Shown: in pieces, positions 1 to 64,000 of the stretch
How positions within the stretch are numbered: position 1 is the stretch's first letter
Layout of the letters: each line of letters opens with the position of its first letter
Notes under the pieces: model-generated
The model's database searches: none
What the model saw: the letters and a program-made list of their open reading frames with translations, nothing else
What the model was told of the DNA's origin: nothing
From: a virus
Taxonomy: Duplodnaviria; Caudoviricetes
DNA: 64,000 bases
Virus record (IMG/VR): IMGVR_UViG_3300038679_000051
Location: 64,001-128,000 of that record
Direction: 5' to 3' (one strand)
Position numbers and translations under genes: made by a program

Positions 1-205
1 TCATAGGGCAAATAGGTTCTTTCGGGTGGACAATTAATGTCATTTCTGGCGTAGGTTTCAATCTTATATGGAACATCTTCATTACCTTTAAGTAATGCGC
101 AAACCACTTTTTCGTTTGGTTTGAGTCGTAGGCTTAGGTTTATGCCGTGTGTTTCTTCAAGCCATTTAAAATCTTCGGGAGTTTCCAGTAAGGTCATTTT
201 CATGC

Positions 206-571
206 TCATTTCTCCTTTAATGCTCTGATGCATTTTTTCAAATCGAATACGTCATCGTCGCACATCCACATTCGTTTTACGCCGGGGGGCATTTCTGACA
301 AGTTTTCGGGCGAATCGTCGATCATTAGATCAATGCCCAATTCCGTGGCCACTCTCGATTTGAACGCTTGTGGCGTTTCGTCATTGTCGTTTGGCATGAT
401 TAATTCGGTATAAGATATGTTATAATCATTTAGGTCGATGATTGTAGCTTCGCGACCGTCCCTATACGTAATGATATAAATCTGATGTTTTTGGATCAAT
501 GCTTTGGTGATGATTGCAAAGAATTCCGGCATGGCAGTAATCGTATCGTCCAAATCAATGCCTATTTTCAT
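206..571 (-). CDS. HAD-superfamily hydrolase (nucleotidase/phosphatase-like)
   Basis: N-terminal IGIDLDDT (DxDxT motif I) and C-terminal LMIDDS motif. Confidence 0.7.
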   Translation of the reverse strand: MKIGIDLDDTITAMPEFFAIITKALIQKHQIYIITYRDGREATIIDLNDYNISYTELIMPNDNDETPQAFKSRVATELGIDLMIDDSPENLSEMPPGVKRMWMCDDDVFDLKKCIRALKEK

Positions 572-1460
572 TTTTATCCTCCGCCGCGACCTCAGTTTCT
601 CTAATCCAGACTACCCGTGGTTTGCCTTCATCGTCTCTGCGATATCGTTCATCACGTAATATGCGGAAATGCGCCCTTCGTAAATACCATGATGGCGATG
701 GTTTGAATTTATCGCCTAGTAGGATGCAACTAGGTTTCTCACCTAACTGCATCCGTTGTTTGTCTTTAAACGTTCGTAGATCCGGTTCTCTAACGTTTAA
801 GTAACATAACGTGCCCATGATTAGACGCATCAATGATGCCGATTGCTTTTTTTCTGCGTCGTTTAATGAGTGTCCAACTTTGAAGGCAGGCAATTCATTG
901 ATTACGTCGTCAATGGTCTTACCTTTCGTTTCGCGCAAATCAACGTTGCTCTGATATTTCTCAGGCGGTTGTCCATACATCATCCTGAAGGCATTGCTGA
1001 CATGATCAATGCCGCCGTCTATGACCATACCGGCACGATCCAATAATTTCATAATCGTATTGGTAGTAGCTTCATCTGGTCCGACCAATACCAATAGACT
1101 GGGCACGTCGCCAATCACGTTCGGCAATCTTGTGCCACGTTCGACGCACAATTCGAACAGATGAAACGGCAATCGTAGATTGTCCAAGCATATTTCATTC
1201 ATGTTAGTATTGACTATGGATTCAGCAAGATCCTTGGTGATGCACACAACTTTATGTGAAATGGCATAATGCATTGCTTCAATAACCACTCCGAAGATCG
1301 ATGGATCATGTGCCGATGAATCATGCAATTGTTTTGCGGCTTGTATTGACAGATCGAGCACGTCTTTGCTGGTGCGCATCTTCTGTAGTCCTGCTCCTTT
1401 GATTGCTTTCCTAGCTACGTAAATCTCGCCCATGAATGGTGGAAATCGTTCCATGTTCAT
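555..1460 (-). CDS. hypothetical phage protein
   Basis: 301-aa ORF with RBS; C-terminal LRRAHFR...VWIRETEV motif resembling phage proteins of unknown function. Confidence 0.6.
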   Translation of the reverse strand: MNMERFPPFMGEIYVARKAIKGAGLQKMRTSKDVLDLSIQAAKQLHDSSAHDPSIFGVVIEAMHYAISHKVVCITKDLAESIVNTNMNEICLDNLRLPFHLFELCVERGTRLPNVIGDVPSLLVLVGPDEATTNTIMKLLDRAGMVIDGGIDHVSNAFRMMYGQPPEKYQSNVDLRETKGKTIDDVINELPAFKVGHSLNDAEKKQSASLMRLIMGTLCYLNVREPDLRTFKDKQRMQLGEKPSCILLGDKFKPSPSWYLRRAHFRILRDERYRRDDEGKPRVVWIRETEVAAEDKNENRH

Positions 1461-1463
1461 CTC

Positions 1464-1907
1464 CTATGGTAAAAGGGTTGTATCGGCCAATTTATCACCT
1501 CTTCTAATAGATGCACGAAGTTCTGTGCTTCTAATGAAACGGTGAGTGTTATCATTTTGTCTTACTGCTGCCAGGCATATTTCTGGCGTCTGATCCTTGA
1601 CAAATTGTAGTGCCCAACCATCTTGTTGTACTGCGGCCATACACAATTCTGGCGTCTGCTCCTTAATGCAATTCAGTGCATAACCATCTTGTCTTACTGC
1701 TGCCATACAAATTGCGGGGAATTGTTTATCTATGTTATTGCATATGTAATATAAATCTATTTCATCGTTTAATAATTTTTCGACGATCTCATAATCCGTT
1801 GTACTGCGTTCCATATTATAACCGAAAGCGCCGACGGCGGCACCATGCTTTACAATCTGGATTACGTCTTGTAATTGTTCTTTAGTTATATCCATCAGCC
1901 AGTGCAT
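1464..1907 (-). CDS. DUF4116-like repeat protein with MHW leader
   Basis: MHWLMDITKEQLQDVI leader plus QTPE(L/I)CxAAVxQxG repeats. Confidence 0.75.
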   Translation of the reverse strand: MHWLMDITKEQLQDVIQIVKHGAAVGAFGYNMERSTTDYEIVEKLLNDEIDLYYICNNIDKQFPAICMAAVRQDGYALNCIKEQTPELCMAAVQQDGWALQFVKDQTPEICLAAVRQNDNTHRFIRSTELRASIRRGDKLADTTLLP

Positions 1908-1910
1908 TTT

Positions 1911-2663
1911 TTAACTCCTAGGCGGCACGTTCGCCGCCATATATTTAAGCGCTGGACCATATTGCTGCACCGCAGTTAAACATATTTCTGGCGTCTGTTC
2001 CTTGACATATTTAAGTGCCCCACCATCCTGTCGCACTGCTGTCATACATATTTCTGGTGTCTGATTCTTGACATATTCAAGCGCTCGACCATCTTGTTTT
2101 ATTGCTGCCATACATATCTCTGGCGTCTGACTCTTGACAAATTGCAGTGCCCAACCATTTTGTTGCACTGCTGCCATACACATTTCGGGTGTTTGCTCTC
2201 CGATGTATTTGAGTGCATGGCCTTGTTGTCTTATCGCTGCCATACGTATTTGTGCGCCATAGATGCCTTCTAATATCTGTCTTCTGACATCTTGGAGAGC
2301 ATAACCATTATCTTTTACTGCTGCCAGGCATATTTCTGGCGTCTGTTCTTTGACAAATTCAAGCGCATAGCCGTTCTGTTGTACTGCAGCCAGACATATT
2401 TCTGGTGTTTGTTCCTTGACAAGTCTGAGTGCATAACCATTTTGTTGCACGGCAGCCATGCAAATCGCTGGAAATTGTCTATTCATATGTCCCAAGATAA
2501 AATATAAATCTATCTTACCACATAACAATCTCTCAATTATGCCATGTTCCGATGTGTCTGTGATGACGGACCTATTTTCTGGAGACATAAGATCATAACC
2601 ATGCTTTGCAGTCTGGATTACGTCTTGTAATTGTTCTTTGGTTATATCCATCAGCCAATGCAT
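1911..2663 (-). CDS. DUF4116-like repeat protein with MHW leader
   Basis: Same leader; about 7 copies of the 24-aa repeat. Confidence 0.75.
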   Translation of the reverse strand: MHWLMDITKEQLQDVIQTAKHGYDLMSPENRSVITDTSEHGIIERLLCGKIDLYFILGHMNRQFPAICMAAVQQNGYALRLVKEQTPEICLAAVQQNGYALEFVKEQTPEICLAAVKDNGYALQDVRRQILEGIYGAQIRMAAIRQQGHALKYIGEQTPEMCMAAVQQNGWALQFVKSQTPEICMAAIKQDGRALEYVKNQTPEICMTAVRQDGGALKYVKEQTPEICLTAVQQYGPALKYMAANVPPRS

Positions 2664-3283
2664 TTTTTAACTCCCCACGTTTTGAATTCTTCTTTAAGAA
2701 CTGGATCTTTGATGTGTTTATATGTGCATGACATTGGGTGGCTTTGTTTCACTGCTGCCATACACATTTCTGGCGTTTGTTCCCTGACATACTTAAGTGC
2801 CCAACCATGTCGCTGTACTGCCACCATACATATTTCTAGCGTCTGTTCTTTGACATATCGAAGTACCCAACCATATTGTTTTACTGCTGTTATACATATC
2901 TCTGGCGTCTGATCCTTAACATATTGAAGTGCATGACCGTCTTGTTGTACTGCTGCCAGACATATCTCTGGTGTCTGTTCCTTAACATATTGAAGTGCAT
3001 GACCGTCTTGTTGTACTGCTGCCAGACATATCTCTGGCGTCTGTTTCTTGACACATTTAAGTGCTTTGCCGCTCACATCCTGTTTTACTGCTGCTATGCA
3101 GATTGCTGGAAATTGTTCATTCATGCTCTTACATACATAATGTAGATTTACCTCGTTGTTGAATAATTTCTCGATTATACGAACATCAGTAAGATTAGAG
3201 AGATTATGAGGCTTATAACTACGTTTCGCAGTCCGAATTACGTCTTGTAATTGTTCTTTGGTTATATCCATCAGCCAATGCAT
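2651..3283 (-). CDS. DUF4116-like repeat protein with MHW leader
   Basis: Same leader; about 6 repeats; its C-terminal codons contain the RBS and start of the next paralogue. Confidence 0.75.
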   Translation of the reverse strand: MHWLMDITKEQLQDVIRTAKRSYKPHNLSNLTDVRIIEKLFNNEVNLHYVCKSMNEQFPAICIAAVKQDVSGKALKCVKKQTPEICLAAVQQDGHALQYVKEQTPEICLAAVQQDGHALQYVKDQTPEICITAVKQYGWVLRYVKEQTLEICMVAVQRHGWALKYVREQTPEMCMAAVKQSHPMSCTYKHIKDPVLKEEFKTWGVKKCIG

Positions 3284-3328
3284 GAAATCACCCCAATTTG
3301 AGGATGCGTCGAACGGGCCGATTTCATA

Positions 3329-3619
3329 TTATGATTTTTTCTTAGTTGGTTTTCTCTTGGTTTTTCGTTTAGTTTGTGCGGATCGCATCATGGCCGTATC
3401 ATATCCGGCCATGATGGCATTGGCAAACCAACCAATCATCAATCCGCGCTGGTCCTGCACTATGCCTTCCTTAGTGAAGACGCTAAATCTTTTGCAGAAT
3501 TCCGAAGTCCATTTCTGTGCATCCAACGTGTGCGGCCAACGTTGTTTCTCCGTTTCGATCATCACTTTTATCCACCCATCTGGACCACATTGCTTTTTGC
3601 GCTGCCGTTGCTTTTTCAT
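3329..3619 (-). CDS. hypothetical protein bracketed by a direct repeat
   Basis: 96-aa ORF between repeats at 3294-3320 and 3635-3661. Confidence 0.55.
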   Translation of the reverse strand: MKKQRQRKKQCGPDGWIKVMIETEKQRWPHTLDAQKWTSEFCKRFSVFTKEGIVQDQRGLMIGWFANAIMAGYDTAMMRSAQTKRKTKRKPTKKKS

Positions 3620-3631
3620 GTCTTGTTCCTT

Positions 3632-3922
3632 TCACAATTTGAGGATGCGTCGGGTGGGCCGGCGTTTGTCTTGTTTTACTTTTGTCCGTTTTGCCAATTC
3701 AGCCTCATAAATATGAAGATTAAGATGTCGTGCCGCCTCCTTCCCAATGACAAAGGTTTCGTCATATCAATGATCATCTGGGAATGAGCCGCCACCGGAT
3801 CTCAACGTAATTCCGGCGACGGCTCTTTTCCTAATCATCCTTATTGTATTGATTAAGTGCTGATCACTCATTTCTGAGATTTTTATGATCGTCCCATCTC
3901 TCGTCTCGTGCTCATATTCCAT
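3632..3922 (-). pseudogene. hypothetical gene with an internal in-frame TGA
   Basis: ATG at 3922 (MEYEHETRDG...GGGSFPDDH), TGA at 3769-3767, same frame continues (YDETFVIGKEAARHLNL...RRILKL) to TGA at 3634-3632. Confidence 0.5.
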
Positions 3923-3939
3923 GTCGACGATCCTTTGAA

Positions 3940-4413
3940 TTATTTTAACGTAATGACGTCGTCCGACACCGTAATTCTGCGTCCTTTCACCAAGCGCATC
4001 AACGTATAATGAAAAGCCTCCATTTCATTGCGGCCTTTTGCCCAACGACCGGCGACCAATGACACTGGAACGGTGTTAGTTCCGTCTTGCATGCTACGCG
4101 AGATGACCTTGAATAACCTATCCTTGTCTGATACGGTTTGACTCTGAATCTTGCGACTCTTGCGGCCCCTGCGGCCCCTGCGGCCCCTGCCGTTCTCGCT
4201 CTTGCTTTTGTTCTTACCTCGTGTCCGTCTGGTCTGGCGCATTTCATCAACGTCGATGTTGATGTTGAGACTTGCCGCAATTTCATTGATTTCATTGAGA
4301 GCAGCGACATGTTTGCTCCGTTCGAGTTTCAGATCTTCCAGATTTTTCTTCAATTCAGCGATCATTTGCTTGTGCATCGTTCTTCTCCCTATCTTGGGCG
4401 TCTCGCGCCACAT
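3940..4413 (-). CDS. hypothetical basic protein
   Basis: Coiled-coil N-terminus and an Arg/Gly-rich tract (GRRGRRGRK). Confidence 0.55.
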   Translation of the reverse strand: MWRETPKIGRRTMHKQMIAELKKNLEDLKLERSKHVAALNEINEIAASLNINIDVDEMRQTRRTRGKNKSKSENGRGRRGRRGRKSRKIQSQTVSDKDRLFKVISRSMQDGTNTVPVSLVAGRWAKGRNEMEAFHYTLMRLVKGRRITVSDDVITLK

Positions 4414-4437
4414 TTTGTGCGTTGAACGTCCACACGC

Positions 4438-4674
4438 TCAACGTTGTCGGCTTTTCTTTCGCGCCACATTTTGTTCAATGTCATCGATTAATGCATCCAT
4501 GCGCCTACATATTTGGCCATAATGAACTTTCATCCATTTTTTATCCAATTTCAGTGCATTTATCTGGCGTTTCGCATTCGCACTCTTAGGTAATTGATCG
4601 TAATTTACGAACGCATGTGATTCACGCGAAATGAGTCTAGCCCAAGCATCATATTTAGGTGATTTCATCTCCAT
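4438..4674 (-). CDS. hypothetical protein
   Basis: ORF with RBS, co-oriented with neighbours. Confidence 0.5.
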   Translation of the reverse strand: MEMKSPKYDAWARLISRESHAFVNYDQLPKSANAKRQINALKLDKKWMKVHYGQICRRMDALIDDIEQNVARKKSRQR

Positions 4675-4709
4675 ACCTCGTTTTTAACGACATGGGTTGA
4701 ATTCGTAAA

Positions 4710-5195
4710 TCATTTTCTCTTTTTGATTTTTATTGCGGTCCATCTACCATCGACATACTTAAACGGTCGATCGTGCCGTTCAGTGGTTACTGTGATCGTT
4801 GCATCTTCACATTTTGCCGAAATGCCGTCGATTTTTTCTACGCTGATGTTCTGCACTGCGAGCAATTCTTTTACTTGGTCTGGAAGCTTCTCGAACGTGA
4901 TCTCACCCATGGTCATCATCTCCCTTATCAAAATGTAATTGTTGATTTTAAGGTGCCGTTTCATCCAAACGTGCCTGATGTCAAAGAAATCAGTGGCCAT
5001 CTTAGCGTAGGCAATGCGTTCCGATTCATCCGAATGTTTAATTGATCGTCTACAAAACAATGCGCGTTCCTCAGCCATGTCCGCAAGATGTAAAATTATG
5101 TCATTGGCCTCGACCAATTTGTTTGATTTAAATAGATCCAATGCCGTGCGATGCATTAATGTCACGTCTTTCGTCCATACGTCCATCATGTTCAT
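4710..5195 (-). CDS. hypothetical protein
   Basis: ORF with an AGGAG RBS. Confidence 0.55.
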   Translation of the reverse strand: MNMMDVWTKDVTLMHRTALDLFKSNKLVEANDIILHLADMAEERALFCRRSIKHSDESERIAYAKMATDFFDIRHVWMKRHLKINNYILIREMMTMGEITFEKLPDQVKELLAVQNISVEKIDGISAKCEDATITVTTERHDRPFKYVDGRWTAIKIKKRK

Positions 5196-5257
5196 TGTTG
5201 ATTCTCCTAGGTTACGTTTATTAATACGTCTACATCAATCACTAAAAACAGAAAACG

Positions 5258-5860
5258 TCAAACTTTTTTCCGTCTTGTGTCACACACCTCAACTGTGACA
5301 TCGCCATGCTGCATGGTGACGACGCTGCCATGATCACCGATCATACATGAGTATTGACCGGGATGTCGTTTAGACAACAGATAAATCATGGCTTGATCCG
5401 GATGCATGCTGTCATTATGATTCTTATCAGAAATGAACATAAACTGTTTTGACGACGGAAAGATGTCAAGATATGTAATGTAATCGTCGTCGGTTTTGAA
5501 GATGATGCTGTGCAAATCGTCTGCCGACCAAATGCGATGCGACCCTAGTTTAAGTCCAATGCCAGTGCCCTCAAAATAGGTATTTAATATGAATTTTGTA
5601 AATCCGTCAAACGTATCAACGTCTTCGGCAACAATTTTGTTGAATTTTATCTTTTTGAGGTATTTCTCAAATGCATCACAATGTTTCATGTCTCGTGGTC
5701 GTGGTTTAATTATCTTCATAAGTAATGCATTTCTCCCCGCGTCTCTCAATGCGACGCATTTCGTCGCATATGTCCAAGGCCCTGTCGGCGGCGTCCAGAT
5801 AATCATAACCTTCAGCGATGGCCATGTCAAGTACTTTTCGTTGCAATGCTCTTTTAGCAT
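5258..5860 (-). CDS. hypothetical protein
   Basis: 200-aa co-oriented ORF. Confidence 0.5.
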   Translation of the reverse strand: MLKEHCNEKYLTWPSLKVMIIWTPPTGPWTYATKCVALRDAGRNALLMKIIKPRPRDMKHCDAFEKYLKKIKFNKIVAEDVDTFDGFTKFILNTYFEGTGIGLKLGSHRIWSADDLHSIIFKTDDDYITYLDIFPSSKQFMFISDKNHNDSMHPDQAMIYLLSKRHPGQYSCMIGDHGSVVTMQHGDVTVEVCDTRRKKV

Positions 5861-6024
5861 GCTCTGAAAGCTTCATCCAATTCATGTGGATGTCTAAAAA
5901 TTTGTACATCTTCCTTTCTCTCTCTTTTGGGTCCGTTATGGCAGATGCCTGAATTTCATCTGGATCATATTCCATTTATTATCTCCTTTCAGTTGTTCTT
6001 GCACCGTCTTAGAAGGTGGTTCAT

Positions 6025-6645
6025 CTAGGTCATCTTCTTTTTGATGGCTAATTGTTCACGTAATTGTTCCAATCGCAATAAGAAAATCAGACACGCACGG
6101 ACCATCATGTCCTGACCTCTGACTGTATTGTTTGCTTCATGATATGCTGCTGCATAACTACAGACGGCATATACTTCATCTTTCCCGTATGAATACAGTT
6201 CGTTGAGACGTGTCATGATCTGACTTCTTCGTCGATTCCAGATTTTCAGATTTTCGTATGGCGATTTGCGTGCACACAGAACGTATTCGAAAATTACCAG
6301 CCCCATTAATCTTCTGTCGGTCATCGTCGCTTGATATTTTTCATAATCAAACCAATGGTCTTCTATTGGATCTTTGATAACGACGCCGACTTCCCTTTCT
6401 TTGATTTCACACATCCAATCTGGATGATACGGTTCCGGTGCATCATATGCGACCGTATTTTGTTTCAGTCCGTCATACCACTCTTTGGTTGCATATTCAT
6501 GATTGAATCGACATTCGAAACAATAACATTGTCCTCTGATTCCAAACAAGGGATTGTCTGCCTGTGGCGTACCATATTCTCCAACGTAGATGCCACATTT
6601 GGTGCAATGCGTCGTCCGTTTGGCCATTCTATCGGATCTCGACAT
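6025..6645 (-). CDS. hypothetical protein with N-terminal Zn-finger-like CxxC pairs
   Basis: CTKC...CYCFEC. Confidence 0.5.
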   Translation of the reverse strand: MSRSDRMAKRTTHCTKCGIYVGEYGTPQADNPLFGIRGQCYCFECRFNHEYATKEWYDGLKQNTVAYDAPEPYHPDWMCEIKEREVGVVIKDPIEDHWFDYEKYQATMTDRRLMGLVIFEYVLCARKSPYENLKIWNRRRSQIMTRLNELYSYGKDEVYAVCSYAAAYHEANNTVRGQDMMVRACLIFLLRLEQLREQLAIKKKMT

Positions 6646-6814
6646 TTTTCACACCCTCAATCAGTTTTAGAGTCAATTCTACGCCGGACACGCGGATTTG
6701 TAACATGTCTGCCCTCCGACGTTCTCTTGGATTAGTGGAGAATTTTAGCTTCATTATTTCCGATTGCATTCGTCGTCGCACTGCGTTGATTGCGCTGATG
6801 ATTCTAGGATTCAT
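6629..6814 (-). CDS. hypothetical protein
   Basis: ATGA coupling to the upstream gene. Confidence 0.45.
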   Translation of the reverse strand: MNPRIISAINAVRRRMQSEIMKLKFSTNPRERRRADMLQIRVSGVELTLKLIEGVKNVEIR

Positions 6815-7377
6815 TGGGATTTCCTTTCTAGGAATTCCTTCTGGAGTCTTTTTCTGAGTTCAACGTCTTTGACATGATTGATTGCCGATCTGCCATGTCG
6901 TTTTACTGCTTCTCTGCACAATTCGGGTGTTTGTTTGATGAATTGCATCGCCCAATCACCGTCCGGACCTTCTATGGCCAATTTACACAATTCTGGCGTC
7001 TTCCTCTTCTCCTCTAAGTATGCTATCGCACCACCATTCTGTGTTATGGCCGCCCTATAGAGTTCAGGCGTCAGGTATCGCCGATGCACATTGCTTAATG
7101 CCATTCCATTTTGTTTTACTGCCATCATGCATAATTCTGGCGTCTGCTTCGGGACATATTTTATGTGTTGACCATCGGTCATAATTGCTGCCATACACAA
7201 TGCTGGAAATCGTTGACCTGGTCTTAAATTATCTATTAAAATATTCCAATTAATCTCGTCCTTAAGCAACATTTCTACTAAAACCGCATCGTCCATGTTC
7301 TCATACTCCTTATTTTTCTTTAATACTCGGAGTATGTCTTGTAACTGTTTCTTGGTCACTTCCATCATCCAATGCAT
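6811..7377 (-). CDS. divergent DUF4116-like repeat protein with MHW leader
   Basis: MHWMMEVTKKQLQDIL leader and TPELCxxAV repeats. Confidence 0.7.
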   Translation of the reverse strand: MHWMMEVTKKQLQDILRVLKKNKEYENMDDAVLVEMLLKDEINWNILIDNLRPGQRFPALCMAAIMTDGQHIKYVPKQTPELCMMAVKQNGMALSNVHRRYLTPELYRAAITQNGGAIAYLEEKRKTPELCKLAIEGPDGDWAMQFIKQTPELCREAVKRHGRSAINHVKDVELRKRLQKEFLERKSQ

Positions 7378-7715
7378 TATTGTTCACTTTTTTCGTCTTT
7401 AGCATAGGCGTAATTTTTGCGAAGTTCAGCTATTATTTTATTATTTTCGATGGTTATCTGATCTACATATCGTGCGATTGCCGACGCCAATCGTACCGGT
7501 TTCAGTCTTTCAAGTGGGATGGATTCACGATCGAAATTGCCGCTGATGTCGAGTGTATGGTCGGTTATCGTAATAACGACTACGTGACGCCAATTCATTT
7601 TGATGGTGCACTGTGATTTCGAGACGTCTATGTCAAATGGGGTTTTGGCTTTCAATAAGATTTCTGATTTTAACACTTCCAATAATGCATTTGGTTGTTC
7701 AGGTTCATTTGACAT
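7377..7715 (-). CDS. hypothetical protein
   Basis: TAATG coupling to the next gene; RBS. Confidence 0.5.
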   Translation of the reverse strand: MSNEPEQPNALLEVLKSEILLKAKTPFDIDVSKSQCTIKMNWRHVVVITITDHTLDISGNFDRESIPLERLKPVRLASAIARYVDQITIENNKIIAELRKNYAYAKDEKSEQ

Positions 7716-7725
7716 CTTTCCCTCC

Positions 7726-8259
7726 TTATTCTTTGCATTCTACGTAACCTTTTGATTGCCATCGTAACATCAGTTTGTTCAAATGTTTCTCATTTCTGAT
7801 TGAGTATTTCTGTCCGCCTTTCACTCTCTTGTGTTCTCTGATGGCTGTCAGGGCAGCGTCTTCCTCCTCTGCGGTCATAGTAGAGAATATGATGAATTTA
7901 CTGTCGTTTATCAATGCGATGTGATTGGTGATGCCGCCCATTTGTCCGGATTTCAACCAATGTCTGTAATTCGTCACTTTGACGGTCGGCACCTGAAAGA
8001 TGCGGGTATAATGCATCTTACGAGTCTTGTCTCTGTCTCTGATATACACCCATGGCAGATTGATCCTATCTACGACAAATATGTCATCACCCTGGCCGTC
8101 GACTTCCGATATGGTCACTAACATGTATCGTTCAAGATTTGTCTTCATTTTTGCATCCTTTATCAAAGAGTGCATTGAATGAACTGAATATTTTGAGGCA
8201 TTCCTCACTCGCTTCAATTCGTTCAATGGCGAGTTCCTTCGTGCGTTCAATGCTGGCAT
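7726..8259 (-). CDS. hypothetical protein
   Basis: Co-oriented ORF; true start may be internal. Confidence 0.45.
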   Translation of the reverse strand: MPALNARRNSPLNELKRVRNASKYSVHSMHSLIKDAKMKTNLERYMLVTISEVDGQGDDIFVVDRINLPWVYIRDRDKTRKMHYTRIFQVPTVKVTNYRHWLKSGQMGGITNHIALINDSKFIIFSTMTAEEEDAALTAIREHKRVKGGQKYSIRNEKHLNKLMLRWQSKGYVECKE

Positions 8260-9166
8260 CCATGCGTTTCAGTTCATCTTGGCGTTTAATCAATGTGTCA
8301 GCCTGTGCTTCTGATTGTGTCAGGCATTCAGCTAAATCCGCCTCCTGCGGTTTAATCACTTCTTCTACCCACAACCCCCACAACCGTTTCATTTCATCTT
8401 CACAAGCCGTTTCCCAGTCTTGTCCACTTAAGATGATTTCTTTGGTCAGTAAATTTCGACCATATTTCAATTCGGTTTCAGTCGGGAGCTTCAGACTGTA
8501 ATCGGTCTCTCTTACTTTGTCCGGCACTTCTGGCGACCACCTATAAATCATTGGTCTGCTTGATACTTCCGCCGCTGGAAAGACCTTCTTGGGTAATGAA
8601 TAAGTACCAATTTCATCTTTATGACGCAGTTTGCAGCGTTCGCTCCAACAGAATTCTTCCCATGATAGGGGTCGCCAACAAGCATGTAATTTGAATTCCT
8701 CGAACTCCAATCCAGTTGCCTTGCGCAGACCTTCAAGTCCGAACATTGCATTGCCGACCCCAGTTTGGTCGTTCGCACCGACAAGATGTTTGGCACCGTA
8801 TGCCCAACCGATGAACGTCCAAAACCTTGCTTTGAACGTTTCCCATTTCTGACGTGATGGACTATGTGCATTACGCCATTCGGCCAGCGATGCGTCGTTT
8901 TCGTGTACGCATTTGAATTCCAATCCGATCTCTTTGTGGATGAACTTTCGATAGAACTTGCTGATGAAATCCAATCGTTTACAGTCTCTCTCATTTGGTC
9001 CGACGACGTTTAGCTCAAGACCGTTGTAATGTGCCGCCTGGTAGAATTGTAAAAATCTTGATAAGGTTTTCGGCGAGATGATTTCCTCATAATTCAATCC
9101 AGCATATGCCATTGCACCGGATTGCCAAGCCATGATCGTGTCATGTGTGTTGCTAAACGTTGGCAT
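8132..9166 (-). CDS. hypothetical protein
   Basis: 344-aa ORF overlapping the end of the sigma-like gene. Confidence 0.55.
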   Translation of the reverse strand: MPTFSNTHDTIMAWQSGAMAYAGLNYEEIISPKTLSRFLQFYQAAHYNGLELNVVGPNERDCKRLDFISKFYRKFIHKEIGLEFKCVHENDASLAEWRNAHSPSRQKWETFKARFWTFIGWAYGAKHLVGANDQTGVGNAMFGLEGLRKATGLEFEEFKLHACWRPLSWEEFCWSERCKLRHKDEIGTYSLPKKVFPAAEVSSRPMIYRWSPEVPDKVRETDYSLKLPTETELKYGRNLLTKEIILSGQDWETACEDEMKRLWGLWVEEVIKPQEADLAECLTQSEAQADTLIKRQDELKRMDASIERTKELAIERIEASEECLKIFSSFNALFDKGCKNEDKS

Positions 9167-10250
9167 CAGACCTCCTTTCCAACTCTGCCGTCACTCTTGC
9201 CATTATGGTGCCACGCAATTCGTTCTTTAATCGTAATCGTCGGTCGTTGGCCTCGGCTTGTTCTTTTGACAATTCATCGGACTGTTCACCGGCCATGATT
9301 CTGGCCTCATTCATCATGTCTTTTTTATTCTTTTTCTTTCGTTCAATGCGTTGCCGTTTGTGCTCACTGACTTTTTGCGTCGTATCGAGAATTTTGTCCA
9401 CCACGTCTCTGCCAAGCACGCGGTCCACGTCCTCGCGTGGGTATTCCTCAAGAATGATGGTTATGGCACGACCTTTCAATTTGTCAATCGTCATGTGGAT
9501 CATCTGTCGGCTGACTTTACGATTTCTGGCGATGTCGACCGGTTGCAACCCAGTCAGTAAGTCGTTTACGATCTCTTTCTGGTCTGGACTTTTGGCAGAT
9601 TCATGCATTGCTTCAAAGAGACGTTTAGTCATTGCTTTCAACTCTTCCGGCATTCCCTTATCCACAAGATCAAGCTTGTACTGATCATCTTTATCCTTGT
9701 CGAGCGGATCAATCTGTACCATCATTGGGGGCAATTTATGTTTGAGATTGTAATCACAAGATGGACATTTTACCGTACCGTCTGCATTTGGGATGGCAGC
9801 CATTCCGACGTTGTGATTTTCACAATTTGGATTGGTACAGAACCATCGTTTCTTCAATGGGACTCTCATCAAGCTGCGATGATATTTTGCCCGTTGACAG
9901 ATTTGACGGACCCATCTCCTACTGAATCCCTCCATTGTAATTGTCGGCATCCACTTGTCGGTTAAGGCGGCACGCCACAATGCATATATGGCATTGGCTT
10001 TCATCTCTTCGAAGGAGATTTTGGGATTGGAATATCTCCTTGATTCGCGTTCGATCATGCTCATGCACAACTTGATGCGTTCTTCCATTTCATCGTCTGG
10101 CACCAGTCGGATCGTCCTGATACCCTCTGCTTGGAGACGTTTCGATTCGTCTTCGGTCAGCAATCGTCCGGCTTCATCCATATATTGTGGATTGATTGGT
10201 TTTTCCGTCAACGTATTTCTTCGTGTGGTCATCCCGACTTCCTCTTGCAT
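9153..10250 (-). CDS. sigma-70-like transcription factor with a Zn-ribbon insertion
   Basis: Region-2-like MIERESRRY...ISFEEMKANAIYALWRAA; CTNPNC...CPSC insert; region-4 HTH QPVDIARNRKVSRQMIHMTIDKLK. Confidence 0.6.
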   Translation of the reverse strand: MQEEVGMTTRRNTLTEKPINPQYMDEAGRLLTEDESKRLQAEGIRTIRLVPDDEMEERIKLCMSMIERESRRYSNPKISFEEMKANAIYALWRAALTDKWMPTITMEGFSRRWVRQICQRAKYHRSLMRVPLKKRWFCTNPNCENHNVGMAAIPNADGTVKCPSCDYNLKHKLPPMMVQIDPLDKDKDDQYKLDLVDKGMPEELKAMTKRLFEAMHESAKSPDQKEIVNDLLTGLQPVDIARNRKVSRQMIHMTIDKLKGRAITIILEEYPREDVDRVLGRDVVDKILDTTQKVSEHKRQRIERKKKNKKDMMNEARIMAGEQSDELSKEQAEANDRRLRLKNELRGTIMARVTAELERRSDANV

Positions 10251-10330
10251 TTGTAACCCTCCATTCTCACATTACGTCATTTCCTTTTATCAATGTTTTC
10301 ACATTTGTCAATTCTTGACAAATAAACGAC

Positions 10331-10363
10331 AGCAACGCGAGGGAGAATCCCCCTCGCGTTGCT
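10331..10363 (-). terminator. 13-bp perfect hairpin, terminator-like
   Basis: AGCAACGCGAGGG-7 nt-CCCTCGCGTTGCT just downstream of the 10389 stop. Confidence 0.55.
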
Positions 10364-10388
10364 ACCCCCCCCTGCTATTTTATTTATG

Positions 10389-11060
10389 TTAATCTGGTTT
10401 TAAAGAAGGACTGTATTTCTTGACAAATCCCATCGTTTCAAGGACTTTTGCCTTTTTATCTACATCAGCGTCAATGAAGCGTCGTTCGTGCAGTTCTTTG
10501 GTGGTAAAGAGCGTCACATTAATCGCGAACAACTCATTGAATCTTTCCGGGCCACCAACTGCTTCGATGATTTTCCGCAACGTTTCGTCATCCTGTCCTT
10601 CTTTCTTCAGAGCGATTGAATACTTGGTAGAGAAGAATCTATCTACCTCATCACCAAATGCTTTCTTGGCTTCATCCAAGACTTCATTGACTTTGGCTGC
10701 GGTTTCTTCGCCAGCACCCTTGACCACCGTTTGGTGCAATTCGTTGTATTGTACGTAGCAGAGAAGCTTGTCGTTCAGTTTGACGGAGCCTTTGTAGCCG
10801 CTACCGTCACGACAGGCTTTCTTGTGCTCACCTTCGATGCTCTTAGCGATGATGCCTTTGAATTGTTCCTTCCGTCCCTCGGCATCTTTGAAGTCCTCGG
10901 CCGCTTTAATGAAGCCATCAACGGCCATGTCCAGATCGGGAAGATTGATGCGTGGTTTTTCTTCTTTTGCCTTACTGGAAGACGGTGCAGCTTTCTTGAT
11001 CAAACCACCTAATACGCCACCGAGCGGTGCACTTTTGTCTGACTTTTTGTCTTTAGCCAT
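10389..11060 (-). CDS. hypothetical protein
   Basis: 223-aa ORF with a strong RBS. Confidence 0.6.
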   Translation of the reverse strand: MAKDKKSDKSAPLGGVLGGLIKKAAPSSSKAKEEKPRINLPDLDMAVDGFIKAAEDFKDAEGRKEQFKGIIAKSIEGEHKKACRDGSGYKGSVKLNDKLLCYVQYNELHQTVVKGAGEETAAKVNEVLDEAKKAFGDEVDRFFSTKYSIALKKEGQDDETLRKIIEAVGGPERFNELFAINVTLFTTKELHERRFIDADVDKKAKVLETMGFVKKYSPSLKPD

Positions 11061-11139
11061 GTTCGTTTTCTCCTCTGATTCTCAGCCATTATGTAATCAT
11101 TTCATGCCACATGGCATGAAATTTTACATCAGGTAGAAA

Positions 11140-11790
11140 TTACGTTTGTACGCCCATTTTGTTGCCATCGGATCCGCCGCGCCATTTACATTTGGTCCAA
11201 GCATAGTTGACCGTTCGTTCTTTGATCGAACCGACCAACGTTGAATCTAATGCTTTGATGACCAATCCTTCCGTCCATGGGAGCGATTTCGACAATTCGA
11301 ACGCTTCAACAAAACTTTTACGCGTTCGATGCGTCACCGTCAATATTGGGCCAGGCAACGTCGAAAAATTCTTCAGCGTGTCGTCATTCCAGACGTTTGG
11401 CACGCAATCAAGGAAATTCATTCTTTCTGCGTATGTCATCCCACCCAACCATTCACCGGCATGGAACATTGCATCCCACAGAATGATCGTTTCCGGTCCA
11501 ACCGTACGACGTTCGAGCCATTCTCCATCTAGAATCGTGCCGCGTGGAAAGCTTAATTTTTCTTTTAAGAGTGTCGCCATCTCCTTTGAGATTGGGTGCT
11601 TTTTCCACTTTCTGGACCATGGCACGATGCCATGATCAGTAAATTCCAAATGAACCCTGTAACCATCTGCCTTGAATTCTGCAGAATATTTTCCTTCTTC
11701 AAATTCATTCAGACAATTCGGGAGCCGCCTTACGCAGTCGTCACAGTATCTTCTAAACATTATTCCTCCTTCGTGATTCGGAAACGTCAC
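11140..11790 (-). CDS. ATP-dependent ligase-family adenylation domain, no OB domain
   Basis: Motifs I EFKADG, III LDGEW, IIIa LWDAM, IV EGLVIK, V WTKCK; the ORF ends just after motif V. Confidence 0.75.
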   Translation of the reverse strand: MTFPNHEGGIMFRRYCDDCVRRLPNCLNEFEEGKYSAEFKADGYRVHLEFTDHGIVPWSRKWKKHPISKEMATLLKEKLSFPRGTILDGEWLERRTVGPETIILWDAMFHAGEWLGGMTYAERMNFLDCVPNVWNDDTLKNFSTLPGPILTVTHRTRKSFVEAFELSKSLPWTEGLVIKALDSTLVGSIKERTVNYAWTKCKWRGGSDGNKMGVQT

Positions 11791-12186
11791 TCAATGATTT
11801 ACCAATGATTTACCATCGAGTTCCCAACCGACGTTGTTCTTAGACAAAATGGATTCTCTTCCATTAAGAAGCAATTGTACTTTATGGACCGCATGTTGAT
11901 CAGCCAATGATATGATCGGCCATATTGCCGAATGCTTGAACATAATGGGTCTGGTTGTCTCGGCGCATGCCGTTTTGTCGGGCATGATGCGCATTCTTAC
12001 CCAACCAGTCTTTAACATGTCGCTCATGTTTAGGCCGTGAGCGATTGCCCACTCATTGTGAATGACATCCTTGAAGGTGAATGCCTTGTCATCGGGGTTG
12101 ATCCAAATCCCAATTCCTGCCTCTTTGAACAATTTGTTCTTCGCCATTTCATCGATGCGCATGTCCAGCCATTCCTTGAAATCCAT
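11791..12186 (-). CDS. hypothetical protein related to 39315..39758
   Basis: Shared pattern GxWI...H..WA...GWxRxR. Confidence 0.5.
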   Translation of the reverse strand: MDFKEWLDMRIDEMAKNKLFKEAGIGIWINPDDKAFTFKDVIHNEWAIAHGLNMSDMLKTGWVRMRIMPDKTACAETTRPIMFKHSAIWPIISLADQHAVHKVQLLLNGRESILSKNNVGWELDGKSLVNH

Positions 12187-12189
12187 GTT

Positions 12190-12441
12190 TCATTCCTTTA
12201 TCGTTTGTCCATGTTTTAACAACCATATCTGAAATTGGCACACGTTAACGTTCCACCCCTTGTCGCCCGTTGCCTTGGCGTATGCCTTACGGCACGCAGA
12301 AACCCAGAGAATGTAACCGGTCATTTTACCTCCCGGCCATTTCAGGTCATCATCTTGTAAGCACGCTTCCGGATCATCTGGGAATCCACGAGCTTTGCAG
12401 TAAGTGAGATAAGCATGCGTGAATTCCTGTTTCACCATCAC
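12190..12441 (-). CDS. hypothetical protein
   Basis: Co-oriented small ORF. Confidence 0.45.
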   Translation of the reverse strand: MMVKQEFTHAYLTYCKARGFPDDPEACLQDDDLKWPGGKMTGYILWVSACRKAYAKATGDKGWNVNVCQFQIWLLKHGQTIKE

Positions 12442-12934
12442 TGGTAAATCCTAGGCACGTTGTTAGCCATGTCAAGTTTGAAACATTTCATTCGTTCGGT
12501 CAGGGGAACGGAATCATGTTGCTTCTTTCGAAATTCAACGATGTGTTTGTTGCGCTCTTTCTTGGTAAGGAATGGTCCGATCAATTTGCCAGCAGATAAG
12601 ACGTAGAAAGAGCCAGCCTTAACGTTTGTCTTAACGTTTGCGTGTACTATTAGACGCCAACCCAACATGTTGAGCGCCTCCAATGCAGCATCCTGCACGT
12701 CAATTGCTTTGACTACGAATGAATCATTTGCATCATTGTCGTTTTGGATCGTGAATTTTCTCATCTTTTTCCTCCCCATTTTTGCTTTCGGTTTGTGACA
12801 CCGCTTTGAAGACGTGCTCATGGACTGCGGCATCGGATTCAAATTTACCGCAAGCGTCGCAACGCTCAATGCGGACGCCATGGACGTCGTTTTCAACGAG
12901 CAAGTAACCACGACTCTCACACGCTTTGCATCTT

Positions 12935-13336
12935 TTATGCGCCATTTTCGCTCTCCTCCTTCTGCCGGTCCGTATCGGCAACGAGGTCGCCGCTCCGTGC
13001 GGGGAAAGCGACGTTGACGATGGCCTTCAATTGCTCGACGGTCAGCGTCTTGACGTCAATCTTCTCGAATTTACGAGTCAGACATTGTTTGAGATACCGA
13101 CATTTAAGATCTTCAGTTTCGACGCGATAAATCACGCGATCGTAGCTTTGACCGCCAACTATCCTCACTTGATCATATGTGTAGATTTCACGATAGAATT
13201 TGATGGGCGGCTGCGGCTTCATCCTTTCAACGACGGCTTGCTTTTCCGTCGTACGCGAAATCACGAACTTCGTCAGCCCCTGATAAAAATTGTCGGCGTA
13301 AACGACCATGCCGGCTTCAAGCTTTGCCATTTTCAT
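12935..13336 (-). CDS. hypothetical protein
   Basis: Co-oriented ORF. Confidence 0.5.
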   Translation of the reverse strand: MKMAKLEAGMVVYADNFYQGLTKFVISRTTEKQAVVERMKPQPPIKFYREIYTYDQVRIVGGQSYDRVIYRVETEDLKCRYLKQCLTRKFEKIDVKTLTVEQLKAIVNVAFPARSGDLVADTDRQKEESENGA

Positions 13337-13339
13337 CTC

Positions 13340-13543
13340 CTAATCTCTTTCCGAGTAAATTCCGTCCGTGGTCGGTTGTGATGCTTTATTGCCTAACAAT
13401 TTGCGGACAAATTTCAACGTTTTTCGTTCTTTAGGCGAACATTTCAATTTCATTTCATCCGAGATCGAGGATTGTGCAACGTCGAGCAGATTCAGAAAAT
13501 CGTCGTAGATTTCAGCCGGGATTGTAATCGTTTTGGTCTTCAT
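13340..13543 (-). CDS. hypothetical protein
   Basis: RBS AGGAG; small ORF. Confidence 0.45.
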   Translation of the reverse strand: MKTKTITIPAEIYDDFLNLLDVAQSSISDEMKLKCSPKERKTLKFVRKLLGNKASQPTTDGIYSERD

Positions 13544-13555
13544 TCTTTCCTACTC

Positions 13556-13807
13556 CTAACAGCTAAAGAGAATGTGTCGGTGCGTCTTAGGATTGTCTTC
13601 GCAACGACAGGGATTCGGTTGACCACTGTGAAACTTTTTATCTTTGGAGACTTTCCATCCACTGTTCACCGGTTGTTCCGAGTTAAGCCTTCTCGTCGCT
13701 TCCCTATTCGTCAAACTCGTACAGACGGAAGCATAACAGATTCCTAAACTGTAGATGGTAAAATCCTCGGCCTTCGTTGTCTTGGTCATCATCGTTTTTG
13801 TCTTCAT
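13556..13807 (-). CDS. hypothetical protein
   Basis: Starts directly after the ligA 3' duplicate; C-terminal PCRCEDNP...HILFSC. Confidence 0.5.
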   Translation of the reverse strand: MKTKTMMTKTTKAEDFTIYSLGICYASVCTSLTNREATRRLNSEQPVNSGWKVSKDKKFHSGQPNPCRCEDNPKTHRHILFSC

Positions 13808-13893
13808 TTGATCATCTCCAAAAATTGTTCCTCGCTAATCACTTTCGTGCCATACTTCTCAGCTTTTTTGGTCTTGCTACTTTGGCTTGACGG
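13807..13893 (-). repeat. diverged duplicate of the ligA 3' end
   Basis: Encodes SSQSSKTKKAEKYGTKVISEEQFLEMIK versus LigA SSQSSKTRKAAKYGTKVISEEQFLEMIK (14670-14756); most differences are at third codon positions. Confidence 0.85.
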
Positions 13894-14104
13894 TCAATCT
13901 TTTCCTAAGCGCCTCGGCGAGTATTTCCACGTTTTCCAGGCTGTAATCATCTTTTAATGCAACCCTAAACGGATCTGAGTCGTGCTTACAGTATCGTTCA
14001 AATTCCTCTAGTTCTTCCGCATGGCGGGACAACAACCGCTTGCGGTTCTCATTATTTATCGCATCCCACTGAATATACCTGTCAACCGCTTCTCTTATGT
14101 TCAT
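13877..14104 (-). CDS. hypothetical protein between ligA and its 3' duplicate
   Basis: RBS GGAGG; stop codon falls within the duplicate. Confidence 0.5.
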   Translation of the reverse strand: MNIREAVDRYIQWDAINNENRKRLLSRHAEELEEFERYCKHDSDPFRVALKDDYSLENVEILAEALRKRLTVKPK

Positions 14105-14153
14105 CCCGCCTCCCCTAAGTTGGCGAATTCCTCTTTGCAGTAAACTACCGCTA

Positions 14154-14576
14154 TCATTTTATTTCTCTTACTACAAAGGCAAAGACATCGTCGGCATCGT
14201 CATCACGATAAATGAAATCGTATTCTTCATCCTCATCTTTTTCCAACTTCGTTTTTAACCAATGAAGTTTACGACGGGCCAAGAATTGTTTTTTGCTACC
14301 TTTGTTCTGATCTTCCGGAATTCCGCTTTTGCGAGCGCGTCGCTTCCAGTCCTTGAGTTCCGCAGCACGAAGTGGATCTTTCAAGCTGACGACAACGCGC
14401 AAGTCTTCCTCTAGCTCTTGCCAATCGTCGCTTTCACGTTCGAGCATGCGTTCACATAAACTCTGTCGAGCGGCATCATATGCGTTTTTAGCACGATAAA
14501 AATTTAACTGTGTTGGATCTAATCCTAGATGGTCAATAACATGTTGCGTCGTTGCTACGGCAAATCGTTTCATCAT
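14154..14576 (-). CDS. hypothetical protein between ligA and its 3' duplicate
   Basis: RBS AGGAG; 140 aa. Confidence 0.55.
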   Translation of the reverse strand: MMKRFAVATTQHVIDHLGLDPTQLNFYRAKNAYDAARQSLCERMLERESDDWQELEEDLRVVVSLKDPLRAAELKDWKRRARKSGIPEDQNKGSKKQFLARRKLHWLKTKLEKDEDEEYDFIYRDDDADDVFAFVVREIK

Positions 14577-14642
14577 TCTATTCTCCTTTGCTGGATGTTT
14601 CTACTTTCAACGGTCCCCGTGACCATAACGATCATCCCGACA

Positions 14643-16565
14643 TCAAGTGTACTCTGCAGCGCTGGACAATTTGATCATCTCCAGAAATTGCTCCTCACTA
14701 ATCACTTTTGTGCCGTATTTTGCGGCCTTGCGGGTTTTAGATGATTGGCTTGACGGGTCCGCTTGCACCAAGTGGGTCACCGTTGGACCGACTTCATCCT
14801 TCACCGCCCCACCGTTTTCAAGGACCAATTGCTGCGCCGCTGCCCGTTTCATACCCGACGGCAACGCTCCCGTAAACACCATGACGAGATTCGCCAGTTT
14901 CCCGCCGCTCGTCGCCGCCGGCGTCTCCTCCGCCGCGTCGTCCGCGTCACCGACGACCACGCCGTTTGCCAGCAGTTTGTCGACGAGTCCGCTACACGCC
15001 GCCAGTCCGGCCACGACGACAGGACCAATGCCGCTGCCGAGCGCAAGCGATTCTTCCGTCGTCATCTCACGCCATTCCCTGAGCGTCTTCTTGCCGCATT
15101 TCTTGATGAACTCTTCCGCCGCCCGTTTACCTAGGAAGCGGATGCCCAATGAGCCAATGAATTCGGCCAAGGTCAAATTCTTTTTCTTCTCAATCTCAGC
15201 AAGAATTGCTTGTGCTCGTTTGATGCCGAGATTGCCGTTGCCGACGGTCAGATTCGGCAACCTTTCCATGTCGAGGACGTAGAGATCGGCTGGGTCTTTA
15301 ACCAGACCGGATTCATACAACGCCGCTTCCACTTCCGGACCGATGAACTTGATGTCGTTCGACTTAATCCAGCGACGGACTTTACGGACGGCCTTACCGT
15401 CGCACTCGTCATTTTGACAAACCAATGCTGCACCATCGCGAGCCACCGCACCGCCACAGACTGGACAGACCGTTGGGATTGTAATTGGCGTACCACCCTT
15501 ACAGGATACTAACTTAGGGATCACATCCCCTGCTCTGATGACTTCGACCTCACCGCCGATCCCTAAATTGAGACGCTTAATCTCATCTTCATTGTTGACT
15601 AAGACGGAAGTGACGGTTACGCCGCCAATGTTGATCGGGTCAATTTTACCAACGGGGACGATGCTGCCGGTGTGACCTACCGACCATTCGATGGAACGTA
15701 GAATTGATTTTCCGCCCATCGGTGGGAATTTGTAAGCCATTTGACCCTTGGGGTTCTGGTCATGAAACCCAAGTGCCTTTTGCGTTGCAATGTCGTCAAA
15801 CCGCAGCACCAATCCATCCACTTCGAACGGCAGTGTGGCCCGTTCGTTACGTCGTTTGTCATAGACGGTTTGTATCAGACCCAATGTGTCTGCGCCAGTA
15901 ACCAATGCGCCCTCATCGACGTCGAATCCCAATCGAGCGAGATATTGTTGGTTATCCCGTTCGGTGTCGCAGCATGATTCACCGTCGCACAGCACGTCGT
16001 ATGCCTTTAGACGCAACCATTCACAACCATCACCGCGTTTGTTGCGCAATGCACCGTTACCGGCATTGCGGGGATTGGCACAATCGGCGAAATGCGTTTT
16101 AAATTCGTCTTGGTGGAGAATTGCCTCACCACGTACGTAACCGGTGAATTCTTCATTCAACCGTTGGGGAATGAATTTGGATTTCTTGACGTTTTCGGTC
16201 AGGTCCTCGCCGGTATTTCCATCCCCACGACTGATGGCCTGTACCAGTTGTCCCTTCTCGTATTTAAGAGACAATGAGCAGCCGTCGAACTTCCATTGGA
16301 CGAGAATTTTCGTACCAGGGGTTTTGTCCAACCAGCGCTTGATTTCTTTCTCATCCTTGACTTTGTTGAGACTGCCCATTGGGATGCTATGCTTGATCTT
16401 GGTAAAGAGGTCGGAGACTGGTGCCCCAACCGTTTTAAAGAACGGGTCGTTGGGATGTTCAGCCTTCGCCTCGTCATACAGACGGTCGTAATCGGCGTCT
16501 GACATGACTGCTTTGTCATTGTAGTAAGCTTCGGCAGCCTTCTTGAGCGCATCAATCTTGGTCAT
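14643..16565 (-). CDS. ligA: NAD-dependent DNA ligase
   Basis: AYYN...SDADYD domain Ia, KFDG motif I, SRGDG, RGE, DGLV, AYKF, OB fold, CPVC Zn finger, HhH repeats, C-terminal BRCT (VFTG...R). Confidence 0.95.
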   Translation of the reverse strand: MTKIDALKKAAEAYYNDKAVMSDADYDRLYDEAKAEHPNDPFFKTVGAPVSDLFTKIKHSIPMGSLNKVKDEKEIKRWLDKTPGTKILVQWKFDGCSLSLKYEKGQLVQAISRGDGNTGEDLTENVKKSKFIPQRLNEEFTGYVRGEAILHQDEFKTHFADCANPRNAGNGALRNKRGDGCEWLRLKAYDVLCDGESCCDTERDNQQYLARLGFDVDEGALVTGADTLGLIQTVYDKRRNERATLPFEVDGLVLRFDDIATQKALGFHDQNPKGQMAYKFPPMGGKSILRSIEWSVGHTGSIVPVGKIDPINIGGVTVTSVLVNNEDEIKRLNLGIGGEVEVIRAGDVIPKLVSCKGGTPITIPTVCPVCGGAVARDGAALVCQNDECDGKAVRKVRRWIKSNDIKFIGPEVEAALYESGLVKDPADLYVLDMERLPNLTVGNGNLGIKRAQAILAEIEKKKNLTLAEFIGSLGIRFLGKRAAEEFIKKCGKKTLREWREMTTEESLALGSGIGPVVVAGLAACSGLVDKLLANGVVVGDADDAAEETPAATSGGKLANLVMVFTGALPSGMKRAAAQQLVLENGGAVKDEVGPTVTHLVQADPSSQSSKTRKAAKYGTKVISEEQFLEMIKLSSAAEYT

Positions 16566-16864
16566 TCTTCAGTCTCCTTAGATTCTTTCGTCTCATGCTC
16601 TTCACGCAGTTCGTCCAACAATCCCGTGATTTCATCATATGAAAATCCGGTCTTTCTAGCGAGTCGATACGTCAACTGATGATACTGATTGCCTGGCAAT
16701 GATTCCAGGGAATCAACCGGATCGTCACCAAGAACGTCAATCTTTTTCAATTCAGCGAGCATGACGTTCTTCTTATCAATCTTAGTCATTCTGTCTCCTT
16801 TTGGGGTTTGAACCAACGAGTATCTTGATCTTGAATTTTTTATTAACGTATTCAAGTGCCTCAT
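16562..16864 (-). CDS. hypothetical protein (probable start MTKIDKK near 16789)
   Basis: AAGGAG RBS precedes the internal ATG; ATGA coupling to ligA. Confidence 0.45.
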   Translation of the reverse strand: MRHLNTLIKNSRSRYSLVQTPKGDRMTKIDKKNVMLAELKKIDVLGDDPVDSLESLPGNQYHQLTYRLARKTGFSYDEITGLLDELREEHETKESKETEE

Positions 16865-17513
16865 TGTTCTGTTTTACTGCCGCCATGCACAATTCTGGCG
16901 TCTGCTCCTTAACGTATTCAAGTGCCTCACCATTTTGTTTTACCGCCGTCATACATACCTCTGGCGTTTGTTTTTTGACATATTTAAGTGCCCAGCCATT
17001 TTCTTTTACTGCTGCCATGCATATTTCTGGCGTCTGCTTTTTAACAAATTCAAGTGCCAAGCCATATTGTCTCACTGTCGCCATACAGATTTCTGGTGTC
17101 TGTTCCTTGACATGCTGAAGTGCATGACCATTTTGTTGTACTGCAGTCAGACATGTATCTGGTGTTTGTTTTTTGACATGCTGAAGTGCATGACCATTTT
17201 GTCTTACTGCTGCCATGCACAATTCTGGCGTCTGCTCCTTGACATATTCAAGCGCATAACCATTTTGTTTTACTGTTGCCATACAGATTGCGGGAAATTG
17301 TTTATCTATATTCTTGCATGTGGAATATAAATCTATTCCATCATCCAATAATTTCTTGACAATCGTTGTATCCTTCATCTGTTTATAATCATCAATCTTT
17401 CTCACTGCTTTGATTACGTCATTCAATTGTTCTTTGGTTACGGTCGTTATCCAGGCGTTCTTTCTCTTCTTCATTGTAGTGCATAACCATCTTCTCGTAC
17501 TGCTGCCATACAT
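16782..17513 (-). CDS. DUF4116-like repeat protein
   Basis: Leader WITTVTKEQLNDVI and about 7 repeats. Confidence 0.7.
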   Translation of the reverse strand: MYGSSTRRWLCTTMKKRKNAWITTVTKEQLNDVIKAVRKIDDYKQMKDTTIVKKLLDDGIDLYSTCKNIDKQFPAICMATVKQNGYALEYVKEQTPELCMAAVRQNGHALQHVKKQTPDTCLTAVQQNGHALQHVKEQTPEICMATVRQYGLALEFVKKQTPEICMAAVKENGWALKYVKKQTPEVCMTAVKQNGEALEYVKEQTPELCMAAVKQNNEALEYVNKKFKIKILVGSNPKRRQND

Positions 17514-18115
17514 ATTTCTGGCGTCTGTTCTTTGATATCTTGAAGCGCCCAGCCATCCTGTTGTACTGCCGCCAGATATGCCTTCTTTTTAGTCATGGTC
17601 ATTGTTTTCACGTCAAAAACAAGACCATCATCATCAAACTTCTTTTTAGTCATGGTCATTGTTTTCACGTCAAAAACAAGATCATCATCAACAGTTCCGT
17701 TACATTCTTCCTCTTCCTTTACTTCTATTAATTCAATTAAATGTCGGTATTTTTTCGGTGTCTTTTTAATTACATCATCTTTATCATCCTCATAAATAAA
17801 CATCGTCGAATTAGCTACATCCCTTGGCCAACCAGCAAGCGTCAATAATTTAATCTTTAATGGCCATGCATATTGCTCAAGATAATCAAAGTTATTTTCT
17901 TTGATATCCATGAGAAACCTCGTTGAGTCGATTTTCAATTCCTCTAATATTGCTTCCATAATTTCATCATTGATTCTCATCTTAATGCATACTCCCTCTT
18001 CTTCGTCTTCTGGATCGTACGCATACCCCTTGTCGTTCTTCACGACGATGTCTTTTTCATACCAGATGCCACCGTCATCTGTCTCGGTGTCAAAATCGAA
18101 AATGTAGGTCATCAT
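17471..18115 (-). CDS. acidic hypothetical protein fused to a DUF4116 fragment
   Basis: Internal 57-bp-period duplication (DDxLVFDVKTMTMTKKK twice), then YLAAVQQDGWALQ repeats. Confidence 0.55.
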   Translation of the reverse strand: MMTYIFDFDTETDDGGIWYEKDIVVKNDKGYAYDPEDEEEGVCIKMRINDEIMEAILEELKIDSTRFLMDIKENNFDYLEQYAWPLKIKLLTLAGWPRDVANSTMFIYEDDKDDVIKKTPKKYRHLIELIEVKEEEECNGTVDDDLVFDVKTMTMTKKKFDDDGLVFDVKTMTMTKKKAYLAAVQQDGWALQDIKEQTPEICMAAVREDGYALQ

Positions 18116-18336
18116 TTCTCCTTTAGATCTTCTGGGTTGACGTCAATGACAATTTGATCGGCTTTATGCGATTTGCCAGGCATTTCTTTTTTCATGTTTG
18201 TGACGGATGTTACGTATGGCAGACATATGTCCAAAGATGGCGCTTCCAATCGCCATTGCAGTAAAATTTCTTTGCCGGATGGAAGGACCAAATTCACGTC
18301 TCTCGCTTTATTTCCTAATTTGATTTTTATCATCAT
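18112..18336 (-). CDS. hypothetical protein
   Basis: ATGA-coupled ORF. Confidence 0.45.
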   Translation of the reverse strand: MMIKIKLGNKARDVNLVLPSGKEILLQWRLEAPSLDICLPYVTSVTNMKKEMPGKSHKADQIVIDVNPEDLKEK

Positions 18337-18581
18337 CGGTCTCCTTTGGCATTACTTACTGATCTGTAAAGATCGACGTAATCACCGAATTCTTCGTCAA
18401 AGATTTCAATTAAGTTATTGTAGTTGCCGGCCATCATCCGTCGCCGTATGTCTTCCCAATTATTCAAATTCAATTCTTCACATAATTGTTTGGCTATGCC
18501 GAGTAAACAAAAGGCATTGCCTTGTGGACCGCTTAAATCGATTTCAGTCTTTCTCGACGGCGGTTTTCCGCTGTGAATCAT
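18333..18581 (-). CDS. conserved-looking small phage protein
   Basis: IDLSGPQGNAFCLLG...MMAGNYNNLIEIFDEEFG pattern. Confidence 0.55.
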   Translation of the reverse strand: MIHSGKPPSRKTEIDLSGPQGNAFCLLGIAKQLCEELNLNNWEDIRRRMMAGNYNNLIEIFDEEFGDYVDLYRSVSNAKGDR

Positions 18582-18865
18582 CTCGTCCTCCCTCTTGCTG
18601 CTGCATCTAAAAAATCACGAATGTCATTTATTGACGACGATTCTAGCAAATTTACTAACATTTCTACGTCAAAGCTCGTCGTATTAGGCACGTATCTGAG
18701 ATAAACAGAGACGTTGAAATTCTGGTAGAATTTGATGCCAATGGATTTACGCTCATCGAGATAATGGACGAACCATAACATTGATGGATGTTGATAATGA
18801 TCAATGACGTTGAATTTGAGATGTGATAATTCATCTACCAATGACTGAAATGGTTCTATGTCCAT
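18578..18865 (-). CDS. hypothetical protein
   Basis: ATGA-coupled ORF with RBS. Confidence 0.45.
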   Translation of the reverse strand: MDIEPFQSLVDELSHLKFNVIDHYQHPSMLWFVHYLDERKSIGIKFYQNFNVSVYLRYVPNTTSFDVEMLVNLLESSSINDIRDFLDAAARGRTR

Positions 18866-18879
18866 CCGTCTCTCCTTTC

Positions 18880-19362
18880 TTAATATTGAAGAAGTTTGTT
18901 CTCTTTAGCATTCCACAACAATGCTTGTATGATTATTTCTTTTACGTCTGGGTTGTAAATCGTTCCTGGATTGAGTGAATGTAACATCAGATGTTGTGTC
19001 CGATGCTTCCCTTTAAGATTCGTTATTCCGGGTTCGTAGAAATTTCTAGCGCCAAAAACGACCCACCATCTATTGCTGACAAATGCCATGCTTGGACGTC
19101 CCCCGACTCCTGTGACATATATGTCACATTTAGTCGGGTCGAGATCAAGCATCAACTGTAGATTATAATTATACGCATCTAAAATGACATCATATTTGAC
19201 GGCTATGATTTCACATTCCTTGTTGCATCCAGCCGTCATTCTTGGCGTTTTCACTAATTCGATTGGCATCGTTGCAATTAAACGGACATGCTTTGGTTTA
19301 ATGTCATATTCAACTACTCTATTGATTTTGTTATGTTCAAAGTTTTTTGGACCGCTTACCAC
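18880..19362 (-). CDS. hypothetical protein
   Basis: Co-oriented ORF with RBS. Confidence 0.5.
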   Translation of the reverse strand: MVSGPKNFEHNKINRVVEYDIKPKHVRLIATMPIELVKTPRMTAGCNKECEIIAVKYDVILDAYNYNLQLMLDLDPTKCDIYVTGVGGRPSMAFVSNRWWVVFGARNFYEPGITNLKGKHRTQHLMLHSLNPGTIYNPDVKEIIIQALLWNAKENKLLQY

Positions 19363-19389
19363 TTTTCTTTCTCCTTGACTTGGCGTTCG

Positions 19390-19608
19390 TCATCCAGTGC
19401 ACGTTTTATCTCCTAACACATAGACGTCGGCTTTATGTGCCGACGTTAAAATCAGCATACGTTCTTTGCCATCAGCGTCAATTATGATCTGTGAACGACA
19501 CAAATCGCCGTAGTCGTTCCACTCCTTACCGTGCCGGATTCGAAACGGTGCCGGACAACTTTCAAGTAAGGCTTTTGCTTTTTTGAAGCTTTTGATTTTC
19601 CTTCTCAT
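19390..19608 (-). CDS. hypothetical protein
   Basis: RBS AGGAGG. Confidence 0.45.
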   Translation of the reverse strand: MRRKIKSFKKAKALLESCPAPFRIRHGKEWNDYGDLCRSQIIIDADGKERMLILTSAHKADVYVLGDKTCTG

Positions 19609-19828
19609 CGCATCCTCCTAAATCTCCATACATGTGTGGAAACAGACCAGCCCATTCCGTAAAACCGTAGGCTAATCCTGCTGGGTGTTTTTTGTCTACG
19701 TCACGAAAACTGATGAAATAATTCAATCCGCTCTTCATCAGCATCTTGATGGCACGCCTGCGGTTGCAGGTATTGCGATATAATCGTATCCCACCCTTTG
19801 TGACCTTACCCGTAGCTATGCTTAGCAT
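19562..19828 (-). CDS. hypothetical protein
   Basis: RBS GGAGG. Confidence 0.4.
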   Translation of the reverse strand: MLSIATGKVTKGGIRLYRNTCNRRRAIKMLMKSGLNYFISFRDVDKKHPAGLAYGFTEWAGLFPHMYGDLGGCDEKENQKLQKSKSLT

Positions 19829-19853
19829 TCGTCATCCTCCCTTGGATTGTAGT

Positions 19854-20387
19854 TTATGTGATTTTTGTGATCTCGATTTCGACCCTGAATTTAGTCTTAT
19901 CGATGAGATCAAACACTGTATCATTTCCTTGTGCTGCCGCCATGCACGTTTCTAGTGTCTGTTCTTTGACATATTTAAGTGCCGAACCGTCCTGTTGTAC
20001 TGCTGCCAGACAGATTTCTGGTGTCTGTTTCTTAACATGCTGAAGCGCATAACCGTTTTCTTGCGCTGCTGCCATACATATTTCTGGTGTCTGCTCCTTC
20101 ACATATTTTAGTGCCAAACCATTTTGTTGTACTGCAACTAAACACAATTCTGGTGTCTGTTTTTCGATGCATTCAAGTGCATAACTACGTTGTTTTACTA
20201 CTGCTATGCAGATTTCTGGAAATTGCTTGTCCAAATGTTTGAACACATTCAATAGATTTACTTCATCATTCATCAGTTTCTTGACAATCGTTACATCCTT
20301 CATTCGTTCATAATTATTGTTTATCTTCTTTACTGCTTGGATTACATCAGCCAACTGTTCCTTGCTTGCGTTCATCATCCAGTGCAT
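19854..20387 (-). CDS. DUF4116-like repeat protein with MHW leader
   Basis: MHWMMNASKEQLADVI leader and about 4 repeats. Confidence 0.75.
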   Translation of the reverse strand: MHWMMNASKEQLADVIQAVKKINNNYERMKDVTIVKKLMNDEVNLLNVFKHLDKQFPEICIAVVKQRSYALECIEKQTPELCLVAVQQNGLALKYVKEQTPEICMAAAQENGYALQHVKKQTPEICLAAVQQDGSALKYVKEQTLETCMAAAQGNDTVFDLIDKTKFRVEIEITKIT

Positions 20388-20397
20388 GATTTTCTCC

Positions 20398-20775
20398 TTA
20401 TCGCAATGGACAATGCGTCATTTGTTCAGACAACGACCATTCATGTTCGATGCCGCAGTTCGGACAGGCTTTTACGACGATCGGCCAGGCTTGACATGCT
20501 CTAATTGTAATCATCTCCTCGCATGTCGGACAATGGAATTCAGCCGCAAATTCACGATGACCGAACAATCCATAATCAGTATCACACGTACAATTTTCAC
20601 TGACGACGGCGACCGATAGACAAGTTGTCTTGTTTATTTTCCGAGCATCATTCCACATCGTCCGGAACGTTTTACAATCCTTACCTAATTTAGTCGCTTC
20701 CAATTTAACAACGGCTTCTTCGTACGTATTGCTGTTTTCGACGATCTCAAAAATCACTTCCTTCACTCTACCCAT
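20398..20775 (-). CDS. hypothetical Zn-ribbon protein
   Basis: CPTC and CPNC pairs. Confidence 0.5.
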   Translation of the reverse strand: MGRVKEVIFEIVENSNTYEEAVVKLEATKLGKDCKTFRTMWNDARKINKTTCLSVAVVSENCTCDTDYGLFGHREFAAEFHCPTCEEMITIRACQAWPIVVKACPNCGIEHEWSLSEQMTHCPLR

Positions 20776-21535
20776 GGCATTCTCCTTTCCACATCCCTTG
20801 TGTGCTTCTTTCTATGCATTTGATGGCAGCTTCTGACATCACGTCATATCCGATTTCCTCGAATATTTGTGATTGTATGCTGGCATCCAAATAGGGCAGA
20901 CAACGAGGATTACATTTGACTGCCTTCATCGCTATGCGTAAATCCTTGATTGGTTCAAAACCTGACAGAATCTTTGGTGCATCTGTCGGTAAAAGAGAAA
21001 ACATGATGTCAAAAAGTTCAACGTTACTCATCATTACATAATGGCTTAGACAACTTATCATTTTGGGATATACGCGAGCAACCGTTGCGAGCATGGCACT
21101 GGGCAGATACTGAGATAAAACGAATGAATTGTTGATGAACAAATTCAACTCTGGATCATAGAGTGACGTAATGATGGCCACTCTTTCGAAGGATGGTTGA
21201 TTCTTTAGAATTTCTATGACCTTTATTAATCGTCCGTTTTTCGACATAGTCAACAAAAATTCTTTCGTAAATCTTTCAACTAAATGAATTGGTGCATGCT
21301 TGCACACCATAGCACGGGTATCCCGATGTGCGTACCATGCTGGATCGAACAATAATTCTTTAGTGCGTTCATTCTTAAGATATGGGTAGAGATCTTTTAT
21401 GGGGTAAGACATTAATCTTTTCAAACATGTGGCCGGATTCCATCGTGCCGTGTTTCCATTTACATTGTGCACGGCTTCGATGATGTCGTCTATTTCCTCC
21501 TTGGTGGCAGTTTCCAACCACTGTGAAACGTCCAT
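20768..21535 (-). CDS. helical protein with a divergent MHW-type leader
   Basis: WLETATKEEIDDIIEAVHNV resembles the family leader; degenerate repeats at the C-terminus. Confidence 0.5.
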   Translation of the reverse strand: MDVSQWLETATKEEIDDIIEAVHNVNGNTARWNPATCLKRLMSYPIKDLYPYLKNERTKELLFDPAWYAHRDTRAMVCKHAPIHLVERFTKEFLLTMSKNGRLIKVIEILKNQPSFERVAIITSLYDPELNLFINNSFVLSQYLPSAMLATVARVYPKMISCLSHYVMMSNVELFDIMFSLLPTDAPKILSGFEPIKDLRIAMKAVKCNPRCLPYLDASIQSQIFEEIGYDVMSEAAIKCIERSTQGMWKGECHG

Positions 21536-21855
21536 TCTTTATTCCTCCTTTTCTGGTGCACCATACTGATAATATGGTGCACCCCAGATCACCTATTTCC
21601 GCATTATCTCATTCAATTCAAGCCAGGCTCGAACTCGACGCATGTACGTGAAGACATGTCGACGATTATCACATGTCTTCATTTCTTCATAATGTCGTGA
21701 TTCCTCATCCCACTGATAATTAAGAATCTGATTCATGTCTCTCAAAATGCCGTATGGAACTTTAACAAGTCTAGCTACTTGATTGTTAGGTTTCTTCGGT
21801 TTCTTCGTCGCTTTATTCATTTCGTTCCCTTTCTGTGGCAAACCACCATGTCTTT

Positions 21856-22143
21856 CTAAGAGTGGAATGACCAACGTTTATCTTCATGATGGTAAATCCC
21901 ACCAATGACGTATGCTGGATTTTGTGGAAGACCTTCTTTGGGATAATAAGTGGCGGTGATTTCATATTCCAGATTGTCGTTCGCCAATGGACATAAATAA
22001 CAGAAATTGTAACCCTTATGATGAAACGCCCACGTTGCCAAATATCCGACCGCTGCATTAAAATCTTTACATTCCCTAAGTTTATTCCATGTTTCATTGT
22101 CGCCTATGAGAATTACTTTGCGCTCGCATCTATCGTCCTCCAT
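21856..22143 (-). CDS. hypothetical protein
   Basis: RBS AGGAGG; C-terminal YVIGGIYH...WSFHS. Confidence 0.5.
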   Translation of the reverse strand: MEDDRCERKVILIGDNETWNKLRECKDFNAAVGYLATWAFHHKGYNFCYLCPLANDNLEYEITATYYPKEGLPQNPAYVIGGIYHHEDKRWSFHS

Positions 22144-22154
22144 GTCGATCCTCC

Positions 22155-23060
22155 TTAGACTTCCAATTTCCTGCGACCCAAAATGCGTGATTCCAAAGTG
22201 ATTGCCTGTTTTTCGAGGTCGGTCCCTGCCCCATTCAGAATCGATGAGTATTGTCTGATCCGTTCCTTGATCGCCTCAATTCTGCCGATGCGCGTCTTAC
22301 GCCACGTTTCAGTGACTTGTTGATGGCCTTCAGCCACGGCTTTGATGTCACGGTCAATTTCGAGCATCGACGCCAGCACCTCATCGTTGACGGCGGTTCT
22401 AACCGTTACGCGACTGCTTTCCACATCGGGAATCGGAAGATGATCAAAAGTGAGACCGGGGATTTGTTGCACCATCCGTGAGACGGCATCGATGACTTCG
22501 CCGTATGTGGCTGGGATGAAATAGACGCCACCTTGATTTCGGAGTGCCACGATGTCGGCACGACTCCTAAAGATCTTCTGTACGTATCGATTCATGTCGG
22601 ACGAATTGTACTTCGTCTTCTCAATTTCGAATAACTCAGCGATCCGTTTCTTGATTTCCTCGTTGCCTTTCACCAATGAGTCGGCAAAGATGCCGGTTTC
22701 GGCATATTTGTTCTTATCGATCACGACGCTCGTTTCCTTCACGTAATCGATATATGGTGTGTCATCATCCTGCAACGTCTCGGCAGTGAACTGATAGATT
22801 AGACGATCTTTATTTTCCGACACCAATTTGATGATGCGTTTTTCTTCCATGTTGCGTAGAGCACGAATGAATGATGAGCGCCAATTATGTTCTCGTGCGA
22901 AACTGGTGGGCAAACCGACCGATTCTAGAATTGCAGCGAATCTGTCTTGCGTCAATTCCACGTTGTGTGCGCTCGTCCAGCAGACATGCCCCAAAATTCG
23001 TACGTTCACGTTTTCCTGTTTGATTTGTCCAAAGATGGCACTTGCCGTCGTCATGTTCAT
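22155..23060 (-). CDS. conserved phage protein (DUF6744/DUF3150-like)
   Basis: LGHVCW...LRNQGGVYFIP motif typical of proteins in AAA/VWA neighbourhoods; family assignment from recall. Confidence 0.5.
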   Translation of the reverse strand: MNMTTASAIFGQIKQENVNVRILGHVCWTSAHNVELTQDRFAAILESVGLPTSFAREHNWRSSFIRALRNMEEKRIIKLVSENKDRLIYQFTAETLQDDDTPYIDYVKETSVVIDKNKYAETGIFADSLVKGNEEIKKRIAELFEIEKTKYNSSDMNRYVQKIFRSRADIVALRNQGGVYFIPATYGEVIDAVSRMVQQIPGLTFDHLPIPDVESSRVTVRTAVNDEVLASMLEIDRDIKAVAEGHQQVTETWRKTRIGRIEAIKERIRQYSSILNGAGTDLEKQAITLESRILGRRKLEV

Positions 23061-23101
23061 TCTCCTCGTTAGGTTGGAATTAGGTGGTAGTTTTGTTGGG
23101 A

Positions 23102-23488
23102 TTATTCGAATGCTTCGTCTTCGACCAGGGAATCTAATTTGCCGTCTTGATCGTAGTAAGCACCGATCGTAGTGCCGACCTTTAGATCTTTAATCAAATT
23201 TCTTATTTGTCTGATCTTACAAGCCTCGGCCCACATCCTCATGATGTATTGGTCTCGATTGCCAACTTCACCGTATTTGTTCAAAACTGCTATCCTGGCC
23301 AACCAAGACACGGACTCAGATACTTTCATTACTAGACCGACTGGTGATTTTGCTCGCGTGATCATGCCGATGAATTCCGTTGGGACTCCGAATTTTGGTT
23401 TATCCACGATTGTCAACGGTTCATTCGGGGCGAGATCGCCCAAGTTCCAGGATGGTGCAACAAGATATTTCCAACAATCCATGTTCAT
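23102..23488 (-). CDS. hypothetical protein
   Basis: Co-oriented ORF. Confidence 0.45.
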   Translation of the reverse strand: MNMDCWKYLVAPSWNLGDLAPNEPLTIVDKPKFGVPTEFIGMITRAKSPVGLVMKVSESVSWLARIAVLNKYGEVGNRDQYIMRMWAEACKIRQIRNLIKDLKVGTTIGAYYDQDGKLDSLVEDEAFE

Positions 23489-23489
23489 C

Positions 23490-24230
23490 TCACAATTCTA
23501 GTTTTCTGTGGCCCAATGCGCAGAATTTCTTAATTACCATTCTATCTACCGACGTTTCGTGCATCTCCTCGATCACTTCATCCTCCTGCTGTGACGTGAT
23601 GGCCACGTCTGCATCTGCGTCCGCGTCTGATCCATCTAACATTAATTTTCGTTGGCCTAATCCACCAAATTTGACGCGGACGACGTTGATGATTCTCTCG
23701 GCTAATTTTTTCAGGTATTCGCGGATTGATTGTGACAGTGCAGCATCCTTTTCGTTACATTCCTCCAAATTCATTGTCAACGTATCACGCATTCGCCGTA
23801 CGCCATTGGCAACCTTCGTCTCGTTCTTGCTGAGCAGCAACACGTGTGAATCCTTGGACCAGGAGTTCAACACGGTCACCATCATGTGTTTTGATGGGTC
23901 ATACGATTGTAGGACCTTAAACGTGCCATCTTGAGCATTCTGGACGTATTCCAGTTGCGTCACTTTATATTGAGTGCCGAGCATTCTGGCCGCCTCGTTG
24001 TCCTTCTTGAGTTGTTTCTCGTCCTGTGGTGCATAACCTTTCTTCACCTTTTCATTGATTTTGTCTTGGATGAATGCGGCACGTTCATATGGCGATCCGA
24101 AATCGTGCGTCTTTTCTTGCGGTTTCAATCCAATCCTTCCCCACTGAACTTTCACGGAAGTCGTACCAATTTCCTCGTATGCCCACATCTTATTCGAACT
24201 TCCCTCTTTGCACGTGAAGATTTGTTTCAT
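23490..24230 (-). CDS. WGR-domain protein
   Basis: SSNKMW...VQWGRIG...INEKVKKGY. Confidence 0.75.
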   Translation of the reverse strand: MKQIFTCKEGSSNKMWAYEEIGTTSVKVQWGRIGLKPQEKTHDFGSPYERAAFIQDKINEKVKKGYAPQDEKQLKKDNEAARMLGTQYKVTQLEYVQNAQDGTFKVLQSYDPSKHMMVTVLNSWSKDSHVLLLSKNETKVANGVRRMRDTLTMNLEECNEKDAALSQSIREYLKKLAERIINVVRVKFGGLGQRKLMLDGSDADADADVAITSQQEDEVIEEMHETSVDRMVIKKFCALGHRKLEL

Positions 24231-24604
24231 CGACGTTCCCCTTTTGGTTGACAGTATTTGTCGATTACGCCCTTTAATTTATCTTTAGGCGTGGCCGTAA
24301 TTTTTGCAATCAATCCCGGATTTTGCCTCAACAACGACAACAGCATTCTAGCTTCTCTGCGACGATTGTTTTTCGCCTGTTTGCGACATTCTTTACACAA
24401 TTCGGATTGATAGAAACATGACGTGAACGATTCATGCTTCTTTTTGCATTTCTTGCAGATTAGCGTGCCAATCTGCTTGTTCGATTCTAAGTCGTATCTC
24501 AATGATCCGACGACGAAATGTGGATATTTCTCTTTTAATTCCGTTTCATCCATCCTGGCTGCGGCTACTCGTTCCAACAGCATCTGCATTTCTTTTTTGT
24601 CCAT
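24227..24604 (-). CDS. Zn-finger protein, paralogue of 25383..25667
   Basis: KYPHFVVGS...CKKC...FTS...CKEC. Confidence 0.55.
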   Translation of the reverse strand: MDKKEMQMLLERVAAARMDETELKEKYPHFVVGSLRYDLESNKQIGTLICKKCKKKHESFTSCFYQSELCKECRKQAKNNRRREARMLLSLLRQNPGLIAKITATPKDKLKGVIDKYCQPKGERR

Positions 24605-25337
24605 TTTTCTCCTCCGTGTTCTCGATCCACGTTCTGATCATGCTGTTCAGATGTCTGTGTTCGTTTGGCATTATGCGTATGAATTCCGAAAATTCATCGA
24701 CGTACAGATCTCTTTTGTTGGCCATGTTTTCAGCAACTATCATTTGTGCTTCGAGCAGCGTTTGTTTGTCTTTGAACCGAAGTTTATGTAACAACCACGG
24801 CGATCGACTTTTTTTAATTGCGATCAATTTCATGTCATCACCCATGGCATAACCGTAGTCTAAGGGTAATTTTGGGTTAACGTTGATCGCGATGATTGTC
24901 AACTCCCTGATTTGTTCTTCCGTATAATTCAAATGCTTGCAACTATGCTTGCATTGATTTAGGAAATTACTGACACATTTTTCGGATGCGGCATGCATCG
25001 CTGCATGGCGGAATTCAAAATTATCTAATTCTGATGGGATTGTAATGTGACCTCTATTGACGTTCGTGTATGTCTGTAGAATCAATTCCGGCACTTTGCA
25101 TTTCATGTTATAAATCCATGTTCCATTTATGAGAGAATATTTTTTATGTCCAGTGTCGGCATGTTCAATCAAATTAGCCATCAATTTATGATCCGTCATT
25201 CGTAAGACGTTTTTGTCGACTTTTCGCATTGCTTGCAATATGTCTTCGACGATTTCCCGCGTCGCTAATGATGATGCAATAAATTCCTTGAACGGCATTG
25301 GTCTCCACTTCGGTTCATTCATCGCTTCTCCTTCCAA
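24546..25337 (-). CDS. helical protein with a divergent MHW-type leader
   Basis: LATREIVEDILQAMRKVDKN...MTDHKL resembles the leader. Confidence 0.5.
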   Translation of the reverse strand: MEGEAMNEPKWRPMPFKEFIASSLATREIVEDILQAMRKVDKNVLRMTDHKLMANLIEHADTGHKKYSLINGTWIYNMKCKVPELILQTYTNVNRGHITIPSELDNFEFRHAAMHAASEKCVSNFLNQCKHSCKHLNYTEEQIRELTIIAINVNPKLPLDYGYAMGDDMKLIAIKKSRSPWLLHKLRFKDKQTLLEAQMIVAENMANKRDLYVDEFSEFIRIMPNEHRHLNSMIRTWIENTEEKNGQKRNADAVGTSSRSQDG

Positions 25338-25382
25338 TGAGCATGGGTGGCGAGGTAAGCCTCGCCACCCATGTCGTTATCG

Positions 25383-25667
25383 TTATTTCTTATCTTTCTT
25401 CGTTTCTTTCTTGACCTCTTTCTTTGTCTTTGTTTCTTCTTTGGTCTCTTCTTTAATTTTCTTGGTTTTCTTGCGACAATCCGCACATGTCTTCAGTTGG
25501 AACAGATCGGATGTGAAGCATTCGTATTCCGTACCACAGGCACATTTACAACGCGCACGTTGTTTGTTCTTGGTGGCATCCCAAACGATGGAACCCGCGA
25601 CGAAGTGTGGATACTTGGCGAAGTATTCATCGCCTTTTCTTTTCACTTGCTTTGCTTGCTTTGCCAT
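25383..25667 (-). CDS. Zn-finger protein, paralogue of 24227..24604
   Basis: KYPHFVAGS...CKCAC...FTS...CADC plus a Lys/Glu-rich tail. Confidence 0.55.
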   Translation of the reverse strand: MAKQAKQVKRKGDEYFAKYPHFVAGSIVWDATKNKQRARCKCACGTEYECFTSDLFQLKTCADCRKKTKKIKEETKEETKTKKEVKKETKKDKK

Positions 25668-25793
25668 GGTCTCTTCTCCTTTTGTTTCGGTTCAATTGCC
25701 AATTGCACGATTTGTACGACACGGTTTACGTCTTAATCATCACATTCGTTTAATCTCCTTTTGATTGTTGTCAATCATTGCGTTTGCATTTGC

Positions 25794-25822
25794 GTTTTAA
25801 TCTCTATTGGGTCGATTGTCAA
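25794..25822 (-). promoter_or_regulatory. sigma70-like promoter
   Basis: TTGACA-17 nt-TAAAAC on the minus strand. Confidence 0.4.
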
Positions 25823-25834
25823 GAATTAAATTAA

Positions 25835-25990
25835 TGCCGGTCTAACTTCTTGACCGGCAAGTCCCGCAATCGGGAAGGAGACCGATAGGGACCTGCGGGT
25901 GATTTGGGGCTGAATGTTACGACCTTTCGGCCGCTGAGCCTGCCCTTGGGGTACGTCCGCCCGCTGCGTCGCTCCCGCATTCGGCTCATA
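25835..25990. other. GC-rich structured non-coding segment
   Basis: Hairpins TGCCGGTC/GACCGGCA, CCCGCA..ATCGG/CCGAT..TGCGGG and GGCC-GAAA-GGTC. Confidence 0.4.
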
Positions 25991-25992
25991 CA

Positions 25993-26499
25993 TTACATAA
26001 TTTTTATTTTTTTCGATTTAGATAAGAATTTGGCAAAATTCCTACTGAAATCAGTAGGCTTGCAGAAGCATTCTGGAGAGAAGACAGATTTCTCACCAGT
26101 GAGCAAGTAACCTATGACTATTTGATAATCACCATAATGACGGTTATTTAACACGACCAACATGACGTTGCATCCGTCTACAATTCTAGCTTCTATTTTA
26201 TTGCCGAATTTATTTGGCCAAATGCAGTCTTCAATGTTGATCTTCCGTCCAAATTTCTTAATGATTTGCTCATTGACATACGTCTCTTCCATGCGTACAA
26301 TCGCAGCCTTAAATTCGTCTATTGCGTTTGGCATGTCTGGTGCAGACATTTCGAACGATGCGTCGCCGATGGTTATTTTGACGGGCACTCGTTTTATATC
26401 GAGTTCATTAAGCTTGTGTTTTAATTGGTCAATCATCGTTTCTCCTTCCATGGGCTGGGCGGCGAGGCTTACTCGCCCAGCTTCGTCATTCTGGCTCAC
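25993..26499 (-). CDS. hypothetical protein
   Basis: Co-oriented ORF; probable start at internal MIDQL. Confidence 0.45.
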   Translation of the reverse strand: MSQNDEAGRVSLAAQPMEGETMIDQLKHKLNELDIKRVPVKITIGDASFEMSAPDMPNAIDEFKAAIVRMEETYVNEQIIKKFGRKINIEDCIWPNKFGNKIEARIVDGCNVMLVVLNNRHYGDYQIVIGYLLTGEKSVFSPECFCKPTDFSRNFAKFLSKSKKIKIM

Positions 26500-27040
26500 C
26501 CATCATGAAAATTCTTGCATTCTTACCTTGACTCCGTAGCACGCTTAATCGTGCTTTTGCTTTTTCTATTTCGGTAACCGGAAACGTTAGGGCATCCAAC
26601 TCCTGGTAACAACCCTCATAGCAGGGATTACCCTTGGGGTTTTTTGTGATTGCGCAGATTAAAAAGCGCGTCTTTAACTTCATTGTCGTGGGTTTGGGGT
26701 GCATTTCTTGTTCATCCAATTCCGTGAACGGTCCATAACGTTCCTGCTCAAGATAGGCGTTGACTAAATCGTGTTGTTCATCCACCTCCTTCTGTGTCAT
26801 CGGCTGGATTGGATTAACGGGGATGCCGGATCGCATTAATCGTTTGCCGGTCGTTGGGTCGTATGAATAAACCATCTTGATCTCCTTATAAACGTGGATT
26901 GAAACTACCATGTGCTTGTTTTTGTATCTTGTAGTGGTGTCGAAACTGGGTGAGAGCAGTCGTAGCCGCAATTCAGCCAGATATTGTTCGACGAAAAGCA
27001 GACGTTCATGTCCTTGTAAATCAAAAACGAACAAAGTCAA
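26486..27040 (-). CDS. hypothetical protein
   Basis: Co-oriented ORF; probable start at internal MVYSYDP with AGGAG. Confidence 0.45.
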   Translation of the reverse strand: MTLFVFDLQGHERLLFVEQYLAELRLRLLSPSFDTTTRYKNKHMVVSIHVYKEIKMVYSYDPTTGKRLMRSGIPVNPIQPMTQKEVDEQHDLVNAYLEQERYGPFTELDEQEMHPKPTTMKLKTRFLICAITKNPKGNPCYEGCYQELDALTFPVTEIEKAKARLSVLRSQGKNARIFMMGEPE

Positions 27041-27343
27041 TCTGGGGCTACGTTACCGCCAAGCGTGCCATGATCACCAAATTCGATGTCGGCGAAACGT
27101 TGAGCGACCTCACGGATCTTGGTGATTCTTTTCTTTGTCTTACTATTCATCTTTTGCTCCTTTTTGTTTTCTTTTTTCCGACATATTTAAGCTTAATCGC
27201 TCCACCTACCGTAGCGGATAGGTCTCGCGGCACGCGTCTCCAGACACTATCTGGGACGGTCTTACCGATTTCAGACAAAATCGTCCCAATGGATTTCACT
27301 TTCTTTTTCCGCTTCCCGCATGGTTTTTTCATTTCTTCCTCCT

Positions 27344-28663
27344 TTATGAGGCGTAGAACTCCTGAGGTAGCAGGCTCATGTCCCACATATTCTTCCACCC
27401 CCGGCGTCCGGTATCCCGCCAGATGACCAGCTTCTTCTCGGCGTACGGAGCGAAGACTTTCCGACATTGGGCCAAGAATGGCACTTCCCATGCCGTCGTC
27501 ATCTTGGTCACAATCTCGGACCCAACCCTCTCGGCCAGCTTCTTGGGGATGTCCCCATAGAGGCAGGTCAACCCGACGCAAATCTCGTCGGCCAACCCAT
27601 ACGCCTCGGCGAACGTCCCATGTTCTATTGCCATGCTAGAGATGTCCGGCATACATGGACAGACGTTGACCACCAGTTTGATTTTCCTCTGTCTGTAGAT
27701 CTCCCTAATCGCAGCAATCCTCTGTTCGTTGGGCGGCGCGTTTTGTTCCAGCCGCTTTCGCATCTCCTCGTCGAATGGAGAGAGTGCCATGTGGATGGAC
27801 GGATTCGGGAGCTTCGATATGAGGTCGAGATCACGAACCACAAGTGGTGATTTGGTGAAGATCCCGACCTTGGTCACATCTTTACCGCCGACAAGGTGAC
27901 GTAGGATGGTCTGCGTCGCCAGCGCCTTCTCCTCGCAGGGCTGGTACGGGTCTATATGGGTGCCGATAACCACCCTTCCCTTGAGGTCAAGTGGTAAGCA
28001 GGAAAAATCCTTGGACACACAGCCGTAGCAGTAGACGCAGCCGTGGGAGCAACCAGTGTACGGGTTATATCCGCGATCGAAACAGGAGAATCCGGTGGTC
28101 CTCGCATCCGTTGCCCCTTGCACGGAGGCGGTCGACCCCAGAAGCACGGCCTCGTAATTCTTGATCTCGAACACGTCGGTCTGGGCGTATTGATTGGTTA
28201 CACCAGCCAGTAGGGCGTGCATCGCCTCGTCGTGAGTCTCCACGGCCCTGACCGTCCGTTTGGACACCTCGCCTGTCTTATTGAAAAAGATCTTGATCAC
28301 CAGGAACGTTCCGGTCCGAATGGCGTGTTTCTTCTTGTCGCCCCGGCCCATGGTAATGGTAATCTTCTGATTGCCGGGGACTTCCAGCGTCCGATAGATT
28401 GCGCCATCCTTGGAAATGAAAGCGGCATTCCGCGTAGTGTGCCAGTGGAAGTTGCCATCGTACGTCTCGGAGAGCGCTCCCTCTCCGCCTTTCTGGACGG
28501 AGACCACGACGTTACTGATCTTCCCCGATCCGCCCCGGTCCTCGTTCCTGGTGCTCTGAATCCCGACGATCCAGTAATCGCCGTCCTTACTTTGCATCTT
28601 GCCGAAGTCCAGCCCAGACTTCATGTTGGTACCCTGGAAGAGCGGAGTCACGTCTTTTTCCAT
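27344..28663 (-). CDS. radical SAM protein (SPL-like/Rv2578c-like) with an unknown N-terminal domain
   Basis: NPYTGCSHGCVYCYG (CxxxCxxC), THIDPYQPCE, IFTKSPLVVRDLDL. Confidence 0.8.
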   Translation of the reverse strand: MEKDVTPLFQGTNMKSGLDFGKMQSKDGDYWIVGIQSTRNEDRGGSGKISNVVVSVQKGGEGALSETYDGNFHWHTTRNAAFISKDGAIYRTLEVPGNQKITITMGRGDKKKHAIRTGTFLVIKIFFNKTGEVSKRTVRAVETHDEAMHALLAGVTNQYAQTDVFEIKNYEAVLLGSTASVQGATDARTTGFSCFDRGYNPYTGCSHGCVYCYGCVSKDFSCLPLDLKGRVVIGTHIDPYQPCEEKALATQTILRHLVGGKDVTKVGIFTKSPLVVRDLDLISKLPNPSIHMALSPFDEEMRKRLEQNAPPNEQRIAAIREIYRQRKIKLVVNVCPCMPDISSMAIEHGTFAEAYGLADEICVGLTCLYGDIPKKLAERVGSEIVTKMTTAWEVPFLAQCRKVFAPYAEKKLVIWRDTGRRGWKNMWDMSLLPQEFYAS

Positions 28664-28672
28664 TTCTTCCTC

Positions 28673-29236
28673 CTATCCGTTGTACGCCGTCTGACAATCC
28701 TCATCGCAGCATCGTTGCCCGCGTTCTGTCGGTTCAAACCAATTTCCACACCAATCACATTGTCGCGGATTTTGCCATGATGGACATCCGGTCTCATGAC
28801 AAAAAACGCCATTTATCATGACTGCTTCACAATCATCGCATTTCTTAACCTTCCGTGGCTTAATTCCGGGCATTCTCTCCTTTCTTGTAGTATGGATTGA
28901 CAAACGTTCCTCATTTCTGCAGGTAGCCAGAAATCCTATCCAATCACGAATGTGTTGAATGCTGTCCAAATCATGAAGATTCGTCTGAATTTCAAACTCA
29001 TCACCTTTCAATCTATAATGCATCCATACGTTTCCATTTTCATAAAAGATGATATAAACGTTCGCCAATGGTACGCCGAACGGCGATTCTAATTTAAATG
29101 ATGCCGTGGCTACTTGAGTGGCTACTTGAACGAATTTAATGCCCAAGTCTTTGGTCAATTCATCGAGGATTTTCTGATACATGGCCTCAATTTCCTGACG
29201 TTGGTCGTCTCTGCTTCTTCTTTTTGTCTGATTCAT
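28673..29236 (-). CDS. hypothetical protein, possibly a fusion of two genes
   Basis: Internal AAGGAG-ATG precedes a CDDC..CHETGCP..CDWC module. Confidence 0.5.
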   Translation of the reverse strand: MNQTKRRSRDDQRQEIEAMYQKILDELTKDLGIKFVQVATQVATASFKLESPFGVPLANVYIIFYENGNVWMHYRLKGDEFEIQTNLHDLDSIQHIRDWIGFLATCRNEERLSIHTTRKERMPGIKPRKVKKCDDCEAVMINGVFCHETGCPSWQNPRQCDWCGNWFEPTERGQRCCDEDCQTAYNG

Positions 29237-29525
29237 CTATGAATGGCATTACATTTCCACTGTTAATATCATCCTTGATGTTGATTTTTATATGGTGATC
29301 CATTAACCAATCCACCAAGAACAATAGACCAATCCACCAAGAACAATAGTCGCAATTCCATTCCTTTCCATTTACAGTAAAGCCACTTCTTGACTTCCTT
29401 GTGAAAACTATCTTAAATTCACGAATGTCCGGTTTTTGCTTCTTTTGCTTCTTTTGTTTTTTCATTTTCATTCTCCTCTTTCTGCGTCCACGGAGCAGAC
29501 GACCATCAACATTGATGGTCGTCAT
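29187..29525 (-). CDS. hypothetical protein with a 22-bp tandem duplication
   Basis: ACCAATCCACCAAGAACAATAG at 29306-29327 and 29328-29349. Confidence 0.45.
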   Translation of the reverse strand: MTTINVDGRLLRGRRKRRMKMKKQKKQKKQKPDIREFKIVFTRKSRSGFTVNGKEWNCDYCSWWIGLLFLVDWLMDHHIKINIKDDINSGNVMPFIDESDKKKKQRRPTSGN

Positions 29526-29548
29526 TCCCTCAATTTCCTGACGTTTCT

Positions 29549-30160
29549 CTACTTCTTCTTTATGGAAAGTGATTCTATTTCAAATTTAGTTGTATCGACA
29601 AAATCTATTACCTCCGTCATATTTGCTGCAATTGCTGCATCAATCGCTGCAGTGCAAATTTCCAACGTCTGCTTTTTAACAAATTCAAGCGCCATCCCGC
29701 ATTTCTGCACTGCTGCCAGACATATTTCCGGCGTCTGCTTTTTTACATATTCAAGCGCCTGACCATTTTGTTTTACTGCCGCCAGACATATTTCAGGTGT
29801 CTGTTTTTTGACATATCGAAGTGCCCAACCATTTTCTTTTACTGCTGCCATACATATTTCCGGCGTCTGCTTTTTTACATATTCAAGCGCCTGACCATTT
29901 TGTTTTACTGCCGCCAGACATATCTCTGGCGTCTGATCTTTGACGAATTTAATTGTATAACCATTTCGTTGTACTGCTGCCATGCATATTTCAGGAAATT
30001 GATCGCCCAAATCATGGAGTACGCCCCACAAGCTTATTTCATTGTTCAACAATCTCTCTACAATCGTTTCATCCTTCATCTGTTTATAATCGTCAATCTT
30101 CTGCACTACTTGAATTACGTCGCTTATTTGTTTCTTGCTTGCGTTCGTCATCCAGTGCAC
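29549..30160 (-). CDS. DUF4116-like repeat protein with MHW leader (GTG start)
   Basis: GGAGATAAAAC-GTGCACTGG; about 5 repeats. Confidence 0.75.
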   Translation of the reverse strand: MHWMTNASKKQISDVIQVVQKIDDYKQMKDETIVERLLNNEISLWGVLHDLGDQFPEICMAAVQRNGYTIKFVKDQTPEICLAAVKQNGQALEYVKKQTPEICMAAVKENGWALRYVKKQTPEICLAAVKQNGQALEYVKKQTPEICLAAVQKCGMALEFVKKQTLEICTAAIDAAIAANMTEVIDFVDTTKFEIESLSIKKK

Positions 30161-30170
30161 GTTTTATCTC

Positions 30171-30830
30171 CTATGCCAGAATGCAGATCTTGGTCTTGAA
30201 TTTCCTATCAACATATTTAAGTGCATCACCATTTTGTCTTACCGCTGCCATGCATATTTCTGGCGTCTGTTCTTTGACATATTCAAGTGCTGCACCATTT
30301 TGTCGTACTGCGGCCATGCATATTTCTGGCGTCTGTTTTTTGACAAACCGAAGTGCATCACCATCTTGTTGTACTGCTGCCAGGCATATTTCTGGCGTCT
30401 GTTTTTTGACATATACAAGTACCCAACCCCATTGTTGTACTACTGCCATACATATTTCTGGCGTCTGTTCCTTGACATATTTAAGTGCATCATTATCTTG
30501 TTGTACTGCTGCCATGCATATTTCTGGTGTTTGTTCCTTGACGTGTTCAAGTGCTGCACCATTTTGTCGTACTGCCGCCATGCATATTTCTGGTGTCTGT
30601 TCCTTGACATATACAAGTACATGACCCCATTGTTGTACTGCTGCCAGGCATATGGCTGGAAATTGATTGTCTAAATGTTTAAGCACATCACTTAAAACCC
30701 GAATCTCATCATCCAATAATTTCTTAACGATCGTTTCGTCCTTCATCTGTTTATAATTGCCATCAAACTTTCTCACTGCTTCAATCACATCATTCAATTG
30801 TTCCTTACTTGCGTTCGTCATCCAGTGCAT
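30171..30830 (-). CDS. DUF4116-like repeat protein with MHW leader
   Basis: MHWMTNASKEQLNDVI; about 6 repeats. Confidence 0.75.
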   Translation of the reverse strand: MHWMTNASKEQLNDVIEAVRKFDGNYKQMKDETIVKKLLDDEIRVLSDVLKHLDNQFPAICLAAVQQWGHVLVYVKEQTPEICMAAVRQNGAALEHVKEQTPEICMAAVQQDNDALKYVKEQTPEICMAVVQQWGWVLVYVKKQTPEICLAAVQQDGDALRFVKKQTPEICMAAVRQNGAALEYVKEQTPEICMAAVRQNGDALKYVDRKFKTKICILA

Positions 30831-30869
30831 GTTTATCTCCTATTGGACCAATTTGTCTCTTTTGTTATT

Positions 30870-32567
30870 TCATTCCCTCAATTTCCTGACGTTGGTCGTC
30901 TCTACTTCCTCATCGTCTGAGGCTGGTGTGGCGTTTTCCTTGGCCCAATTTGCCATTGTCTCCAATTGCTTGGCGCGTGATTTGGCCAATGGTGTGAAGC
31001 TGTCCATTTCTGCCAAGATGTGTTCCTTGGTCAATTGGCGATCACCGCCCATGTGATAAGCATGAAACAATCCACCGATGACGGCTTGTTCGATTTCTGC
31101 GCCACTGTAATCCCTAGATTGTTTGACCAATTCATCAACGCCGACCTTCTTTGGATCGCGACCGTGTTTGCGGATTTGGATTTCAAAAATGTCCTTACGT
31201 TCCCTCTCAGACGGCAGACCGACGAAGAAGATTTCGTCGAAGCGACCTTTTCTGAGCAATTCATCTGGCAACAAATCAATTCTGTTCACTGTGGCCATGA
31301 TGAAGGCTTGTGATTTCTTTTCCTGCATCCACGTAATGAAGGTGCCGAACACCCGTTTGCCGGTGCCGCCGTCAGTCTCACCGCTACCGCCCATTCCGGC
31401 GAATGCCTTGTCCAATTCATCGATCCAGACGATGCAGCGACCGACGGCATCGATCGTGTTGATGGCCGTCCGCACGTTTGCTTCCGATTGACCGACCAAC
31501 GACCCAAATACTTTGCCGACGTCAAATCGAATGAGTGGGACGCCGATTAGGTTTGATGCTGCTTTGGCGGCGAGGCTTTTACCACACCCTGGCAGGCCCA
31601 CCAGCATGACGCCCTTCGGCGACGGCAGACCATACTGTTTCGCCTCTTTGGTGAAGCATGGTTGGACGCGATTTTTGAGCCATCGTTTCAAGCGGTTCAA
31701 ACCACCCACGTCTTCAGGTTTCTCAACCGCCTCGAAGATTTCCAAGATGCCGCTCTTTTTGACCGCCAATGATTTTTCTTTCATGACAATTCGACTGATC
31801 GGTAGATCAAGATTCAATTTCTTTTTGTCGATTGCTGCCTTTGCGATTGCGTTTTCCGCTTCACCAATCGTCAGCCCCATAGCTGATTGGATGATCATGT
31901 CTTTTTCTTCTTCCTCGATCTTACCGAAAACGTTCTTATTCTCAGACATCAGATTATCCAAGACTAACAGGATGTCTTTCTCTGATGGCAAATCGAATTC
32001 CAGGAGAACCAGATCACGTTCCAAATCTTGTGGGATTGATTTGACCGGGCTGAGACAAATCAGCATCTTCTGTTGCGATTTGAATTCCCGACAGATGTCC
32101 CTGATCATGCGTCTGACTTTTGGCATTTCAAAGAAGGGATGTATGTCCCGGAAGACATATACGACGCCATCGCTTTCAGTATCGTCGAGCGCTTTTTGGA
32201 GGGCACCCACTGGATCATCCAATTCCTTGTCCTTCTCTTCTTCTTTCCATTGGCCTTTGACGTAAACCTCTTTGAGCCAACCTTCAGAGTGTGACCAGAA
32301 GGTGACTTTGCGATTCAATTCTTTGGCAGCATCCAACAACATCAATTCGGCACGACCCTCTTCGGCCGTCTGCAGATAAATTGCTGGATATCCGGCACGC
32401 ATGTAATTTGCCAAATTCAGTTTGCTCATTTTCGCACCCCTTTCCCTCTCTTTTTTATCACCACATCGGAAATCGACAAGATCTTGATCTTCAATTTGTT
32501 TAAAACCTTGCGACAGGCTAGACATGGTTCCAGCGGCAATATGCGTCCGGCACTGCTGATGCGGCAA
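30870..32567 (-). CDS. Ycf46-like AAA+ ATPase (probable start MSKLNL near 32429)
   Basis: Walker A GLPGCGKS, Walker B WIDE, LLRKGRFDEIFFV; N-terminal YMRAGYPAIY. Confidence 0.85.
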   Translation of the reverse strand: MPHQQCRTHIAAGTMSSLSQGFKQIEDQDLVDFRCGDKKERERGAKMSKLNLANYMRAGYPAIYLQTAEEGRAELMLLDAAKELNRKVTFWSHSEGWLKEVYVKGQWKEEEKDKELDDPVGALQKALDDTESDGVVYVFRDIHPFFEMPKVRRMIRDICREFKSQQKMLICLSPVKSIPQDLERDLVLLEFDLPSEKDILLVLDNLMSENKNVFGKIEEEEKDMIIQSAMGLTIGEAENAIAKAAIDKKKLNLDLPISRIVMKEKSLAVKKSGILEIFEAVEKPEDVGGLNRLKRWLKNRVQPCFTKEAKQYGLPSPKGVMLVGLPGCGKSLAAKAASNLIGVPLIRFDVGKVFGSLVGQSEANVRTAINTIDAVGRCIVWIDELDKAFAGMGGSGETDGGTGKRVFGTFITWMQEKKSQAFIMATVNRIDLLPDELLRKGRFDEIFFVGLPSERERKDIFEIQIRKHGRDPKKVGVDELVKQSRDYSGAEIEQAVIGGLFHAYHMGGDRQLTKEHILAEMDSFTPLAKSRAKQLETMANWAKENATPASDDEEVETTNVRKLRE

Positions 32568-32764
32568 ATGACGACGCTTTTCACTCGTTGATCTTTAATG
32601 GCATCCAATTCAGCATGCACGCCACCACCCTTCTTGCTGAATCTCGGACGATTGAATTTACAATTGACGATGCGTCCTTCGGCATCGAGACCTAAAGCCG
32701 CAACGCGGTGTTTACATATTGATTTTGATGCTTTAGAGATGAGACGATCATAAATGTTCTGCAA
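32426..32764 (-). CDS. Zn-dependent cytidine/dCMP deaminase-like protein
   Basis: HAE and PCxxC motifs (VHAELDAI...EPCLAC). Confidence 0.75.
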   Translation of the reverse strand: MQNIYDRLISKASKSICKHRVAALGLDAEGRIVNCKFNRPRFSKKGGGVHAELDAIKDQRVKSVVICRISSAGRILPLEPCLACRKVLNKLKIKILSISDVVIKKRGKGVRK

Positions 32765-32766
32765 AA

Positions 32767-33399
32767 TTACCGTACCAATTCACCAGCACGTTTTAGTGCT
32801 TTTTGCTTGCTTTTTTTGTATTTCTCGATGTTCCGTAATCCTTCACCTATTTTTTCGTACATAGGTCCTACTTTCGATAAATAAGATTCACAGAGGATTC
32901 TGCGGAGATCGTCCGGCGTATGCCATGCAATTCCTCTACTAGTTGATTTATCAAACACCATCTTAACCCATCCTTTACGTGGCACTTGGTGCGGAAGCTC
33001 GGAACGATAGAATGATTTGCTTTTTGTAATCCATACATCTACTCCTATCTTCTTCAGCCGCTGTCCGTAATAATACCATTCATTAATGTGTGTCCGCCGC
33101 CGCACATGACTATGTTTGCAAAACGAAGACAATATATCATCAACCAGATTTATAAATGTTTCAGGATCATTCCCATCAGAGGCCAGATAATTGACGAATT
33201 TGATCCTCTCCTTAATGTCTGGAATAACCTTAGAGAGTTTTTTAAGAACATACACATCATAAATCTTATGTATGTTTATTTCTGGCCGGTCCTCCTCGCA
33301 CATACGAAGAAATTCCTTCCGTGTATGTGTTTTTGCTAAGCACTCTACTACTCTTCGATCTGCTTGTGTAGGATCACACATGAATTGTCGAAAACTCAT
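32767..33399 (-). CDS. hypothetical protein
   Basis: Co-oriented 210-aa ORF. Confidence 0.5.
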   Translation of the reverse strand: MSFRQFMCDPTQADRRVVECLAKTHTRKEFLRMCEEDRPEINIHKIYDVYVLKKLSKVIPDIKERIKFVNYLASDGNDPETFINLVDDILSSFCKHSHVRRRTHINEWYYYGQRLKKIGVDVWITKSKSFYRSELPHQVPRKGWVKMVFDKSTSRGIAWHTPDDLRRILCESYLSKVGPMYEKIGEGLRNIEKYKKSKQKALKRAGELVR

Positions 33400-33413
33400 T
33401 TCGTCCCTCCCTT

Positions 33414-33647
33414 TTATAAGTGTTCCTCAAGCCATTTTCGTTCTGCGTCCAATGCTTCCCATCTAGTCTCAAACGGTCCGAGCATGACGTTTGGTCTGAT
33501 TGGCGACATGTCGGCTACCCATTTGCCGTCGTCGTCTGGTTCGACGTGACTGACGCGTTTGGTGGTTGCCTTGCCTTCAGTCATCAGACCGCGCAGATCA
33601 TCGTTGTAGACGAATTTAATCGTGCCGTCAGGCATCACGTTGATCAT
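33414..33647 (-). CDS. small protein typical of AAA/DUF2997/DUF1257 neighbourhoods
   Basis: IKFVYNDDL...RVSHVEP...WVADMSP...LGPF...ALDAE. Confidence 0.55.
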   Translation of the reverse strand: MINVMPDGTIKFVYNDDLRGLMTEGKATTKRVSHVEPDDDGKWVADMSPIRPNVMLGPFETRWEALDAERKWLEEHL

Positions 33648-33659
33648 GTTCCGGTCCTT

Positions 33660-34010
33660 TCATCTTTTCATCAATTTGCCGCATTTGAAGTCGTTAACCA
33701 ATTTCTGCAGACCGAGGTTATTATTATATTCAAAGATTTCACCATTGACCGACGTTGCTTCAATCTGATTGGAGTAGGGATGAACCGGTACTCGTGGTCC
33801 GTTTTTCTCCCCCAACATGATGAAATCATCACCATCCCAATAGTCTTGATCACAAACCACCTCAGTTGGTACGCCTAGTGCTTCGATCTTCGCTGCGATT
33901 CGTTCAGCTTTCATGTTTGACCCCCATGATTGAAGTTCTATTCTTCCTCTTAAACAGACGTAGGGTGGGTCTTTATCTCTTTGGTTCTTTATTCTCCTGC
34001 AAAACCACAC
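33660..34010 (-). CDS. hypothetical protein
   Basis: Co-oriented ORF; probable start at internal MKAERI. Confidence 0.4.
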   Translation of the reverse strand: MWFCRRIKNQRDKDPPYVCLRGRIELQSWGSNMKAERIAAKIEALGVPTEVVCDQDYWDGDDFIMLGEKNGPRVPVHPYSNQIEATSVNGEIFEYNNNLGLQKLVNDFKCGKLMKR

Positions 34011-34236
34011 CGTGTCGGATCACTTTAACAATATCATGATCACATGGCAAACTGGCCAAATGTTCCTGTCCATTGTCTGCACGGGAAGTACGTCGATTAG
34101 TGCCTTTTAAAACAATCCAATGTGGGTATGGAGTTTCAGCCTTTTTACAATATATGAAAGTCACTCCGTGAATGGATATCAATTCATCTCCCGGAAGACA
34201 TTTTGTTAAATCAATCTCTTCCATTACGTTGTTCAC
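33973..34236 (-). CDS. hypothetical protein
   Basis: ATGA coupling. Confidence 0.4.
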   Translation of the reverse strand: MNNVMEEIDLTKCLPGDELISIHGVTFIYCKKAETPYPHWIVLKGTNRRTSRADNGQEHLASLPCDHDIVKVIRHGVVLQENKEPKR

Positions 34237-34448
34237 GTTCCGGTCCCTTGTCCCTGTTTGAGTCCTTGTCCCTCGGACATGTAATATTCGCTGGTCTTTT
34301 TCGTCGACGTGACCTTACCAAGTGCCTTTTCGATGTCTGCCGTCAATTTTGAACATTTGCTGCCCTTCATTCCTTGTACTTTGATCATGCTTTCACCCGA
34401 TGGTGAAATTTCAATGATTATCTGGTGCATGTCATTCCCCTTTCTCAT
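34233..34448 (-). CDS. DUF2997-like protein
   Basis: IIIEISPSGES.IKVQGMKGSKCSKLTADIEKALG...KKTSEYY. Confidence 0.7.
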   Translation of the reverse strand: MRKGNDMHQIIIEISPSGESMIKVQGMKGSKCSKLTADIEKALGKVTSTKKTSEYYMSEGQGLKQGQGTGT

Positions 34449-34534
34449 TCCACAAAGTTTATGTCGGCGTCTTGCATGCCGTTCGTTGCATCAAGTAACG
34501 GTTGCATCAAGTAACGCCTTCTGATGTGCTGCCG

Positions 34535-34927
34535 CTACGCTCGTCGACCGCCTGTTGTTTTCAGGACATCAACGTCGATCACGTCCACTTTTAAATCTTC
34601 CACATTGGTCTTGACTTCGGAAACGACGCCGCCGCTTACGATGATTGCTACATGTTTGGTGGCGTTTTGGTTCCGAACAACGCTGGCGTTTTGCTCTCTC
34701 TTTTCGTACATTGCTTTTTCAAAAGCAGCCATTGCTTCGACCGGCGTCTTACCAAAACCGGCAACGCCGTCTTGGATGTTGTTGCCCCACAGGACACAGT
34801 ACTGATCACCGTCGAGGAATGGTTTAAGGCCAAGCACGACGGCCCATTGCCGTCGTCTATCTGCACCGTCCATTTCCACGGAGAGCAATTCTGATGCGCG
34901 TCCTTCTAAAAATTGTGGTAAATTCAT
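34535..34927 (-). CDS. hypothetical protein
   Basis: DGDQYCVLWGNNIQDGVAGFGKTPVEAM motif. Confidence 0.5.
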   Translation of the reverse strand: MNLPQFLEGRASELLSVEMDGADRRRQWAVVLGLKPFLDGDQYCVLWGNNIQDGVAGFGKTPVEAMAAFEKAMYEKREQNASVVRNQNATKHVAIIVSGGVVSEVKTNVEDLKVDVIDVDVLKTTGGRRA

Positions 34928-34956
34928 CTCTTTCTCCTTTCAAATGTTTGTCACCA

Positions 34957-35598
34957 TTAAACGATTATCGTTACGTCGTTTCTTGCCTTGTACAGGTAAT
35001 CCTTAACTTCCTTGTCGGCACCAACATAAAGTGATCCGACCAATTCGGCGACCTTATCGTCGTTGATTTTTTGCGCCTTTACTAGTGAAATGAAATCAGA
35101 CACATCTTGGTGTTTCCTTGCTTTTGATCGATTGGGACTGATAAATGCCGCATATTTCATAACCACTGCCATTTCTGGTGTAGGTATGTTTATTTTTATG
35201 TTTCCTATTTTTCCAGTTTGAGAATTGTTGAGCGTTGATTTATAAAAACCAATCGGCTTGAGTATGTCGATCACTACGTGTTCGCCGTCAAAAATTCTCA
35301 CGGCATCCGATTCATCAACCGGTTTAAGATTTGGCCACTTGTTCATTATCGCCTTAACGGCCAATTTATGATCATCGACCACTACGTCGACGTCCTCCGT
35401 AGCTCTCGGCTGATTGGTATGTTGGGACAACGCCTGTGCGCCGACGAGAACGCATTCAATTCCTGCATCATTCAACGTTTTCATTACGTCAGTGATCAGA
35501 TAGAACTTCCGATTAAGCCCTTCGAGTTGAAGTTGTGAAAGCATCTGGGAACGTTGCACACTCCCAAACGTTTCACCAAACGCTTCACTAAGTTTCAT
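34957..35598 (-). CDS. nucleotidyltransferase-fold protein
   Basis: LVGAQAL...PRATEDVDVVV (G..A...R.T.DxD) and ..K..QD. Confidence 0.7.
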   Translation of the reverse strand: MKLSEAFGETFGSVQRSQMLSQLQLEGLNRKFYLITDVMKTLNDAGIECVLVGAQALSQHTNQPRATEDVDVVVDDHKLAVKAIMNKWPNLKPVDESDAVRIFDGEHVVIDILKPIGFYKSTLNNSQTGKIGNIKINIPTPEMAVVMKYAAFISPNRSKARKHQDVSDFISLVKAQKINDDKVAELVGSLYVGADKEVKDYLYKARNDVTIIV

Positions 35599-35609
35599 CG
35601 CTTACTCCT

Positions 35610-36008
35610 TCACTTGCTCAGGGCTAATTGGACCGTGCCGTCTTGTTTGATCTTTTTCTGAACGATATAACCCATGCTGCGGGCCTTCTTAGTGGCCACT
35701 TCCACGCCGTATGCCTGTTTCATTTTGTCAAGTTCTTTCGAATTGCCCCAATTGCCGTTAAAGTTGTCAAATTTCAGCGTCCCATCGTTCAACAATGCGA
35801 CTGGGTATCTCCATCCTGGCAGATTGAATGAGAATTCACATTCAACGCTGCCGCTGTACATCGTGACTTTGTGCTTGCCGGTCTTGAATTGGCAACCAAG
35901 TTGCTTGCACGCCATCATCAATGCTGTCTTGTCCTTAATTTCCGTTTGTACCGTCGTTACGTGGCTCATTCGTCTTTCTCCTTTTGAATGGTTTGGAATT
36001 GTCTCCAT
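35610..36008 (-). CDS. DUF1257 (Ycf35)-like protein (probable start MSH near 35969)
   Basis: MSHVTTVQTEIKDKTAL..AC..LG...FDNFNGNWG...LKQAY-like pattern. Confidence 0.7.
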   Translation of the reverse strand: METIPNHSKGERRMSHVTTVQTEIKDKTALMMACKQLGCQFKTGKHKVTMYSGSVECEFSFNLPGWRYPVALLNDGTLKFDNFNGNWGNSKELDKMKQAYGVEVATKKARSMGYIVQKKIKQDGTVQLALSK

Positions 36009-36328
36009 ACCGCTTTGATCTTTTCAATGCAGTCAAGGTCATGGAGATCGGTAACGAAATTCCAATTCGATTCTTTGAAATTCATAATGCTGACTTTGTT
36101 GTCGTAAATGCCCCAGATCATGCTTGGCGAAATCACATAAATATAAGTGGAATCGTCTATGTCTTCACTACATATTGGTGAATCGAATTCCATAGCAATG
36201 CATTTAAACAATTCGGTGTAAGGGCACATGTTTTCACCCATGTTTTCATCTCCTTTGTTCATCCCACCGTTCGATCGTCCTTTCACGGGCTGCGATTTCC
36301 GGATTGCCCACTGGAATTTGGTTGTCAT
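35966..36328 (-). CDS. hypothetical protein
   Basis: Co-oriented ORF; true start probably internal. Confidence 0.4.
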   Translation of the reverse strand: MTTKFQWAIRKSQPVKGRSNGGMNKGDENMGENMCPYTELFKCIAMEFDSPICSEDIDDSTYIYVISPSMIWGIYDNKVSIMNFKESNWNFVTDLHDLDCIEKIKAVWRQFQTIQKEKDE

Positions 36329-36338
36329 CCATCTCCTC

Positions 36339-37049
36339 TCACAATTGTAGCACCCTACCGCGTTTCATCGTGGCTTCTTCAGATTGGTTTAGTCCCTCAA
36401 GAAGTACCAGACTGGCACGACGAAATGCCGCCAACGTCTGTTCTTCGACATATTCAAATGCACCACCATTTTGTTGTGCTGCCGCCATACATATTTCTGG
36501 TGTTTGTTCTTCGACATATTCAAGTGCCCAACCATTTCGTTGTACCGCTGCCATACATATTTCTGGTGTCTGCTCCTTAACATACTGTAATGCCCAATTA
36601 TGTTGTTTTACTGCTGCCAGGCATATTTCTGGCGTCTGTTCCTTGACATGTTGGAGTGCCAGACCATGTTGTTGTACTGCTGCTATGCATATTTCTGGTG
36701 TCTGCTCTTCAACAAATTCAAGCGCTCGCCCATCTTGTTGCACTGCTGCCATACATAATTCTGGCGGTTTCTTAACATATTCAAGTGCCCGACCATCCTG
36801 TTGCACTGCTGCCATGCATAATTCCGGCGTCTGTTTTTTGACATATTCAAGTGCCCGACCATCCTGTTGCACTGCTGCCATGCATAATTCTGGTGTTTGT
36901 TCCTTGACATATTCAAGTGCCGAACCATTTTGTTGCACTGCTGCCAGACACAATTCTGGTGTCTGTTCCTTAACATATTCAAGTGCCCAACCATTTCGTT
37001 GTACCGCTGCCAGTTCCTTGTTTGTGGTCGTCATCTTATCTCCTCTCAC
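36339..37049 (-). CDS. DUF4116-like repeat protein lacking the leader
   Basis: About 8 repeats; flanked by direct repeats 36331-36442 and 37038-37136. Confidence 0.7.
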   Translation of the reverse strand: MRGDKMTTTNKELAAVQRNGWALEYVKEQTPELCLAAVQQNGSALEYVKEQTPELCMAAVQQDGRALEYVKKQTPELCMAAVQQDGRALEYVKKPPELCMAAVQQDGRALEFVEEQTPEICIAAVQQHGLALQHVKEQTPEICLAAVKQHNWALQYVKEQTPEICMAAVQRNGWALEYVEEQTPEICMAAAQQNGGAFEYVEEQTLAAFRRASLVLLEGLNQSEEATMKRGRVLQL

Positions 37050-37251
37050 AATTGCAGCACCCTACCGCGTTTCATCGTGGCTTCTTCAGAAATTTAAGTA
37101 CCAGACTGGCACGGCGAAATGCCGCCAACGTCTGTTTTATATAAATGATAAGACAGATTTACGTGACGTACTTAATGCATTTCTTATTCGTTCATGATGC
37201 CATCATCTTCTTATCAATTGCGTCAACCAGTTCCTTGCTTGCGGTCGTCAT
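37038..37251 (-). pseudogene. decayed DUF4116-family gene remnant
   Basis: Leader-like MTTASKELVDAIDKK broken by stops; ends in the same 3' tail and RBS as the adjacent gene. Confidence 0.55.
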
Positions 37252-37302
37252 GTTTTCACCCACACGTCAAGATAATTCTTCCATTGTCCACCCATGAAGT
37301 TT

Positions 37303-37512
37303 TCATCTCTCTTGGTTTTGGTCGATGCTTTGATCTTGCTCATCCCACCAAACATTCAAATCACGTTCAAATTCAGCGTCCTGCAGCATTTCAGACAATG
37401 ACGGCCCATCCATCACCGTCAATTCGGTCATTTCCTGTTGTTCGATTCGTGCATCGTCCATTTCACGGATTGCGATTTCCAGATTACCTATTGGAGTTTG
37501 ATCACCATCCAT
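37303..37512 (-). CDS. acidic hypothetical protein
   Basis: Co-oriented small ORF. Confidence 0.4.
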   Translation of the reverse strand: MDGDQTPIGNLEIAIREMDDARIEQQEMTELTVMDGPSLSEMLQDAEFERDLNVWWDEQDQSIDQNQER

Positions 37513-37772
37513 GTTTCACCCTCCAGTTTCATGATTTTAATCTTCGCTTCCTCTTTCGTCAAATTAATCTCATGGTCGAGCAATTCTTCGATGACTTGCT
37601 CACGCGCCTCACGTAAGGTATCGGCAGTCACCTTCATGGCCGATTGGACGCGAGAATCAAGCAGCGTAATCCAAACGTATTCTCGACCGGCCAATGACGT
37701 AGATGGTTCCACCGACAACCAAGTGGTTGGCTTAGGAAGACGTTCTTCTATCGGCCTATTGTCACCAAACAT
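37488..37772 (-). CDS. hypothetical protein
   Basis: RBS AGGAG. Confidence 0.45.
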   Translation of the reverse strand: MFGDNRPIEERLPKPTTWLSVEPSTSLAGREYVWITLLDSRVQSAMKVTADTLREAREQVIEELLDHEINLTKEEAKIKIMKLEGETWMVIKLQ

Positions 37773-37784
37773 TCATCTTCTCCT

Positions 37785-38057
37785 TTACCATCTCATTGGT
37801 TCCATTTTAACGGTGCCATTAATGTTAATGGCAATTCGTTTTGCTTCCTCTTCATCTTCACATCGCCCAACGTATGTGCCGTCCTTATCATACAGGATGG
37901 ACACAAGTGGCGCTTTAGGTTTATCTGGCACTGGCAATGGCGTCAATCCCTTAATTCTCCGTGATGCATTAGTTGAGATTATTGATTGTCGTGCTTTCAT
38001 TAAGCGTTGATATTCTTTATGTTTCTTGTTCATTTTAACCTCCATCGCAAATGTCAC
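37785..38057 (-). CDS. hypothetical protein
   Basis: Co-oriented ORF. Confidence 0.4.
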   Translation of the reverse strand: MTFAMEVKMNKKHKEYQRLMKARQSIISTNASRRIKGLTPLPVPDKPKAPLVSILYDKDGTYVGRCEDEEEAKRIAININGTVKMEPMRW

Positions 38058-38848
38058 CCCTCAACAATCTTGATCTTGAATTTTTTGTTAACATATTCAA
38101 GTGCTTCACCATCTTGCTGCACTGCTGCCGTACATATCTCTGGTGTCTGCTCCTTGACATATTCAAGTGCATGACCATTTCGTTGTACCGCTGCCATGCA
38201 CAATTCTGGCGTCTGTTCCTTGACAAATTGAAGTACCAAACCATTACCTTTTACTGCTGCCATACAGATTTCTGGTGTCTGTTCTTTGTTGTTCGCAGAA
38301 CATTTGACATGTTCAAGTGCATTGCTATTCTGCTGCACTGCTGCCATACACATTTCTGGCGTTTGTTCCTTAACATATTCAAGTGCCGAACCATGTCGTT
38401 GTACTGCTGCTATACATATTTCTGGTGTTTGTTTTTTGACATGCTGAAGTGCATGACTATTTTGTCTTACTGCTGCCATGCATATTTCTAGCGTCTGCTC
38501 TTTGTTGTTCGCAGAACATTTGACATGTTTAAGTGCACCACCATTTTGTTTTACTGCCGCCATGCAGATTTCTGGCGTCTGCTCCTTGACATATTCAAGT
38601 GCATAACCATCTTCTTGCACTGCTGCCATACATATTTCTGGAAATTGCTTGTTTAAATGTTTTAGTGCATCACCGCTTGGCAGCGATTTGGGCCCATACC
38701 CGCGTAGGGACGGAGCGCGGACGGGGCGAGTCAATAGTATCTCAATAATCACTTCATCCTTCATCTGTTTATAATTGCTATCAGTCTTTCTCACTGCTCG
38801 GATTACGTCAGCTAACTGTTCTTTGGTTACGGTCGTCATCCAGTGCAT
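38054..38848 (-). CDS. DUF4116-like repeat protein with MHW leader
   Basis: Leader plus about 7 repeats, two with a CSANNK insertion. Confidence 0.75.
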   Translation of the reverse strand: MHWMTTVTKEQLADVIRAVRKTDSNYKQMKDEVIIEILLTRPVRAPSLRGYGPKSLPSGDALKHLNKQFPEICMAAVQEDGYALEYVKEQTPEICMAAVKQNGGALKHVKCSANNKEQTLEICMAAVRQNSHALQHVKKQTPEICIAAVQRHGSALEYVKEQTPEMCMAAVQQNSNALEHVKCSANNKEQTPEICMAAVKGNGLVLQFVKEQTPELCMAAVQRNGHALEYVKEQTPEICTAAVQQDGEALEYVNKKFKIKIVEG

Positions 38849-39293
38849 TTAAATTCCTTTCTTGATTTTCTAACATGTTGATTATGTCACTATCGTTGAG
38901 GTTCTTTGCGAATTTCATAGGAGTCCAGCCTTCAATTTCGCATGTCTCATGAGGGTCTGCCCCACCCATCAGCAATTTTTCTACCAATTTTATTTGTTTA
39001 TCAACCATTCTATTATAGAAGTAGCCATCACGTATCACAAGCGTCAATGCTGGAACCATGGCCGTACTGAACGGCACTTTAAATCTAACATGGGCGAATT
39101 TTTCCGGTTTTCGAAGTTCTGATAAGAACATCGATACTTCTTCATATCCTGCCCTAATTCCATCATTACATAATTTCTTGATAATCGTTTCATCTTTATA
39201 TCTTGCCCAATTTTTATTGATCTTATGTGCAGCTTGCAATATGTCATCGATGGTTTCTTTGTCCGCCATCGTCAATAATTCGATTAGCGTCAT
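38808..39293 (-). CDS. protein with an MHW-type leader and an ankyrin-like C-terminus
   Basis: TMADKETIDDILQAAHKINKNW.RYKDETIIKKL leader; LLMGGADP...GWTPMKFA...IINML. Confidence 0.5.
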   Translation of the reverse strand: MTLIELLTMADKETIDDILQAAHKINKNWARYKDETIIKKLCNDGIRAGYEEVSMFLSELRKPEKFAHVRFKVPFSTAMVPALTLVIRDGYFYNRMVDKQIKLVEKLLMGGADPHETCEIEGWTPMKFAKNLNDSDIINMLENQERNLNALDDDRNQRTVS

Positions 39294-39314
39294 TTGCCCA
39301 CTCCTTTTTGTGAT

Positions 39315-39758
39315 TCAAATTTGACGTAACCTCTGGTTTATTCTGGCGATGAATTTCTCATCATAATTATACTTTAGACCTTCACGCATCAACACCTCGT
39401 CGCTCTTCATAGCCTTTTTAAATCCGTCATAAGGCACGTCAATCATGTCTTTGGTTCGGAGGTTGTTGACAATCAATTGCGTATATGGCCCTGCCATTCC
39501 GGTTTTCTCTAAAAAGAGATAAATGGACCAGAGGGCTGAATCCGTGTTTTTGGAAAATTCGAAAGTAATGCTGTTGCCATGTCCTCTAACTCTGATCCAA
39601 CCTTTGTTCATGACTTGTAGCAGAATCTGAACGCGGTCTTTGTCATTGTGTGGATTTAAATCCTTATCGACTAGACCGCGTTCAGATGCCCATTGAGCAT
39701 GATCATAAACCTCATGTCGTCTGTCCTTATCAGTGATCCAATAGCCCTCTTTGGTCAT
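39315..39758 (-). CDS. hypothetical protein related to 11791..12186
   Basis: GYWI...HAQWA...GWIRVR. Confidence 0.55.
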   Translation of the reverse strand: MTKEGYWITDKDRRHEVYDHAQWASERGLVDKDLNPHNDKDRVQILLQVMNKGWIRVRGHGNSITFEFSKNTDSALWSIYLFLEKTGMAGPYTQLIVNNLRTKDMIDVPYDGFKKAMKSDEVLMREGLKYNYDEKFIARINQRLRQI

Positions 39759-39773
39759 TTTCTCATCCTTCCG

Positions 39774-40313
39774 TTATTTTTTAATGCGTGCTTCCAAAGT
39801 CTTGAGGGAGCGTTTCGCCTCCTCTCCGCAATATTCCTTGTTGTAGAATCCACCACATGAATCGACACAAGTGCCATCTTTGTCCTTTATTACGTATTCC
39901 CAAACGTCGCCTTGTAAATATTGATCGTACGTCGCCACTTCCGCGATTAACAATTCCTTCGTCTTCTTGAGTGATTCCTCATTACAATCCCCATGTTCCT
40001 CCATGATCATTTCTTTGGTGGCATAGATGAGACCAACTTGCCCAGAGTCCCATGAGCAGGAGAATCCGGTAACGTTCATCGTAATGCCACTGTGATCATA
40101 AAGATATAATGGTAAGACGATTTCCGCATTCAATTCTTTGCGTAAATGGCCCTCTAATTCATCCCATCCATTGAAATCTTCATGTTTGAAATCATGTTCA
40201 TCGCCTAAGTCATAACGGCGATGAAAGCACACCATCTTGCCGAAACAATCATATTCTTTGCGAGGATTTGGGGCGGATTCGTCCTGTAAAATTTCGAGCA
40301 CCAATTTACCCAT
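39774..40313 (-). CDS. conserved phage protein
   Basis: LPLYLYDHSGITM...WDSGQVG...YDQYLQGDVW...DSCGGFY. Confidence 0.6.
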   Translation of the reverse strand: MGKLVLEILQDESAPNPRKEYDCFGKMVCFHRRYDLGDEHDFKHEDFNGWDELEGHLRKELNAEIVLPLYLYDHSGITMNVTGFSCSWDSGQVGLIYATKEMIMEEHGDCNEESLKKTKELLIAEVATYDQYLQGDVWEYVIKDKDGTCVDSCGGFYNKEYCGEEAKRSLKTLEARIKK

Positions 40314-40369
40314 CTGTCACCTCCCTCTCATCACCCGTTCCCATTCTTCCCACACTTTGTTGATGTCTT

Positions 40370-40518
40370 AGCTATCTCTTTCTTAAGAGTTGGGTCTTTA
40401 ACAAATTGAAGAGCTTTTCAGAATGCATTAAGATGCGCATTAAGATGCACATTGGGTTTATTTCAACCATTAATCACGTCAGCTAATTGTTCTTTAATCA
40501 CTTCAGAGAGCCAATGCA
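40370..40518 (-). pseudogene. collapsed DUF4116-family remnant (leader joined almost directly to tail)
   Basis: GTGCATTGGCTCTCTGAAGTGATTAAAGAACAATTAGCTGACGTGATT, stops, then CAATTTGTTAAAGACCCAACTCTTAAG tail. Confidence 0.55.
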
Positions 40519-41039
40519 CGTTTTATCTCCTCTCTAAGAGTTGGGTTTCTAACAAATTGAAGTGTATCCTTATCTCGTTGTACTGATGTCATACATATTT
40601 CTGGCGTCTGTTCTTTGACATATTGTAGTGCCCAACCCCATTGTTGTTGTATTGCTGCCATACAGATTTCTGGCGTTTGTTCCTTGACACATTGAAGCAC
40701 ATGGCCACTTTCTTGTATTGCTGTCATACACATCTCTAGTGTCTGTTTTTTGACATATCGAAGTGCCCAACCATTCTGCTGTACTGCTGTCATACACATT
40801 TCTGGCGTTTGTTCCTTAACATATTGTAGTGCCCAATTATACTGTTGTACTGCCGCCAGACATATAGCTGGAAATTGTTTATTTAAATGTTTGATGATGT
40901 CACATAAGTTTATTTCATCATTTAATAACATATCAATAATTATTTCTGGTTCCTTCTGATTCAGTAGCCCAAAGGATGAATGATAGGCTTTAATCACGTC
41001 AGCTAATTGTTCTTTAGTCACCTCAGAGAGCCAATGCAC
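40503..41039 (-). CDS. DUF4116-like repeat protein with MHW leader (GTG start)
   Basis: Leader plus about 4 repeats; ends EEIKRALAL. Confidence 0.75.
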   Translation of the reverse strand: MHWLSEVTKEQLADVIKAYHSSFGLLNQKEPEIIIDMLLNDEINLCDIIKHLNKQFPAICLAAVQQYNWALQYVKEQTPEMCMTAVQQNGWALRYVKKQTLEMCMTAIQESGHVLQCVKEQTPEICMAAIQQQWGWALQYVKEQTPEICMTSVQRDKDTLQFVRNPTLREEIKRALAL

Positions 41040-41568
41040 GTTCTATCTCCCATTTAATGGCTGGATCCCTAACAAGATTAAGTGCATGGCAATCTTGTTG
41101 TACTGCTGCCATGCATATTTCAGGTGTTTGTTTTTTAACATGTTGAAGTGCCTGACCATTTCGTTGTACTGCTGCTAAACATATGTCTGGTGTTTGTTCT
41201 TTAATAAAGTGAAGTGCATAACCATCTCGTTTTACTGCTGCCATATATATTTCTGGTGTCTGTTCCCTGACATATTTAAGTGCCCAACCATTTTGTTTTA
41301 CTGCCGCCAGACAGATTTCTGGCGTCTGATTTTTAATGTACTTAAGTGCATAACCATTCTGTTGCACTGCTGCCATACATATAGATAGAAATTGCTTATC
41401 TAATTGTCCGATGATACCAGATAAATTTACTTTATTGTTCAATAACAGCTCAATAATTGTTTCTGGTGGCAAATCACCGCTGAATGCCAAATTTACCGTT
41501 TCCAATGAACGACAGGCTTGAAGCACGTCAGCTAATTGCTCTTTAGTTATGTCTATCATCCAGTGCAT
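41023..41568 (-). CDS. DUF4116-like repeat protein with MHW leader
   Basis: Leader plus about 4 repeats; ends WEIERALAL. Confidence 0.75.
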   Translation of the reverse strand: MHWMIDITKEQLADVLQACRSLETVNLAFSGDLPPETIIELLLNNKVNLSGIIGQLDKQFLSICMAAVQQNGYALKYIKNQTPEICLAAVKQNGWALKYVREQTPEIYMAAVKRDGYALHFIKEQTPDICLAAVQRNGQALQHVKKQTPEICMAAVQQDCHALNLVRDPAIKWEIERALAL

Positions 41569-41599
41569 TCAAGCTCCTTTCTATGATTTGATTAGGTTT

Positions 41600-41655
41600 C
41601 CCATGACGGGGAGAGAACTCCCCGTTTCGACTAGTTACCATCTAGTCATCGTCAA
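41600..41655 (-). ncRNA. degenerate type I hammerhead ribozyme (H1)
   Basis: Minus strand: TTGACGA-T-GACTAG(ATGGTAA)CTAGTC-GAAA-CGGGGAG..CTCCCCG-TC-ATGGG; core C3 changed, one extra nucleotide, 5' stem I strand lost. Confidence 0.55.
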
Positions 41656-41678
41656 TCAAAACGATTTTAATCTCCTTG

Positions 41679-41770
41679 CCCATTACAAGCACACCAACGG
41701 GCGGCGGACTTCTGTGCCTTATAACCCGTGTGGTGTGCTTGTTTCGATCATTAAGATCTCGTCAGATGGG
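41679..41770 (-). ncRNA. type I hammerhead ribozyme with an extended stem III (H2)
   Basis: CCCAT-CTGACGA-GATC(TTAAT)GATC-GAAA-CAAGCACACCA..TGGTGTGCTTG-TA/ATGGG. Confidence 0.85.
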
Positions 41771-42193
41771 TTTTACCCTTTCAATTATTCCGTTCGGCAA
41801 TTAAATGGCCTTGACGTGTGCCGCTCACGTCGAACATGATCGGTAACTAATTGAAGTGGCACCTCCTTTCGTGATCTCAAGGGTTTTTATCTTAGATCGT
41901 ACTTGTTCTTGCTCACTCCGTTGGTGTCCGTGCCGCCTTGCTCGCTCCGGCGGGTCACAGCTTGCGAAGACGTTTGTGCTGGTCACCTTCAACGTCAATA
42001 ATGACTTCACTTCCATCTTCACATTCTTCCAACTCTTCCTCCGTGCGTTTGCCCTCGTTCACCAACGTCTCGACAGCTTTCTCGTCCGAAATGACCCCTC
42101 TGTTTTGGTCACCGTTACAACCGTCGAACACGATCAGGGCAAATCTGCTCATGTGTTTTCTCCTTAGAATGGGGTTTTAGGTGGGTTTCTTTT

Positions 42194-42253
42194 CCCGTGA
42201 CGGGGAGCGCTTGTTCCTCTCCCCGTTTCGACCATTCGGTCTCGTCAGACGGG
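42194..42253 (-). ncRNA. type I hammerhead ribozyme (H3)
   Basis: CCCGT-CTGACGA-GACC(GAAT)GGTC-GAAA-CGGGGAG..CTCCCCG-TC/ACGGG; GUC site; stem I covaries with the other copies. Confidence 0.9.
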
Positions 42254-42329
42254 TTTGTTCTCCTTCAGTCAAGATTTTAAAATGTTTTTGGAAGTGCGGG
42301 TAAAAACCGTATTCCATCCTTGATGGGGT

Positions 42330-42614
42330 CTAAACTTTTCTCATCACTGTCCTGATTGGACATCGCAATTCTACCCATCCAGCCGCTTTACCTGCTTTGA
42401 AGATTATCTTCTTCGGTTTGTTGTTCCATTCATGATCAATGGACAGATCGAGCATTTCATTCAACTCATCGTAACTCAGTTCAACAGCTGGCTGTTCCAT
42501 CATTCCTTCAATGAGTTCATTTAATTCCTTAATTTTACTAACCACCTTAGTTAGCATTAATTTCCGTAATTCAGTTGCATCCAACAGTCTCTCTTCATTC
42601 ATTCTTTTCTCCAA
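42330..42614 (-). CDS. hypothetical protein
   Basis: Co-oriented ORF. Confidence 0.45.
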   Translation of the reverse strand: MEKRMNEERLLDATELRKLMLTKVVSKIKELNELIEGMMEQPAVELSYDELNEMLDLSIDHEWNNKPKKIIFKAGKAAGWVELRCPIRTVMRKV

Positions 42615-42643
42615 TCTTATCTGGATCCCTCAATTTGGTTTGA

Positions 42644-42952
42644 TTACTTTGCCCCGTCAATTCTTATTCCTTTAAAATTTTCTTTGTTTTTAGATGCAAG
42701 AAATTTTTCAATGGCTTTTCTTTCGTCTTTGCTTAAATCATAATCCGACATATTAAAATCAATTTCATCTTTACCATCCCAATCGATTTCACCATCATAT
42801 GTAAAAACGTATGCTATTGGTACAAAACTGCTTTTATCTTTTGTTCCAATTTTTTGTGCCCCTATGCCAGTGTAAACACAATCTGATTTTTCCCATGTAA
42901 CTATGCCTAATCTCCATCCTGATTCTAAAATTGCATCTATCTCTTTCCGCAT
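42644..42952 (-). CDS. hypothetical protein bracketed by a duplicate of the VWA gene 3' end
   Basis: 25-bp repeat at 42626-42650 and 42962-42986; AT-rich. Confidence 0.55.
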   Translation of the reverse strand: MRKEIDAILESGWRLGIVTWEKSDCVYTGIGAQKIGTKDKSSFVPIAYVFTYDGEIDWDGKDEIDFNMSDYDLSKDERKAIEKFLASKNKENFKGIRIDGAK

Positions 42953-42965
42953 GTTTACTCCTCCC

Positions 42966-44288
42966 TCAATTTGGTTTGATTACTTTTCCCCATGTGGGCA
43001 TTTGATTTGAGGATGATACGACATACCACAACATTGGGTATGATTTCTGTTCTGGCCATTCTAGATAACCGTCGGTGATGACTACGTTGACGTCACCGAT
43101 CAAACCGCGTTCTTCTGCCTCTTTCAGTGCTCTGACGATCGACGTCCCACCACGACCGTGGATTTTAATTTTCTTCCAATCACCTTTCCGGTATTTGCTG
43201 ACGTGTTCTATGCCATGATCAAATTCAATTAATCTGATTTTAGATCGGTAGGCGAGTTTTTCAATGTTGCTGAACGCTTCACTGATTTCATCCGGTCCCA
43301 TTGATCCAGACGTATCACAGAATACGCTTAGATCAACCATCGCCCTGCTGGTCGATCCCGGTATGCCGAATCTAGGGAGTCGGCGATTCAATCTGGAAAA
43401 CGTATTGCGTCTTCCGCCGCATTTCTTCCCCATCCATTCGTTCATCTCACGCATCCAATTAGTGCGTACTTCCTTCAATGCTTTGATGGCTTCTTCAAGA
43501 TGACCCGGTGCGTTTCCAGCGGACTTACATGTCTGTGCGACCATGCCATCAACAATCGCACGAGCATCATCCTCATTTGCCGTGCTGTTATCCCACATAC
43601 CATGATCATCAACCATTTCTGGTTTAGCACCGCACGTCGGACACGTATGTTCATCCTTCTCCTGACCCTGATCATCCTGATTTTGACTACCTCCACCACC
43701 TTGGCCTTGATTCTGGCCTTGATTCTGGCCTTGACCCTTCTGATTCTGGCCTTGACCCTTACCCTTACTCTGGTCATTTTTTGCATTCGGGTCGAAATGA
43801 ATGACCATTGCACCGCATGTCGGACAGATAGTAGAATTTTTCTTCAACCAGTCGTAATACTGTTCTGTGCCGAGATTGCTTTCCGGTGCCGTATACCATA
43901 CGACACTATTTGGAAGATAACATTTTTCGCTATAATCTTTGCCCACGATCTTGATGTTTGGATTATCTTTTGTGCCATTGACAATCGCATCAGCCGCGAT
44001 GTTCCAACATTCCTTGATCCTACTCATTTTCCTGATGCAGTGCAATCTGATGATATGATCAATTTCATGTATGATCACACATGCTAATCCCTCATTACTG
44101 AGACTATCGACGAATTCACGATTGTAGACCGAATCCACCGTGCCATCAGAAATGACCGACACGCCCATCGTTTTACAGTCTCTAGCATTTACCTCACGCC
44201 ACCTCATCATTGAAGCGAAAGTCCCATACCATGGCTTCCGCATAAGAAGTTGGCAGCGCACTTTTTGAATTCTTTCCATTTGGATCAT
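42966..44288 (-). CDS. DUF2201-like metallopeptidase plus VWA-domain protein
   Basis: HEIDH (HExxH), WNIAAD, Q/G-rich linker, MIDAS-like DTSGS, GRGGTS, ITDG. Confidence 0.85.
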   Translation of the reverse strand: MIQMERIQKVRCQLLMRKPWYGTFASMMRWREVNARDCKTMGVSVISDGTVDSVYNREFVDSLSNEGLACVIIHEIDHIIRLHCIRKMSRIKECWNIAADAIVNGTKDNPNIKIVGKDYSEKCYLPNSVVWYTAPESNLGTEQYYDWLKKNSTICPTCGAMVIHFDPNAKNDQSKGKGQGQNQKGQGQNQGQNQGQGGGGSQNQDDQGQEKDEHTCPTCGAKPEMVDDHGMWDNSTANEDDARAIVDGMVAQTCKSAGNAPGHLEEAIKALKEVRTNWMREMNEWMGKKCGGRRNTFSRLNRRLPRFGIPGSTSRAMVDLSVFCDTSGSMGPDEISEAFSNIEKLAYRSKIRLIEFDHGIEHVSKYRKGDWKKIKIHGRGGTSIVRALKEAEERGLIGDVNVVITDGYLEWPEQKSYPMLWYVVSSSNQMPTWGKVIKPN

Positions 44289-44359
44289 TTGTCACCTCCT
44301 TCTCTAGTATTTTTGTCAAACATAAACCGTGGGATGGAACAACAATTGAAAGGAACATC

Positions 44360-45415
44360 ATGTTCAACTGGATCAAAACTCAAAATTCTTTACCTCCTTT
44401 CATCGCAGTCGTCAACTGTGATGACTGCGGTGTTGAAATGACGAGGAAAATACGTCGCGAATCAGATTTACAAATTACTAAACATCATTGTAAACGATGT
44501 ACTGCGAAAAGACAATGGCAGGACCCAAAGTTTCGTGAACTCGTGGTTTCAAGCAGTAGGAAAATTTGGAATGACGAGGAACGTCGTACTAAAATGAGTA
44601 AGATACGAACTGATCCTATTCACGTTGCTAAACTCATTGAGAGGAATAAGACAATCAAACCAGACCCAATAAAGGCGTCGATTGCAGCTAAAGCAACTTG
44701 GCAGAAAATTTTATCGGATCATGAACGACATGTTGCTGCCATAAAAGCAAGAACGAGACAAGCAAAAGAAGCATGGACAAACGACGAATTTCGCAATAAG
44801 GTCGTCATGAATAATAGAAAAAATTGGCAAAACGATGAATATCGTACATCAATCGTCGAATCGTCGAAAGAATTGTGGAAAAATAAGGAGTATAGAGATA
44901 AGATACTCAATAAATTACAAGATCCGGAATATCGCATCAAAATGGCAGAGAAAATGCGCAATAAGTGGCGCACCGACGAACAATTTAGACAAAAAATGCG
45001 CGACCAACCAAAAGTTTCAAGCATTCAAAAGACGCTTTATTCCATATTAGATGATCTTAAAATCAATTATTTTAAAGAACGTGAAGATGGACCGTCAGAC
45101 AAAGAATGTATGATCGGTCCGTATCAATTCGATTGTGTCATTCCTCGTGGCAACAAAACGTTACTCATCGAATGTCAGGGTGATTATTGGCATTCAAAGC
45201 CGGACATCATCAGTAGAGATGCGGCAAAATCTTCTTATATAATGAATAATTTTCCAAATCAATATGAAATTAGATATCTTTGGGAACATGAATTTTCACA
45301 GAAAGATAGAATCGTCAATACTATTAAGCATTGGCTCGACATTAACCAGATCGACGTCGTTGACTTTGAATCACAAAATTGCGTGTCTAACGGCTCATTA
45401 ACTGATCGACGATGA
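44360..45415 (+). CDS. free-standing homing-endonuclease-like protein (PD-(D/E)xK, DUF559/Vsr-like)
   Basis: Helical W..P.FR repeats then YQFDCVIP..LIECQGDYWH..YLWEHE; the only long plus-strand gene in the minus-strand block. Confidence 0.7.
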   Translation: MFNWIKTQNSLPPFIAVVNCDDCGVEMTRKIRRESDLQITKHHCKRCTAKRQWQDPKFRELVVSSSRKIWNDEERRTKMSKIRTDPIHVAKLIERNKTIKPDPIKASIAAKATWQKILSDHERHVAAIKARTRQAKEAWTNDEFRNKVVMNNRKNWQNDEYRTSIVESSKELWKNKEYRDKILNKLQDPEYRIKMAEKMRNKWRTDEQFRQKMRDQPKVSSIQKTLYSILDDLKINYFKEREDGPSDKECMIGPYQFDCVIPRGNKTLLIECQGDYWHSKPDIISRDAAKSSYIMNNFPNQYEIRYLWEHEFSQKDRIVNTIKHWLDINQIDVVDFESQNCVSNGSLTDRR

Positions 45416-45999
45416 GGATTACGCTGTTCTCGGAGACATCCAATCACGATGAGACCGGCATCGTGCCGTAATCGCCGCCCTATCTGGATTAATGGCACAT
45501 CCTCCGCAACCTCTGAAATGACGACGTTGGTGTCCTTAACCAAATAATCGTTGATTCGTCTAGTCCCCGTTGGAAGATTAAAGTGAACGATGCCTTTGTC
45601 ATCGAACTTTTCAATCGTTCCCTTATCCAACATTTTCTTAATCAATTCATCGCGTTGTTTGATGATTTCCTCCGGTGGGGTGGGGATTTTACTTACCGCC
45701 TTGCGTTTGGATGCAATGATCTTTGGTATTCCGGCCATCAACGCATCTATGTCCGCATAATAATTGTTGTTGATGCGAAATTGTTTGCCTTGAATATAAA
45801 CGTTCCAATCAAACGTCTTGCCGTCAATTTCAATTTGCATTTGCGCAAGCAACAGGGAACCATACCTGGCAAATTGTGAACCTCTAGCTTCCGGAGAGAT
45901 GGAGATCACGTATCTCACGCCGTCAATCTTGGGCCATTTCTCCCCAAGTCTCTGTCTGACCAACGCATTGATCTCGTCTATCAATTCTTTGCCGTTCAT
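45259..45999 (-). CDS. hypothetical protein; 3' end overlaps the antisense nuclease gene
   Basis: RBS GAGGAG; last ~50 codons run antisense to the nuclease. Confidence 0.45.
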   Translation of the reverse strand: MNGKELIDEINALVRQRLGEKWPKIDGVRYVISISPEARGSQFARYGSLLLAQMQIEIDGKTFDWNVYIQGKQFRINNNYYADIDALMAGIPKIIASKRKAVSKIPTPPEEIIKQRDELIKKMLDKGTIEKFDDKGIVHFNLPTGTRRINDYLVKDTNVVISEVAEDVPLIQIGRRLRHDAGLIVIGCLREQRNPHRRSVNEPLDTQFCDSKSTTSIWLMSSQCLIVLTILSFCENSCSQRYLISY

Positions 46000-46046
46000 T
46001 CTTGCTCCTCTCTTTCTTCGTCATGAGCGTCGTGACCAATTTCGTT

Positions 46047-46736
46047 TCAACATTCTTTCTCCTTTAACCATTCCCCAAACTTCTTGTCGGTCGCGTCGGC
46101 TCCCGTTTGCATTTCACCTACGAAGCGTTTAAACGTCTCGCTTCTTTCATCGTCGCCCAGTTTAATCAACACCGCATCGGCAGCCACGATGAAATGCATG
46201 AAATTGTTCTTATTGAGATGCACTCTTCGGTATGAGATCCAGTCGATCAACTTTCCAATTTCACCGAATTGCGACTGCAGTCGCAGACTGAGTTCTTTGG
46301 CCATCAGCTTCAAATTGTCCAGCGGGAAGTCGCCGGATTTCATCTTGTTCTTTTTCATTCGTTCTCTTCGCGTTTTCTGTTTCGGATCATAGATCAGAAG
46401 TCCGTCTTTGAACTTTATGTCGTCCGGCAATTTCGTGTAAGGATAGTCAATTACTATTGCACCGTATTTCTTTGCCAATTCACATGCTCTGTTTACGTCT
46501 TGACCGACAAAGACCGGTTTTTCGCTTACTCTTATGTTGTTCCAGTTGGTTTTAATCCAGGTCAGATCGGCGTCTTCCAACGATTCTTTCATGCAGGTAG
46601 CGCTTATTGCTGCGATGATCTCTTCTCTTCCACCGTAAATCACTTCACCGGTGGCGTTGATCAGTGGTTCTGGATTGACGCTCATCTCCCACGTGCCGTC
46701 CTCGTTTTTAACTGCTCCCAGCACTTCCATTTCCAT
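46047..46736 (-). CDS. hypothetical protein
   Basis: AGGAGG RBS just downstream of H4. Confidence 0.55.
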   Translation of the reverse strand: MEMEVLGAVKNEDGTWEMSVNPEPLINATGEVIYGGREEIIAAISATCMKESLEDADLTWIKTNWNNIRVSEKPVFVGQDVNRACELAKKYGAIVIDYPYTKLPDDIKFKDGLLIYDPKQKTRRERMKKNKMKSGDFPLDNLKLMAKELSLRLQSQFGEIGKLIDWISYRRVHLNKNNFMHFIVAADAVLIKLGDDERSETFKRFVGEMQTGADATDKKFGEWLKEKEC

Positions 46737-46759
46737 GTTATCCTCCTTTCGATTAGGCT

Positions 46760-46816
46760 CCCATTAGGGGAGAAAATCCTCCCCTTTCATTCCTGCCACG
46801 GAAATCATCAGATGGG
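46760..46816 (-). ncRNA. type I hammerhead ribozyme with a weakened stem II (H4)
   Basis: CCCAT-CTGATGA-TTTCC(GTGGCA)GGAAT-GAAA-GGGGAG..CTCCCC-TA/ATGGG; first stem II pair is U-U. Confidence 0.7.
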
Positions 46817-47107
46817 CAAAGATGAGTGATAAAACTGAAGAACTAAATGTCCTTGTACTTCTTCACTGACCAGACCGTTTTCCAGCGGCGGATTGACGTC
46901 GTTCGAGAAATTTGCAAGGTGTCCATCCGGTACGGAAACGATCGAACAATGTGGATAACCGCTGCCAAAGTCTAAAGCAATTTTTCTTGCTTCTTCTTGA
47001 TTGAGATGTCCTGGAAGGACGATCGGCTTCACATCATCGTCGAGTCGTCCTTCCATGGTTGGAACTACGATGGTAACATTCATTTTGTCAGCGATCCCCT
47101 CGGTCAT
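46808..47107 (-). CDS. hypothetical protein ending in the H4 core
   Basis: Ends CCC ATC TGA; the stop codon is part of CUGAUGA. Confidence 0.45.
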   Translation of the reverse strand: MTEGIADKMNVTIVVPTMEGRLDDDVKPIVLPGHLNQEEARKIALDFGSGYPHCSIVSVPDGHLANFSNDVNPPLENGLVSEEVQGHLVLQFYHSSLPI

Positions 47108-47113
47108 GACTGT

Positions 47114-47770
47114 TTATTTCTCCAGCACGTCCACTTTGATGTCGGCGATCGCTAAAGCGACGTTAGCGAATCCTGACGCGCCGAGCGTCTTGCGGGCGAT
47201 TTCAGCACGAACCGCTCTTTCCATCGTGCCGATCTTGGAGAGTTTCGTGCGGATTTCGATGATCTTCCGTTGGGCGTCATCGATCGCCTTTTCCAGCATT
47301 TCGTTGCGTTTGATCGCTTTCTTTTCCTCGTCGTTCAACTTCCGTTCCAGTTGCGCATCGTACAGGTTGTTGCAGTATGAGTGTTCTTTGTCAACCGAAA
47401 CGACCACGCTCAACATGAGCGTTTCTGCCTTTTCACACGGTCCCACGATTGACGCCTGCATGCTGCATTTCACTTTCACGTTCAGATCCTTGTACGCTTC
47501 CAGCAGCTTTTTCACTTTCGGCGTCCAGTAATTGGTCGCTGACTGAGAAGTCATCTTTTCGAAGCCGTCCTTGTTCTCTTTCAGTTCTTTTTTCGTCGCC
47601 GCCAGTTCGGCCACGATCTTTTTCTCCTCCACCATCAATTTGTTTTCAAATTCAGAGACCTTAATTGCCACCAGATCTCCCGTCGTCACCTGGGCGCTCA
47701 GCGTGGTGACGTTCTTCACATCGAGTTCTTTCTTCATCAGCATCTTCCTCCTTGAAAAGGTGGTTCCCAC
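47114..47770 (-). CDS. coiled-coil hypothetical protein
   Basis: 218 aa, heptad-rich. Confidence 0.55.
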   Translation of the reverse strand: MGTTFSRRKMLMKKELDVKNVTTLSAQVTTGDLVAIKVSEFENKLMVEEKKIVAELAATKKELKENKDGFEKMTSQSATNYWTPKVKKLLEAYKDLNVKVKCSMQASIVGPCEKAETLMLSVVVSVDKEHSYCNNLYDAQLERKLNDEEKKAIKRNEMLEKAIDDAQRKIIEIRTKLSKIGTMERAVRAEIARKTLGASGFANVALAIADIKVDVLEK

Positions 47771-47787
47771 GTCCCCTTCTTGACTTT

Positions 47788-47849
47788 CCCATTAGGGGAG
47801 GATTTCCTCTCCCCTTTCGGCTGGTCGTCATCCAACCTCATCAGATGGG
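47788..47849 (-). ncRNA. type I hammerhead ribozyme (H5)
   Basis: CCCAT-CTGATGA-GGTTGG(ATGACGA)CCAGCC-GAAA-GGGGAG..CTCCCC-TA/ATGGG-AAAGTCA; loop TGAC complements tail GTCA. Confidence 0.9.
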
Positions 47850-48128
47850 CCGTTGAAGTTCAGAGCCAGGATACGTTTCAAAAAATTCAGGATCTTCAGG
47901 ATCAAGACACGGAAATTCTTTCTTTATCCTTGCTGGAATCCCCATCAAATCATCCAGCGTCGCCCTGCGTTCAGTGTGATCATCCGTCAAATCACCCACG
48001 TTGTAAGCCGTCCCGTTCCCATTGACGCAATGCTCTTCTGCCACGTAGACCATTTTACCATTTTCCAAAACAAGAATTTGGTAAAGTCCGTCAGCATCCA
48101 CGTTAATTGACGTCCTAATCTTTGCCAT
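47841..48128 (-). CDS. hypothetical protein ending in the H5 core
   Basis: Ends CGG CCC ATC TGA. Confidence 0.5.
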   Translation of the reverse strand: MAKIRTSINVDADGLYQILVLENGKMVYVAEEHCVNGNGTAYNVGDLTDDHTERRATLDDLMGIPARIKKEFPCLDPEDPEFFETYPGSELQRPI

Positions 48129-48164
48129 CTGATTTCCTCCTCTTGAGTAAATCTGAACGTGGTC

Positions 48165-49334
48165 TTAATCAGGAGAACCTCTTGGTGCCATTTCCGTTTC
48201 GTCTTTTGACATCAGTTGTTTTGTCAACTCGAAGATTTTGGTTCTGCTCGGTATTTCTTTCAGCCAAATGTTGTTCGTCTTTGACATGATGTCGGCGACG
48301 GCTGCATTAGCCACGATCACAATTCCCATGGTTTGATATTGCGGCTTAAGGATTTGTGAGGCTAAGACTATGGCCATGTCTTTTTCCTTCGAGTCGCAGA
48401 GATGTTCCACGAAATCAAAGACATTGCTGACTTGCGCTTTGGTTACTTTCTTGTCCAAATTTCTGATATATGAAACCACACCCCACACCAGACCGGCCAT
48501 CAGATCACGGCTTATTTCTCGTCCCAGATCATAGATCGGTTTCACGCCATAATTCAGGATGTCCTTCGGTTCGATCTCGAAATTGACCTTTTCATATTGG
48601 ATGGCCAATTCACGACCGATCAATCCCGCTCTGACGTCACGCACGACGTCCAATGGGAATTCTGGGGCATGTTTCTCAATGCGTCCCACTGCCTCCCACA
48701 ATCGCGGTGATGGTTCGATCTTGAAATCCAATGAACCTTTTTCTCTCGTGCAGAGATTGGCCGGATCTGAACCGATGAACTGAATGATCCGCGTAACTTC
48801 CGTATTTGTTCTGTTGGTCACGTAGCTCATCCATTCCGTCATGTAATCCTCTGACATGGTCAATTCTACGTGGCAGAATCGTCCAATGAATGCCTTACAG
48901 AAATCGTTGACGTGGTATCCGTTGTTGTAATTGCCAGCACTGACCACTGACCAACCAGTGAAATTATCATTGTCGTCGTATGAGGTTGGTAACTCGTACG
49001 TGCCAATTCTCCTCTCAACGATCAATTGGAACGCCGCCTGAATGACCGGGTCATCTGCTCGATTTAATTCATCCAGAAAGAACAACCCCTGTCCCTCGCG
49101 GGGCAACTCCGCTGGTGGGCGATAGATCGTATAGCCGTTTTCTTTGTCCGGAAATCCTCGGAGATCCGTGGCCTCGATCTGTGCAGCCCGATAATCCACA
49201 AAACCAATTTGCATTTCTTGTGTAACTTGTCTGACGATGCTTGACTTACCCATCCCATGATGACCCCAAATCATGATGGGCACTTGTACTTTGTGACACA
49301 GTCCGATCGCACCCTTCAATTCAGCTACATTCAT
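48165..49334 (-). CDS. MoxR-like AAA+ ATPase
   Basis: Walker A GHHGMGKS, DLRGFP, Walker B FLDELNRA, AGN, RF.H, SPRLW. Confidence 0.85.
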   Translation of the reverse strand: MNVAELKGAIGLCHKVQVPIMIWGHHGMGKSSIVRQVTQEMQIGFVDYRAAQIEATDLRGFPDKENGYTIYRPPAELPREGQGLFFLDELNRADDPVIQAAFQLIVERRIGTYELPTSYDDNDNFTGWSVVSAGNYNNGYHVNDFCKAFIGRFCHVELTMSEDYMTEWMSYVTNRTNTEVTRIIQFIGSDPANLCTREKGSLDFKIEPSPRLWEAVGRIEKHAPEFPLDVVRDVRAGLIGRELAIQYEKVNFEIEPKDILNYGVKPIYDLGREISRDLMAGLVWGVVSYIRNLDKKVTKAQVSNVFDFVEHLCDSKEKDMAIVLASQILKPQYQTMGIVIVANAAVADIMSKTNNIWLKEIPSRTKIFELTKQLMSKDETEMAPRGSPD

Positions 49335-49423
49335 TTCTGTCTCCTTTCATCGCCCCCAACCATTAAATCCGTTCTTCTATCGCGTAAACATTGCGAAATG
49401 TCTGTCATCTCAGAGAACCATTG

Positions 49424-49660
49424 TCATACAGAACGATTAGAAGTTTGGTTCATGAACAGCCCTTCACGTTCGATGCGTGATAATTGCCTTAGATCAGCGG
49501 CAGATAAATCATGGCGCGTCCCCGACGGGGAGATGAACGTCCAGTCGGATTCACATCGCCATCCAGATTCCCAACAACGTGTCACTGCATCTAACCACAT
49601 TTTGTACTTCTCAGAACTCGTTTTCGTTTCATTCATTTGTAACCTCCAACTCAGTACCAC
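49424..49660 (-). CDS. hypothetical protein
   Basis: WTFISPSG..HDLSAADL motif; probable start at internal MNET. Confidence 0.45.
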   Translation of the reverse strand: MVLSWRLQMNETKTSSEKYKMWLDAVTRCWESGWRCESDWTFISPSGTRHDLSAADLRQLSRIEREGLFMNQTSNRSV

Positions 49661-49820
49661 GAATCAGAATTGATCGGCCATCGTCAAACGTCACTTCCCA
49701 CATACAAGGCGGGACTTCCCCGACAATTTTAGTGATTTTGCCGACCATGCCATCATATTTTGGATGCGTCTCACCCTTCACTCTAATCGTAACGCGATCA
49801 CCGACTTTGTTTTTGCTCAT
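49629..49820 (-). CDS. small SH3/KOW-like protein
   Basis: KVGDRVTI...GKIT..V.FDDG. Confidence 0.45.
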   Translation of the reverse strand: MSKNKVGDRVTIRVKGETHPKYDGMVGKITKIVGEVPPCMWEVTFDDGRSILIRGTELEVTNE

Positions 49821-49829
49821 GCACCCCTC

Positions 49830-50282
49830 CTAATATACGGAAAATCCACCACAGTTCTGTAGAAATGTAATGAATTCCTTTAGGTGATCCAAATTAATTC
49901 TGTATGGACTGACCAGATCATCCCTACTGCCCTTGTACGTTTTCATATTGACAAACGCATTGGTTTTCTCGTCAATTACCAACGAATTTGTAGGAAGACG
50001 TAATTCATTGTCACCAAGAACAAAACCAAATTCGGTAGCCAGTGCTGGTTTGTTGATAATTTCGTTTAATTCCTCGGCTACGCGCAGACATTGTTCGTCG
50101 GTCAATCCCGCACCGTCGTTATACCTCATTGCAACGTACACTTCCTCAGAAATCAACTCATTATTGTTTCGTTTGTTGATGATGCCCAACAATTCATGTA
50201 GTGGATGCCATGACCAAATATTAGCCCTGAAATACTCGCCCTGTTCATTTCTCGGTTTAGTCCCGGTTACGTCCATCCCCAT
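49830..50282 (-). CDS. conserved phage protein
   Basis: MGMDV...GEYFRANIWSWHPL...F..FLQNCGGFSVY. Confidence 0.6.
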   Translation of the reverse strand: MGMDVTGTKPRNEQGEYFRANIWSWHPLHELLGIINKRNNNELISEEVYVAMRYNDGAGLTDEQCLRVAEELNEIINKPALATEFGFVLGDNELRLPTNSLVIDEKTNAFVNMKTYKGSRDDLVSPYRINLDHLKEFITFLQNCGGFSVY

Positions 50283-51037
50283 TCATTTACCCTCCTTTTC
50301 GTCTCTCCATGTTTTATCTCCTCTCTAAGGGCTGGGTCCTTGACATATTGAAGTGCCCAACCATCCTGTTGCGCTGCTACCATACATATTTCCAGTGTCT
50401 GTTCTTTAACAAATTGAAGTGCGTAACAATTTTGTCTTACTGCTGCCATGCACATTTCCGGCGTCTGTTCTTTGTTGTTCGCAGAATATTTGACATATCT
50501 AAGTGCCCAACCATGTTGTTTTACTGCCGCCATACATATTTCTGGCGTTTGTTCTTTGACATATCGAAGTGCATCACCATCTTGTTGCACTGCTGCCATA
50601 CATATTTCTGGCGTCTGTTCTTTGACATATTCAAGTGCCGAACCATTTTGTTGTACTGCTGCCAGATATAATTCCGGCGTCTGTTCCTTGACATAATCGA
50701 GTGCAAAACCGTTTCGTTTTACTGCTACCATGCACAATTCCGGCGTCTGTTCCTTAACATAATGAAGTGCCAGACCATCTCGTTTTACCGCCGCTAGACA
50801 TATGTCTGGCGTCTGCTCTTCAACAAATTCAAGCGCTCGACGATTTTGTTGCACTGCCGCCATGCATATTTCAGGAAATTGCTCATTTAGGTGTTTGAGT
50901 ACATTCCCTAAACCTATTTCATCATTCATCAATTTCTTGACAATCGTTGCATCCTTCATTCGTTCATAATCAATCTTCCTCATTGCCTGGATCACGTCAT
51001 TTAATTGTTCTTTGGTTACGTTCGTCATCCAGTGCAC
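50267..51037 (-). CDS. DUF4116-like repeat protein with MHW leader (GTG start)
   Basis: About 8 repeats; flanked by a perfect 37-bp direct repeat at 50311-50347 and 51038-51074. Confidence 0.75.
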   Translation of the reverse strand: MHWMTNVTKEQLNDVIQAMRKIDYERMKDATIVKKLMNDEIGLGNVLKHLNEQFPEICMAAVQQNRRALEFVEEQTPDICLAAVKRDGLALHYVKEQTPELCMVAVKRNGFALDYVKEQTPELYLAAVQQNGSALEYVKEQTPEICMAAVQQDGDALRYVKEQTPEICMAAVKQHGWALRYVKYSANNKEQTPEMCMAAVRQNCYALQFVKEQTLEICMVAAQQDGWALQYVKDPALREEIKHGETKRRVNEWGWT

Positions 51038-51137
51038 GTTTTATCTCCTCTCTAAGGGCTGGGTCCTTGACATACTTAAGTGCCTGACCATCTTGTCTTA
51101 CTGCCGCTGCCAGCCGTCGTTGCAGTCGTTGCTCCTT

Positions 51138-51458
51138 TCATCTCCATTCCCACAGACATGAGTTTATTTTGATGCGTTTATTGCTTTTCCGCAACCTGTC
51201 GCCCAGGTCTTTCAGAGATGACTTATTGAACCAGAAACCAACTCGTTCCCATTTATCCTTGGGATACCAATCACAAGCGACAACATCATTTTTTACTACT
51301 TCCAGAAACAACCGCCCATCATCCAACAGGAGAACGACCAGATTCTCCCTGACGGCAAACGCCTTGAAATCATAAGCTTTGCCCATGATTTCTTCTCGTT
51401 CAAATTCATTTGCCGTTCTGGGTTTCATATACAGTTGTGCAAGTGCATTCATTCCCAT
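51138..51458 (-). CDS. hypothetical protein
   Basis: RBS AGGAGG. Confidence 0.45.
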   Translation of the reverse strand: MGMNALAQLYMKPRTANEFEREEIMGKAYDFKAFAVRENLVVLLLDDGRLFLEVVKNDVVACDWYPKDKWERVGFWFNKSSLKDLGDRLRKSNKRIKINSCLWEWR

Positions 51459-51476
51459 TTTTAATCCTCCTTGATG

Positions 51477-51665
51477 TCAGAACTCGTCCACATCGCCATA
51501 TTTGGTTAGAACGGCGATGACTGCCTCTTTGATTTGCCCAGCGATTTTCTCAACGTCTGCAGTCCCATCACGGATCTTAATTAATTCAAGATCAATAAAG
51601 ATCTCGACGTCTTCCTTCTTCTGTGAAGTCAGAATAATGTTAACGTCCAGTTGGCTGACTGTCAT
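51477..51665 (-). CDS. hypothetical protein
   Basis: ATGA coupling. Confidence 0.45.
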   Translation of the reverse strand: MTVSQLDVNIILTSQKKEDVEIFIDLELIKIRDGTADVEKIAGQIKEAVIAVLTKYGDVDEF

Positions 51666-51904
51666 CGCTCGTTTCTCCTTAATGGTAGTTTTCTGAGTTC
51701 GTTCTCGATTGCTTTCCCAATATAAGGGCTGAACATAGATAACAATGCCGGTGAAATCTTTTTCTTTACCTTCGGTTCCATCCGTTCAATATTTGTGGAG
51801 GGAACCTGCCGAGCACAACATTTCTTCTTCTTTTTGCCGCTGCCACACGAACATGGCTTATTCATGTTTGCAGTGTCCTTGACATATGCCGTGGTACTTG
51901 CCAT
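51662..51904 (-). CDS. SEC-C metal-binding motif protein
   Basis: NKPCSCGSGKKKKKCC. Confidence 0.7.
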   Translation of the reverse strand: MASTTAYVKDTANMNKPCSCGSGKKKKKCCARQVPSTNIERMEPKVKKKISPALLSMFSPYIGKAIENELRKLPLRRNER

Positions 51905-51921
51905 ATCTCATTGGTTCTCTC

Positions 51922-52248
51922 CTACCATTCAGTCCACACGTCACACACCAGTTTAGTGAGGTTCGCTTCTTCGATTTCGTACTTGCCCCGCATTTCCGGT
52001 AAGGCGTAAACGTATTTCCCGTCTTCCTTGATGACGAACGTACAAAAGCCCGAATCAAAGAAGACGTCGGTACCGTCTGGTACTTCAAACGAGCCGTGCT
52101 CGTCGATTTTATCATCGATATTGAAACCAGGACTTTCCTTGATGGCTTTCTTGGAGATTAAAACCATCTTCATTCGGTCGTGGCAAACGGCGTAGTTGAG
52201 CGTCGTCTTTCCACGTTTGGTCTTGATCTTATCCTTTATCTGTGTCAT
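51922..52248 (-). CDS. hypothetical protein
   Basis: ATGA coupling. Confidence 0.45.
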   Translation of the reverse strand: MTQIKDKIKTKRGKTTLNYAVCHDRMKMVLISKKAIKESPGFNIDDKIDEHGSFEVPDGTDVFFDSGFCTFVIKEDGKYVYALPEMRGKYEIEEANLTKLVCDVWTEW

Positions 52249-52622
52249 TTGGTCATATCGTTTCTAGTGTTTTCATCCATTCCATACAGCATATCACGGA
52301 CGGCCTTAATTGCTTTCTCAAGGTCTTCTGATGAGATCTCATCAGGCTCGCTCATGAGATGGTCCCACATGTATTCGGCCAATGCAGGGATGAACGAATT
52401 GTCTAAATCATTCACGGTCGTTGCGGTTCCGCTCATCATCATGACTACGGAAAAATCTACTGCCCTCATCTGCCAACCAATGACGTACTTCATGCTGAGA
52501 TAACAAAGATTGTTCAGTTCTTCAGTGGTTGGCACGTGCGTAGTAAAATCAACCAGTACCGGTGCGTTCTTGTTCTTGTCCTCAATCATCTTAATCCAAT
52601 CATGTAGTTCTTTTCTTGTCAT
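52245..52622 (-). CDS. hypothetical protein
   Basis: RBS AAGGAG. Confidence 0.5.
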   Translation of the reverse strand: MTRKELHDWIKMIEDKNKNAPVLVDFTTHVPTTEELNNLCYLSMKYVIGWQMRAVDFSVVMMMSGTATTVNDLDNSFIPALAEYMWDHLMSEPDEISSEDLEKAIKAVRDMLYGMDENTRNDMTK

Positions 52623-52682
52623 GGCGTTCTCCTTAAATGGTTATTAGTGTTTTCTGAGTTCGTTTTATTCATCCGTTCCTCG

Positions 52683-52928
52683 TTATTCATTAAGGCGCTG
52701 GAAGTTCTTAAAATCATCACTCCAAATTTGACGACTCGCATCGTTTTCAAATTTCACGATCATTTTGGGTCGACCGTCTTCAAATGGTTCAACGTCAGTC
52801 ACTACACCAGTCATTCCTTTACTGACATGAAGATGCTGTTTTTCGCCATCAGACCAGAAAACATCATTCAAAACGACAACCCGATCACCCTTTATCATTT
52901 TCTTTTCCCTTTCTTTTGTCATTTTCAT
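52683..52928 (-). CDS. small SH3/KOW-like protein
   Basis: KGDRVVVL...GMTGVV; starts just after H6. Confidence 0.45.
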   Translation of the reverse strand: MKMTKEREKKMIKGDRVVVLNDVFWSDGEKQHLHVSKGMTGVVTDVEPFEDGRPKMIVKFENDASRQIWSDDFKNFQRLNE

Positions 52929-52953
52929 TTATTATTTCCCAACATCTTAGTTT

Positions 52954-53012
52954 CCCATTAGGGGATATGAGATCCCCTTTCGACTAGTTACTAGCTAGTC
53001 TCATCAGATGGG
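52954..53012 (-). ncRNA. type I hammerhead ribozyme (H6)
   Basis: CCCAT-CTGATGA-GACTAG(CTAGTAA)CTAGTC-GAAA-GGGGAT..ATCCCC-TA/ATGGG-AAACTA; loop TAGT complements tail ACTA. Confidence 0.9.
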
Positions 53013-53119
53013 TCAATTATGGTTCCGAGGCATATCCCATACAGTAATCACATTCATAAATCATATGCATATGACATCTACATCCCGGCGGTCTACTTCT
53101 GACATCCGCCTCTTCCAAA

Positions 53120-53413
53120 TCACACCTGAAAAACATCCGGTGCACGCCAGGTGATCCATTCCCTATCCCAGAATCTCAAATCACTCTTTTCATCTGCTGT
53201 TCGGACCATAAACATACCATTCCCCATATCCATAACAAACCATCTATAAACACCATCTGGTTTGTCAGACATATAACAGACCGGTCGTTCCCCGTTCTCC
53301 AACAGAAAAACATCACACTCCCAACATTTCACAATCACATGCGCACCAACTAGTTCAGCCAACGCATCGAGATCATCATGGTTTTTCACGTTATAATCCC
53401 CCTGAACAATCAC
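53120..53413 (-). CDS. hypothetical protein
   Basis: Co-oriented; strongly G/T-biased coding strand. Confidence 0.45.
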   Translation of the reverse strand: MIVQGDYNVKNHDDLDALAELVGAHVIVKCWECDVFLLENGERPVCYMSDKPDGVYRWFVMDMGNGMFMVRTADEKSDLRFWDREWITWRAPDVFQV

Positions 53414-53604
53414 AAAACACGTACCAACTCAGTTTCATCATCAAACGAAATAACTTCATTTATTTCACAACTAGTAGTATAATACACAATGTCACGCTTC
53501 GAATAATTAAAGTTAGAACAACCCATAATCTCTTGAACAGACTTAAACGTCAAATCATCACTCAAAAAAACACCATCAGACTTCCGCCTAATCCTAAATC
53601 TCAT
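53410..53604 (-). CDS. hypothetical protein
   Basis: GTGA overlap with the next gene; G/T-biased. Confidence 0.4.
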   Translation of the reverse strand: MRFRIRRKSDGVFLSDDLTFKSVQEIMGCSNFNYSKRDIVYYTTSCEINEVISFDDETELVRVL

Positions 53605-53868
53605 CCAAATGCCTCATCACTCATCGCATTCCCTCCCAATCATCGAAACAATCCCGTTGTTGGTGTTGGTTGAAGAACCCTTTAAGTGCGTGTAAGAGGC
53701 TTGATTATCGCAAATATATTATATATTTTAATTATTTCACTAATAGGATATTAACAGCTTGCTAATGCTTACTTAATAGCTCCCGTATGCGACCCTAATG
53801 CACATAGAGCAAGCGTTGACGCTCATTGTGCAGCTCATTGTGCACTGACTTATTGCACACCGAGCAAG

Positions 53869-54081
53869 CGTTGACGCTCATTGTGCATCAATACGTTCTG
53901 GGTTAGTTTGAACCAGAACAAAGAAAACCGCTATCCACATTTAAGATGCTCCGGTTTTCCCGGCTACATTTTACGTGGAAATCACCCAATCTAACGCTTG
54001 CGGCGTTAGCTCTAAGGGTGACTTGTTGCGGCAAAACGTTGACGCTCATTGTGCATCAATACGTTCTGGGTTAGTTTGAAC
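53869..54081. repeat. 45-bp direct repeat duplicating the 3' end of the receiver gene
   Basis: CGTTGACGCTCATTGTGCATCAATACGTTCTGGGTTAGTTTGAAC at 53869-53913 and 54037-54081; partial third copy near 53807-53832. Confidence 0.85.
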
Positions 54082-54384
54082 TGGATCACACCGAACCAAC
54101 TCGGTAACACTAATTCTGATGTACCCCATTGCCACTAACGCACGAGCGATGTTTTCTCTCCCCACTGGATTCATAGTTACTAATACGACCGCTTCTGGTT
54201 GATAGGCAGGATTTTGTTCCAGCCAATTGGTTATATCATATCCCGTCTTCTCCTCACCTAAATCGTGGTCCAAGTACAGGACATCCCAGGGACCATTCTG
54301 TAATGCCACAATTCCGTCATCATATGTTCTGGCTGTGCGGTGGACGGTCATTACTCTTAAATCATCAATCAGAAGCATTTTCAT
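54046..54384 (-). CDS. stand-alone receiver domain of the cyclic-phosphate-processing type
   Basis: LLIDDLR...LYLDHDLGEEKTGYDITNWL...TMNPVGRENI. Confidence 0.7.
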   Translation of the reverse strand: MKMLLIDDLRVMTVHRTARTYDDGIVALQNGPWDVLYLDHDLGEEKTGYDITNWLEQNPAYQPEAVVLVTMNPVGRENIARALVAMGYIRISVTELVRCDPVQTNPERIDAQ

Positions 54385-54395
54385 ATGGCATCTCC

Positions 54396-54650
54396 TCAGA
54401 CATCTGGTTCCCGTTCTTTATGCCTGGCAAAACGCGACCGCGTTTCTTCTGCTCCCGCGTTATAACCAGCACACCATCGTTGGTTCCAGGCATTCAAATG
54501 AATCTCAATAAATTTCCCGACGACATCCATAGCAACTTCATGTGTGCAACCTGTCGTTTTACGAATATAAATTGCCATCTCTCGGTGCCAATTTGGTGTT
54601 TCGGCATTTTGAAGTTCATCGTGATCCATTTTGGCACCCTCCTCCTTCAT
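54396..54650 (-). CDS. hypothetical protein
   Basis: Co-oriented ORF. Confidence 0.4.
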   Translation of the reverse strand: MKEEGAKMDHDELQNAETPNWHREMAIYIRKTTGCTHEVAMDVVGKFIEIHLNAWNQRWCAGYNAGAEETRSRFARHKEREPDV

Positions 54651-54800
54651 GATTTACCCACAAGAATCCGTCCCAGTCGTTTGTGACCAGCATGTTTGTA
54701 CCATTTCTTCCACCAAATGGCGACTTCTTTTGCCGACCATTCCTTGTTGAATTCCTCGGCAGCTTGTTCTGCGGCTACATCCATTCCGTCTGGGATCATG

Positions 54801-55145
54801 TCATTTCTCCTTGATCGTTTTATCACAATGCCAGTAACAATCATCACCTTGTTGGAGATTCCAAACACGGAATGATACTGCTTTAAATGACGGTTTGCCG
54901 TCGACTCCTGGTCGAGCAGCATTTTCGAAAACGCCCACAGGGACTTTCAAGATGTAATTCAGTGCAGCAGCAGGATTGACAACAACTACACCTTCGTACT
55001 CCTCATCTTTATCACCAGCAGCAGTTTCACTGAATGCATCCTCATCACCAACGTGGACCAACTCGATGCGAAGCTGGTCTGCCAACTGAATCTGATCCTC
55101 GGTCGGTACATGTCTTGAAATGAATGCGAATCTCTTTTTTCTCAT
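54801..55145 (-). CDS. hypothetical phage protein
   Basis: FAFISRHVPT.DQ..LA...ELVHVGD.DAF...VVVVNPAAAL...GVFEN..R motif. Confidence 0.55.
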   Translation of the reverse strand: MRKKRFAFISRHVPTEDQIQLADQLRIELVHVGDEDAFSETAAGDKDEEYEGVVVVNPAAALNYILKVPVGVFENAARPGVDGKPSFKAVSFRVWNLQQGDDCYWHCDKTIKEK

Positions 55146-55253
55146 CTCTCCCTCCCTTTCGTTTGGTGGATGTTATTTGTGGGGTTTCTACATATACAAG
55201 CCTATTGTCATATCTGACCGATTTCGGGGGATATAACAACATATACGTTTCTA

Positions 55254-55439
55254 TTAGATGACATCATAACCGTTGAGGAAGATAACACCATCACCGCGAC
55301 GAGCACGACGGTGTGCAGCTTTCTTCAGCTGCTTTTTGATTTTCTGAGAACAACGGGTCTTCGCACGACAAGACCATGACCACTTCCAGTCGTTGGAGAA
55401 ATATTCCTTCTCTACGATCTTGCTGGTGCTTCGACGCAT
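55254..55439 (-). CDS. small basic protein inside the inverted repeat
   Basis: AGGAGG RBS directly after H7; KKAAHRRARR. Confidence 0.5.
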   Translation of the reverse strand: MRRSTSKIVEKEYFSNDWKWSWSCRAKTRCSQKIKKQLKKAAHRRARRGDGVIFLNGYDVI

Positions 55440-55466
55440 GCCACACCTCCTTTCAGTTTGGTGGCT

Positions 55467-55523
55467 CCCATTAGGGGAGGTTTCCCTCCCCTTTCGACCG
55501 TGCCACCGGTCTCCTCAGATGGG
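55467..55523 (-). ncRNA. type I hammerhead ribozyme (H7)
   Basis: CCCAT-CTGAGGA-GACCG(GTGGCA)CGGTC-GAAA-GGGGAGG..CCTCCCC-TA/ATGGG-AGCCAC; loop GTGGC complements tail GCCAC. Confidence 0.9.
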
Positions 55524-55682
55524 CTGCAGCACCCTAGCTTCTTCCTGCACGCGGGTTCTCTTCGGCTTACTGGGGTACTTTGCATATGAACCAATCCAAT
55601 GAAGAGTTGGTTCATGTGCTTTTCCCCCATCTTCAGCAGCTAGTTTCGGTCGAGGGCTTTCGACCGTTGTGCGGTGCTGCAT
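55515..55682 (-). CDS. possible 55-aa ORF ending in the H7 core
   Basis: MQHRTTVESP...RVLQPI-TGA, read by hand; not in the ORF track. Confidence 0.3.
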   Translation of the reverse strand: MQHRTTVESPRPKLAAEDGGKAHEPTLHWIGSYAKYPSKPKRTRVQEEARVLQPI

Positions 55683-55956
55683 TCTTATTTTTTACGAATA
55701 TCGCATAAGAAACCTCCTTCTTTAATTGTACCGGGATCTACGGTCAGGAGCACAAGCATATTTTGCCTCCCAGTATCTAATGGCTCCCTCCGGACTGGGT
55801 CTTAATTCACAAGAATGTCGCACCTCCTTTCTTGGTTTGTATGTTCATCGGCAATAAAAGCGTATATGTTGCTATATCCCCCGAAATCGGTCAGATATGA
55901 CAATAGGCTTGTATATGTTGCCACCGGGGATGATTTATTGTCCCCGGTGGCACAGG

Positions 55957-56163
55957 TCATTTGGCTTGCAGCGCAGCCTCGATAGCTGCCTGCAGGTCGA
56001 TTACCTGCATGTGGCGTGCACGATTCAACATCTTTATGTAATTCGCGGCTTCATCGACCGTCCCACGATAGACGGTCTGACCACTTCTTTTCCTGATTTC
56101 CACCATCTTCTTGTCTGGGGACGGGAAGCATTTCAGTCCCAACTGGCACAGGTTTTCATTCAT
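55957..56163 (-). CDS. hypothetical protein
   Basis: AGGAGG RBS. Confidence 0.5.
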   Translation of the reverse strand: MNENLCQLGLKCFPSPDKKMVEIRKRSGQTVYRGTVDEAANYIKMLNRARHMQVIDLQAAIEAALQAK

Positions 56164-56291
56164 TGGACACCTCCTTTTTCTGACTTTACTCTACTCGATT
56201 AGGATCACAATGATCCCTGGGTAGACAACCCTCTTTGTGGAAGGTTGTCTACCGAGGGATCATACCCTCGGCGGGCTTTCACCCGGTGTGA

Positions 56292-56525
56292 CTAGTCCTG
56301 CGAGGCTTCCCATTCAACTTCACCCAACGGGAAGGGTCCGAACCCCTTGGTACAGACATGGGTCTTTTCTCCCGCACCCATGACATAGCTGATGACCCGA
56401 TCCGCCGTTTCTCCGGCAATACGGATCTTGTCACCTTTCTTGAGATTCGCACCAGCCGCTCCCACTTTCAAGCTGCCCGTGTCGTTGTTCGTCACTTTGT
56501 TCGCCATTCTACACCTCCCTCTCAA
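56292..56525 (-). CDS. small protein, tandem paralogue A (probable start MANKVT)
   Basis: NNDTGSLKVG..G.NLK.GDKIRI...ISY.MGAGEKTHVCTKGFGPFPLGEVE. Confidence 0.6.
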   Translation of the reverse strand: MRGRCRMANKVTNNDTGSLKVGAAGANLKKGDKIRIAGETADRVISYVMGAGEKTHVCTKGFGPFPLGEVEWEASQD

Positions 56526-56577
56526 ATTAGAAGATTATCGTCGGGTGAAACACTCACCTTACGAAACCTTCTGGTTT

Positions 56578-56639
56578 CCCATTAGGGAGAGAAAATCCTC
56601 CCCCTTTCGGCTGGGGACCACCCAGCCTCATCAGATGGG
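56578..56639 (-). ncRNA. type I hammerhead ribozyme (H8)
   Basis: CCCAT-CTGATGA-GGCTGGG(TGGTC)CCCAGCC-GAAA-GGGGGAGG..TCTCTCCC-TA/ATGGG-AAACCA; loop TGGT complements tail ACCA. Confidence 0.9.
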
Positions 56640-56846
56640 TTATTCAGCCGAGAACTCGACCTCACCCAACGGGAAGGGTCCGAACCCCTTGGTACAGACA
56701 TGGGTCTTTTCTCCCGCACCCATGATGTAGCTGATGGTCCTGATCTTGTCCTCGCCAGAAATCCGGATTTTATCCCCGACCTTGAGGTTTTCCCCGGCTT
56801 TCCCCACTTTTAGGGACCCCGTGTCGTTGTTGAGTACCTTCGCCAT
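56640..56846 (-). CDS. small protein, tandem paralogue B
   Basis: Near-identical to 56292..56525; TAA stop abuts the first base of H8. Confidence 0.6.
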   Translation of the reverse strand: MAKVLNNDTGSLKVGKAGENLKVGDKIRISGEDKIRTISYIMGAGEKTHVCTKGFGPFPLGEVEFSAE

Positions 56847-56883
56847 AGTAGTATCTCCCTCTCTCAGAAAAACCAGACGAGCA

Positions 56884-57355
56884 GGCCAGCCGACCAGCCA
56901 GTCGGCCCCGTCCCGCCCGTCCCGTCCCCCGCCCCACCCGCGCCCCGCCCCCGCCCGGCCCGCGCCGGGCGATCCGATTCCTTTCCAGCGAGAGATATAT
57001 TCCGTATGCGACCCTTAACTAAAAATCATAACTATCTTGTTCTTCCAGCGAGCGAGAGATATATTCCATATGCGACCCCTGCATGTTTGGTAGAACAATA
57101 ACTAAAAATCATAACTGTACACACATTGTCCATATTTCCGTGTGCAGTGAGGTAATGAAATTGAGCCGACAGGCATTTCTGTGAGTGCAACTAATGCACA
57201 CACCACAACGTTCAATGAGACAATAACTAAAAAATCATAACTGTACACACATTGTCCATATGATTGAAGCATAACAGAACATCACAATGTTTGCAAAACA
57301 ATAGTATTTTAATGAGACGATAACTAAAAATCATAACTGTACACACATTGTCCAT
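56884..57355. other. GC-rich tract and 35-bp repeats at the strand switch (possible origin or terminus region)
   Basis: C-run tract at about 56905-56965; TAACTAAAAATCATAACTGTACACACATTGTCCAT at 57099-57133, 57224-57259, 57321-57355, partial at 57016-57033; GCGAGAGATATATTCCRTATGCGACCC twice. Confidence 0.5.
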
Positions 57356-57393
57356 GTTACTGTATTTATTGCCTTTTTCTGTGTGTTTTTTGT

Positions 57394-59433
57394 GTGTTAT
57401 GTCAAACATATTGGAGAACATTGGCGCAATACAATAATTCTGTATTGCCTGCTTTGAAAAATCAAAAGGAGAAAAATTTCATGTACCAGGACATTACGGA
57501 AGCTGATCTACCCAAAAAGGCACCGGTGCCAATGATGCCTACGGCGGATATTAAAAAACTGAGAACGGCTGCGCAACCGGAAGCGGCTAAAGCTGTTGCA
57601 GGACGATTGGAGAAGATTGATCCAAAAGTGCTCGCTGCTATGGCACATGCTCGTACTGAAAGAGGTACGGCGACGAAGAGCATGCAACATGGCATTGGTG
57701 GTGGTCCAGTTGATTTGTTACCACCGGCAGTGGTCAATGATTTCAGGGCCGCTCTACCACATTTTATTGATGTGGCGGCGGCTGGTGGTTATAGTCCTAG
57801 AAGGGTCGAACAAAATGATTTAGATGATGTCAAATCAGGCGAAGAAAAACCGGCCTGGTGGCATAACATGAATGAGAAACTTACGGAAATTAAAACTAAG
57901 GTTAAATCGATTTTTGAATTACACATTGATGATGCTGCATTGTTAGGTAGACATTCGAAACAAATAGATGACATGCATACGATGGGTCAGATGTTTGGTT
58001 ATTTGATGGCTGCGCTGCAACCACCTAAAGAAGAAACGGACGTTATGCGTACTGCTGCTGGTGAGATCAATAAAGCATTGAGAGGACCATATGTGGACGA
58101 TGACGATGATCCAACCGCCGAAACGGAAATATACGGCGATTGGTATAAACGAGCCGAAAAAATCGGATGGGATCGAGAGACTGGCATGCAAAAAGGTTGG
58201 AAATATCTTGAAGACAAGGACGGTAACGTCATTGAAACGCCAGATGGAGAATTGAAACGAAAACAGGGTGCCATACTTGAAGCATTGAAGAAGGAATTCC
58301 TGACTATCATGTATGCACAATTAATGGTACACGAAACGCTGTTGAAGGGCGACAATAAAAATAAACAAAAACTTGAACGAGATGCACAAGTAAGTAAACA
58401 GAGATATGAACATTGGGAAAATGAAATGGCTTTGCTTAAGAATGAAATCATTCACGATGAATACCCATTTACGAGATTTTTTCAATTGATGGAATCGATT
58501 ATACAAAAATCGGCACTCGGCGGCGGTGCCGTATTCCGGAAAGAACGTGACAAACACGCACTGGGCCGTAAGGGGAGACAAGAATTCAGATCACAAAAAG
58601 AATGGGATGACCTAGTACAACAAGTCACGCAACGTGCGAAGGACCCACAATCATCCCCAAATAAATATCAAGACATTGTCGATGAATACGTTGCAAAAGG
58701 TGCAAGCAAACAAGAGATCAATGACCTGATACGGACCGTTGAGGCCGAAAACGCATTCAAATGGGAACGGGAGAGAACTAAAATGAAAGAATCGACGGAA
58801 AAAACAAGTGTGCCACTAGTCGAAGTTGATCAAGAAGGACCAATCAATCTTGCTGATCGACCAGGTAATCCTGCACATACCTTCCAAAAAGTGTACCAAG
58901 AATTTGTTAAGAGATCTGAATTGCAACCAGTCACGCAACAGGATTATGACGACACTAAAAACGTTTGGTTCAATGCCATTAACACGCACATTGGCCATGG
59001 CATAAGCCAAAAGAATGCAAATAGAGTGTTTGAAGGCGTGAAAAAAATCGAAAACGATTACCCTGATTTACAGAAGAGATTCGAGAAATTATTGTTTTAT
59101 GGGACTAATTGGTTACTCTCCGCTATGGGTCTTAGTTCTGAATCATTTGAAATGATCGTCGACGATACGCTAGAATGTCTATTCGAAATAGATGAAAAAC
59201 GGCTTATAGCGATCATATCTGAATCTAAAACGCTATCCGAAGGCAAAGAAGAATCAATTGCCATGCTCCGCGAATTGTTAAACAAGGCGAAGCTAGGCGA
59301 CCTAACTAAATACGACATACACAACACCATCAAAAAACACGTTCCAGCCATGGAACGAAACACGCAACAATACGAAGACCTGTTCGACGGCCTACAAAGT
59401 GCATTGGAATCATACGGTAAAATCGTTGCCTAA
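57394..59433 (+). CDS. large helical hypothetical protein (probable start ATG 57481)
   Basis: AAGGAG RBS before MYQDITE; first gene of the plus-strand block. Confidence 0.6.
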   Translation: MLCQTYWRTLAQYNNSVLPALKNQKEKNFMYQDITEADLPKKAPVPMMPTADIKKLRTAAQPEAAKAVAGRLEKIDPKVLAAMAHARTERGTATKSMQHGIGGGPVDLLPPAVVNDFRAALPHFIDVAAAGGYSPRRVEQNDLDDVKSGEEKPAWWHNMNEKLTEIKTKVKSIFELHIDDAALLGRHSKQIDDMHTMGQMFGYLMAALQPPKEETDVMRTAAGEINKALRGPYVDDDDDPTAETEIYGDWYKRAEKIGWDRETGMQKGWKYLEDKDGNVIETPDGELKRKQGAILEALKKEFLTIMYAQLMVHETLLKGDNKNKQKLERDAQVSKQRYEHWENEMALLKNEIIHDEYPFTRFFQLMESIIQKSALGGGAVFRKERDKHALGRKGRQEFRSQKEWDDLVQQVTQRAKDPQSSPNKYQDIVDEYVAKGASKQEINDLIRTVEAENAFKWERERTKMKESTEKTSVPLVEVDQEGPINLADRPGNPAHTFQKVYQEFVKRSELQPVTQQDYDDTKNVWFNAINTHIGHGISQKNANRVFEGVKKIENDYPDLQKRFEKLLFYGTNWLLSAMGLSSESFEMIVDDTLECLFEIDEKRLIAIISESKTLSEGKEESIAMLRELLNKAKLGDLTKYDIHNTIKKHVPAMERNTQQYEDLFDGLQSALESYGKIVA

Positions 59434-59436
59434 TGC

Positions 59437-59760
59437 TTAGATTGTTCCATCATTGCGTACTTCCGTTCGGCCTACGCTCAATTTCTTTAAAATCATCCTC
59501 GCCATGTCCACGGCACAATATAACTGTGGGTTTTCCTTCTCAACATCCTCAAGTTCGTCTAACTCCATTGCCGCAAACGTCTCAAGGTTATCCAATACCC
59601 AAATAAGCCTCGGCAACAATGCGGTCGCAGTCGCGTTTTGTAGAGACTCATCAGATTGTATCCCAAAGTCGGCTATATGTCGTCCTTTATCGTCAACAAC
59701 CGCACATTGTCCATGGCCCTGCGTATCCACGTGCCAGTTTTCATTTTTAAAATCCTTCAT
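59437..59760 (-). CDS. hypothetical protein
   Basis: RBS GGAGG; W...GHG...VVDDKGRHIAD..NATA.A.LP motif. Confidence 0.5.
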   Translation of the reverse strand: MKDFKNENWHVDTQGHGQCAVVDDKGRHIADFGIQSDESLQNATATALLPRLIWVLDNLETFAAMELDELEDVEKENPQLYCAVDMARMILKKLSVGRTEVRNDGTI

Positions 59761-60047
59761 TTTTCTATCCTCCCCATGAAATCGTCGCTTATGACTACTG
59801 GGCGTTCAAAATTTCGACGTGCTTGGTTGAATTGTTTCATGAATTCCTCTTTCTCATTTGAATTCATGGTCTCATCGATAATTTTAATGGCCTCTTCATC
59901 AAAACCATTTTTTAGCCAATCATAAATGTGTCCCATTCGTTCATGTGCAATTACAGCTGGATCATTGCCAGTCGCCAATGCCTCTGAAGCGATGCTGGAC
60001 TCGAAAATTTTAACGATCATATCATCCATTTGGTTCCTCCTCTGCAA
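59757..60047 (-). CDS. hypothetical protein
   Basis: Co-oriented; probable start MDDM. Confidence 0.45.
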   Translation of the reverse strand: MQRRNQMDDMIVKIFESSIASEALATGNDPAVIAHERMGHIYDWLKNGFDEEAIKIIDETMNSNEKEEFMKQFNQARRNFERPVVISDDFMGRIEK

Positions 60048-60167
60048 ACGTCTTTAATCTATGTCATCAAATTCGTCAATTTATTTTTAAAATTGACGGA
60101 TTTATTCATTGCATATAAGTATTTAATGATTTGTGAATGATTCCATTTTCATCCAAAGGAGAAGAAA

Positions 60168-61433
60168 ATGTCTAATACTGATTTTGTGTTCAATGCCGGA
60201 AAATTGACGTTTGTAATGGATGGTGGGGCCGGAAGTTCTGGAAAAGGAAAAATTGGATCATTTATAGCAGAAAATTCGAGTAGTTGGCAATTTGCATGTC
60301 ATGCATTTATGTCAAATGCAGCGCACATAGTAATAATAGAATCTGGTAAACAATATTTATACCAATGTTTATCTTCAATGGCATATTTACATCAACGATA
60401 TGAGAAAATTTATATATGTGGTGGAGCAGTAATAGAATTGCCAGCATTATTGAAGGAGATCGAAGAAAATGGAATCCCGAAAGATAAAATTGGCATCCAT
60501 CCACTAGTGGCCATAGTCCAACAAATTGACATTGACTATGAATGTGGTTTGTGTGATTTGGACGGAAATTATTTCCAAGAACGACGAGTTTGTGAGAATC
60601 TCAAATTAGGTTCGACACTGCACGGAGTCGGTGCCGCACGAGCACGACGCATTTTGCGTAAAAACAATGCTTTATACGCAAAAGACGTACCCGAATTGCA
60701 GGAATATATATGTGATTCTCGTGCCGAAATAGTGACTAGACTAAACGGCGGCCAGTCAGGCATCTGTGAGATTGCTCAAGGATTCCAATTGGGATATTTG
60801 GAACCACGGTTCGCACCGAAGACGACGAGCCGCAATTGTACCGTCGCGGCCGCACTAGATGATTGTGGCATTCCGCCATTTTATGCTGGAAACGTAATCA
60901 TTAACTTTAGAACATATCCAATCCGCGTAAACAACAACAAATATGTAGATTCTAGAAATGGCAAGATTTTGAATCACGAGGAAATATCGCAAATGAAAAT
61001 TAAAGGCGACGATGGTTATGTCGAGACAATTAAAGGCGACAGTGGTGCTTGTTATGAAGATCAACAGGAAATCACCTGGGATAAAGTAACGAATGACAGC
61101 GGCATCAAGAACATCGACCCATCAGCCGAAATTAGAGAAACGACGTCACTCACTAAGTTGGAACGACGCGTATACAATTGGTCCAAAATCAATTTAAGAG
61201 ATGCAATCATTTATAATAAAACGAATGGTAAAACGTTTATTTCAGTTAATTTTATGAATTACGTTGACGCCACGTTAACCGGTAAACGAGGAATGGTTGT
61301 CGACGTCATGCACAATCATCCTAGAGCATCTGCGTGGTTGCAAAACAACGTCATGCAGGTAACAAATGGAACTGGTGCAATGTTGAAGTTTCTTGGTACC
61401 GGCGCAAAATCAAACGACATGGTTTGCTTCTGA
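60168..61433 (+). CDS. purZ: PurZ-type succinoadenylate synthetase (2-aminoadenine pathway)
   Basis: PurA fold with GSSGKG (Ser for the PurA catalytic Asp of GDEGKG), GSTLHGVG, RTYPIRV, SGACYED, TSLTKLERR (Leu for the PurA Arg), NFMNY in place of TKLD. Confidence 0.8.
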   Translation: MSNTDFVFNAGKLTFVMDGGAGSSGKGKIGSFIAENSSSWQFACHAFMSNAAHIVIIESGKQYLYQCLSSMAYLHQRYEKIYICGGAVIELPALLKEIEENGIPKDKIGIHPLVAIVQQIDIDYECGLCDLDGNYFQERRVCENLKLGSTLHGVGAARARRILRKNNALYAKDVPELQEYICDSRAEIVTRLNGGQSGICEIAQGFQLGYLEPRFAPKTTSRNCTVAAALDDCGIPPFYAGNVIINFRTYPIRVNNNKYVDSRNGKILNHEEISQMKIKGDDGYVETIKGDSGACYEDQQEITWDKVTNDSGIKNIDPSAEIRETTSLTKLERRVYNWSKINLRDAIIYNKTNGKTFISVNFMNYVDATLTGKRGMVVDVMHNHPRASAWLQNNVMQVTNGTGAMLKFLGTGAKSNDMVCF

Positions 61434-61459
61434 TTTGTAAAGTCTAAAAGGATAAATGT

Positions 61460-61933
61460 GTGACTAAAGAATGCAATAAGTGTGGCATACAAAAACCGCT
61501 TACCGCCTTTTCTAAAAATAAGAGTGATTCAAGTGGGTATTTTCGTTGGTGCAGAGAATGTTGGAACGCAGCAAGAAGAAAACGATATGCCAAAAATCCA
61601 GAACCGTTCAAATTGGCTGGTGAAAGGTACAGAAACAAGAAGGAATTAATGCTGTCTGAATGTTTTTGGTGTCATAAACCGGCCGTGAAATTATCGGCGA
61701 TCATACCAGGAACGTCGAGATTAGTCCCGACATGCAATGGGTGTTCATATGATGCTACCATTTTCGGTAGATTGAATAATGATAAAACAATAGAAATCTT
61801 ATCATCACTAAATGAAGACGACCTTAATAAGATAAGACACATTCTTATCGGTGAGGCACTAAACGTGAAATCTGCGATAGATGCAATGAATCTCTACGAC
61901 AAACATAAAAAAGAGAGGAAAGTGACAAAATGA
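61460..61933 (+). CDS. Zn-finger protein (HNH-associated N-terminal module, no nuclease core seen)
   Basis: CNKC..KPLTAFSKNK...WCREC; CFWC...CNGC. Confidence 0.55.
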   Translation: MTKECNKCGIQKPLTAFSKNKSDSSGYFRWCRECWNAARRKRYAKNPEPFKLAGERYRNKKELMLSECFWCHKPAVKLSAIIPGTSRLVPTCNGCSYDATIFGRLNNDKTIEILSSLNEDDLNKIRHILIGEALNVKSAIDAMNLYDKHKKERKVTK

Positions 61934-62286
61934 ATGTGATCATTTCAACTGGGATTGTGGTCGACAAACCAACATCATCAGGATTAATATATAATCGACA
62001 GACTGTGCAGAAAATTATAGATGATTTTAATAAAAATCCCAATGACGTGTGTGGTGGGTTATTAAATCGTAAATCAATTGAAAAAATTGGTAAGAAGACA
62101 CACAAGGTGAAAAGCGTCTTTCTACATAATGACGAATTAATGATGAATGCAGACATAATTGACGAATCAATTATGGACGATCTGAAAAATGGACAATTTG
62201 TCGCCAAACCAATAGTAATCAATGAATTGAACCAACCCACGAACGTAAAGGGTTTGCGCAGAATAGACATTGAGAGACGAAAATGA
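61930..62286 (+). CDS. possible degenerate prohead-protease-like protein
   Basis: DKPTSSGLIYNRQTVQKII...GGLL...THKVK resembles the T4 gp21-type N.NGRIY...GEL.H layout but lacks the His and SSRG motifs. Confidence 0.3.
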   Translation: MNVIISTGIVVDKPTSSGLIYNRQTVQKIIDDFNKNPNDVCGGLLNRKSIEKIGKKTHKVKSVFLHNDELMMNADIIDESIMDDLKNGQFVAKPIVINELNQPTNVKGLRRIDIERRK

Positions 62287-62714
62287 ATTTCAAAAATAGA
62301 TTATCCTTGATTATGGAAGACGTATTGTGTGAAGTAAGATATATGCATCTTATCTATGGACCCACAGACGACCCAGGGACTCGGAAATGGCAGGACAATC
62401 AAAACGAGAAATTTCAACGAGGACAAGCCACAGTCTATCTTAATACTATCGACGAATTATTGAAAAAATACTCCACACAACCAAGCGTCGAACAAATCAA
62501 GACAATAATAGACAAAAATTTTGAGTCATTGCTCACACGGTTGAATCTCCAGAATTTATATAATACGGCTTCTTATAGAAAATATATGAATTACATATCA
62601 AATTTTTTACATGAGAAATGGGACATGTTAGAGATTTTTGCTGACGTCGATGGCGATGAGTCAATTGACCAAGAATTAATTGATCGCCTTGCTGGTGGGC
62701 AGGATCGTGAATAA
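62283..62714 (+). CDS. hypothetical protein
   Basis: ATGA coupling. Confidence 0.5.
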   Translation: MNFKNRLSLIMEDVLCEVRYMHLIYGPTDDPGTRKWQDNQNEKFQRGQATVYLNTIDELLKKYSTQPSVEQIKTIIDKNFESLLTRLNLQNLYNTASYRKYMNYISNFLHEKWDMLEIFADVDGDESIDQELIDRLAGGQDRE

Positions 62715-62762
62715 TTGACTGTAGATCAAATCGCGATAAAAATCCTCTGAGGAGGACAAGCG

Positions 62763-63113
62763 ATGATCAGAACATATGACATTAAAGCTAAAAGACACCG
62801 GTTTGATCCAACCGACGAAGAAATAAAATTATATGAATGGATCAGAAACAACATTGAAATTCGTCCCTCGATTAGGAAAAACGGTCATGAAATGGTACGA
62901 ATTACCGATCATAAAGGCATTTTTTATATGAATCCAATGTACATGATGAATATGCCAAAAGAAATCATATCATTAGTCATCAAAGTTGCAAGAAATCAAC
63001 ATCCAAAATTTAATGGCGATGATGGCGAATTGTGCAGCATGATTTTAGAAAATAAATTGTCGTTGGATTTGTGCACCACCCCATATTATGAATATGAAAC
63101 ATTTGAAGTTTAG
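62763..63113 (+). CDS. hypothetical protein
   Basis: GAGGAG RBS. Confidence 0.5.
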   Translation: MIRTYDIKAKRHRFDPTDEEIKLYEWIRNNIEIRPSIRKNGHEMVRITDHKGIFYMNPMYMMNMPKEIISLVIKVARNQHPKFNGDDGELCSMILENKLSLDLCTTPYYEYETFEV

Positions 63114-63224
63114 TGACCGACGTTTGGCCGAGGAGAAAAGATGAGCGAACGAATTGGGGGTAGGTGATGGTTGTCGAGGGGGTCACTGAAGAGAGATTAG
63201 CGAAGGTGAAATGGGAGCGCACCA

Positions 63225-63827
63225 ATGACCGCTGAAACTGCGGAACTCATGGAAAGACGTGCTTTTCTTTCTAATGATCATTCTATTGCAACCCAACTGG
63301 GCATTGACGTGCTCAATGCAAGCCCGGATTGGGACGAGCACACTGTTCATCCTCAAACAGGTCCTAAGCCTTTGTGGAGCTTAACTATAAAAATGGAAAC
63401 ACCCAAAGAGATGCCGTTCAATAACTTCGGCAATGAACCGATTTTTGATGCTCCAAGAAGGACGATGGATTGGGTGCGACCGGTTGCAAAAAAACTGGAT
63501 GAGTTGTTGTCTCTTCCTCAAAACTGGGATTCTTACGGCGCTCCGAAGATCGCCGATTCCGTGGTTCCCACGGTAATCGGTCTCTTACAAGATGTGATGC
63601 TACCCACCACTCCGATTCCACAAATTTTTCCGACAAGTTCAGGGGGCGTTCAGTTGGAATGGCACCAAAACGGTGTTGACTTAGAAATCGAAATTGATCC
63701 GCACGACTTTGCGCACGTTCATTTCGTTTGTGAAAATTCCGTGCAAAGTGAAGAATTTGAGGGGGAGGCGTCAACTCATCAAAAAGAATTGGCGGAACAA
63801 ATTCGTTTTTTATCAAACTGCAAATAA
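63225..63827 (+). CDS. hypothetical protein of a widespread uncharacterised family
   Basis: LDELLSLPQNWDSYGA..I...PQIFPTSSGGVQLEWH..GVDLEIEI. Confidence 0.55.
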   Translation: MTAETAELMERRAFLSNDHSIATQLGIDVLNASPDWDEHTVHPQTGPKPLWSLTIKMETPKEMPFNNFGNEPIFDAPRRTMDWVRPVAKKLDELLSLPQNWDSYGAPKIADSVVPTVIGLLQDVMLPTTPIPQIFPTSSGGVQLEWHQNGVDLEIEIDPHDFAHVHFVCENSVQSEEFEGEASTHQKELAEQIRFLSNCK

Positions 63828-64000
63828 TCGAATTTCAATTCCTTAATTCTTTCTGTGCTATTTTCCAGAATTCTATTGCCCATCGTCTAGATTGACCAGT
63901 CGTTAATAACGGTATAACATTATCTTCTATCCATTCCTGGTCGATATTGTTTATTTTAATTAATTCTGCATAATCACCACGATCCTTCAGACGACCAGCA

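Follow-up and report, generated by a model that had tools for sequence, protein, structure and literature searches.

Direct repeats that bracket accessory genes at gene boundaries of a jumbo phage genome, and their probable origin in recombination between variants

Repeat pairs in the window and their placement

The window analyzed here is a 64,000-nt stretch of the complete 320-kb genome of an uncultured jumbo phage from groundwater and coal metagenomes. Strain variation is present in these metagenomes. The phage encodes its own RecA, and no tyrosine or serine recombinase (integrase) was found in the complete genome, in agreement with the integrase-independent process proposed in a preliminary description of this DNA. 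That description held that accessory genes are recurrently bracketed by a duplicate of the upstream gene's 3' end, and all eight of its repeat pairs were found in the sequence where it had placed them. Below, X denotes the upstream gene, Y the bracketed accessory gene or genes, and Z the downstream gene.

The copies were identical in the receiver pair (53869/54037; 45/45 nt), the VWA pair (42626/42962; 25/25, extended 29/30) and pair 50311/51038 (37/37, extended 56/62). The remaining pairs were 36331/37038 (95/99, plus a 13-nt indel), 3294/3635 (24/27), AAA 29522/30870 (34/39, with a 5-nt gap), ligA 13807/14670 (67/87) and 51673/52627 (31/38, gapped), the weakest of the eight. As 20 second-order Markov simulations of the genome yielded no exact direct repeat of at least 18 nt at a spacing of 80 to 4000 nt, chance was rejected as the source of the repeats; pair 51673/52627, with a longest exact block of 16 nt, is borderline in this respect. 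Two additional pairs lie beyond the window (genome positions 8370/9210 and 47423/48398). A further match, 27324/28655 (19/20), is Shine-Dalgarno rich, has a longest exact run of 14 nt and is not significant alone.

When paralogue and in-gene repeats were set aside, the other local direct repeats were almost all located at gene boundaries. The upstream copy touched a stop codon in 8 of 10 nonparalogue pairs (random relocation: mean, 0.77; maximum, 5; 3000 trials), confirming that the geometry is recurrent and nonrandom. Likewise, the downstream copy ended no more than 40 nt from a start codon in 8 of the 10 (about 5.5% expected for each). The stop of the bracketed gene lay 4 to 31 nt inside the downstream copy in five pairs (genome 8370/9210, ligA, both AAA pairs and VWA), and at ligA, AAA copy M and VWA, where frames were checked, the stop of the last bracketed gene was in a different frame from X.

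No motif common to the repeats was found beyond the Shine-Dalgarno sequence, nor was any promoter or terminator found in them, which speaks against the general cassette mechanism with a site of its own that had been suggested. No repeat had a copy at a second locus; each is locus specific. By Pfam/PHROG and genome comparison, the bracketed genes at ligA, VWA and similar loci are ORFans that lack paralogues in the genome, and some have an atypical GC content (32% and 37%; genome, 41.5%). The ligA, VWA and AAA copy D structures recur in independent assemblies, and the same geometry occurs in jumbo-phage contigs of distant kinship (L037/L038, L066, L029 and L075).

The ligA, AAA, VWA and receiver loci

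The description of the repeat as a duplicate of the upstream gene's 3' end held at four loci, namely, ligA, AAA, VWA and receiver; it did not hold for two DUF4116 pairs and two start-proximal pairs. The features of the four loci are as follows.

14670-14756, minus strand: ligA upstream copy; functional 3' end of the NAD-dependent DNA ligase gene 14643-16565, within the BRCT domain
13877-14576, minus strand: ligA-bracketed ORFans of 140 aa (14154-14576) and 75 aa (13877-14104)
13807-13893, minus strand: ligA downstream copy; dead 29-codon ligA 3' fragment between in-frame TGA codons
30870-30911, minus strand: AAA copy U; AAA ATPase gene 30870-32525, its 3' end with stop codon and ATGA
29549-30830, minus strand: two tandem DUF4116 paralogues (29549-30160 and 30171-30830) between AAA copies U and M
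29522-29555, minus strand: AAA copy M; 5-nt deletion; its terminal GAGGGAATGA is the start of the 112-aa ORF 29187-29525
29180-29220, minus strand: AAA copy D, a third copy beyond those listed in the preliminary description; adjoins the start of the 169-aa gene 28673-29182
42962-42991, minus strand: VWA upstream copy; last 7 codons, stop and first ribosome-binding-site bases of gene 42966-44288
42644-42952, minus strand: VWA-bracketed 102-aa ORFan; GC content, 32% (genome, 41.5%)
42626-42655, minus strand: VWA downstream copy; 24 nt ahead of the 90-aa gene 42330-42602
54037-54081, minus strand: receiver upstream copy; cREC_REC receiver-domain gene 54046-54384 (Pfam PF20274), its 3' end with stop and ATGA
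53914-54036, minus strand: receiver-bracketed segment of 123 nt, containing two short hairpins and the greater part of a doubtful 48-codon ORF
53869-53913, minus strand: receiver downstream copy; 45/45 identical to the upstream copy

The ligase gene encodes adenylation, OB and BRCT domains (Pfam). Between the ligA remnant and the functional copy, 20 of 87 nt but only 2 of 29 residues differ, and the differences include two TCN-to-AGY serine codon switches. Two or fewer residue changes were obtained in 0 of 200,000 random-substitution simulations of the fragment. As the changes are nearly all synonymous, yet in-frame stops bound the remnant today, its divergence must date from a time when it still functioned as a gene in another lineage. 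Judged by these substitutions, the remnant derives from a diverged, working foreign ligA allele. In-place target duplication was also considered for the ligA duplicate and was ruled out by the same nucleotide and residue counts. The functional copy continues into an 8-codon tail and a 66-nt spacer, while the remnant runs into an immediate stop, its final bases overlapping the start of gene 13556-13807 in an ATGA; such differing ends are expected from two alleles with different neighbors. The 75-aa gene stops 14 nt into the remnant, in another frame. Neither ORFan has a Pfam or PHROG family or a paralogue in the genome, and the sole match of the 140-aa ORFan among 5.8 billion proteins was itself. 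The arrangement was seen in three independent assemblies.

Copies U, M and D at the AAA locus were compared by three-way alignment. Gene 30870-32525 encodes an AAA ATPase (Pfam AAA; PHROG 8638), and the two genes between copies U and M match Pfam DUF4116 (E = 8e-43) and belong to a 19-gene family. DUF4116 gene 29549-30160 stops 4 nt into copy M, and the 112-aa ORF stops inside copy D.

At the VWA locus, gene 42966-44288 encodes a DUF2201 metallopeptidase/VWA-like protein, and the bracketed gene stops 9 nt into the downstream copy, in another frame. In run X3, contigs break off at 42962 and resume at 42650, exactly at the edges of the repeat, whose 25 exact nucleotides are fewer than the 31-nt assembly word. 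These breaks are the pattern expected of a coexisting deleted or replaced allele, and these contig ends, seen with no bridging contig, indicate that the VWA pair probably also has an empty allele.

An empty allele, as predicted by the preliminary description, was observed at the receiver pair. It lacks 168 nt, the 123-nt segment plus one repeat copy, the breakpoints falling exactly at the 45-nt repeat, and it occurs in two independent samples (contigs L094 [Logan] and L095 [JGI]). The full allele is present in the reference and in another JGI sample (L093). No sequence resembling the 123-nt segment was found elsewhere in the genome, and this "cassette" may hold no gene.

The DUF4116 and start-proximal pairs

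Four pairs have other relationships to their neighboring genes:

36331-36442, minus strand: DUF4116 pair 1, gene copy; own 3' end, stop and ribosome-binding site of gene 36339-37034
37038-37136, minus strand: DUF4116 pair 1, remnant; 95/99 identical, 13-nt deletion; noncoding gap just ahead of the start of gene 36339-37034
50311-50369, minus strand: DUF4116 pair 2, gene copy; 3'-terminal coding part of gene 50267-51037
51038-51096, minus strand: DUF4116 pair 2, remnant; 56/62 identical, 37 nt exact; 1 nt ahead of the start of gene 50267-51037
3635-3661, minus strand: intergenic repeat, upstream copy; 16 nt ahead of the start of the bracketed 96-aa ORFan 3329-3619
3294-3320, minus strand: intergenic repeat, downstream copy; 23 nt ahead of the start of DUF4116 gene 2651-3271
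52627-52664, minus strand: weak gapped repeat, upstream copy; intergenic, 5 nt ahead of gene 52245-52622
51673-51703, minus strand: weak gapped repeat, downstream copy; 8 nt ahead of gene 51477-51665; overlaps the 80-aa gene 51662-51904 in its 3' part

At 36331/37038 and 50311/51038, what had been taken for the 3' end of an upstream gene is a remnant of the bracketed DUF4116 gene's own 3' end, and there is no intact upstream donor gene. DUF4116 forms a 19-member paralogue family in this genome, in which tandem arrays are common. With the adjacent gene's 3' end, the remnants (37038-37136 and 51038-51096) agree at 90 to 96%, versus 61 to 73% with other paralogues. By sequence comparison, these two pairs clearly fit a tandem paralogue duplication after which most of the upstream copy was deleted. 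The bracketed insertions are thus not of one kind, as had been assumed, since two of the pairs are decayed tandem DUF4116 paralogues and the receiver "cassette" amounts to 123 nt with a doubtful 48-codon ORF. Pairs 3294/3635 and 51673/52627 are provisionally assigned to the same recombination process as the ligA-type pairs.

Origin of the repeats and relation to known systems

We consider the repeats to be probably scars of out-of-register recombination between cocirculating variants in a hyperplastic accessory region. Such variants would have the conserved ligA, AAA ATPase, VWA-like and receiver genes in common and differ in the small genes just downstream. A single joint, illegitimate or by microhomology, between genomes that are otherwise collinear could connect the end of an accessory gene of variant 1 to a point within the conserved gene's 3' end in variant 2. 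The product would read X, Y, a fragment of the 3' end of X, and Z, so that alternative genes would now stand in series and Z would retain a copy of the 3' end of X together with its native translation start. The three nested copies at AAA could reflect repeated events at one site. If the joint falls at the end of Y, the bracketed gene would stop inside the downstream copy. For random joints, a stop within 4 to 31 nt of the junction each time has odds of about 1e-4 by a rough estimate, a regularity that selection or microhomology would explain only loosely.

In a packed, translationally coupled operon, the survivors would be recombinants with X intact, Y readable and the start of Z kept. As selection would spare only these, the bracketing "rule" can be attributed to selection on recombinants in tightly coupled operons; the intact upstream gene and the kept downstream start need no dedicated mechanism. 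The kept direct repeats (25 to 110 nt) would in turn be homologous deletion substrates for the phage RecA and the replication-recombination machinery. Loss takes place by deletion between kept repeats, and such homologous deletion accounts for the presence/absence alleles. We infer both the gain or loss direction of each event and a two-parent crossover for the exact repeats. The latter (VWA, receiver and 50311/51038) is an extrapolation from ligA because the parents were not found: accessible close relatives are all about 100% identical, the next nearest have about 50% protein identity, and no accessible relative carried Y alone or Z alone at any site.

The preliminary description had named unequal crossover or circle integration as the mechanism. 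Unequal crossover is favored here; circle integration would yield the same structure and appears unlikely. In such Campbell-type traffic, small circles carrying one repeat copy and the accessory genes would be excised by recombination between flanking repeats and would reenter by homology at a matching 3' end in their own or a coinfecting genome, comparable to the mini-circles of T4-type PeSLs. Several repeats are indeed exact over 25 to 45 nt, the presence/absence polymorphism falls exactly at the receiver repeats, RecA is present with no integrase, and T4-type phages form circles between repeats with <50 bp of homology (PMC2839356). However, the origin of the first duplicated structure is left unexplained, and no repeat copy was found at a second locus; as the repeats are locus specific, a circle could reenter only its own site or the equivalent site of a relative. 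No circular junction was observed, but contigs are unable to reveal one. The end product is that of a two-variant crossover, and the present data do not separate the two. Tandem duplication in place, with divergence or partial deletion making the bracketed gene a diverged copy of its neighbor, clearly fits the DUF4116 pairs with their closely matching remnants and agrees with the common tandem arrays and with contig L066, in which three genes have a common tail and the first two are 65% identical paralogues. As a general explanation it is improbable: the bracketed genes at ligA, AAA, VWA and 3294/3635 are unlike their neighbors or the rest of the genome while their flanks are 77 to 100% identical, and coding selection acted on the ligA fragment as it diverged, which is impossible for a dead in-place copy.

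Functional elements whose similarity is maintained by selection or gene conversion (translation-initiation/coupling modules, RNA-processing sites or ribozymes) would set equal expression of successive genes, and both the proximity of 8/10 downstream copies to start codons and the ATGA stop-start overlap within several copies would suit them. This explanation is nevertheless very improbable, as the repeats have no motif in common, Rfam gave no match at the gathering score (one weak match, E = 0.81, lay away from the repeats), the constraint at ligA is at the protein rather than the RNA level, and one receiver repeat copy is dispensable in natural populations. Least credible of all is an assembly artifact in which strain variants were joined in series. 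The source is a metagenome with strain variation, but the ligA, VWA, AAA copy D and receiver structures are each spanned by single contigs from independent assemblers and samples. Overall, the scars look like ordinary recombination between related phages and not like a new cassette machine: the geometry, the absence of an integrase and the receiver empty allele stand, and a single general cassette mechanism does not.

Among known systems, integron cassettes (attC x attI, IntI) are likewise promoterless ORFs stacked serially past a fixed point and gained or lost singly. In contrast, the complete phage genome has no tyrosine recombinase and no attC-like common structured site, and its repeats copy local coding sequence. 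Mobile ORFs that enter the 3' end of an organelle gene bring a foreign 3' end with them and leave the displaced resident end downstream, as in the Allomyces mitochondrial atp6 element; elements of this type encode a homing endonuclease. While no nuclease family was detectable in the ligA-bracketed ORFs, the locus has the same order of a functional gene with its 3' end, inserted ORF(s) and a synonymously diverged, dead 3' end.

Mosaic joints by illegitimate recombination and "moron accretion" in tailed phages were described by Hendrix and co-workers, in the summary given in PMC2839356. As in moron accretion and the Botstein-Susskind "linker" model, gain here would occur at gene boundaries via rare nonhomologous joints followed by selection, with conserved flanks as the homologous anchor. 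However, morons carry their own promoter and terminator, usually without a duplicated flank, whereas here the inserted genes rely on the host operon for transcription and the duplicated 3' end of the upstream gene persists as a visible scar.

The modular shuffling of T4-type PeSLs in hyperplastic regions (Arbiol et al. 2010, PMC2839356; Comeau et al. 2014, PMC4122927) likewise involves ORFans that lie between short direct repeats in the plastic portion of the genome of a large lytic phage. When these repeats recombine, the outcome is insertion, deletion or replacement without an integrase, by means of the general recombination system of the phage, for which <50 bp of homology is enough (PMC2839356). 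PeSLs differ in being one dispersed promoter-plus-terminator motif family whose cassettes are transcriptionally autonomous and move between sites; the repeats described here, at which no circles were observed, have no common motif, promoter or terminator signal and consist of a locus-specific coding 3' end and a translation start inside a long polycistronic unit. On the best reading, the process at work in this phage is a variant of this known shuffling in phage hyperplastic regions.

Genome setting and placement of the repeat pairs

The whole phage genome is represented by one 320,399-bp sequence, of which the window comprises bases 64001-128000. The virus record carries direct terminal repeats, its completeness is estimated at 100%, and the sequence is present in groundwater and coal metagenome runs. 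Tandem repeats with a period of 27/54 nt occupy genome 1-281 and 320161-320399. From window position 1 to ~55,700, almost all genes lie on the minus strand, tightly packed and often with overlapping stop and start codons, and many of them are small genes without a known family. A 19-member family of DUF4116 paralogues, with 66-nt (22-residue) repeats following a conserved N terminus (MHWM..KEQL.DVI), is found mostly within this region. Between the minus- and plus-strand gene blocks, 3-4 copies of a ~47-nt unit (ATAACTAAAAATCATAACTGTACACACATTGTCCAT) at 57006-57363 and 56314-56831 adjoin three small paralogous genes; this array may be an origin or regulatory region.

DUF4116 features and copies of the AAA repeat in the window
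1464-51037: 16 DUF4116 genes, often in tandem pairs (e.g., 1464-3283, 29549-30830, 38054-39293, 40503-41568)
19383-19407 and 40373-40411: stray DUF4116 remnants (5′ and 3′)
30870-30911, minus strand: copy U of the AAA repeat
29522-29555, minus strand: copy M of the AAA repeat
29180-29220, minus strand: copy D of the AAA repeat

A preliminary description held that accessory genes in this region are bracketed by a duplicate of the 3′ end of the upstream gene, and all eight of the repeat pairs it reported were found in place. Identity between copies was complete for the receiver (45/45), 50311/51038 (37/37), and VWA (25/25) pairs and lower for ligA (67/87) and 51673/52627 (31/38, gapped). As 20 second-order Markov simulations of the whole genome yielded no exact direct repeat of ≥18 nt within 80-4000 nt, every pair but the weakest must be homologous rather than a product of chance.

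Genome-wide self-comparison returned 163 local same-strand matches, 138 of them within gene bodies and the remainder at gene boundaries. With one exception, the gene-body matches were paralogue pairs or repeats within a single gene. Beyond the eight pairs, the boundary matches included the third AAA copy (copy D) and two pairs outside the window, genome 8370/9210 and 47423/48398. A perfect 55-nt tandem repeat in three copies also lies at genome 47667-47833, between genes 47416-47670 and 47755-48084. When the ten non-paralogue pairs were relocated at random 3000 times, the number of upstream copies touching a stop codon averaged 0.77 and never exceeded 5, compared with 8/10 in the genome; the predicted enrichment of repeats at gene 3′ ends was thus borne out, and 7/8 upstream copies were still at stop codons with the two weakest pairs left out. 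Downstream copies ended ≤40 nt from a start codon in 8/10 cases, against ~5.5% expected for each. Since 10 of the 12 boundary pairs fall inside the 64-kb window, the window is a hot region. A protein-level search downstream of every gene for more diverged 3′-end remnants recovered only those already known. The 27324/28655 match (19/20; a Shine-Dalgarno sequence, ATG, and an A-rich stretch) was not significant on its own.

Classes of repeat pair and the genes between them

The observation was largely confirmed as a whole, except that the pairs are of more than one kind. In the first class, the duplicated 3′ end of the upstream gene lies around ORFans; this class comprises ligA, AAA (three nested copies), VWA, the receiver, and genome 8370/9210 and 47423/48398. 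The second consists of DUF4116 remnants (36331/37038 and 50311/51038), the upstream copies of which lie in the noncoding gap directly before a DUF4116 gene and match that gene's own 3′ end, without an intact upstream donor gene. These copies are 90-96% identical, compared with 61-73% for other DUF4116 paralogues, and these pairs reflect the birth and death of a tandem DUF4116 array. Contig joints linking DUF4116 genes (e.g., 38662 to 50918) were rejected as rearrangements, as paralogous repeats produce them. The third class consists of repeats just upstream of start codons: 3294/3635, with both copies intergenic, and the weak 51673/52627 pair, with an intergenic upstream copy and a downstream copy that overlaps the 3′ part of an 80-amino-acid gene (51662-51904).

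The repeats share no motif other than the Shine-Dalgarno sequence. Only Shine-Dalgarno hexamers were enriched upstream of genes, AATTGAGG-type words were not, and the same word-enrichment test led us to reject a AAATTGAGG-like word as a common recombination motif; each repeat is restricted to its own locus. Promoter- and terminator-like sites on the minus strand did not coincide with the VWA, receiver, or AAA repeats, and such sites were as numerous as in shuffled sequence. Downstream of the receiver repeat (53808-53885, minus strand), the word GCACAATGAGCGTCAACGCTTGCTC recurs together with shorter TGCACAATGAGC copies in a 298-nt open reading frame (ORF)-free stretch before an AT-rich promoter-like region. 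Rfam searches gave nothing at the gathering score and nothing relevant at the repeats. The sole hammerhead-like match in 41000-57500 (RAGATH-1 hammerhead, 42194-42275, minus strand) scored 26.7 bits (gathering score, 56.3; E = 0.81); as this weak match lies away from the repeats and a core-pattern search was empty, hammerhead ribozymes were rejected as the repeated elements.

The bracketed genes had no Pfam or PHROG family and no paralogue in the genome. An Atlas search of the bracketed ORFs gave no useful match, and the 140-amino-acid protein bracketed at ligA had no relative among 5.8 billion proteins. The GC contents of two inserts were 32% and 37% (genome, 41.5%). No transposase family was found among the bracketed ORFs with Pfam and PHROG, and homing-endonuclease families (HNH, GIY-YIG, LAGLIDADG, PD-(D/E)XK, and similar) had no match there in Pfam, PHROG, or Atlas; nucleases of this kind may still be present among ORFans that do not model well. 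A nuclease-like family with seven members in the genome likewise has none within any bracket. One of these dispersed members (351 amino acids; 44360-45415, plus strand) lies on the opposite strand within the minus-strand block, overlaps a 246-amino-acid minus-strand ORF (45259-45999), and has a weak, below-cutoff match to the nuclease family REase_MTES_1575 (E = 0.0015); it may be a selfish nuclease. Elsewhere, the gene at 27344-28663 (minus strand) encodes a 439-amino-acid radical SAM protein of a type called "DNA repair photolyase" by some sources. With a GC content of 56% against 41.5% for the genome, a low codon score, and ~50% identical metagenome proteins as its closest relatives, it looks like a recent foreign acquisition.

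The most informative locus is ligA. Its downstream copy (13807-13893), a fragment of 29 codons, is flanked on both sides by an in-frame TGA and is therefore untranslated today. Relative to the functional end of ligA, 20/87 bases differ, with only 2/29 residues changed; at two serine codons, TCN and AGY are exchanged. When 20 substitutions were introduced at random, all 200,000 simulations yielded >2 residue changes (mean, 13). A dead copy that had arisen in place could not have diverged like this. On this substitution pattern, the fragment must have evolved within a working ligA of another lineage and arrived by recombination. The two ends also differ in their surroundings: the resident ligA continues for 8 further codons and a 66-nt spacer, whereas the fragment terminates immediately, its stop codon overlapping the start of the next gene as ATGA. 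Single contigs of three independent assemblies cover ligA, the 140- and 75-amino-acid ORFans, the fragment, and the following 83-amino-acid gene, which rules out an assembly error as the source of this arrangement.

Empty alleles and strain variation

The predicted empty allele, with breakpoints at the repeat, exists at the receiver pair. Contigs of four metagenome runs were placed on 35001-55000, and one contig of run X3 passes directly from 53868 to 54037, leaving out 168 nt, and 45 of its bases can be aligned on either side. Contigs retrieved with the receiver protein bore this out at the sequence level: the form with one repeat copy and without the 123-nt insert is present in L094 (Logan, run X3) and L095 (a JGI sample), while the full form occurs in L093 (another JGI sample) and in the reference. 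Because no similar sequence to the 123-nt insert exists elsewhere in the genome, simple duplication of the empty form cannot have produced the full one.

At the VWA pair, X3 contigs end at 42962 and begin at 42650, the exact repeat edges. Breaks 30 nt into longer repeats imply an assembly word of 31 nt; the exact VWA repeat (25 nt) is shorter, and the break is therefore not caused by shared words. A coexisting allele that lacks or replaces the 102-amino-acid gene would produce just such a break; we infer it from these contig ends, with no bridging contig seen.

Look-ups with the flanking genes of VWA, AAA, ligA, and 3294/3635 retrieved only contigs with ~100% identity to the window, every one of which carried the full structure. 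Relatives identified by the AAA protein (4 loci in IMG/VR and 74 in JGI metagenomes) had ≤58% protein identity and another gene order and were thus of no use for nucleotide-level comparison of empty sites. Megablast of 18 kb against the phage collection gave no match, and an exact-pattern scan of viral contigs matched neither the predicted VWA empty junction nor the control, the repeat itself, so that this absence is uninformative.

Contigs of these runs also hint at strain differences. In run X5, which represents a variant strain containing 85% of the sampled words, low-depth contigs (2-6) leave the reference at 38093, 39 nt before the stop codon of the DUF4116 gene 38054-38848, and at 41020, 3 nt from the stop codon of 41023-41568; the ends of DUF4116 genes may be where strains start to differ. 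The depth of 54052-55220 was ~2.5 times that of its flanks in runs X1 (79.8 versus 29-33) and X5 (11.4 versus ~5), though not in X3, and this stretch may be common to another phage in the X1 and X5 samples. Positions 55190-55255 and 55853-55918 form a 66-nt inverted repeat.

Origin of the repeats and comparison with known systems

The preliminary description proposed a general, integrase-independent mechanism of cassette gain and loss by circle integration or unequal crossover. Gain and loss without an integrase is supported: the complete genome had no match to the tyrosine recombinase family PF00589, which matched all 14 control genomes in the same search, nor to the serine recombinase family PF00239, and it encodes RecA. 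A single general mechanism is not, as the pairs are of several kinds and have no shared motif.

The best-supported account is out-of-register recombination between cocirculating variants. Such variants would share a conserved gene and carry different genes downstream of it, and a single illegitimate joint between the otherwise collinear genomes would place both alternatives in series, with a copy of the conserved 3′ end before the second. Selection in a coupled operon would retain a joint only if the upstream gene and the downstream start were left unharmed, and the retained repeats could later allow deletion by homologous recombination. Repeated events at a single variable site would account for the three AAA copies; three bases common to M and D are absent from U, which hints at a second allele and is not decisive. 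Integration of circles carrying the repeat would give the same end product as out-of-register recombination and may have acted instead.

In five pairs (genome 8370/9210, ligA, both AAA pairs, and VWA), the last bracketed gene ends within the downstream copy, its stop codon 4-31 nt inside and in a frame other than that of the donor gene (checked for ligA, AAA copy M, and VWA). This placement would follow from a recombination joint right at the 3′ terminus of the bracketed gene; it is tighter than random joints predict, and selection or microhomology explains it only loosely. It could instead reflect the mechanism itself and not selection, if 3′ end/start junctions in the long coupled operons of jumbo phages were a preferred entry for promoterless genes, through short-homology recombination with linear or circular donors carrying the same junction. 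We consider such integron-like stacking, without an integrase or dedicated site, improbable.

The same geometry recurs in distant relatives. Among 43 surveyed loci (539 kb) of distantly related jumbo phages, a 24-nt repeat with a stop-start overlap brackets a 74-codon ORF in L037/L038, and a 49-nt repeat brackets an 82-residue gene in L066, where the tail is also shared by a third gene, unrelated to the others; L029 and L075 show this bracketing as well. Mechanistic detail on ORFan gain and loss in large phages comes from few systems, mainly the PeSLs of T4-type phages, and the present genome is a clean natural record of gene stacking in coupled operons, with one scar from a diverged allele and one locus with both alleles. 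If the pattern is general, duplicated 3′ ends would be a simple signature of recent gene gains in uncultured phages and would help to separate accessory from core genes and to date events. No new molecular machine is revealed, and the phenomenon is a variant of an already known kind of shuffling.

Among described systems, the PeSL-mediated shuffling of T4-type phages comes closest: ORFans lie between repeats without an integrase, recombination requires <50 bp of homology, and mini-circles are produced (PMC2839356). Here, too, repeats flank ORFans and close relatives differ by insertion or deletion, as in the full and empty receiver forms with breakpoints at the repeat. However, the PeSL repeat combines a sigma-70-like early promoter with a stem-loop terminator and belongs to one motif family dispersed over hyperplastic regions, whereas the window repeats are locus-specific coding 3′ ends with neither signal and no common motif. 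The window case is therefore an analogue and not a member of that system. Integrons have an IntI-type tyrosine recombinase beside the array, in contrast to this genome with its lack of a PF00589 match, and attC-like imperfect inverted repeats rather than direct copies of local coding sequence without a shared motif. Transposon target-site duplications are fixed at 2-15 bp, made in place, identical at birth, and accompanied by terminal inverted repeats and a transposase; the window repeats are variable (25-110 nt), the ligA copy is of a foreign allele, and the bracketed ORFs include no transposase family. The pairs also agree with the older view of mosaic joints from illegitimate recombination, and what is unusual here is that the duplicated flank has been retained as a scar.

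What the first reader, a model, noticed from the sequence alone, without database searches (positions are those of the whole stretch)
41600..56639. Family of eight type I hammerhead ribozymes punctuating a phage polycistronic unit
Seven complete copies (41679-41770, 42194-42253, 46760-46816, 47788-47849, 52954-53012, 55467-55523, 56578-56639) and one decayed copy (41600-41655) lie at gene junctions on the coding (minus) strand. Seen in sequence: stem I CCC(A/G)T / A(T/C)GGG, core CUGA(U/C/G)GA, stem II, GAAA, stem III, and a U-H site (CUA, GUA or GUC). Stems II and III differ between copies but keep pairing. Established: this is the hammerhead consensus in the open-stem-I (type I) topology. 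Inference: the phage uses self-cleavage to cut its long transcript into units. Each cut leaves a 5'-OH end a few tens of nt upstream of an RBS, which could alter stability or translation. I know of no description of such a dense, homogeneous hammerhead array in one phage operon, but have not searched.
Basis: partly seen in the sequence, partly recalled or inferred. Interest (0 to 1): 0.93.

Follow-up and report, generated by a model that had tools for sequence, protein, structure and literature searches.

The report
Hammerhead ribozyme array in jumbo phage
Seven intact self-cutting hammerhead RNAs and one relic sit at gene junctions in a 15-kb small-gene block of a 320-kb groundwater phage and probably chop one long transcript into shorter messages; this layout has been known in phages since 2011, so it is a clean new example, not a new kind of system.

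Summary
Seven complete type I hammerheads lie on the minus strand at exactly the stated coordinates. An eighth copy, at 41600-41655, has lost its 5' half. All seven carry the full catalytic core, fold into the three-way junction as their minimum-energy structure, and share the strand of the genes. They are the only such motifs in the complete 320,399-bp genome; shuffled genomes give 0.2.

Stems II and III covary strongly across 18 family members. Five of the seven copies also have a 4-5 bp pseudoknot between loop II and the first bases after stem I (P about 1e-4).

Rfam 15 misses them all at its curated cut-offs. One weak hit, to the RAGATH-1 hammerhead model, was the only response.

Its novelty claim fails. 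Perreault et al. 2011 (PMC3088659) described clustered hammerheads flanking phage genes, and also the pseudoknot. This scan has already noted such arrays on other DNA: 158 notes in at least 131 genomes.

Local points of interest:
- Three copies contain the upstream gene's stop codon in their core.
- Hammerheads bound a block that splits an otherwise adjacent AAA/VWA gene pair.
- A cRec gene, predicted to process cyclic-phosphate ends, lies inside the array.

Verdict: real, new member of a known kind, moderate interest.

The parts
56578..56639 (-). HH7, a complete type I hammerhead. The cut is predicted between 56583 and 56582. Loop II UGGU (56617-56620) can pair with ACCA (56572-56575).
   Evidence: (75.9 bits). 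The stop codon of the upstream 68-aa ORF (56640-56642) abuts the motif.
55467..55523 (-). HH6, a complete type I hammerhead with N7 = G. The cut is predicted at 55472/55471. Loop II GUGGC can pair with GCCAC (55461-55465).
   Evidence: (76.7 bits). The 55-aa ORF 55515-55682 ends with the UGA of the core (CCC AUC UGA).
52954..53012 (-). HH5, a complete type I hammerhead. The cut is predicted at 52959/52958. Loop II UAGU can pair with ACUA (52948-52951).
   Evidence: (72.9 bits).
47788..47849 (-). HH4, a complete type I hammerhead. The cut is predicted at 47793/47792. Loop II UGAC can pair with GUCA (47781-47784).
   Evidence: (76.4 bits). The 95-aa ORF 47841-48128 ends with the UGA of the core.
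46760..46816 (-). HH3, a hammerhead with a U-U mismatch at 10.1-11.1, so possibly weakened. The cut is predicted at 46765/46764. Its pseudoknot is only 3 bp.
   Evidence: (73.2 bits). The 99-aa ORF 46808-47107 ends with the UGA of the core.
42194..42253 (-). HH2, a divergent copy with stem I CCCGU/ACGGG and a GUC cut site. The cut is predicted at 42199/42198. No pseudoknot partner was found.
   Evidence: RAGATH-1-hammerhead 26.7 bits, below the 56.3 cut-off; 39.4 bits; 53.4 bits.
41679..41770 (-). HH1, with a long, branched stem III and a GUA cut site. The cut is predicted at 41684/41683. Loop II UUAAU can pair with AUUAA (41667-41671), which lies further from stem I than in the other copies.
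   Evidence: 30.7 bits; 45.5 bits.
41600..41655 (-). Decayed copy. Stem II, GAAA, stem III and GUC-AUGGG are kept. The 5' strand of stem I and the CUGANGA box are lost.
   Evidence: (30.5 bits, model positions 13-54 only).
54046..54384 (-). 112-aa cRec protein (receiver-like domain predicted to process cyclic phosphates), inside the HH6-HH5 unit. It is the only copy in the genome.
   Evidence: Pfam PF20274, E 3.6e-19. Single genome hit. The predicted role comes from PMC7824862. Any link to the hammerheads is inference.
48165..49334 (-). MoxR-like AAA_5 ATPase, in the HH5-HH4 unit.
42966..44288 (-). DUF2201 metallopeptidase/VWA protein, the usual neighbour of the ATPase. Here it lies 3.9 kb downstream, beyond HH4 and HH3.
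   Evidence: The two genes are adjacent in relatives.
41000..57400 (-). Co-oriented block of about 40 mostly orphan small genes at the 5' end of a minus-strand gene run of more than 57 kb. The hammerheads divide it into units of 0.4-5.1 kb.
   Evidence: No excess of sigma-70-like promoters; terminator-like sites 22 against 14.5 (sd 3.6) in shuffles, several of them hammerhead hairpins, with no clear terminator at unit boundaries.

Best explanation
These are seven functional, or recently functional, type I hammerhead self-cleaving ribozymes plus one relic. They are transcribed as part of a long minus-strand polycistronic RNA of a 320-kb jumbo phage.

Each ribozyme folds just after the stop codon of the upstream gene. 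In three copies it folds around that stop codon. The fold has a 5-bp open stem I, and in most copies a 4-5 bp pseudoknot between loop II and the first bases after stem I stabilises it.

Each ribozyme then cuts itself 3' of H17. The upstream message is left ending in the compact ribozyme fold with a 2',3'-cyclic phosphate. The downstream message is left starting with 5'-OH AUGGG plus a short A-rich leader, followed in most units by a ribosome-binding site.

The likely result is eight independent RNA units (0.4-5.1 kb, holding 1-12 genes), each with its own stability and translation. The ribozymes would act as natural insulators between gene cassettes in a fast-changing accessory region.

Shown here: the motifs, their folds, the covariation, the pseudoknot statistics, their placement, and their restriction to this block. 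Inferred: transcription as one unit, cleavage in vivo, and the effect on expression.
For: - All core positions are present in all seven copies, and the cut-site base H17 is A or C.
- There are no other credible copies in 320 kb, against 0.2 expected by chance.
- The minimum-energy fold is the hammerhead junction for all seven.
- Across 18 family members, 99.2% of cells are paired and 11 of 17 pairs show compensatory changes; 0 of 500 shuffles reach the observed covariation score (1 of 500 reaches the count of compensatory pairs), and slid controls collapse.
- The loop II / 3' tail complementarity is 4-5 bp in 5 of 7 copies and differs in sequence between copies. Its probability is 0 of 20,000 with shuffled tails, 1e-4 with random 12-mers, and 0 of 1854 derangements. 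It matches the pseudoknot that was shown experimentally to be needed for fast cleavage in other hammerheads (PMC3088659).
- All copies share the strand of the genes. Each starts 0-5 nt after, or on, an upstream stop codon in five of the seven; at five of the seven (HH2-HH6) a ribosome-binding site and start follow within about 22-50 nt of the cut, against about 75 nt after HH7.
- Relatives carry the same subfamily in equivalent small-gene blocks. L044 has two good copies, one with a different, compensated stem I. L027 has a truncated relic next to the ATPase gene.
- No clear terminators separate the units.
Against: - Cleavage was not observed.
- Rfam's curated hammerhead models do not score any copy at threshold.
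- HH3 has a U-U at 10.1-11.1. HH2 and HH3 lack a convincing pseudoknot. With only a 5-bp stem I, these two may be slow at physiological Mg2+.
- The nearly identical stems I and III in HH3-HH7 may reflect recent copying and not selection.
- A relic here and another in L027 show that copies can be lost without obvious harm.
- Nothing here shows that processing changes expression.
Confidence: 0.72

Rival explanations
1. The hammerheads are mainly passengers. They are junction modules that travel with horizontally exchanged gene cassettes, or they act as short repeats where cassettes recombine. Any self-cleavage is then tolerated and not used by the phage.
For: - The AAA ATPase and DUF2201/VWA genes are adjacent or nearly so in four relatives. 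Here they are split by 3.9 kb that contains HH4 and HH3.
- Small units A, B, E and G have 48-50% GC, against a genome mean of 41.5% (sd 3.2).
- A high-depth DNA run holds a variant that diverges from the window at 50276 and whose divergent part carries a hammerhead 3' half. It also holds short-sided joints at hammerhead borders.
- Decayed copies exist here and in L027.
- Stems I and III are near-identical among five copies, as expected from recent copying.
Against: - The cores are intact in all seven copies. Stem II and the pseudoknot partners have diverged while keeping their pairing, which indicates purifying selection on the fold.
- The joints in the DNA run have sides of only 21-30 nt, which the tool flags as unreliable.
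- This reading does not exclude a processing role.
Confidence: 0.17
2. Cleavage is conditional and coupled to translation. Where the upstream stop codon lies inside the core (HH3, HH4, HH6), a terminating ribosome covers stem I and the CUGA box. The ribozyme then folds and cuts only when the upstream gene is poorly translated. This would tie downstream message fate to upstream translation.
For: In three of seven copies the ORFs end exactly on CCC AUC UGA, and in two more within 0-5 nt of stem I. Structures that overlap a terminating ribosome's footprint cannot form while the ribosome is present (general knowledge).
Against: The overlap may be a by-product of compact gene packing, or of the motif supplying a stop codon in one frame. 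HH1 and HH2 lie 76-184 nt from the nearest upstream stop. There are no data on kinetics.
Confidence: 0.08
3. Pairs of hammerheads release RNA segments that are then re-joined. The products would be circular or shuffled RNAs, made by the reverse hammerhead reaction or by a host RtcB-type ligase. The phage cRec protein would act on the 2',3'-cyclic phosphate ends.
For: Five copies share the same stem I, so any 5' product could in principle pair with any 3' product. A cRec gene, predicted to process cyclic phosphates, lies inside the array and is unique in the genome. Perreault et al. raised splicing or circularisation as a possibility.
Against: Perreault et al. looked for such products and did not detect them. 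The phage encodes no RtcB, no RNA ligase and no 2H phosphoesterase. The cRec role is itself only a prediction, and it is also linked to NAD/ADP-ribose conflict systems. The copy-specific pseudoknots would disfavour non-cognate pairing.
Confidence: 0.03

Closest known systems
Clustered hammerhead ribozymes flanking genes in prophages and phages (Perreault et al. 2011, PLoS Comput Biol, PMC3088659)
   Same: Full hammerhead consensus. Several copies on the coding strand flank single genes or short gene blocks. The proposed role is processing of long phage transcripts. A pseudoknot between the stem I and stem II sides replaces loop-loop contacts.
   Different: There are seven copies plus a relic over 15 kb of a complete 320-kb jumbo phage, with units of up to 12 genes; the published experimental examples are tandem triplets. 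All copies belong to one homogeneous type I subfamily with a 5-bp stem I. Three copies contain the upstream stop codon in the core.
RAGATH-1 hammerhead (Rfam RF03152)
   Same: Type I topology, a 5-bp stem I, a short stem II and a GC-rich stem III. It is the only Rfam family that gives any hit here (HH2).
   Different: The score of 26.7 bits is far below the 56.3-bit cut-off. The family's conserved 5' hairpin is not present. The other six copies give no hit even at E up to 10.
Rfam Hammerhead_1 (RF00163) and the other curated hammerhead models
   Same: The same catalytic core and three-helix junction.
   Different: None of the copies here reaches these models' thresholds, and none of the related copies in 15 metagenome loci does either. 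Those models expect longer stem I arms or other topologies.
Mixed self-cleaving ribozyme arrays in phage contigs (hammerhead followed by pistol ribozymes)
   Same: In loci L043 and L039, a hammerhead of this same subfamily is followed on the same strand by three or two pistol ribozymes within about 1.4 kb. This is the same junction-punctuating design.
   Different: Those arrays mix ribozyme classes and are tighter. The window uses hammerheads only, and Rfam finds no other ribozyme class in it.
Engineered ribozyme insulators (RiboJ-type) and Csy4-processed synthetic operons (own knowledge)
   Same: The functional analogy: a cut between cistrons uncouples the downstream leader from its upstream context.
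   Different: Those are synthetic devices. A natural role of this kind is inferred here, not shown.

Membership tests
Hammerhead ribozyme, type I topology | Core strand C3-U4-G5-A6-N7-G8-A9 directly 3' of the stem I 5' strand | tested here: met
   CUGA(U/G/C)GA is present in all seven copies. It is damaged in the relic at 41600-41655.
Hammerhead ribozyme, type I topology | G12-A13-A14 followed by the A15.1-U16.1 pair, and H17 (not G) at the scissile site | tested here: met
   GAAA ... U-A in six copies and U-C in HH2.
Hammerhead ribozyme, type I topology | Three helices around the core, supported by covariation | tested here: met
   The minimum-energy folds give the junction for all seven. 99.2% of cells are paired and 11 of 17 pairs are compensatory; 0 of 500 shuffles reach the covariation score.
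Hammerhead ribozyme, type I topology | Watson-Crick pair at 10.1-11.1 (usually G-C) closing stem II | tested here: met
   G-C in six copies. HH3 has U-U, so this one copy fails the criterion used by Perreault et al..
Hammerhead ribozyme, type I topology | Stem I open, stems II and III closed by loops | tested here: met
   The order is 5' stem I strand, core, stem II hairpin, GAAA, stem III hairpin, UH, 3' stem I strand in all seven copies.
Hammerhead ribozyme, type I topology | Tertiary contact between the stem I side and the stem II side (loop-loop contact or pseudoknot) | tested here: inconclusive
   A 4-5 bp pseudoknot between loop II and the 3' tail is present in five of seven copies, with P about 1e-4. 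It is 3 bp in HH3 and absent in HH2. Whether it forms was not tested physically.
Hammerhead ribozyme, type I topology | Site-specific self-cleavage that gives 2',3'-cyclic phosphate and 5'-OH ends | not testable with these tools
   Only assembled contigs of two metatranscriptomes were available. They cannot show ends or strand.
Rfam curated hammerhead families (RF00163, RF00008, RF02276, RF02275, RF02277) | Score at or above the family's gathering threshold | tested here: not met
   There were no hits at gathering thresholds in the window, and none from these families at E up to 10 in 38000-60000.
RAGATH-1 hammerhead (RF03152) | Score of at least 56.3 bits, including the conserved 5' hairpin | tested here: not met
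   Only HH2 gives a hit, at 26.7 bits, and the hairpin part aligns poorly.
Clustered phage/prophage hammerheads (Perreault et al. 2011) | Several hammerheads on the coding strand that flank genes or short gene blocks of a phage | tested here: met
   Seven copies lie at gene junctions of a co-oriented block in a complete phage genome.

The most novel reading that the evidence does not exclude
The array is more than a set of passive cut sites. In this reading, the shared stem I (CCCAU/AUGGG) together with copy-specific loop II/tail pseudoknots forms an addressing system that decides which RNA ends can re-associate. The phage's single cRec protein, encoded inside the array, then acts on the 2',3'-cyclic phosphate ends that the ribozymes create. 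That would give the phage enzymatic control over the fate of ribozyme-made RNA ends (stabilisation, re-ligation or circularisation).
Probability: 0.05. Interest if true: 0.75.

Novelty: new member of a known kind. Interest (0 to 1): 0.35.

Why it matters
The biological role of bacterial and phage hammerheads is still described as largely elusive (PMC6765202). This locus is a tidy test case. It lies in a complete jumbo-phage genome, it holds seven paralogous ribozymes with naturally varied stem II/pseudoknot pairs, and a relic serves as a built-in negative control. Two further features give testable hypotheses: stop codons inside the core, and a cRec gene predicted to act on cyclic-phosphate ends.

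It also shows a practical gap. This type I subfamily, with its 5-bp stem I and tail pseudoknot, occurs in many viral and metagenome contigs but is invisible to Rfam 15 at the curated thresholds. Alignment A7 and model R2 could seed a family. None of this changes the general picture set out in 2011.

Tried and rejected
- **Rfam, gathering thresholds, whole window:** nothing. At E up to 10 on 38000-60000 there was only a sub-threshold RAGATH-1 hit and two chance snoRNA hits.
- **Megablast of the block against GenBank phages:** no match.
- **Back-translated search for the ATPase in IMG/VR:** nothing.
- **Very strict pattern that fixes the stem III sequence, in IMG/VR:** no match.
- **Metatranscriptome check:** two RNA runs hold 33-41% of the sampled words of the stretch, but only as assembled contigs. 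None of the 16 listed RNA pieces bridges a predicted cut site. However, the list is incomplete, cover is patchy, the pieces do not stop at a common place, and DNA carry-over cannot be excluded. This is evidence neither for nor against cleavage or transcription.
- **Joints in DNA run X4 at hammerhead borders:** these have 21-30 nt sides and may be repeat artefacts. I treat them as a lead only.
- **RNA end-healing and sealing genes in the genome (RtcB, RNA_ligase, 2_5_RNA_ligase2):** none found.
- **cRec in other hammerhead-bearing records:** only one small record could be searched, so the result is uninformative.
- **Near-identical strain contigs (L047-L049):** 99.9-100% identical over the block, so they give no extra covariation.
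- **Sigma-70 promoter and terminator scan:** no promoter excess, and no clear terminators on the coding strand at unit boundaries; terminator-like sites slightly exceed shuffles, partly because hammerhead hairpins match the pattern. Jumbo phages may use other promoters.
- **Chance or hairpin-only explanations for the motifs:** rejected on the shuffle and covariation results.
Full report
**Setting.** The window is bases 64001-128000 of a single 320,399-bp contig. IMG/VR classes it as a complete virus record with direct terminal repeats. Its GC content is 41.5%. Near-identical DNA occurs in groundwater and coal metagenomes. Almost every gene from window position 1 to about 57400 lies on the minus strand, and a divergent plus-strand unit starts at 57394. 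The reported features therefore sit in the first 16 kb of a very long co-oriented gene run.

**Observation.** Reading the minus strand at the stated coordinates shows the full hammerhead consensus in all seven 'complete' copies. The order is:
- a 5-nt 5' strand of stem I (CCCAU, or CCCGU in HH2)
- CUGA-N-GA
- a stem II hairpin
- GAAA
- a stem III hairpin that begins with A15.1 and ends with U16.1
- H17 (A in six copies, C in HH2)
- the 3' strand of stem I (AUGGG or ACGGG)

I wrote a structure-aware scan that requires the core boxes and all three helices. Over the whole genome, on both strands, it returned these seven. It also returned one alternative register of HH2 and one 137-nt hit with a 3-bp stem I that looks like chance. 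Twenty shuffled genomes averaged 0.2 hits.

A covariance model built from HH3-HH7 found HH2 at 39 bits, HH1 at 31 bits and the relic as a local match of 30 bits. It found nothing else in the window with filters off, or in the whole genome. A broader model built from 18 family members gave the same eight places.

Each copy's minimum-energy fold is the three-way junction.

The eighth copy (41600-41655) keeps stem II, GAAA, stem III and GUC-AUGGG. It has no 5' partner for stem I, and its 5' core box is damaged.

**Is the structure under selection?** On an alignment of 18 members (ours plus single copies from viral and metagenome contigs), 99.2% of cells form standard pairs. Eleven of 17 pairs carry changes on both sides. 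No shuffle out of 500 reaches the observed covariation score, and sliding the partners by one to three columns collapses the pairing to 30-53%. That alignment was fitted to the model, which favours the structure. Even so, the compensatory changes in stems II and III are plain in the raw sequences.

Stem I hardly varies in that set because the database patterns fixed it. The copy at L044 3545-3601 is an exception, with UCUGC/GCAGA. It was found by the model and not by a pattern.

**A tertiary contact.** With only 5 bp in an open stem I, there is no loop I to contact loop II. Instead, in five of seven copies loop II is complementary over 4-5 Watson-Crick pairs to bases that start 1-3 nt after stem I (7 nt in HH1). 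The paired sequences differ from copy to copy:

| Copy | Loop II | 3' tail partner |
|---|---|---|
| HH7 | UGGU | ACCA |
| HH6 | GUGGC | GCCAC |
| HH5 | UAGU | ACUA |
| HH4 | UGAC | GUCA |
| HH1 | UUAAU | AUUAA |

Shuffled tails never reached the observed total in 20,000 trials. Random 12-mers from the window reached it at a rate of 1e-4. None of 1854 loop/tail derangements reached it.

This is the pseudoknot solution described for all three hammerhead types by Perreault et al., who showed by mutation and rescue that it is needed for fast cleavage at 0.5 mM Mg2+. HH3 has only 3 bp and HH2 has none. HH3 also has U-U at 10.1-11.1. These two may be slower.

**Placement relative to genes**.
- HH7 starts directly after the stop of a 68-aa ORF.
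- HH5 starts 4 nt after a stop.
- In HH3, HH4 and HH6 the upstream ORF reads CCC AUC UGA, so its stop codon is the UGA of the catalytic core.
- HH2 lies 76 nt and HH1 184 nt from the nearest upstream stops.

Downstream, a start codon follows the cut by about 22-50 nt at HH2-HH6, usually with a good ribosome-binding site. The distance is about 75 nt at HH7. HH1 is followed by the relic and then by a gene 115 nt from the cut.

In a type I hammerhead nearly the whole ribozyme stays on the 5' product. The upstream message would therefore end in a compact fold with a 2',3'-cyclic phosphate. The downstream message would begin with 5'-OH AUGGG. These end chemistries are established hammerhead chemistry; their effect on stability here is inference.

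A simple consensus scan shows no excess of sigma-70 promoters. Terminator-like sites are somewhat above shuffles (22 against 14.5, sd 3.6), but several are hammerhead hairpins and none clearly marks a unit boundary on the coding strand.

**Gene content.** The block holds about 40 genes, and most have no Pfam or PHROG match. The recognisable ones are:
- a MoxR-like AAA_5 ATPase (48165-49334)
- its usual partner, a DUF2201 metallopeptidase/VWA protein (42966-44288)
- three DUF4116 repeat proteins
- a 112-aa cRec domain protein (54046-54384, PF20274, E 3.6e-19)

cRec was named by Iyer et al. as a predicted enzyme that processes cyclic phosphate or cyclic ADP-ribose, and it is found in some jumbo phages. 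It is the only copy in this genome. The genome has no RtcB, RNA ligase or 2H phosphoesterase. Its position inside an array of elements that generate 2',3'-cyclic phosphates is suggestive but may be coincidence.

**Relatives.** No close phage genome is in GenBank or IMG/VR. The ATPase does have metagenomic relatives.
- In four of them (L028, L044, L045 and the contig of P0006) the ATPase and the VWA gene are adjacent or separated by one small gene. In this phage they are 3.9 kb apart. The intervening DNA contains HH4, two genes, HH3, two more genes and an opposite-strand ORF. The hammerheads therefore bound material that looks inserted.
- The closest relative (L027, 72% identity) has a 3'-truncated hammerhead relic 2 nt after its ATPase gene, and a different gene order.
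- A more distant relative (L044, 44% identity) has two good hammerheads of the same design in its upstream small-gene block.

The subfamily is thus a recurring but unstable feature of this phage group.

Units A, B, E and G have 48-50% GC, near the genome's maximum. One high-depth DNA run holds a strain variant that leaves the window sequence at 50276 and whose divergent part carries a hammerhead 3' half. Three independent assemblies of the same strain all break at 50305-50340. Together these points fit cassette turnover at ribozyme-marked junctions, but the evidence is thin.

**Wider distribution.** Pattern scans found the same design as single copies in 10 IMG/VR contigs and 15 metagenome contigs. 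The design is a 5-bp stem I CCCAU/AUGGG, a UA cut site, and a tail partner for loop II. None of them reaches any Rfam hammerhead threshold. In two of those loci the hammerhead is followed on the same strand by two or three pistol ribozymes within about 1.4 kb. Junction-punctuating ribozyme arrays are therefore not special to this phage.

**Prior knowledge.** Perreault et al. 2011 state that multiple hammerheads often flank individual genes or short gene blocks in prophages. They state that this implies processing of long phage transcripts into gene-length mRNAs, and that about 40% of hammerheads use a pseudoknot. A 2019 review still calls the bacterial role largely elusive. The comparative jumbo-phage survey I read does not mention ribozymes. 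This scan's own notebook lists 158 notes of hammerhead arrays in at least 131 genomes, including arrays of six to eight and one of about thirty. Those notes are unverified, but they agree with the literature that the layout is recurrent.

**Expression.** Two groundwater metatranscriptome runs contain parts of the block. They are available only as contigs. Laying them shows patchy cover, no listed piece across a predicted cut, and no common stopping point. The tool itself warns that DNA may be present in such libraries. I draw no conclusion from this.

**Verdict.** The mechanistic reading is reasonable and conventional, but it is untested here. The novelty claim is not upheld. This is a new and well-formed member of a known kind. 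Its modest extra value comes from the Rfam-invisible subfamily, the stop codons inside the core, the cassette-boundary pattern and the cRec neighbour.

Noticed in passing
window 60168-61433 (+): A 421-aa protein matches the PurZ-type phage family (phrog_1211, E 5.7e-34) and Pfam Adenylsucc_synt. This hints at a 2-aminoadenine (Z) DNA pathway in this jumbo phage.
   Followed up: partly
window 54046-54384 (-): A stand-alone cRec domain protein (predicted to process cyclic phosphates) is the only one in the genome. The phage has no RtcB, RNA ligase or 2H phosphoesterase.
   Followed up: partly
window 42966-49334 (-): The MoxR-like ATPase and its DUF2201/VWA partner are adjacent in relatives. Here they are split by 3.9 kb of orphan genes bounded by HH4 and HH3. 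In L027 the order of the two genes is reversed.
   Followed up: yes
window 44360-45415 (+): A 351-aa ORF lies on the opposite strand inside the minus-strand block. It has only a weak, sub-threshold match to a restriction-endonuclease-like domain (PF18741, E 0.0015). Gene callers in other assemblies also call it.
   Followed up: no
L043 7186-8612 (-) and L039 3323-4161 (+): In other phage-like contigs, a hammerhead of the same subfamily is followed on the same strand by three (L043) or two (L039) pistol ribozymes. These are compact mixed ribozyme arrays.
   Followed up: partly
L027 1884-1941 (+): The closest relative carries a hammerhead relic directly after its ATPase gene. The 5' core, stem II and stem III are kept. 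The U-H site and the stem I 3' strand are replaced.
   Followed up: yes
window 50276-50340: This is a strain-variation or assembly break point. A variant contig in DNA run X4 diverges here, and its divergent part includes a hammerhead 3' half. Three other assemblies of the same strain all start at 50305-50340.
   Followed up: partly
window 55326-55876: Both metatranscriptome runs have their highest contig depth here (18.7 and 15.2, against 14 or less in every other bin). This is the segment just upstream of HH6. It could be a stable 5' cleavage product or a small RNA, but contigs cannot show that.
   Followed up: no
window 40503-41568 and 50267-51037 (-): Three DUF4116 repeat proteins are present. 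Two of them lie in tandem immediately downstream of the hammerhead relic.
   Followed up: no
window 41771-42193, 46817-47787, 55524-57390: The small hammerhead-bounded units have 48-50% GC, against a genome mean of 41.5%. This is consistent with foreign origin, but the segments are short.
   Followed up: partly

Follow-up and report, generated by a model that had tools for sequence, protein, structure and literature searches.

A co-oriented array of putative pseudoknot-stabilised type I hammerhead ribozymes between the genes of a groundwater jumbo phage

The window, a stretch of 64,000 nucleotides, belongs to a complete phage genome of 320,399 bp. Eight hammerhead matches (H1-H8) were located on its minus strand at positions 41595-56639, and a descriptor scan together with a covariance model (CM) revealed these to be the only ones in the genome. 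All eight CM matches were co-oriented and spread over 15 kb of the 320-kb groundwater phage genome. The initial annotation had given the range of these minus-strand elements as starting at 41661; this position, however, is the 5′ edge of H1, and H1 with its tail reaches 41595. Each unit was intergenic, with a stop codon on one side and a strong SD sequence on the other. The array is held in a leftward gene block, into which an opposite-strand ORF (44360-45415) breaks, and nearly all of the genes that it flanks are ORFans. Megablast comparison of 6.5 kb against phage sequences in GenBank returned no match, and no relative of the neighbouring ATPase could be found in viral contigs. A promoter scan yielded 26 promoters against 33.6 expected from shuffles, and promoters and terminators could not be assigned. 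The promoter count did not rise above that of the shuffles, and one transcript across the array is assumed. Parts of the region were present in two groundwater metatranscriptome runs as short, low-depth, fragmentary contigs without readable RNA ends. Among the RNA contigs listed, which were short and of low depth and stood beside 99 further pieces, none interpretably spanned or ended at a predicted cleavage site.

H2-H8 contained the full type I core (C3 U4 G5 A6 N7 G8 A9 ... G12 A13 A14), the A15.1-U16.1 pair and a non-G H17 at the predicted cleavage site. The MFE structure of each was a three-way junction in which loops close stems II and III and stem I stays open. The descriptor scan and the CM both placed H8, H7, H6, H5, H3 and H2, while H4 was placed by the CM and H1 by direct reading and the CM. 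H8 (56578..56639, minus strand, as are all features given here; CM 75.5 bits) was composed of CCCAU, CUGAUGA, a 7-bp stem II, GAAA, stem III, UA and AUGGG, with predicted cleavage between 56583 and 56582; its upstream stop codon abuts stem I. H7 (55467..55523; 61.5 bits) had the core CUGAGGA and predicted cleavage between 55472 and 55471. Predicted cleavage fell between 52959 and 52958 in H6 (52954..53012; 74 bits), between 47793 and 47792 in H5 (47788..47849; 70.4 bits) and between 46765 and 46764 in H4 (46760..46816; 58.2 bits). H3 (42194..42253; 34.9 bits; predicted cleavage between 42199 and 42198) had a CCCGU/ACGGG stem I, a GUC site and a 4-nt loop II, GAAU. H2 (41679..41770; 30.3 bits; predicted cleavage between 41684 and 41683) carried a long 56-nt stem III, and its three-way junction had a z of -5.3. 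The UGA of the CUGANGA core ends an upstream ORF in H4 (99 aa; 46810-46808), in H5 (95 aa; 47843-47841) and in H7, where the ORF is doubtful, being 55 aa long and without an SD sequence.

H1 (41600..41660; 26.6 bits) was degenerate. It reads UUUGA, UUGACGA, an extra U, a 6-bp stem II, the loop AUGGUAA, GAAA, stem III, GUC and AUGGG, and its core has U3 in place of C3. In its MFE structure, stems II and III form and stem I does not, the 5′ strand of stem I being down to wobble pairs. The G10.1-C11.1 pair that closes stem II, which is highly conserved but not strictly essential in type I hammerheads, was present in H2, H3 and H5-H8, followed the extra U in H1 and was a U-U in H4. Stem II was 93.6% paired, with two-sided changes at five of its six pairs; stem III base pairs covary, and stem I was compensated, CCCAU/AUGGG against CCCGU/ACGGG.

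At the gathering score, none of the eight copies was matched by a hammerhead model of Rfam 15, and at E-values up to 10 only H3 matched, to the RAGATH-1 hammerhead (RF03152). Its 26.7 bits (E 1.1) against a gathering score of 56.3 do not make it a member of that class. Homologues on other contigs were likewise missed by the Rfam hammerhead models. As hammerhead cores are very short, these misses probably reflect low model sensitivity and are not read as contrary evidence.

The initial annotation had described loop II as complementary to the sequence just 3′ of stem I, with a different sequence in each copy, and direct reading of the four main pairings found them exact. UGGU of H8 (56617..56620) pairs with ACCA 2 nt past stem I (56572..56575), in agreement with the family rule given below; GUGGC of H7 (55502..55506), from the 6-nt loop GUGGCA, pairs with GCCAC 1 nt past stem I (55461..55465). 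UAGU of H6 (52990..52993), from CUAGUAA, pairs with ACUA 2 nt past stem I (52948..52951), and UGAC of H5 (47827..47830), from AUGACGA, with GUCA 3 nt past stem I (47781..47784), a linker 1 nt above the family norm. Similarly, GGC of H4 (46795..46797), from GUGGCA, was read directly to pair with GCC 1 nt past stem I (46756..46758), and GGU of H1 (41639-41637) with the tail strand ACC (41595..41597). The contact thus spans 4 bp in H8, H6 and H5, 5 bp in H7 and 3 bp in H4 and H1, all in the family register. It was not universal within the array, as H3 had no partner near stem I and H2 lay in an unusual register. The UUAAU/AUUAA pairing earlier proposed for H2 has its sequence match, 5 bp between the 5-nt loop II (41754-41750) and a possible tail strand displaced to 7 nt past stem I (41667..41671), but with a chance of about 0.02 for the AUUAA word in a 14-nt window it can be called suggestive. 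In H3, GAAUGG and CCAUUC, 25 nt downstream, were considered as a pseudoknot and rejected; the pairing needs stem II opened and is a single unreplicated case.

Single matches of just 3-5 nt, one of them (H2) with a chance of about 2%, could in principle be coincidences between short A/G-rich loops and tails. Such an explanation is effectively refuted by the set as a whole, as the complementarity of each loop to its own tail was matched by none of 14,833 derangements of the eight copies, and shuffled tails gave p values of 0.0009-0.003, that is, below 0.004. The family-wide pairing, its covariation and the concordant independent contrasts presented below also stand against it. Among H4-H8, stem I and the core were 98% identical, whereas stem II, loop II and the tail were 25-46% identical but still complementary. 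These comparisons support the loop II/3′-tail pairing as a selected tertiary pseudoknot, in line with the earlier argument that compensatory change marks the copies as functional rather than as passive repeats.

Viral and metagenome contigs supplied a total of 144 distinct relatives, which share one geometric rule. Stem I has 5 bp and is followed by an AA linker, and the 7-nt loop II pairs through its nt 3-5 with tail nt 3-5; stem II has 6 bp, often with one extra nt beside A9, and the 3-bp core of the contact is extendable to 5 bp. Alignment of the copies and homologues, as had been suggested, revealed covariation of the pseudoknot. The pseudoknot core cells were paired in 94.6% of cases, compared to 20-54% when the partner was slid, and none of 500 shuffles matched the observed pairing. 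Counts for the pair l5:t3 were UA 44, AU 41, CG 25 and GC 16. All three Watson-Crick pairs were present in 118 of the 131 members with a 7-nt loop, formed by 11 different complementary triplets. On a tree built without the pseudoknot columns, t3 tracked l5 in 6.8 of 7 (U/A) and 5.8 of 6 (C/G) independent contrasts and never went the opposite way. A conserved fourth or fifth pair, l6:t2, was rejected, as it did not covary in the independent contrasts. A strict pattern that included a GGGG/CCCC stem III had zero matches in viral contigs; a metagenome pattern scan gave 58 loci, mostly false on structure, and a genome-collection pattern scan gave 21 loci, of which none passed the structure filter. 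The distinct loop and tail words of the array were also considered as a guard against cross-pairing between neighbours, a proposal rejected on finding other contigs whose three copies all share GGA/UCC.

The repeat units of the array stop directly after the tail, in favour of the tail being part of the ribozyme unit, and the repeat common to H4 and H7 (D12) ends exactly at the H4 tail strand. The copies could alternatively be imagined as remnants of some repeat or mobile sequence that no longer cleave, with complementarity inherited from an ancestral functional element. The clear degeneration of H1, the non-consensus 10.1/11.1 pair of H4 and the 73-nt inverted repeat bounding the segment that holds H7 would fit such an origin. 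We regard it as highly improbable, since the strictly conserved core positions are all intact in H2-H8, the stems vary solely by compensated changes, and four differing loop/tail pairings on a near-identical core mean that, once duplicated, the copies must have changed on both sides more than once. The suggestion that H1 and H4 are decaying holds for H1, with its U3 and lost stem I 5′ strand. H4, however, need not be decaying, since its 3-bp contact is the family norm, and its U10.1-U11.1 is on record as a naturally occurring variant with the highest activity of the mispairs (PMC3088659 section 8). This U-U could be observed again in four other phage contigs (L199, L105, L119 and L152).

A 2011 study (Perreault et al., PMC3088659) had already reported pseudoknots in type I hammerheads as well as clusters of ribozymes beside phage genes, and the pseudoknot of the array is the stabilising contact that was characterised and put to the test for this class at that time. 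Breaking such pseudoknots lowered k_obs 20- to >100-fold at 0.5 mM Mg2+, and compensation rescued it (PMC3088659); type I examples from a mouse gut metagenome and Yarrowia lipolytica whose loop II forms a pseudoknot have been tested as well (PMC10187678). Both reports agree with the role that the initial annotation had taken as established for loop II-stem I contacts at physiological Mg2+. The topology and consensus core of the array are the same as in these examples and in human C10orf118 (Rfam Hammerhead_HH10), with a like Watson-Crick contact of loop II beyond stem I that is reported to be needed for fast cleavage at ~0.5 mM Mg2+. The sequences are unrelated, however, and the phage array and its 144 relatives differ in having a fixed geometry and in falling below the Rfam thresholds.

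Type II hammerheads (RF02276; Perreault et al. 2011) also have a short covarying pseudoknot that sets stems I and II parallel, and they lie between phage genes, often in arrays. They are circularly permuted, with stem II open and loop I pairing with the tail after stem II, whereas in the array the open helix is stem I and the pairing joins loop II to the tail beyond it. The prophage clusters of Agrobacterium tumefaciens, Clostridium scindens and Azorhizobium caulinodans (PMC3088659 Figure 3) are likewise co-oriented and flank genes or short blocks, and processing of long phage transcripts was proposed as their role (PMC3088659). Compared to these, the present array has eight copies in 15 kb of a 320-kb free groundwater phage and lies among genes that are nearly all ORFans. 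The loop-loop and loop-bulge contacts of Schistosoma and sTRSV-type hammerheads are non-Watson-Crick and without base-pair covariation, unlike those of the array.

Taken with the published behaviour of this class, the motifs, folds and covariation make it very likely that the array consists of self-cleaving type I hammerheads stabilised by a pseudoknot, of which seven seem competent and H1 is degenerate, within the transcript of the leftward block. In each unit, a 1-3 nt A-rich linker would come after the open 5-bp stem I, and the next 3-5 nt would pair with the middle of loop II. This pairing may clamp stem I alongside stem II and pre-organise the CUGANGA/GAAA core, allowing cleavage after H17 at cellular Mg2+. 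The polycistronic RNA would be cut just past the stop codon of one gene, 20-70 nt ahead of the next SD sequence. The upstream product would end in a folded ribozyme with a 2′,3′-cyclic phosphate, and the downstream mRNA would carry a 5′-OH; a role in mRNA processing can be proposed. The 5′-terminal AUG of the 3′ product was rejected as a leaderless start, since ACG begins most family members.

The downstream gene has the tail in its 5′ leader, at a distance of 8-15 nt from the SD sequence in H7, H4 and H1. In 35% of the family the tail runs on into a second stem I 5′ strand, from which the 3′ product may build an alternative hairpin. Selection could accordingly act on a non-catalytic pairing that retains the 3′ product on the ribozyme once cleavage is over, or on a switch that controls whether ribosomes or RNases can reach the leader of the following gene. 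We consider this very unlikely, as the alternative hairpin is found in none of the window copies and the position rule is what a stem I/stem II tertiary clamp needs, kept at every spacing from the SD sequence, which among the window copies is ~10-70 nt. Published mutants in the same kind of contact, moreover, alter the cleavage rate itself (PMC3088659).

Cleaving ribozymes might also be under translational gating and differ in strength, which would tune both the stoichiometry and the stability of successive mRNA segments within a single long transcript. Stop codons within or abutting the core in H4, H5, H7 and H8 mean that a terminating ribosome could cover stem I and the core, with folding only on its release, and a cleavage rate differing per junction could follow from pseudoknot lengths of 3 bp (H4, H1) to 5 bp (H7). 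The sole gene in the genome for a receiver-domain protein of the cyclic-phosphate-processing type lies inside the array, a position that hints at a further use of the cleaved ends. This extension is rather unlikely on present evidence.

With eight type I copies in one complete jumbo-phage genome, the array is a clean and statistically strong natural case of the pseudoknot clamp, and it leaves the known working principle of hammerheads unchanged. Its geometric rule, common to at least 144 phage relatives unflagged by current Rfam hammerhead models, was not found spelled out in published hammerhead accounts as far as these were accessible, and can be useful for phage genome annotation and for a better covariance model. 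RtcB is absent from the phage genome. The array can also be a good test bed for the role of hammerheads in phages (PMC6765202).

The source record was a single-contig virus genome of 320,399 bp with direct terminal repeats, rated 100% complete. No close relatives of this phage genome were found among GenBank phages or in IMG/VR, and the same DNA was present in groundwater and coal metagenomes. An Rfam search of the window returned no family at the gathering score. When the complete genome was scanned with a descriptor of the hammerhead core and three helices, six type I hammerheads matched perfectly; all of them lay on the minus strand within window 41679–56639. A covariance model built on five copies from the window and eight from outside produced exactly eight matches genome-wide, namely the six ribozymes of the descriptor scan together with H4 and H1 of the copies designated H1–H8.

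Direct reading of the sequence revealed a stem I of 5 bp (CCCAU/AUGGG), which occurred as the variant CCCGU/ACGGG in H3. The window copies consisted of the stem I 5′ strand, CUGANGA, stem II with its closed loop, GAAA, and stem III, which was GGGGAG/CUCCCC in every copy except H2, followed by U16.1 and H17 (together UA or UC), then the 3′ strand of stem I and the tail. The three-way junction was the MFE fold for each of H2–H8, and in the MFE fold of H1 only stems II and III formed.

The pairings between loop II and the tail just 3′ of stem I, as listed in the initial annotation, were exact on reading of the sequence. Each loop was fitted better by its own tail than by the other window tails; when the eight tails were reassigned among the loops, none of the 14,833 derangements equalled the actual arrangement in total complementarity or in the number of matches of ≥4 bp, and shuffled tails gave p values of 0.0009–0.003 for the observed loop-tail match. 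Identity among H4–H8 was high in the constant parts (stem I and core, 98%; stem III, 78%) and lower in the parts that had diverged yet stayed complementary (stem II, 45%; loop II, 25%; tail nucleotides 1–8, 46%). The repeat common to H4 and H7 (D12) stopped immediately 3′ of the paired tail bases, and the tail is therefore part of the conserved unit.

The pattern scans used to collect homologues fixed just the core, stem I, and the cleavage site and left loop II and the tail free. They yielded viral-contig loci in sets of 11, 26, and 109 and a small number of true matches among the metagenome loci; model alignment of the scan loci gave 148 matches, 144 of them distinct. The family had a fixed geometry of 5-bp stem I, 6-bp stem II, and 7-nt loop, with an AA linker in 122 of 143 members and, frequently, an extra nucleotide beside A9 at the 6-bp stem II. 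Loop nucleotides 3–5 paired with tail nucleotides 3–5, and all three pairs were Watson-Crick in 118 of the 131 members having a 7-nt loop. Eleven complementary loop/tail triplets were observed (GGU/ACC, GGA/UCC, GGG/CCC, GGC/GCC, GAA/UUC, AGC/GCU, AGU/ACU, GAU/AUC, UGC/GCA, GAC/GUC, and UGU/ACA). The covariation of the pseudoknot claimed in the initial annotation was borne out by this alignment. The three pseudoknot pairs were formed in 94.6% of alignment cells and in 20–54% when the partner was slid by 1–3 columns, and 0 of 500 shuffles attained the observed pairing or covariation score of the pseudoknot columns. All four Watson-Crick types occurred between the fifth loop and third tail nucleotides (l5:t3; UA 44, AU 41, CG 25, GC 16). 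Phylogenetically independent contrasts, on a tree built without the loop and tail columns, revealed that the change at t3 matched the l5 contrast in 6.8 of 7 (U/A) and 5.8 of 6 (C/G) cases and never ran in the opposite direction. The flanking pairs l2:t6 and l6:t2 were formed in approximately half of the family members, and independent contrasts gave no covariation for l6:t2. In 50 of 143 members, the tail beyond the pseudoknot strand repeated the four leading nucleotides of the stem I 5′ strand, against 7.7 expected and a maximum of 16 over 1000 shuffles. The stem I 3′ strand could then pair with this repeat and close the 5′ end of the 3′ cleavage product into a hairpin. Examples of this repeat were seen at tail nucleotides 6–14 of the outside loci L104, L118, and L155, and none among the window copies.

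The canonical family register was used by H8, H6, and H1. The linker of H5 carried one additional A, and in H7 and H4 the loop was 6 nt and the linker 1 nt long, as in the AGCCC subgroup of the family. H4 and H1 had both been regarded as decaying members, a reading upheld for H1; H4 need not be decaying. Since 118 of the 131 members with a 7-nt loop carry the full three-pair Watson-Crick core, a 3-bp contact is the family norm and no sign of decay. Four further contigs, their pseudoknots intact, carried the U10.1-U11.1 of H4 as well. With an extra U placed after A9, H1 could be read as a unit of the family type, in which U replaces C3 and G8 is retained. Its stem I 5′ strand had changed from CCCAU to UUUGA, leaving four G-U wobbles and one mismatch, and H1 is probably inactive or very slow. 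The UUAAU/AUUAA pairing of H2 does not follow the family register, being separated from stem I by 7 nt, and taken alone has a chance expectation of approximately 2%. H3 had a 4-nt loop with no pairing partner near stem I, and one outside member (L154) resembled it. The tails of H4 (46746–46759) and H1 (41586–41599) shared CCUAAUC followed by AAAGGAG. These 3′ flanks seem to be of common origin, distinct from that of the ribozyme bodies; the H4 body is like H7 and the H1 body like H6/H8.

The loop II/tail pairing is an H-type pseudoknot that links the ends of stems I and II to each other. Perreault et al. (PMC3088659) reported that shortened or mutated pseudoknots cut k_obs 20- to >100-fold at 0.5 mM Mg2+ and that compensatory mutation restored the rate, an effect covering hammerheads of all three topologies, and estimated that approximately 40% of hammerheads use such a pseudoknot. 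Type I hammerheads with a loop II pseudoknot have already been tested (PMC10187678). By analogy, we infer that the pseudoknot of the window copies plays the same rate-enhancing role. Elements of this kind, tertiary contacts of this type, and their clustering in phage DNA were all described in 2011 (PMC3088659). Modestly new are the array size of eight copies in one free 320-kb phage, the explicit positional pairing rule common to at least 144 relatives, and the lack of any match at threshold to Rfam hammerhead models on window copies or relatives.

Every unit was flanked by a stop codon on one side and the Shine-Dalgarno (SD) sequence of the next gene on the other. On the minus strand, the core UGA served as the stop of the upstream ORF in H4 (46808–46810) and H5 (47841–47843) and of a doubtful 55-aa ORF without SD in H7 (55515–55517), and a TAA stop adjoined stem I of H8 (56640–56642). 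TAA or TGA was also located directly 5′ of stem I in many outside family members. Genes around the array were nearly all ORFans. The most likely function is the cutting of a long leftward transcript into segments differing in ends and stabilities, a processing role proposed in 2011 (PMC3088659) and still unproven in a 2019 review (PMC6765202). A scan for the leftward transcript gave promoter-like and terminator-like matches at chance level only, and the metatranscriptome contigs covering the array were too fragmentary to resolve RNA ends. Three to four copies of a 28–47-nt motif (core AACTAAAAATCATAACT) occurred at 57006–57363, in the intergenic region between divergent genes just upstream of the leftward block. 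These copies may act as phage promoters or operators for the ribozyme-bearing transcript. The deepest RNA-library contigs of the 16-kb stretch (24x and 34x vs 1–14x elsewhere) lay at 55502–55847, directly 5′ of H7. In this stretch, the ORFs behind the strong SD sequences were just 2 and 4 codons long; it may represent a non-coding RNA, the 3′ end of which would be generated by H7.

A 112-aa ORF between H7 and H6 (54046–54384, minus strand) matched cREC_REC (PF20274, cyclic-phosphate processing receiver domain; E 3.6e-19) and was the only such gene in the phage genome, from which RtcB was absent. Its place inside the array is suggestive because hammerheads make 2′,3′-cyclic phosphate ends. A 73-nt inverted repeat of 92% identity (55183–55255 and 55853–55925) enclosed approximately 600 nt with H7 and the following 61-aa gene. 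DNA contigs of two runs broke inside its arms, and one RNA-run contig joined 55236 to 55873 on opposite strands; the segment 55183–55925 may be invertible, or this may be an assembly effect of the inverted repeat. H8 lay exactly between duplicated genes, the tandem paralogue ORFs of 71 aa and 68 aa (56314–56489 and 56656–56831; spacing 342 nt), which shared an 81-nt block at 95% and an 80-nt block at 70% identity. Periodic 66-nt repeats encoding DUF4116 (PF13475) were found in three genes (41014–41445, 50337–50932, and 38054–38848), with a PF13475 match of E 1.2e-33 for 41023–41568, and one of these genes was that served by H1/H2. Within the H4–H3 interval (42966–45415) were an HNH-endonuclease-like gene of 440 aa (phrog_1314, E 2e-63) and, on the opposite strand, an ORF of 351 aa that matched REase_MTES_1575 weakly (E 0.0015); a local change in the sign of the AT skew suggests an insertion into the leftward block. 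On L064, a 39-kb IMG/VR contig, three pistol ribozymes (RF02679, 66–70 bits; L064:7186–8188) were located within approximately 1.4 kb of a family hammerhead on the same strand (L064:8532–8612).
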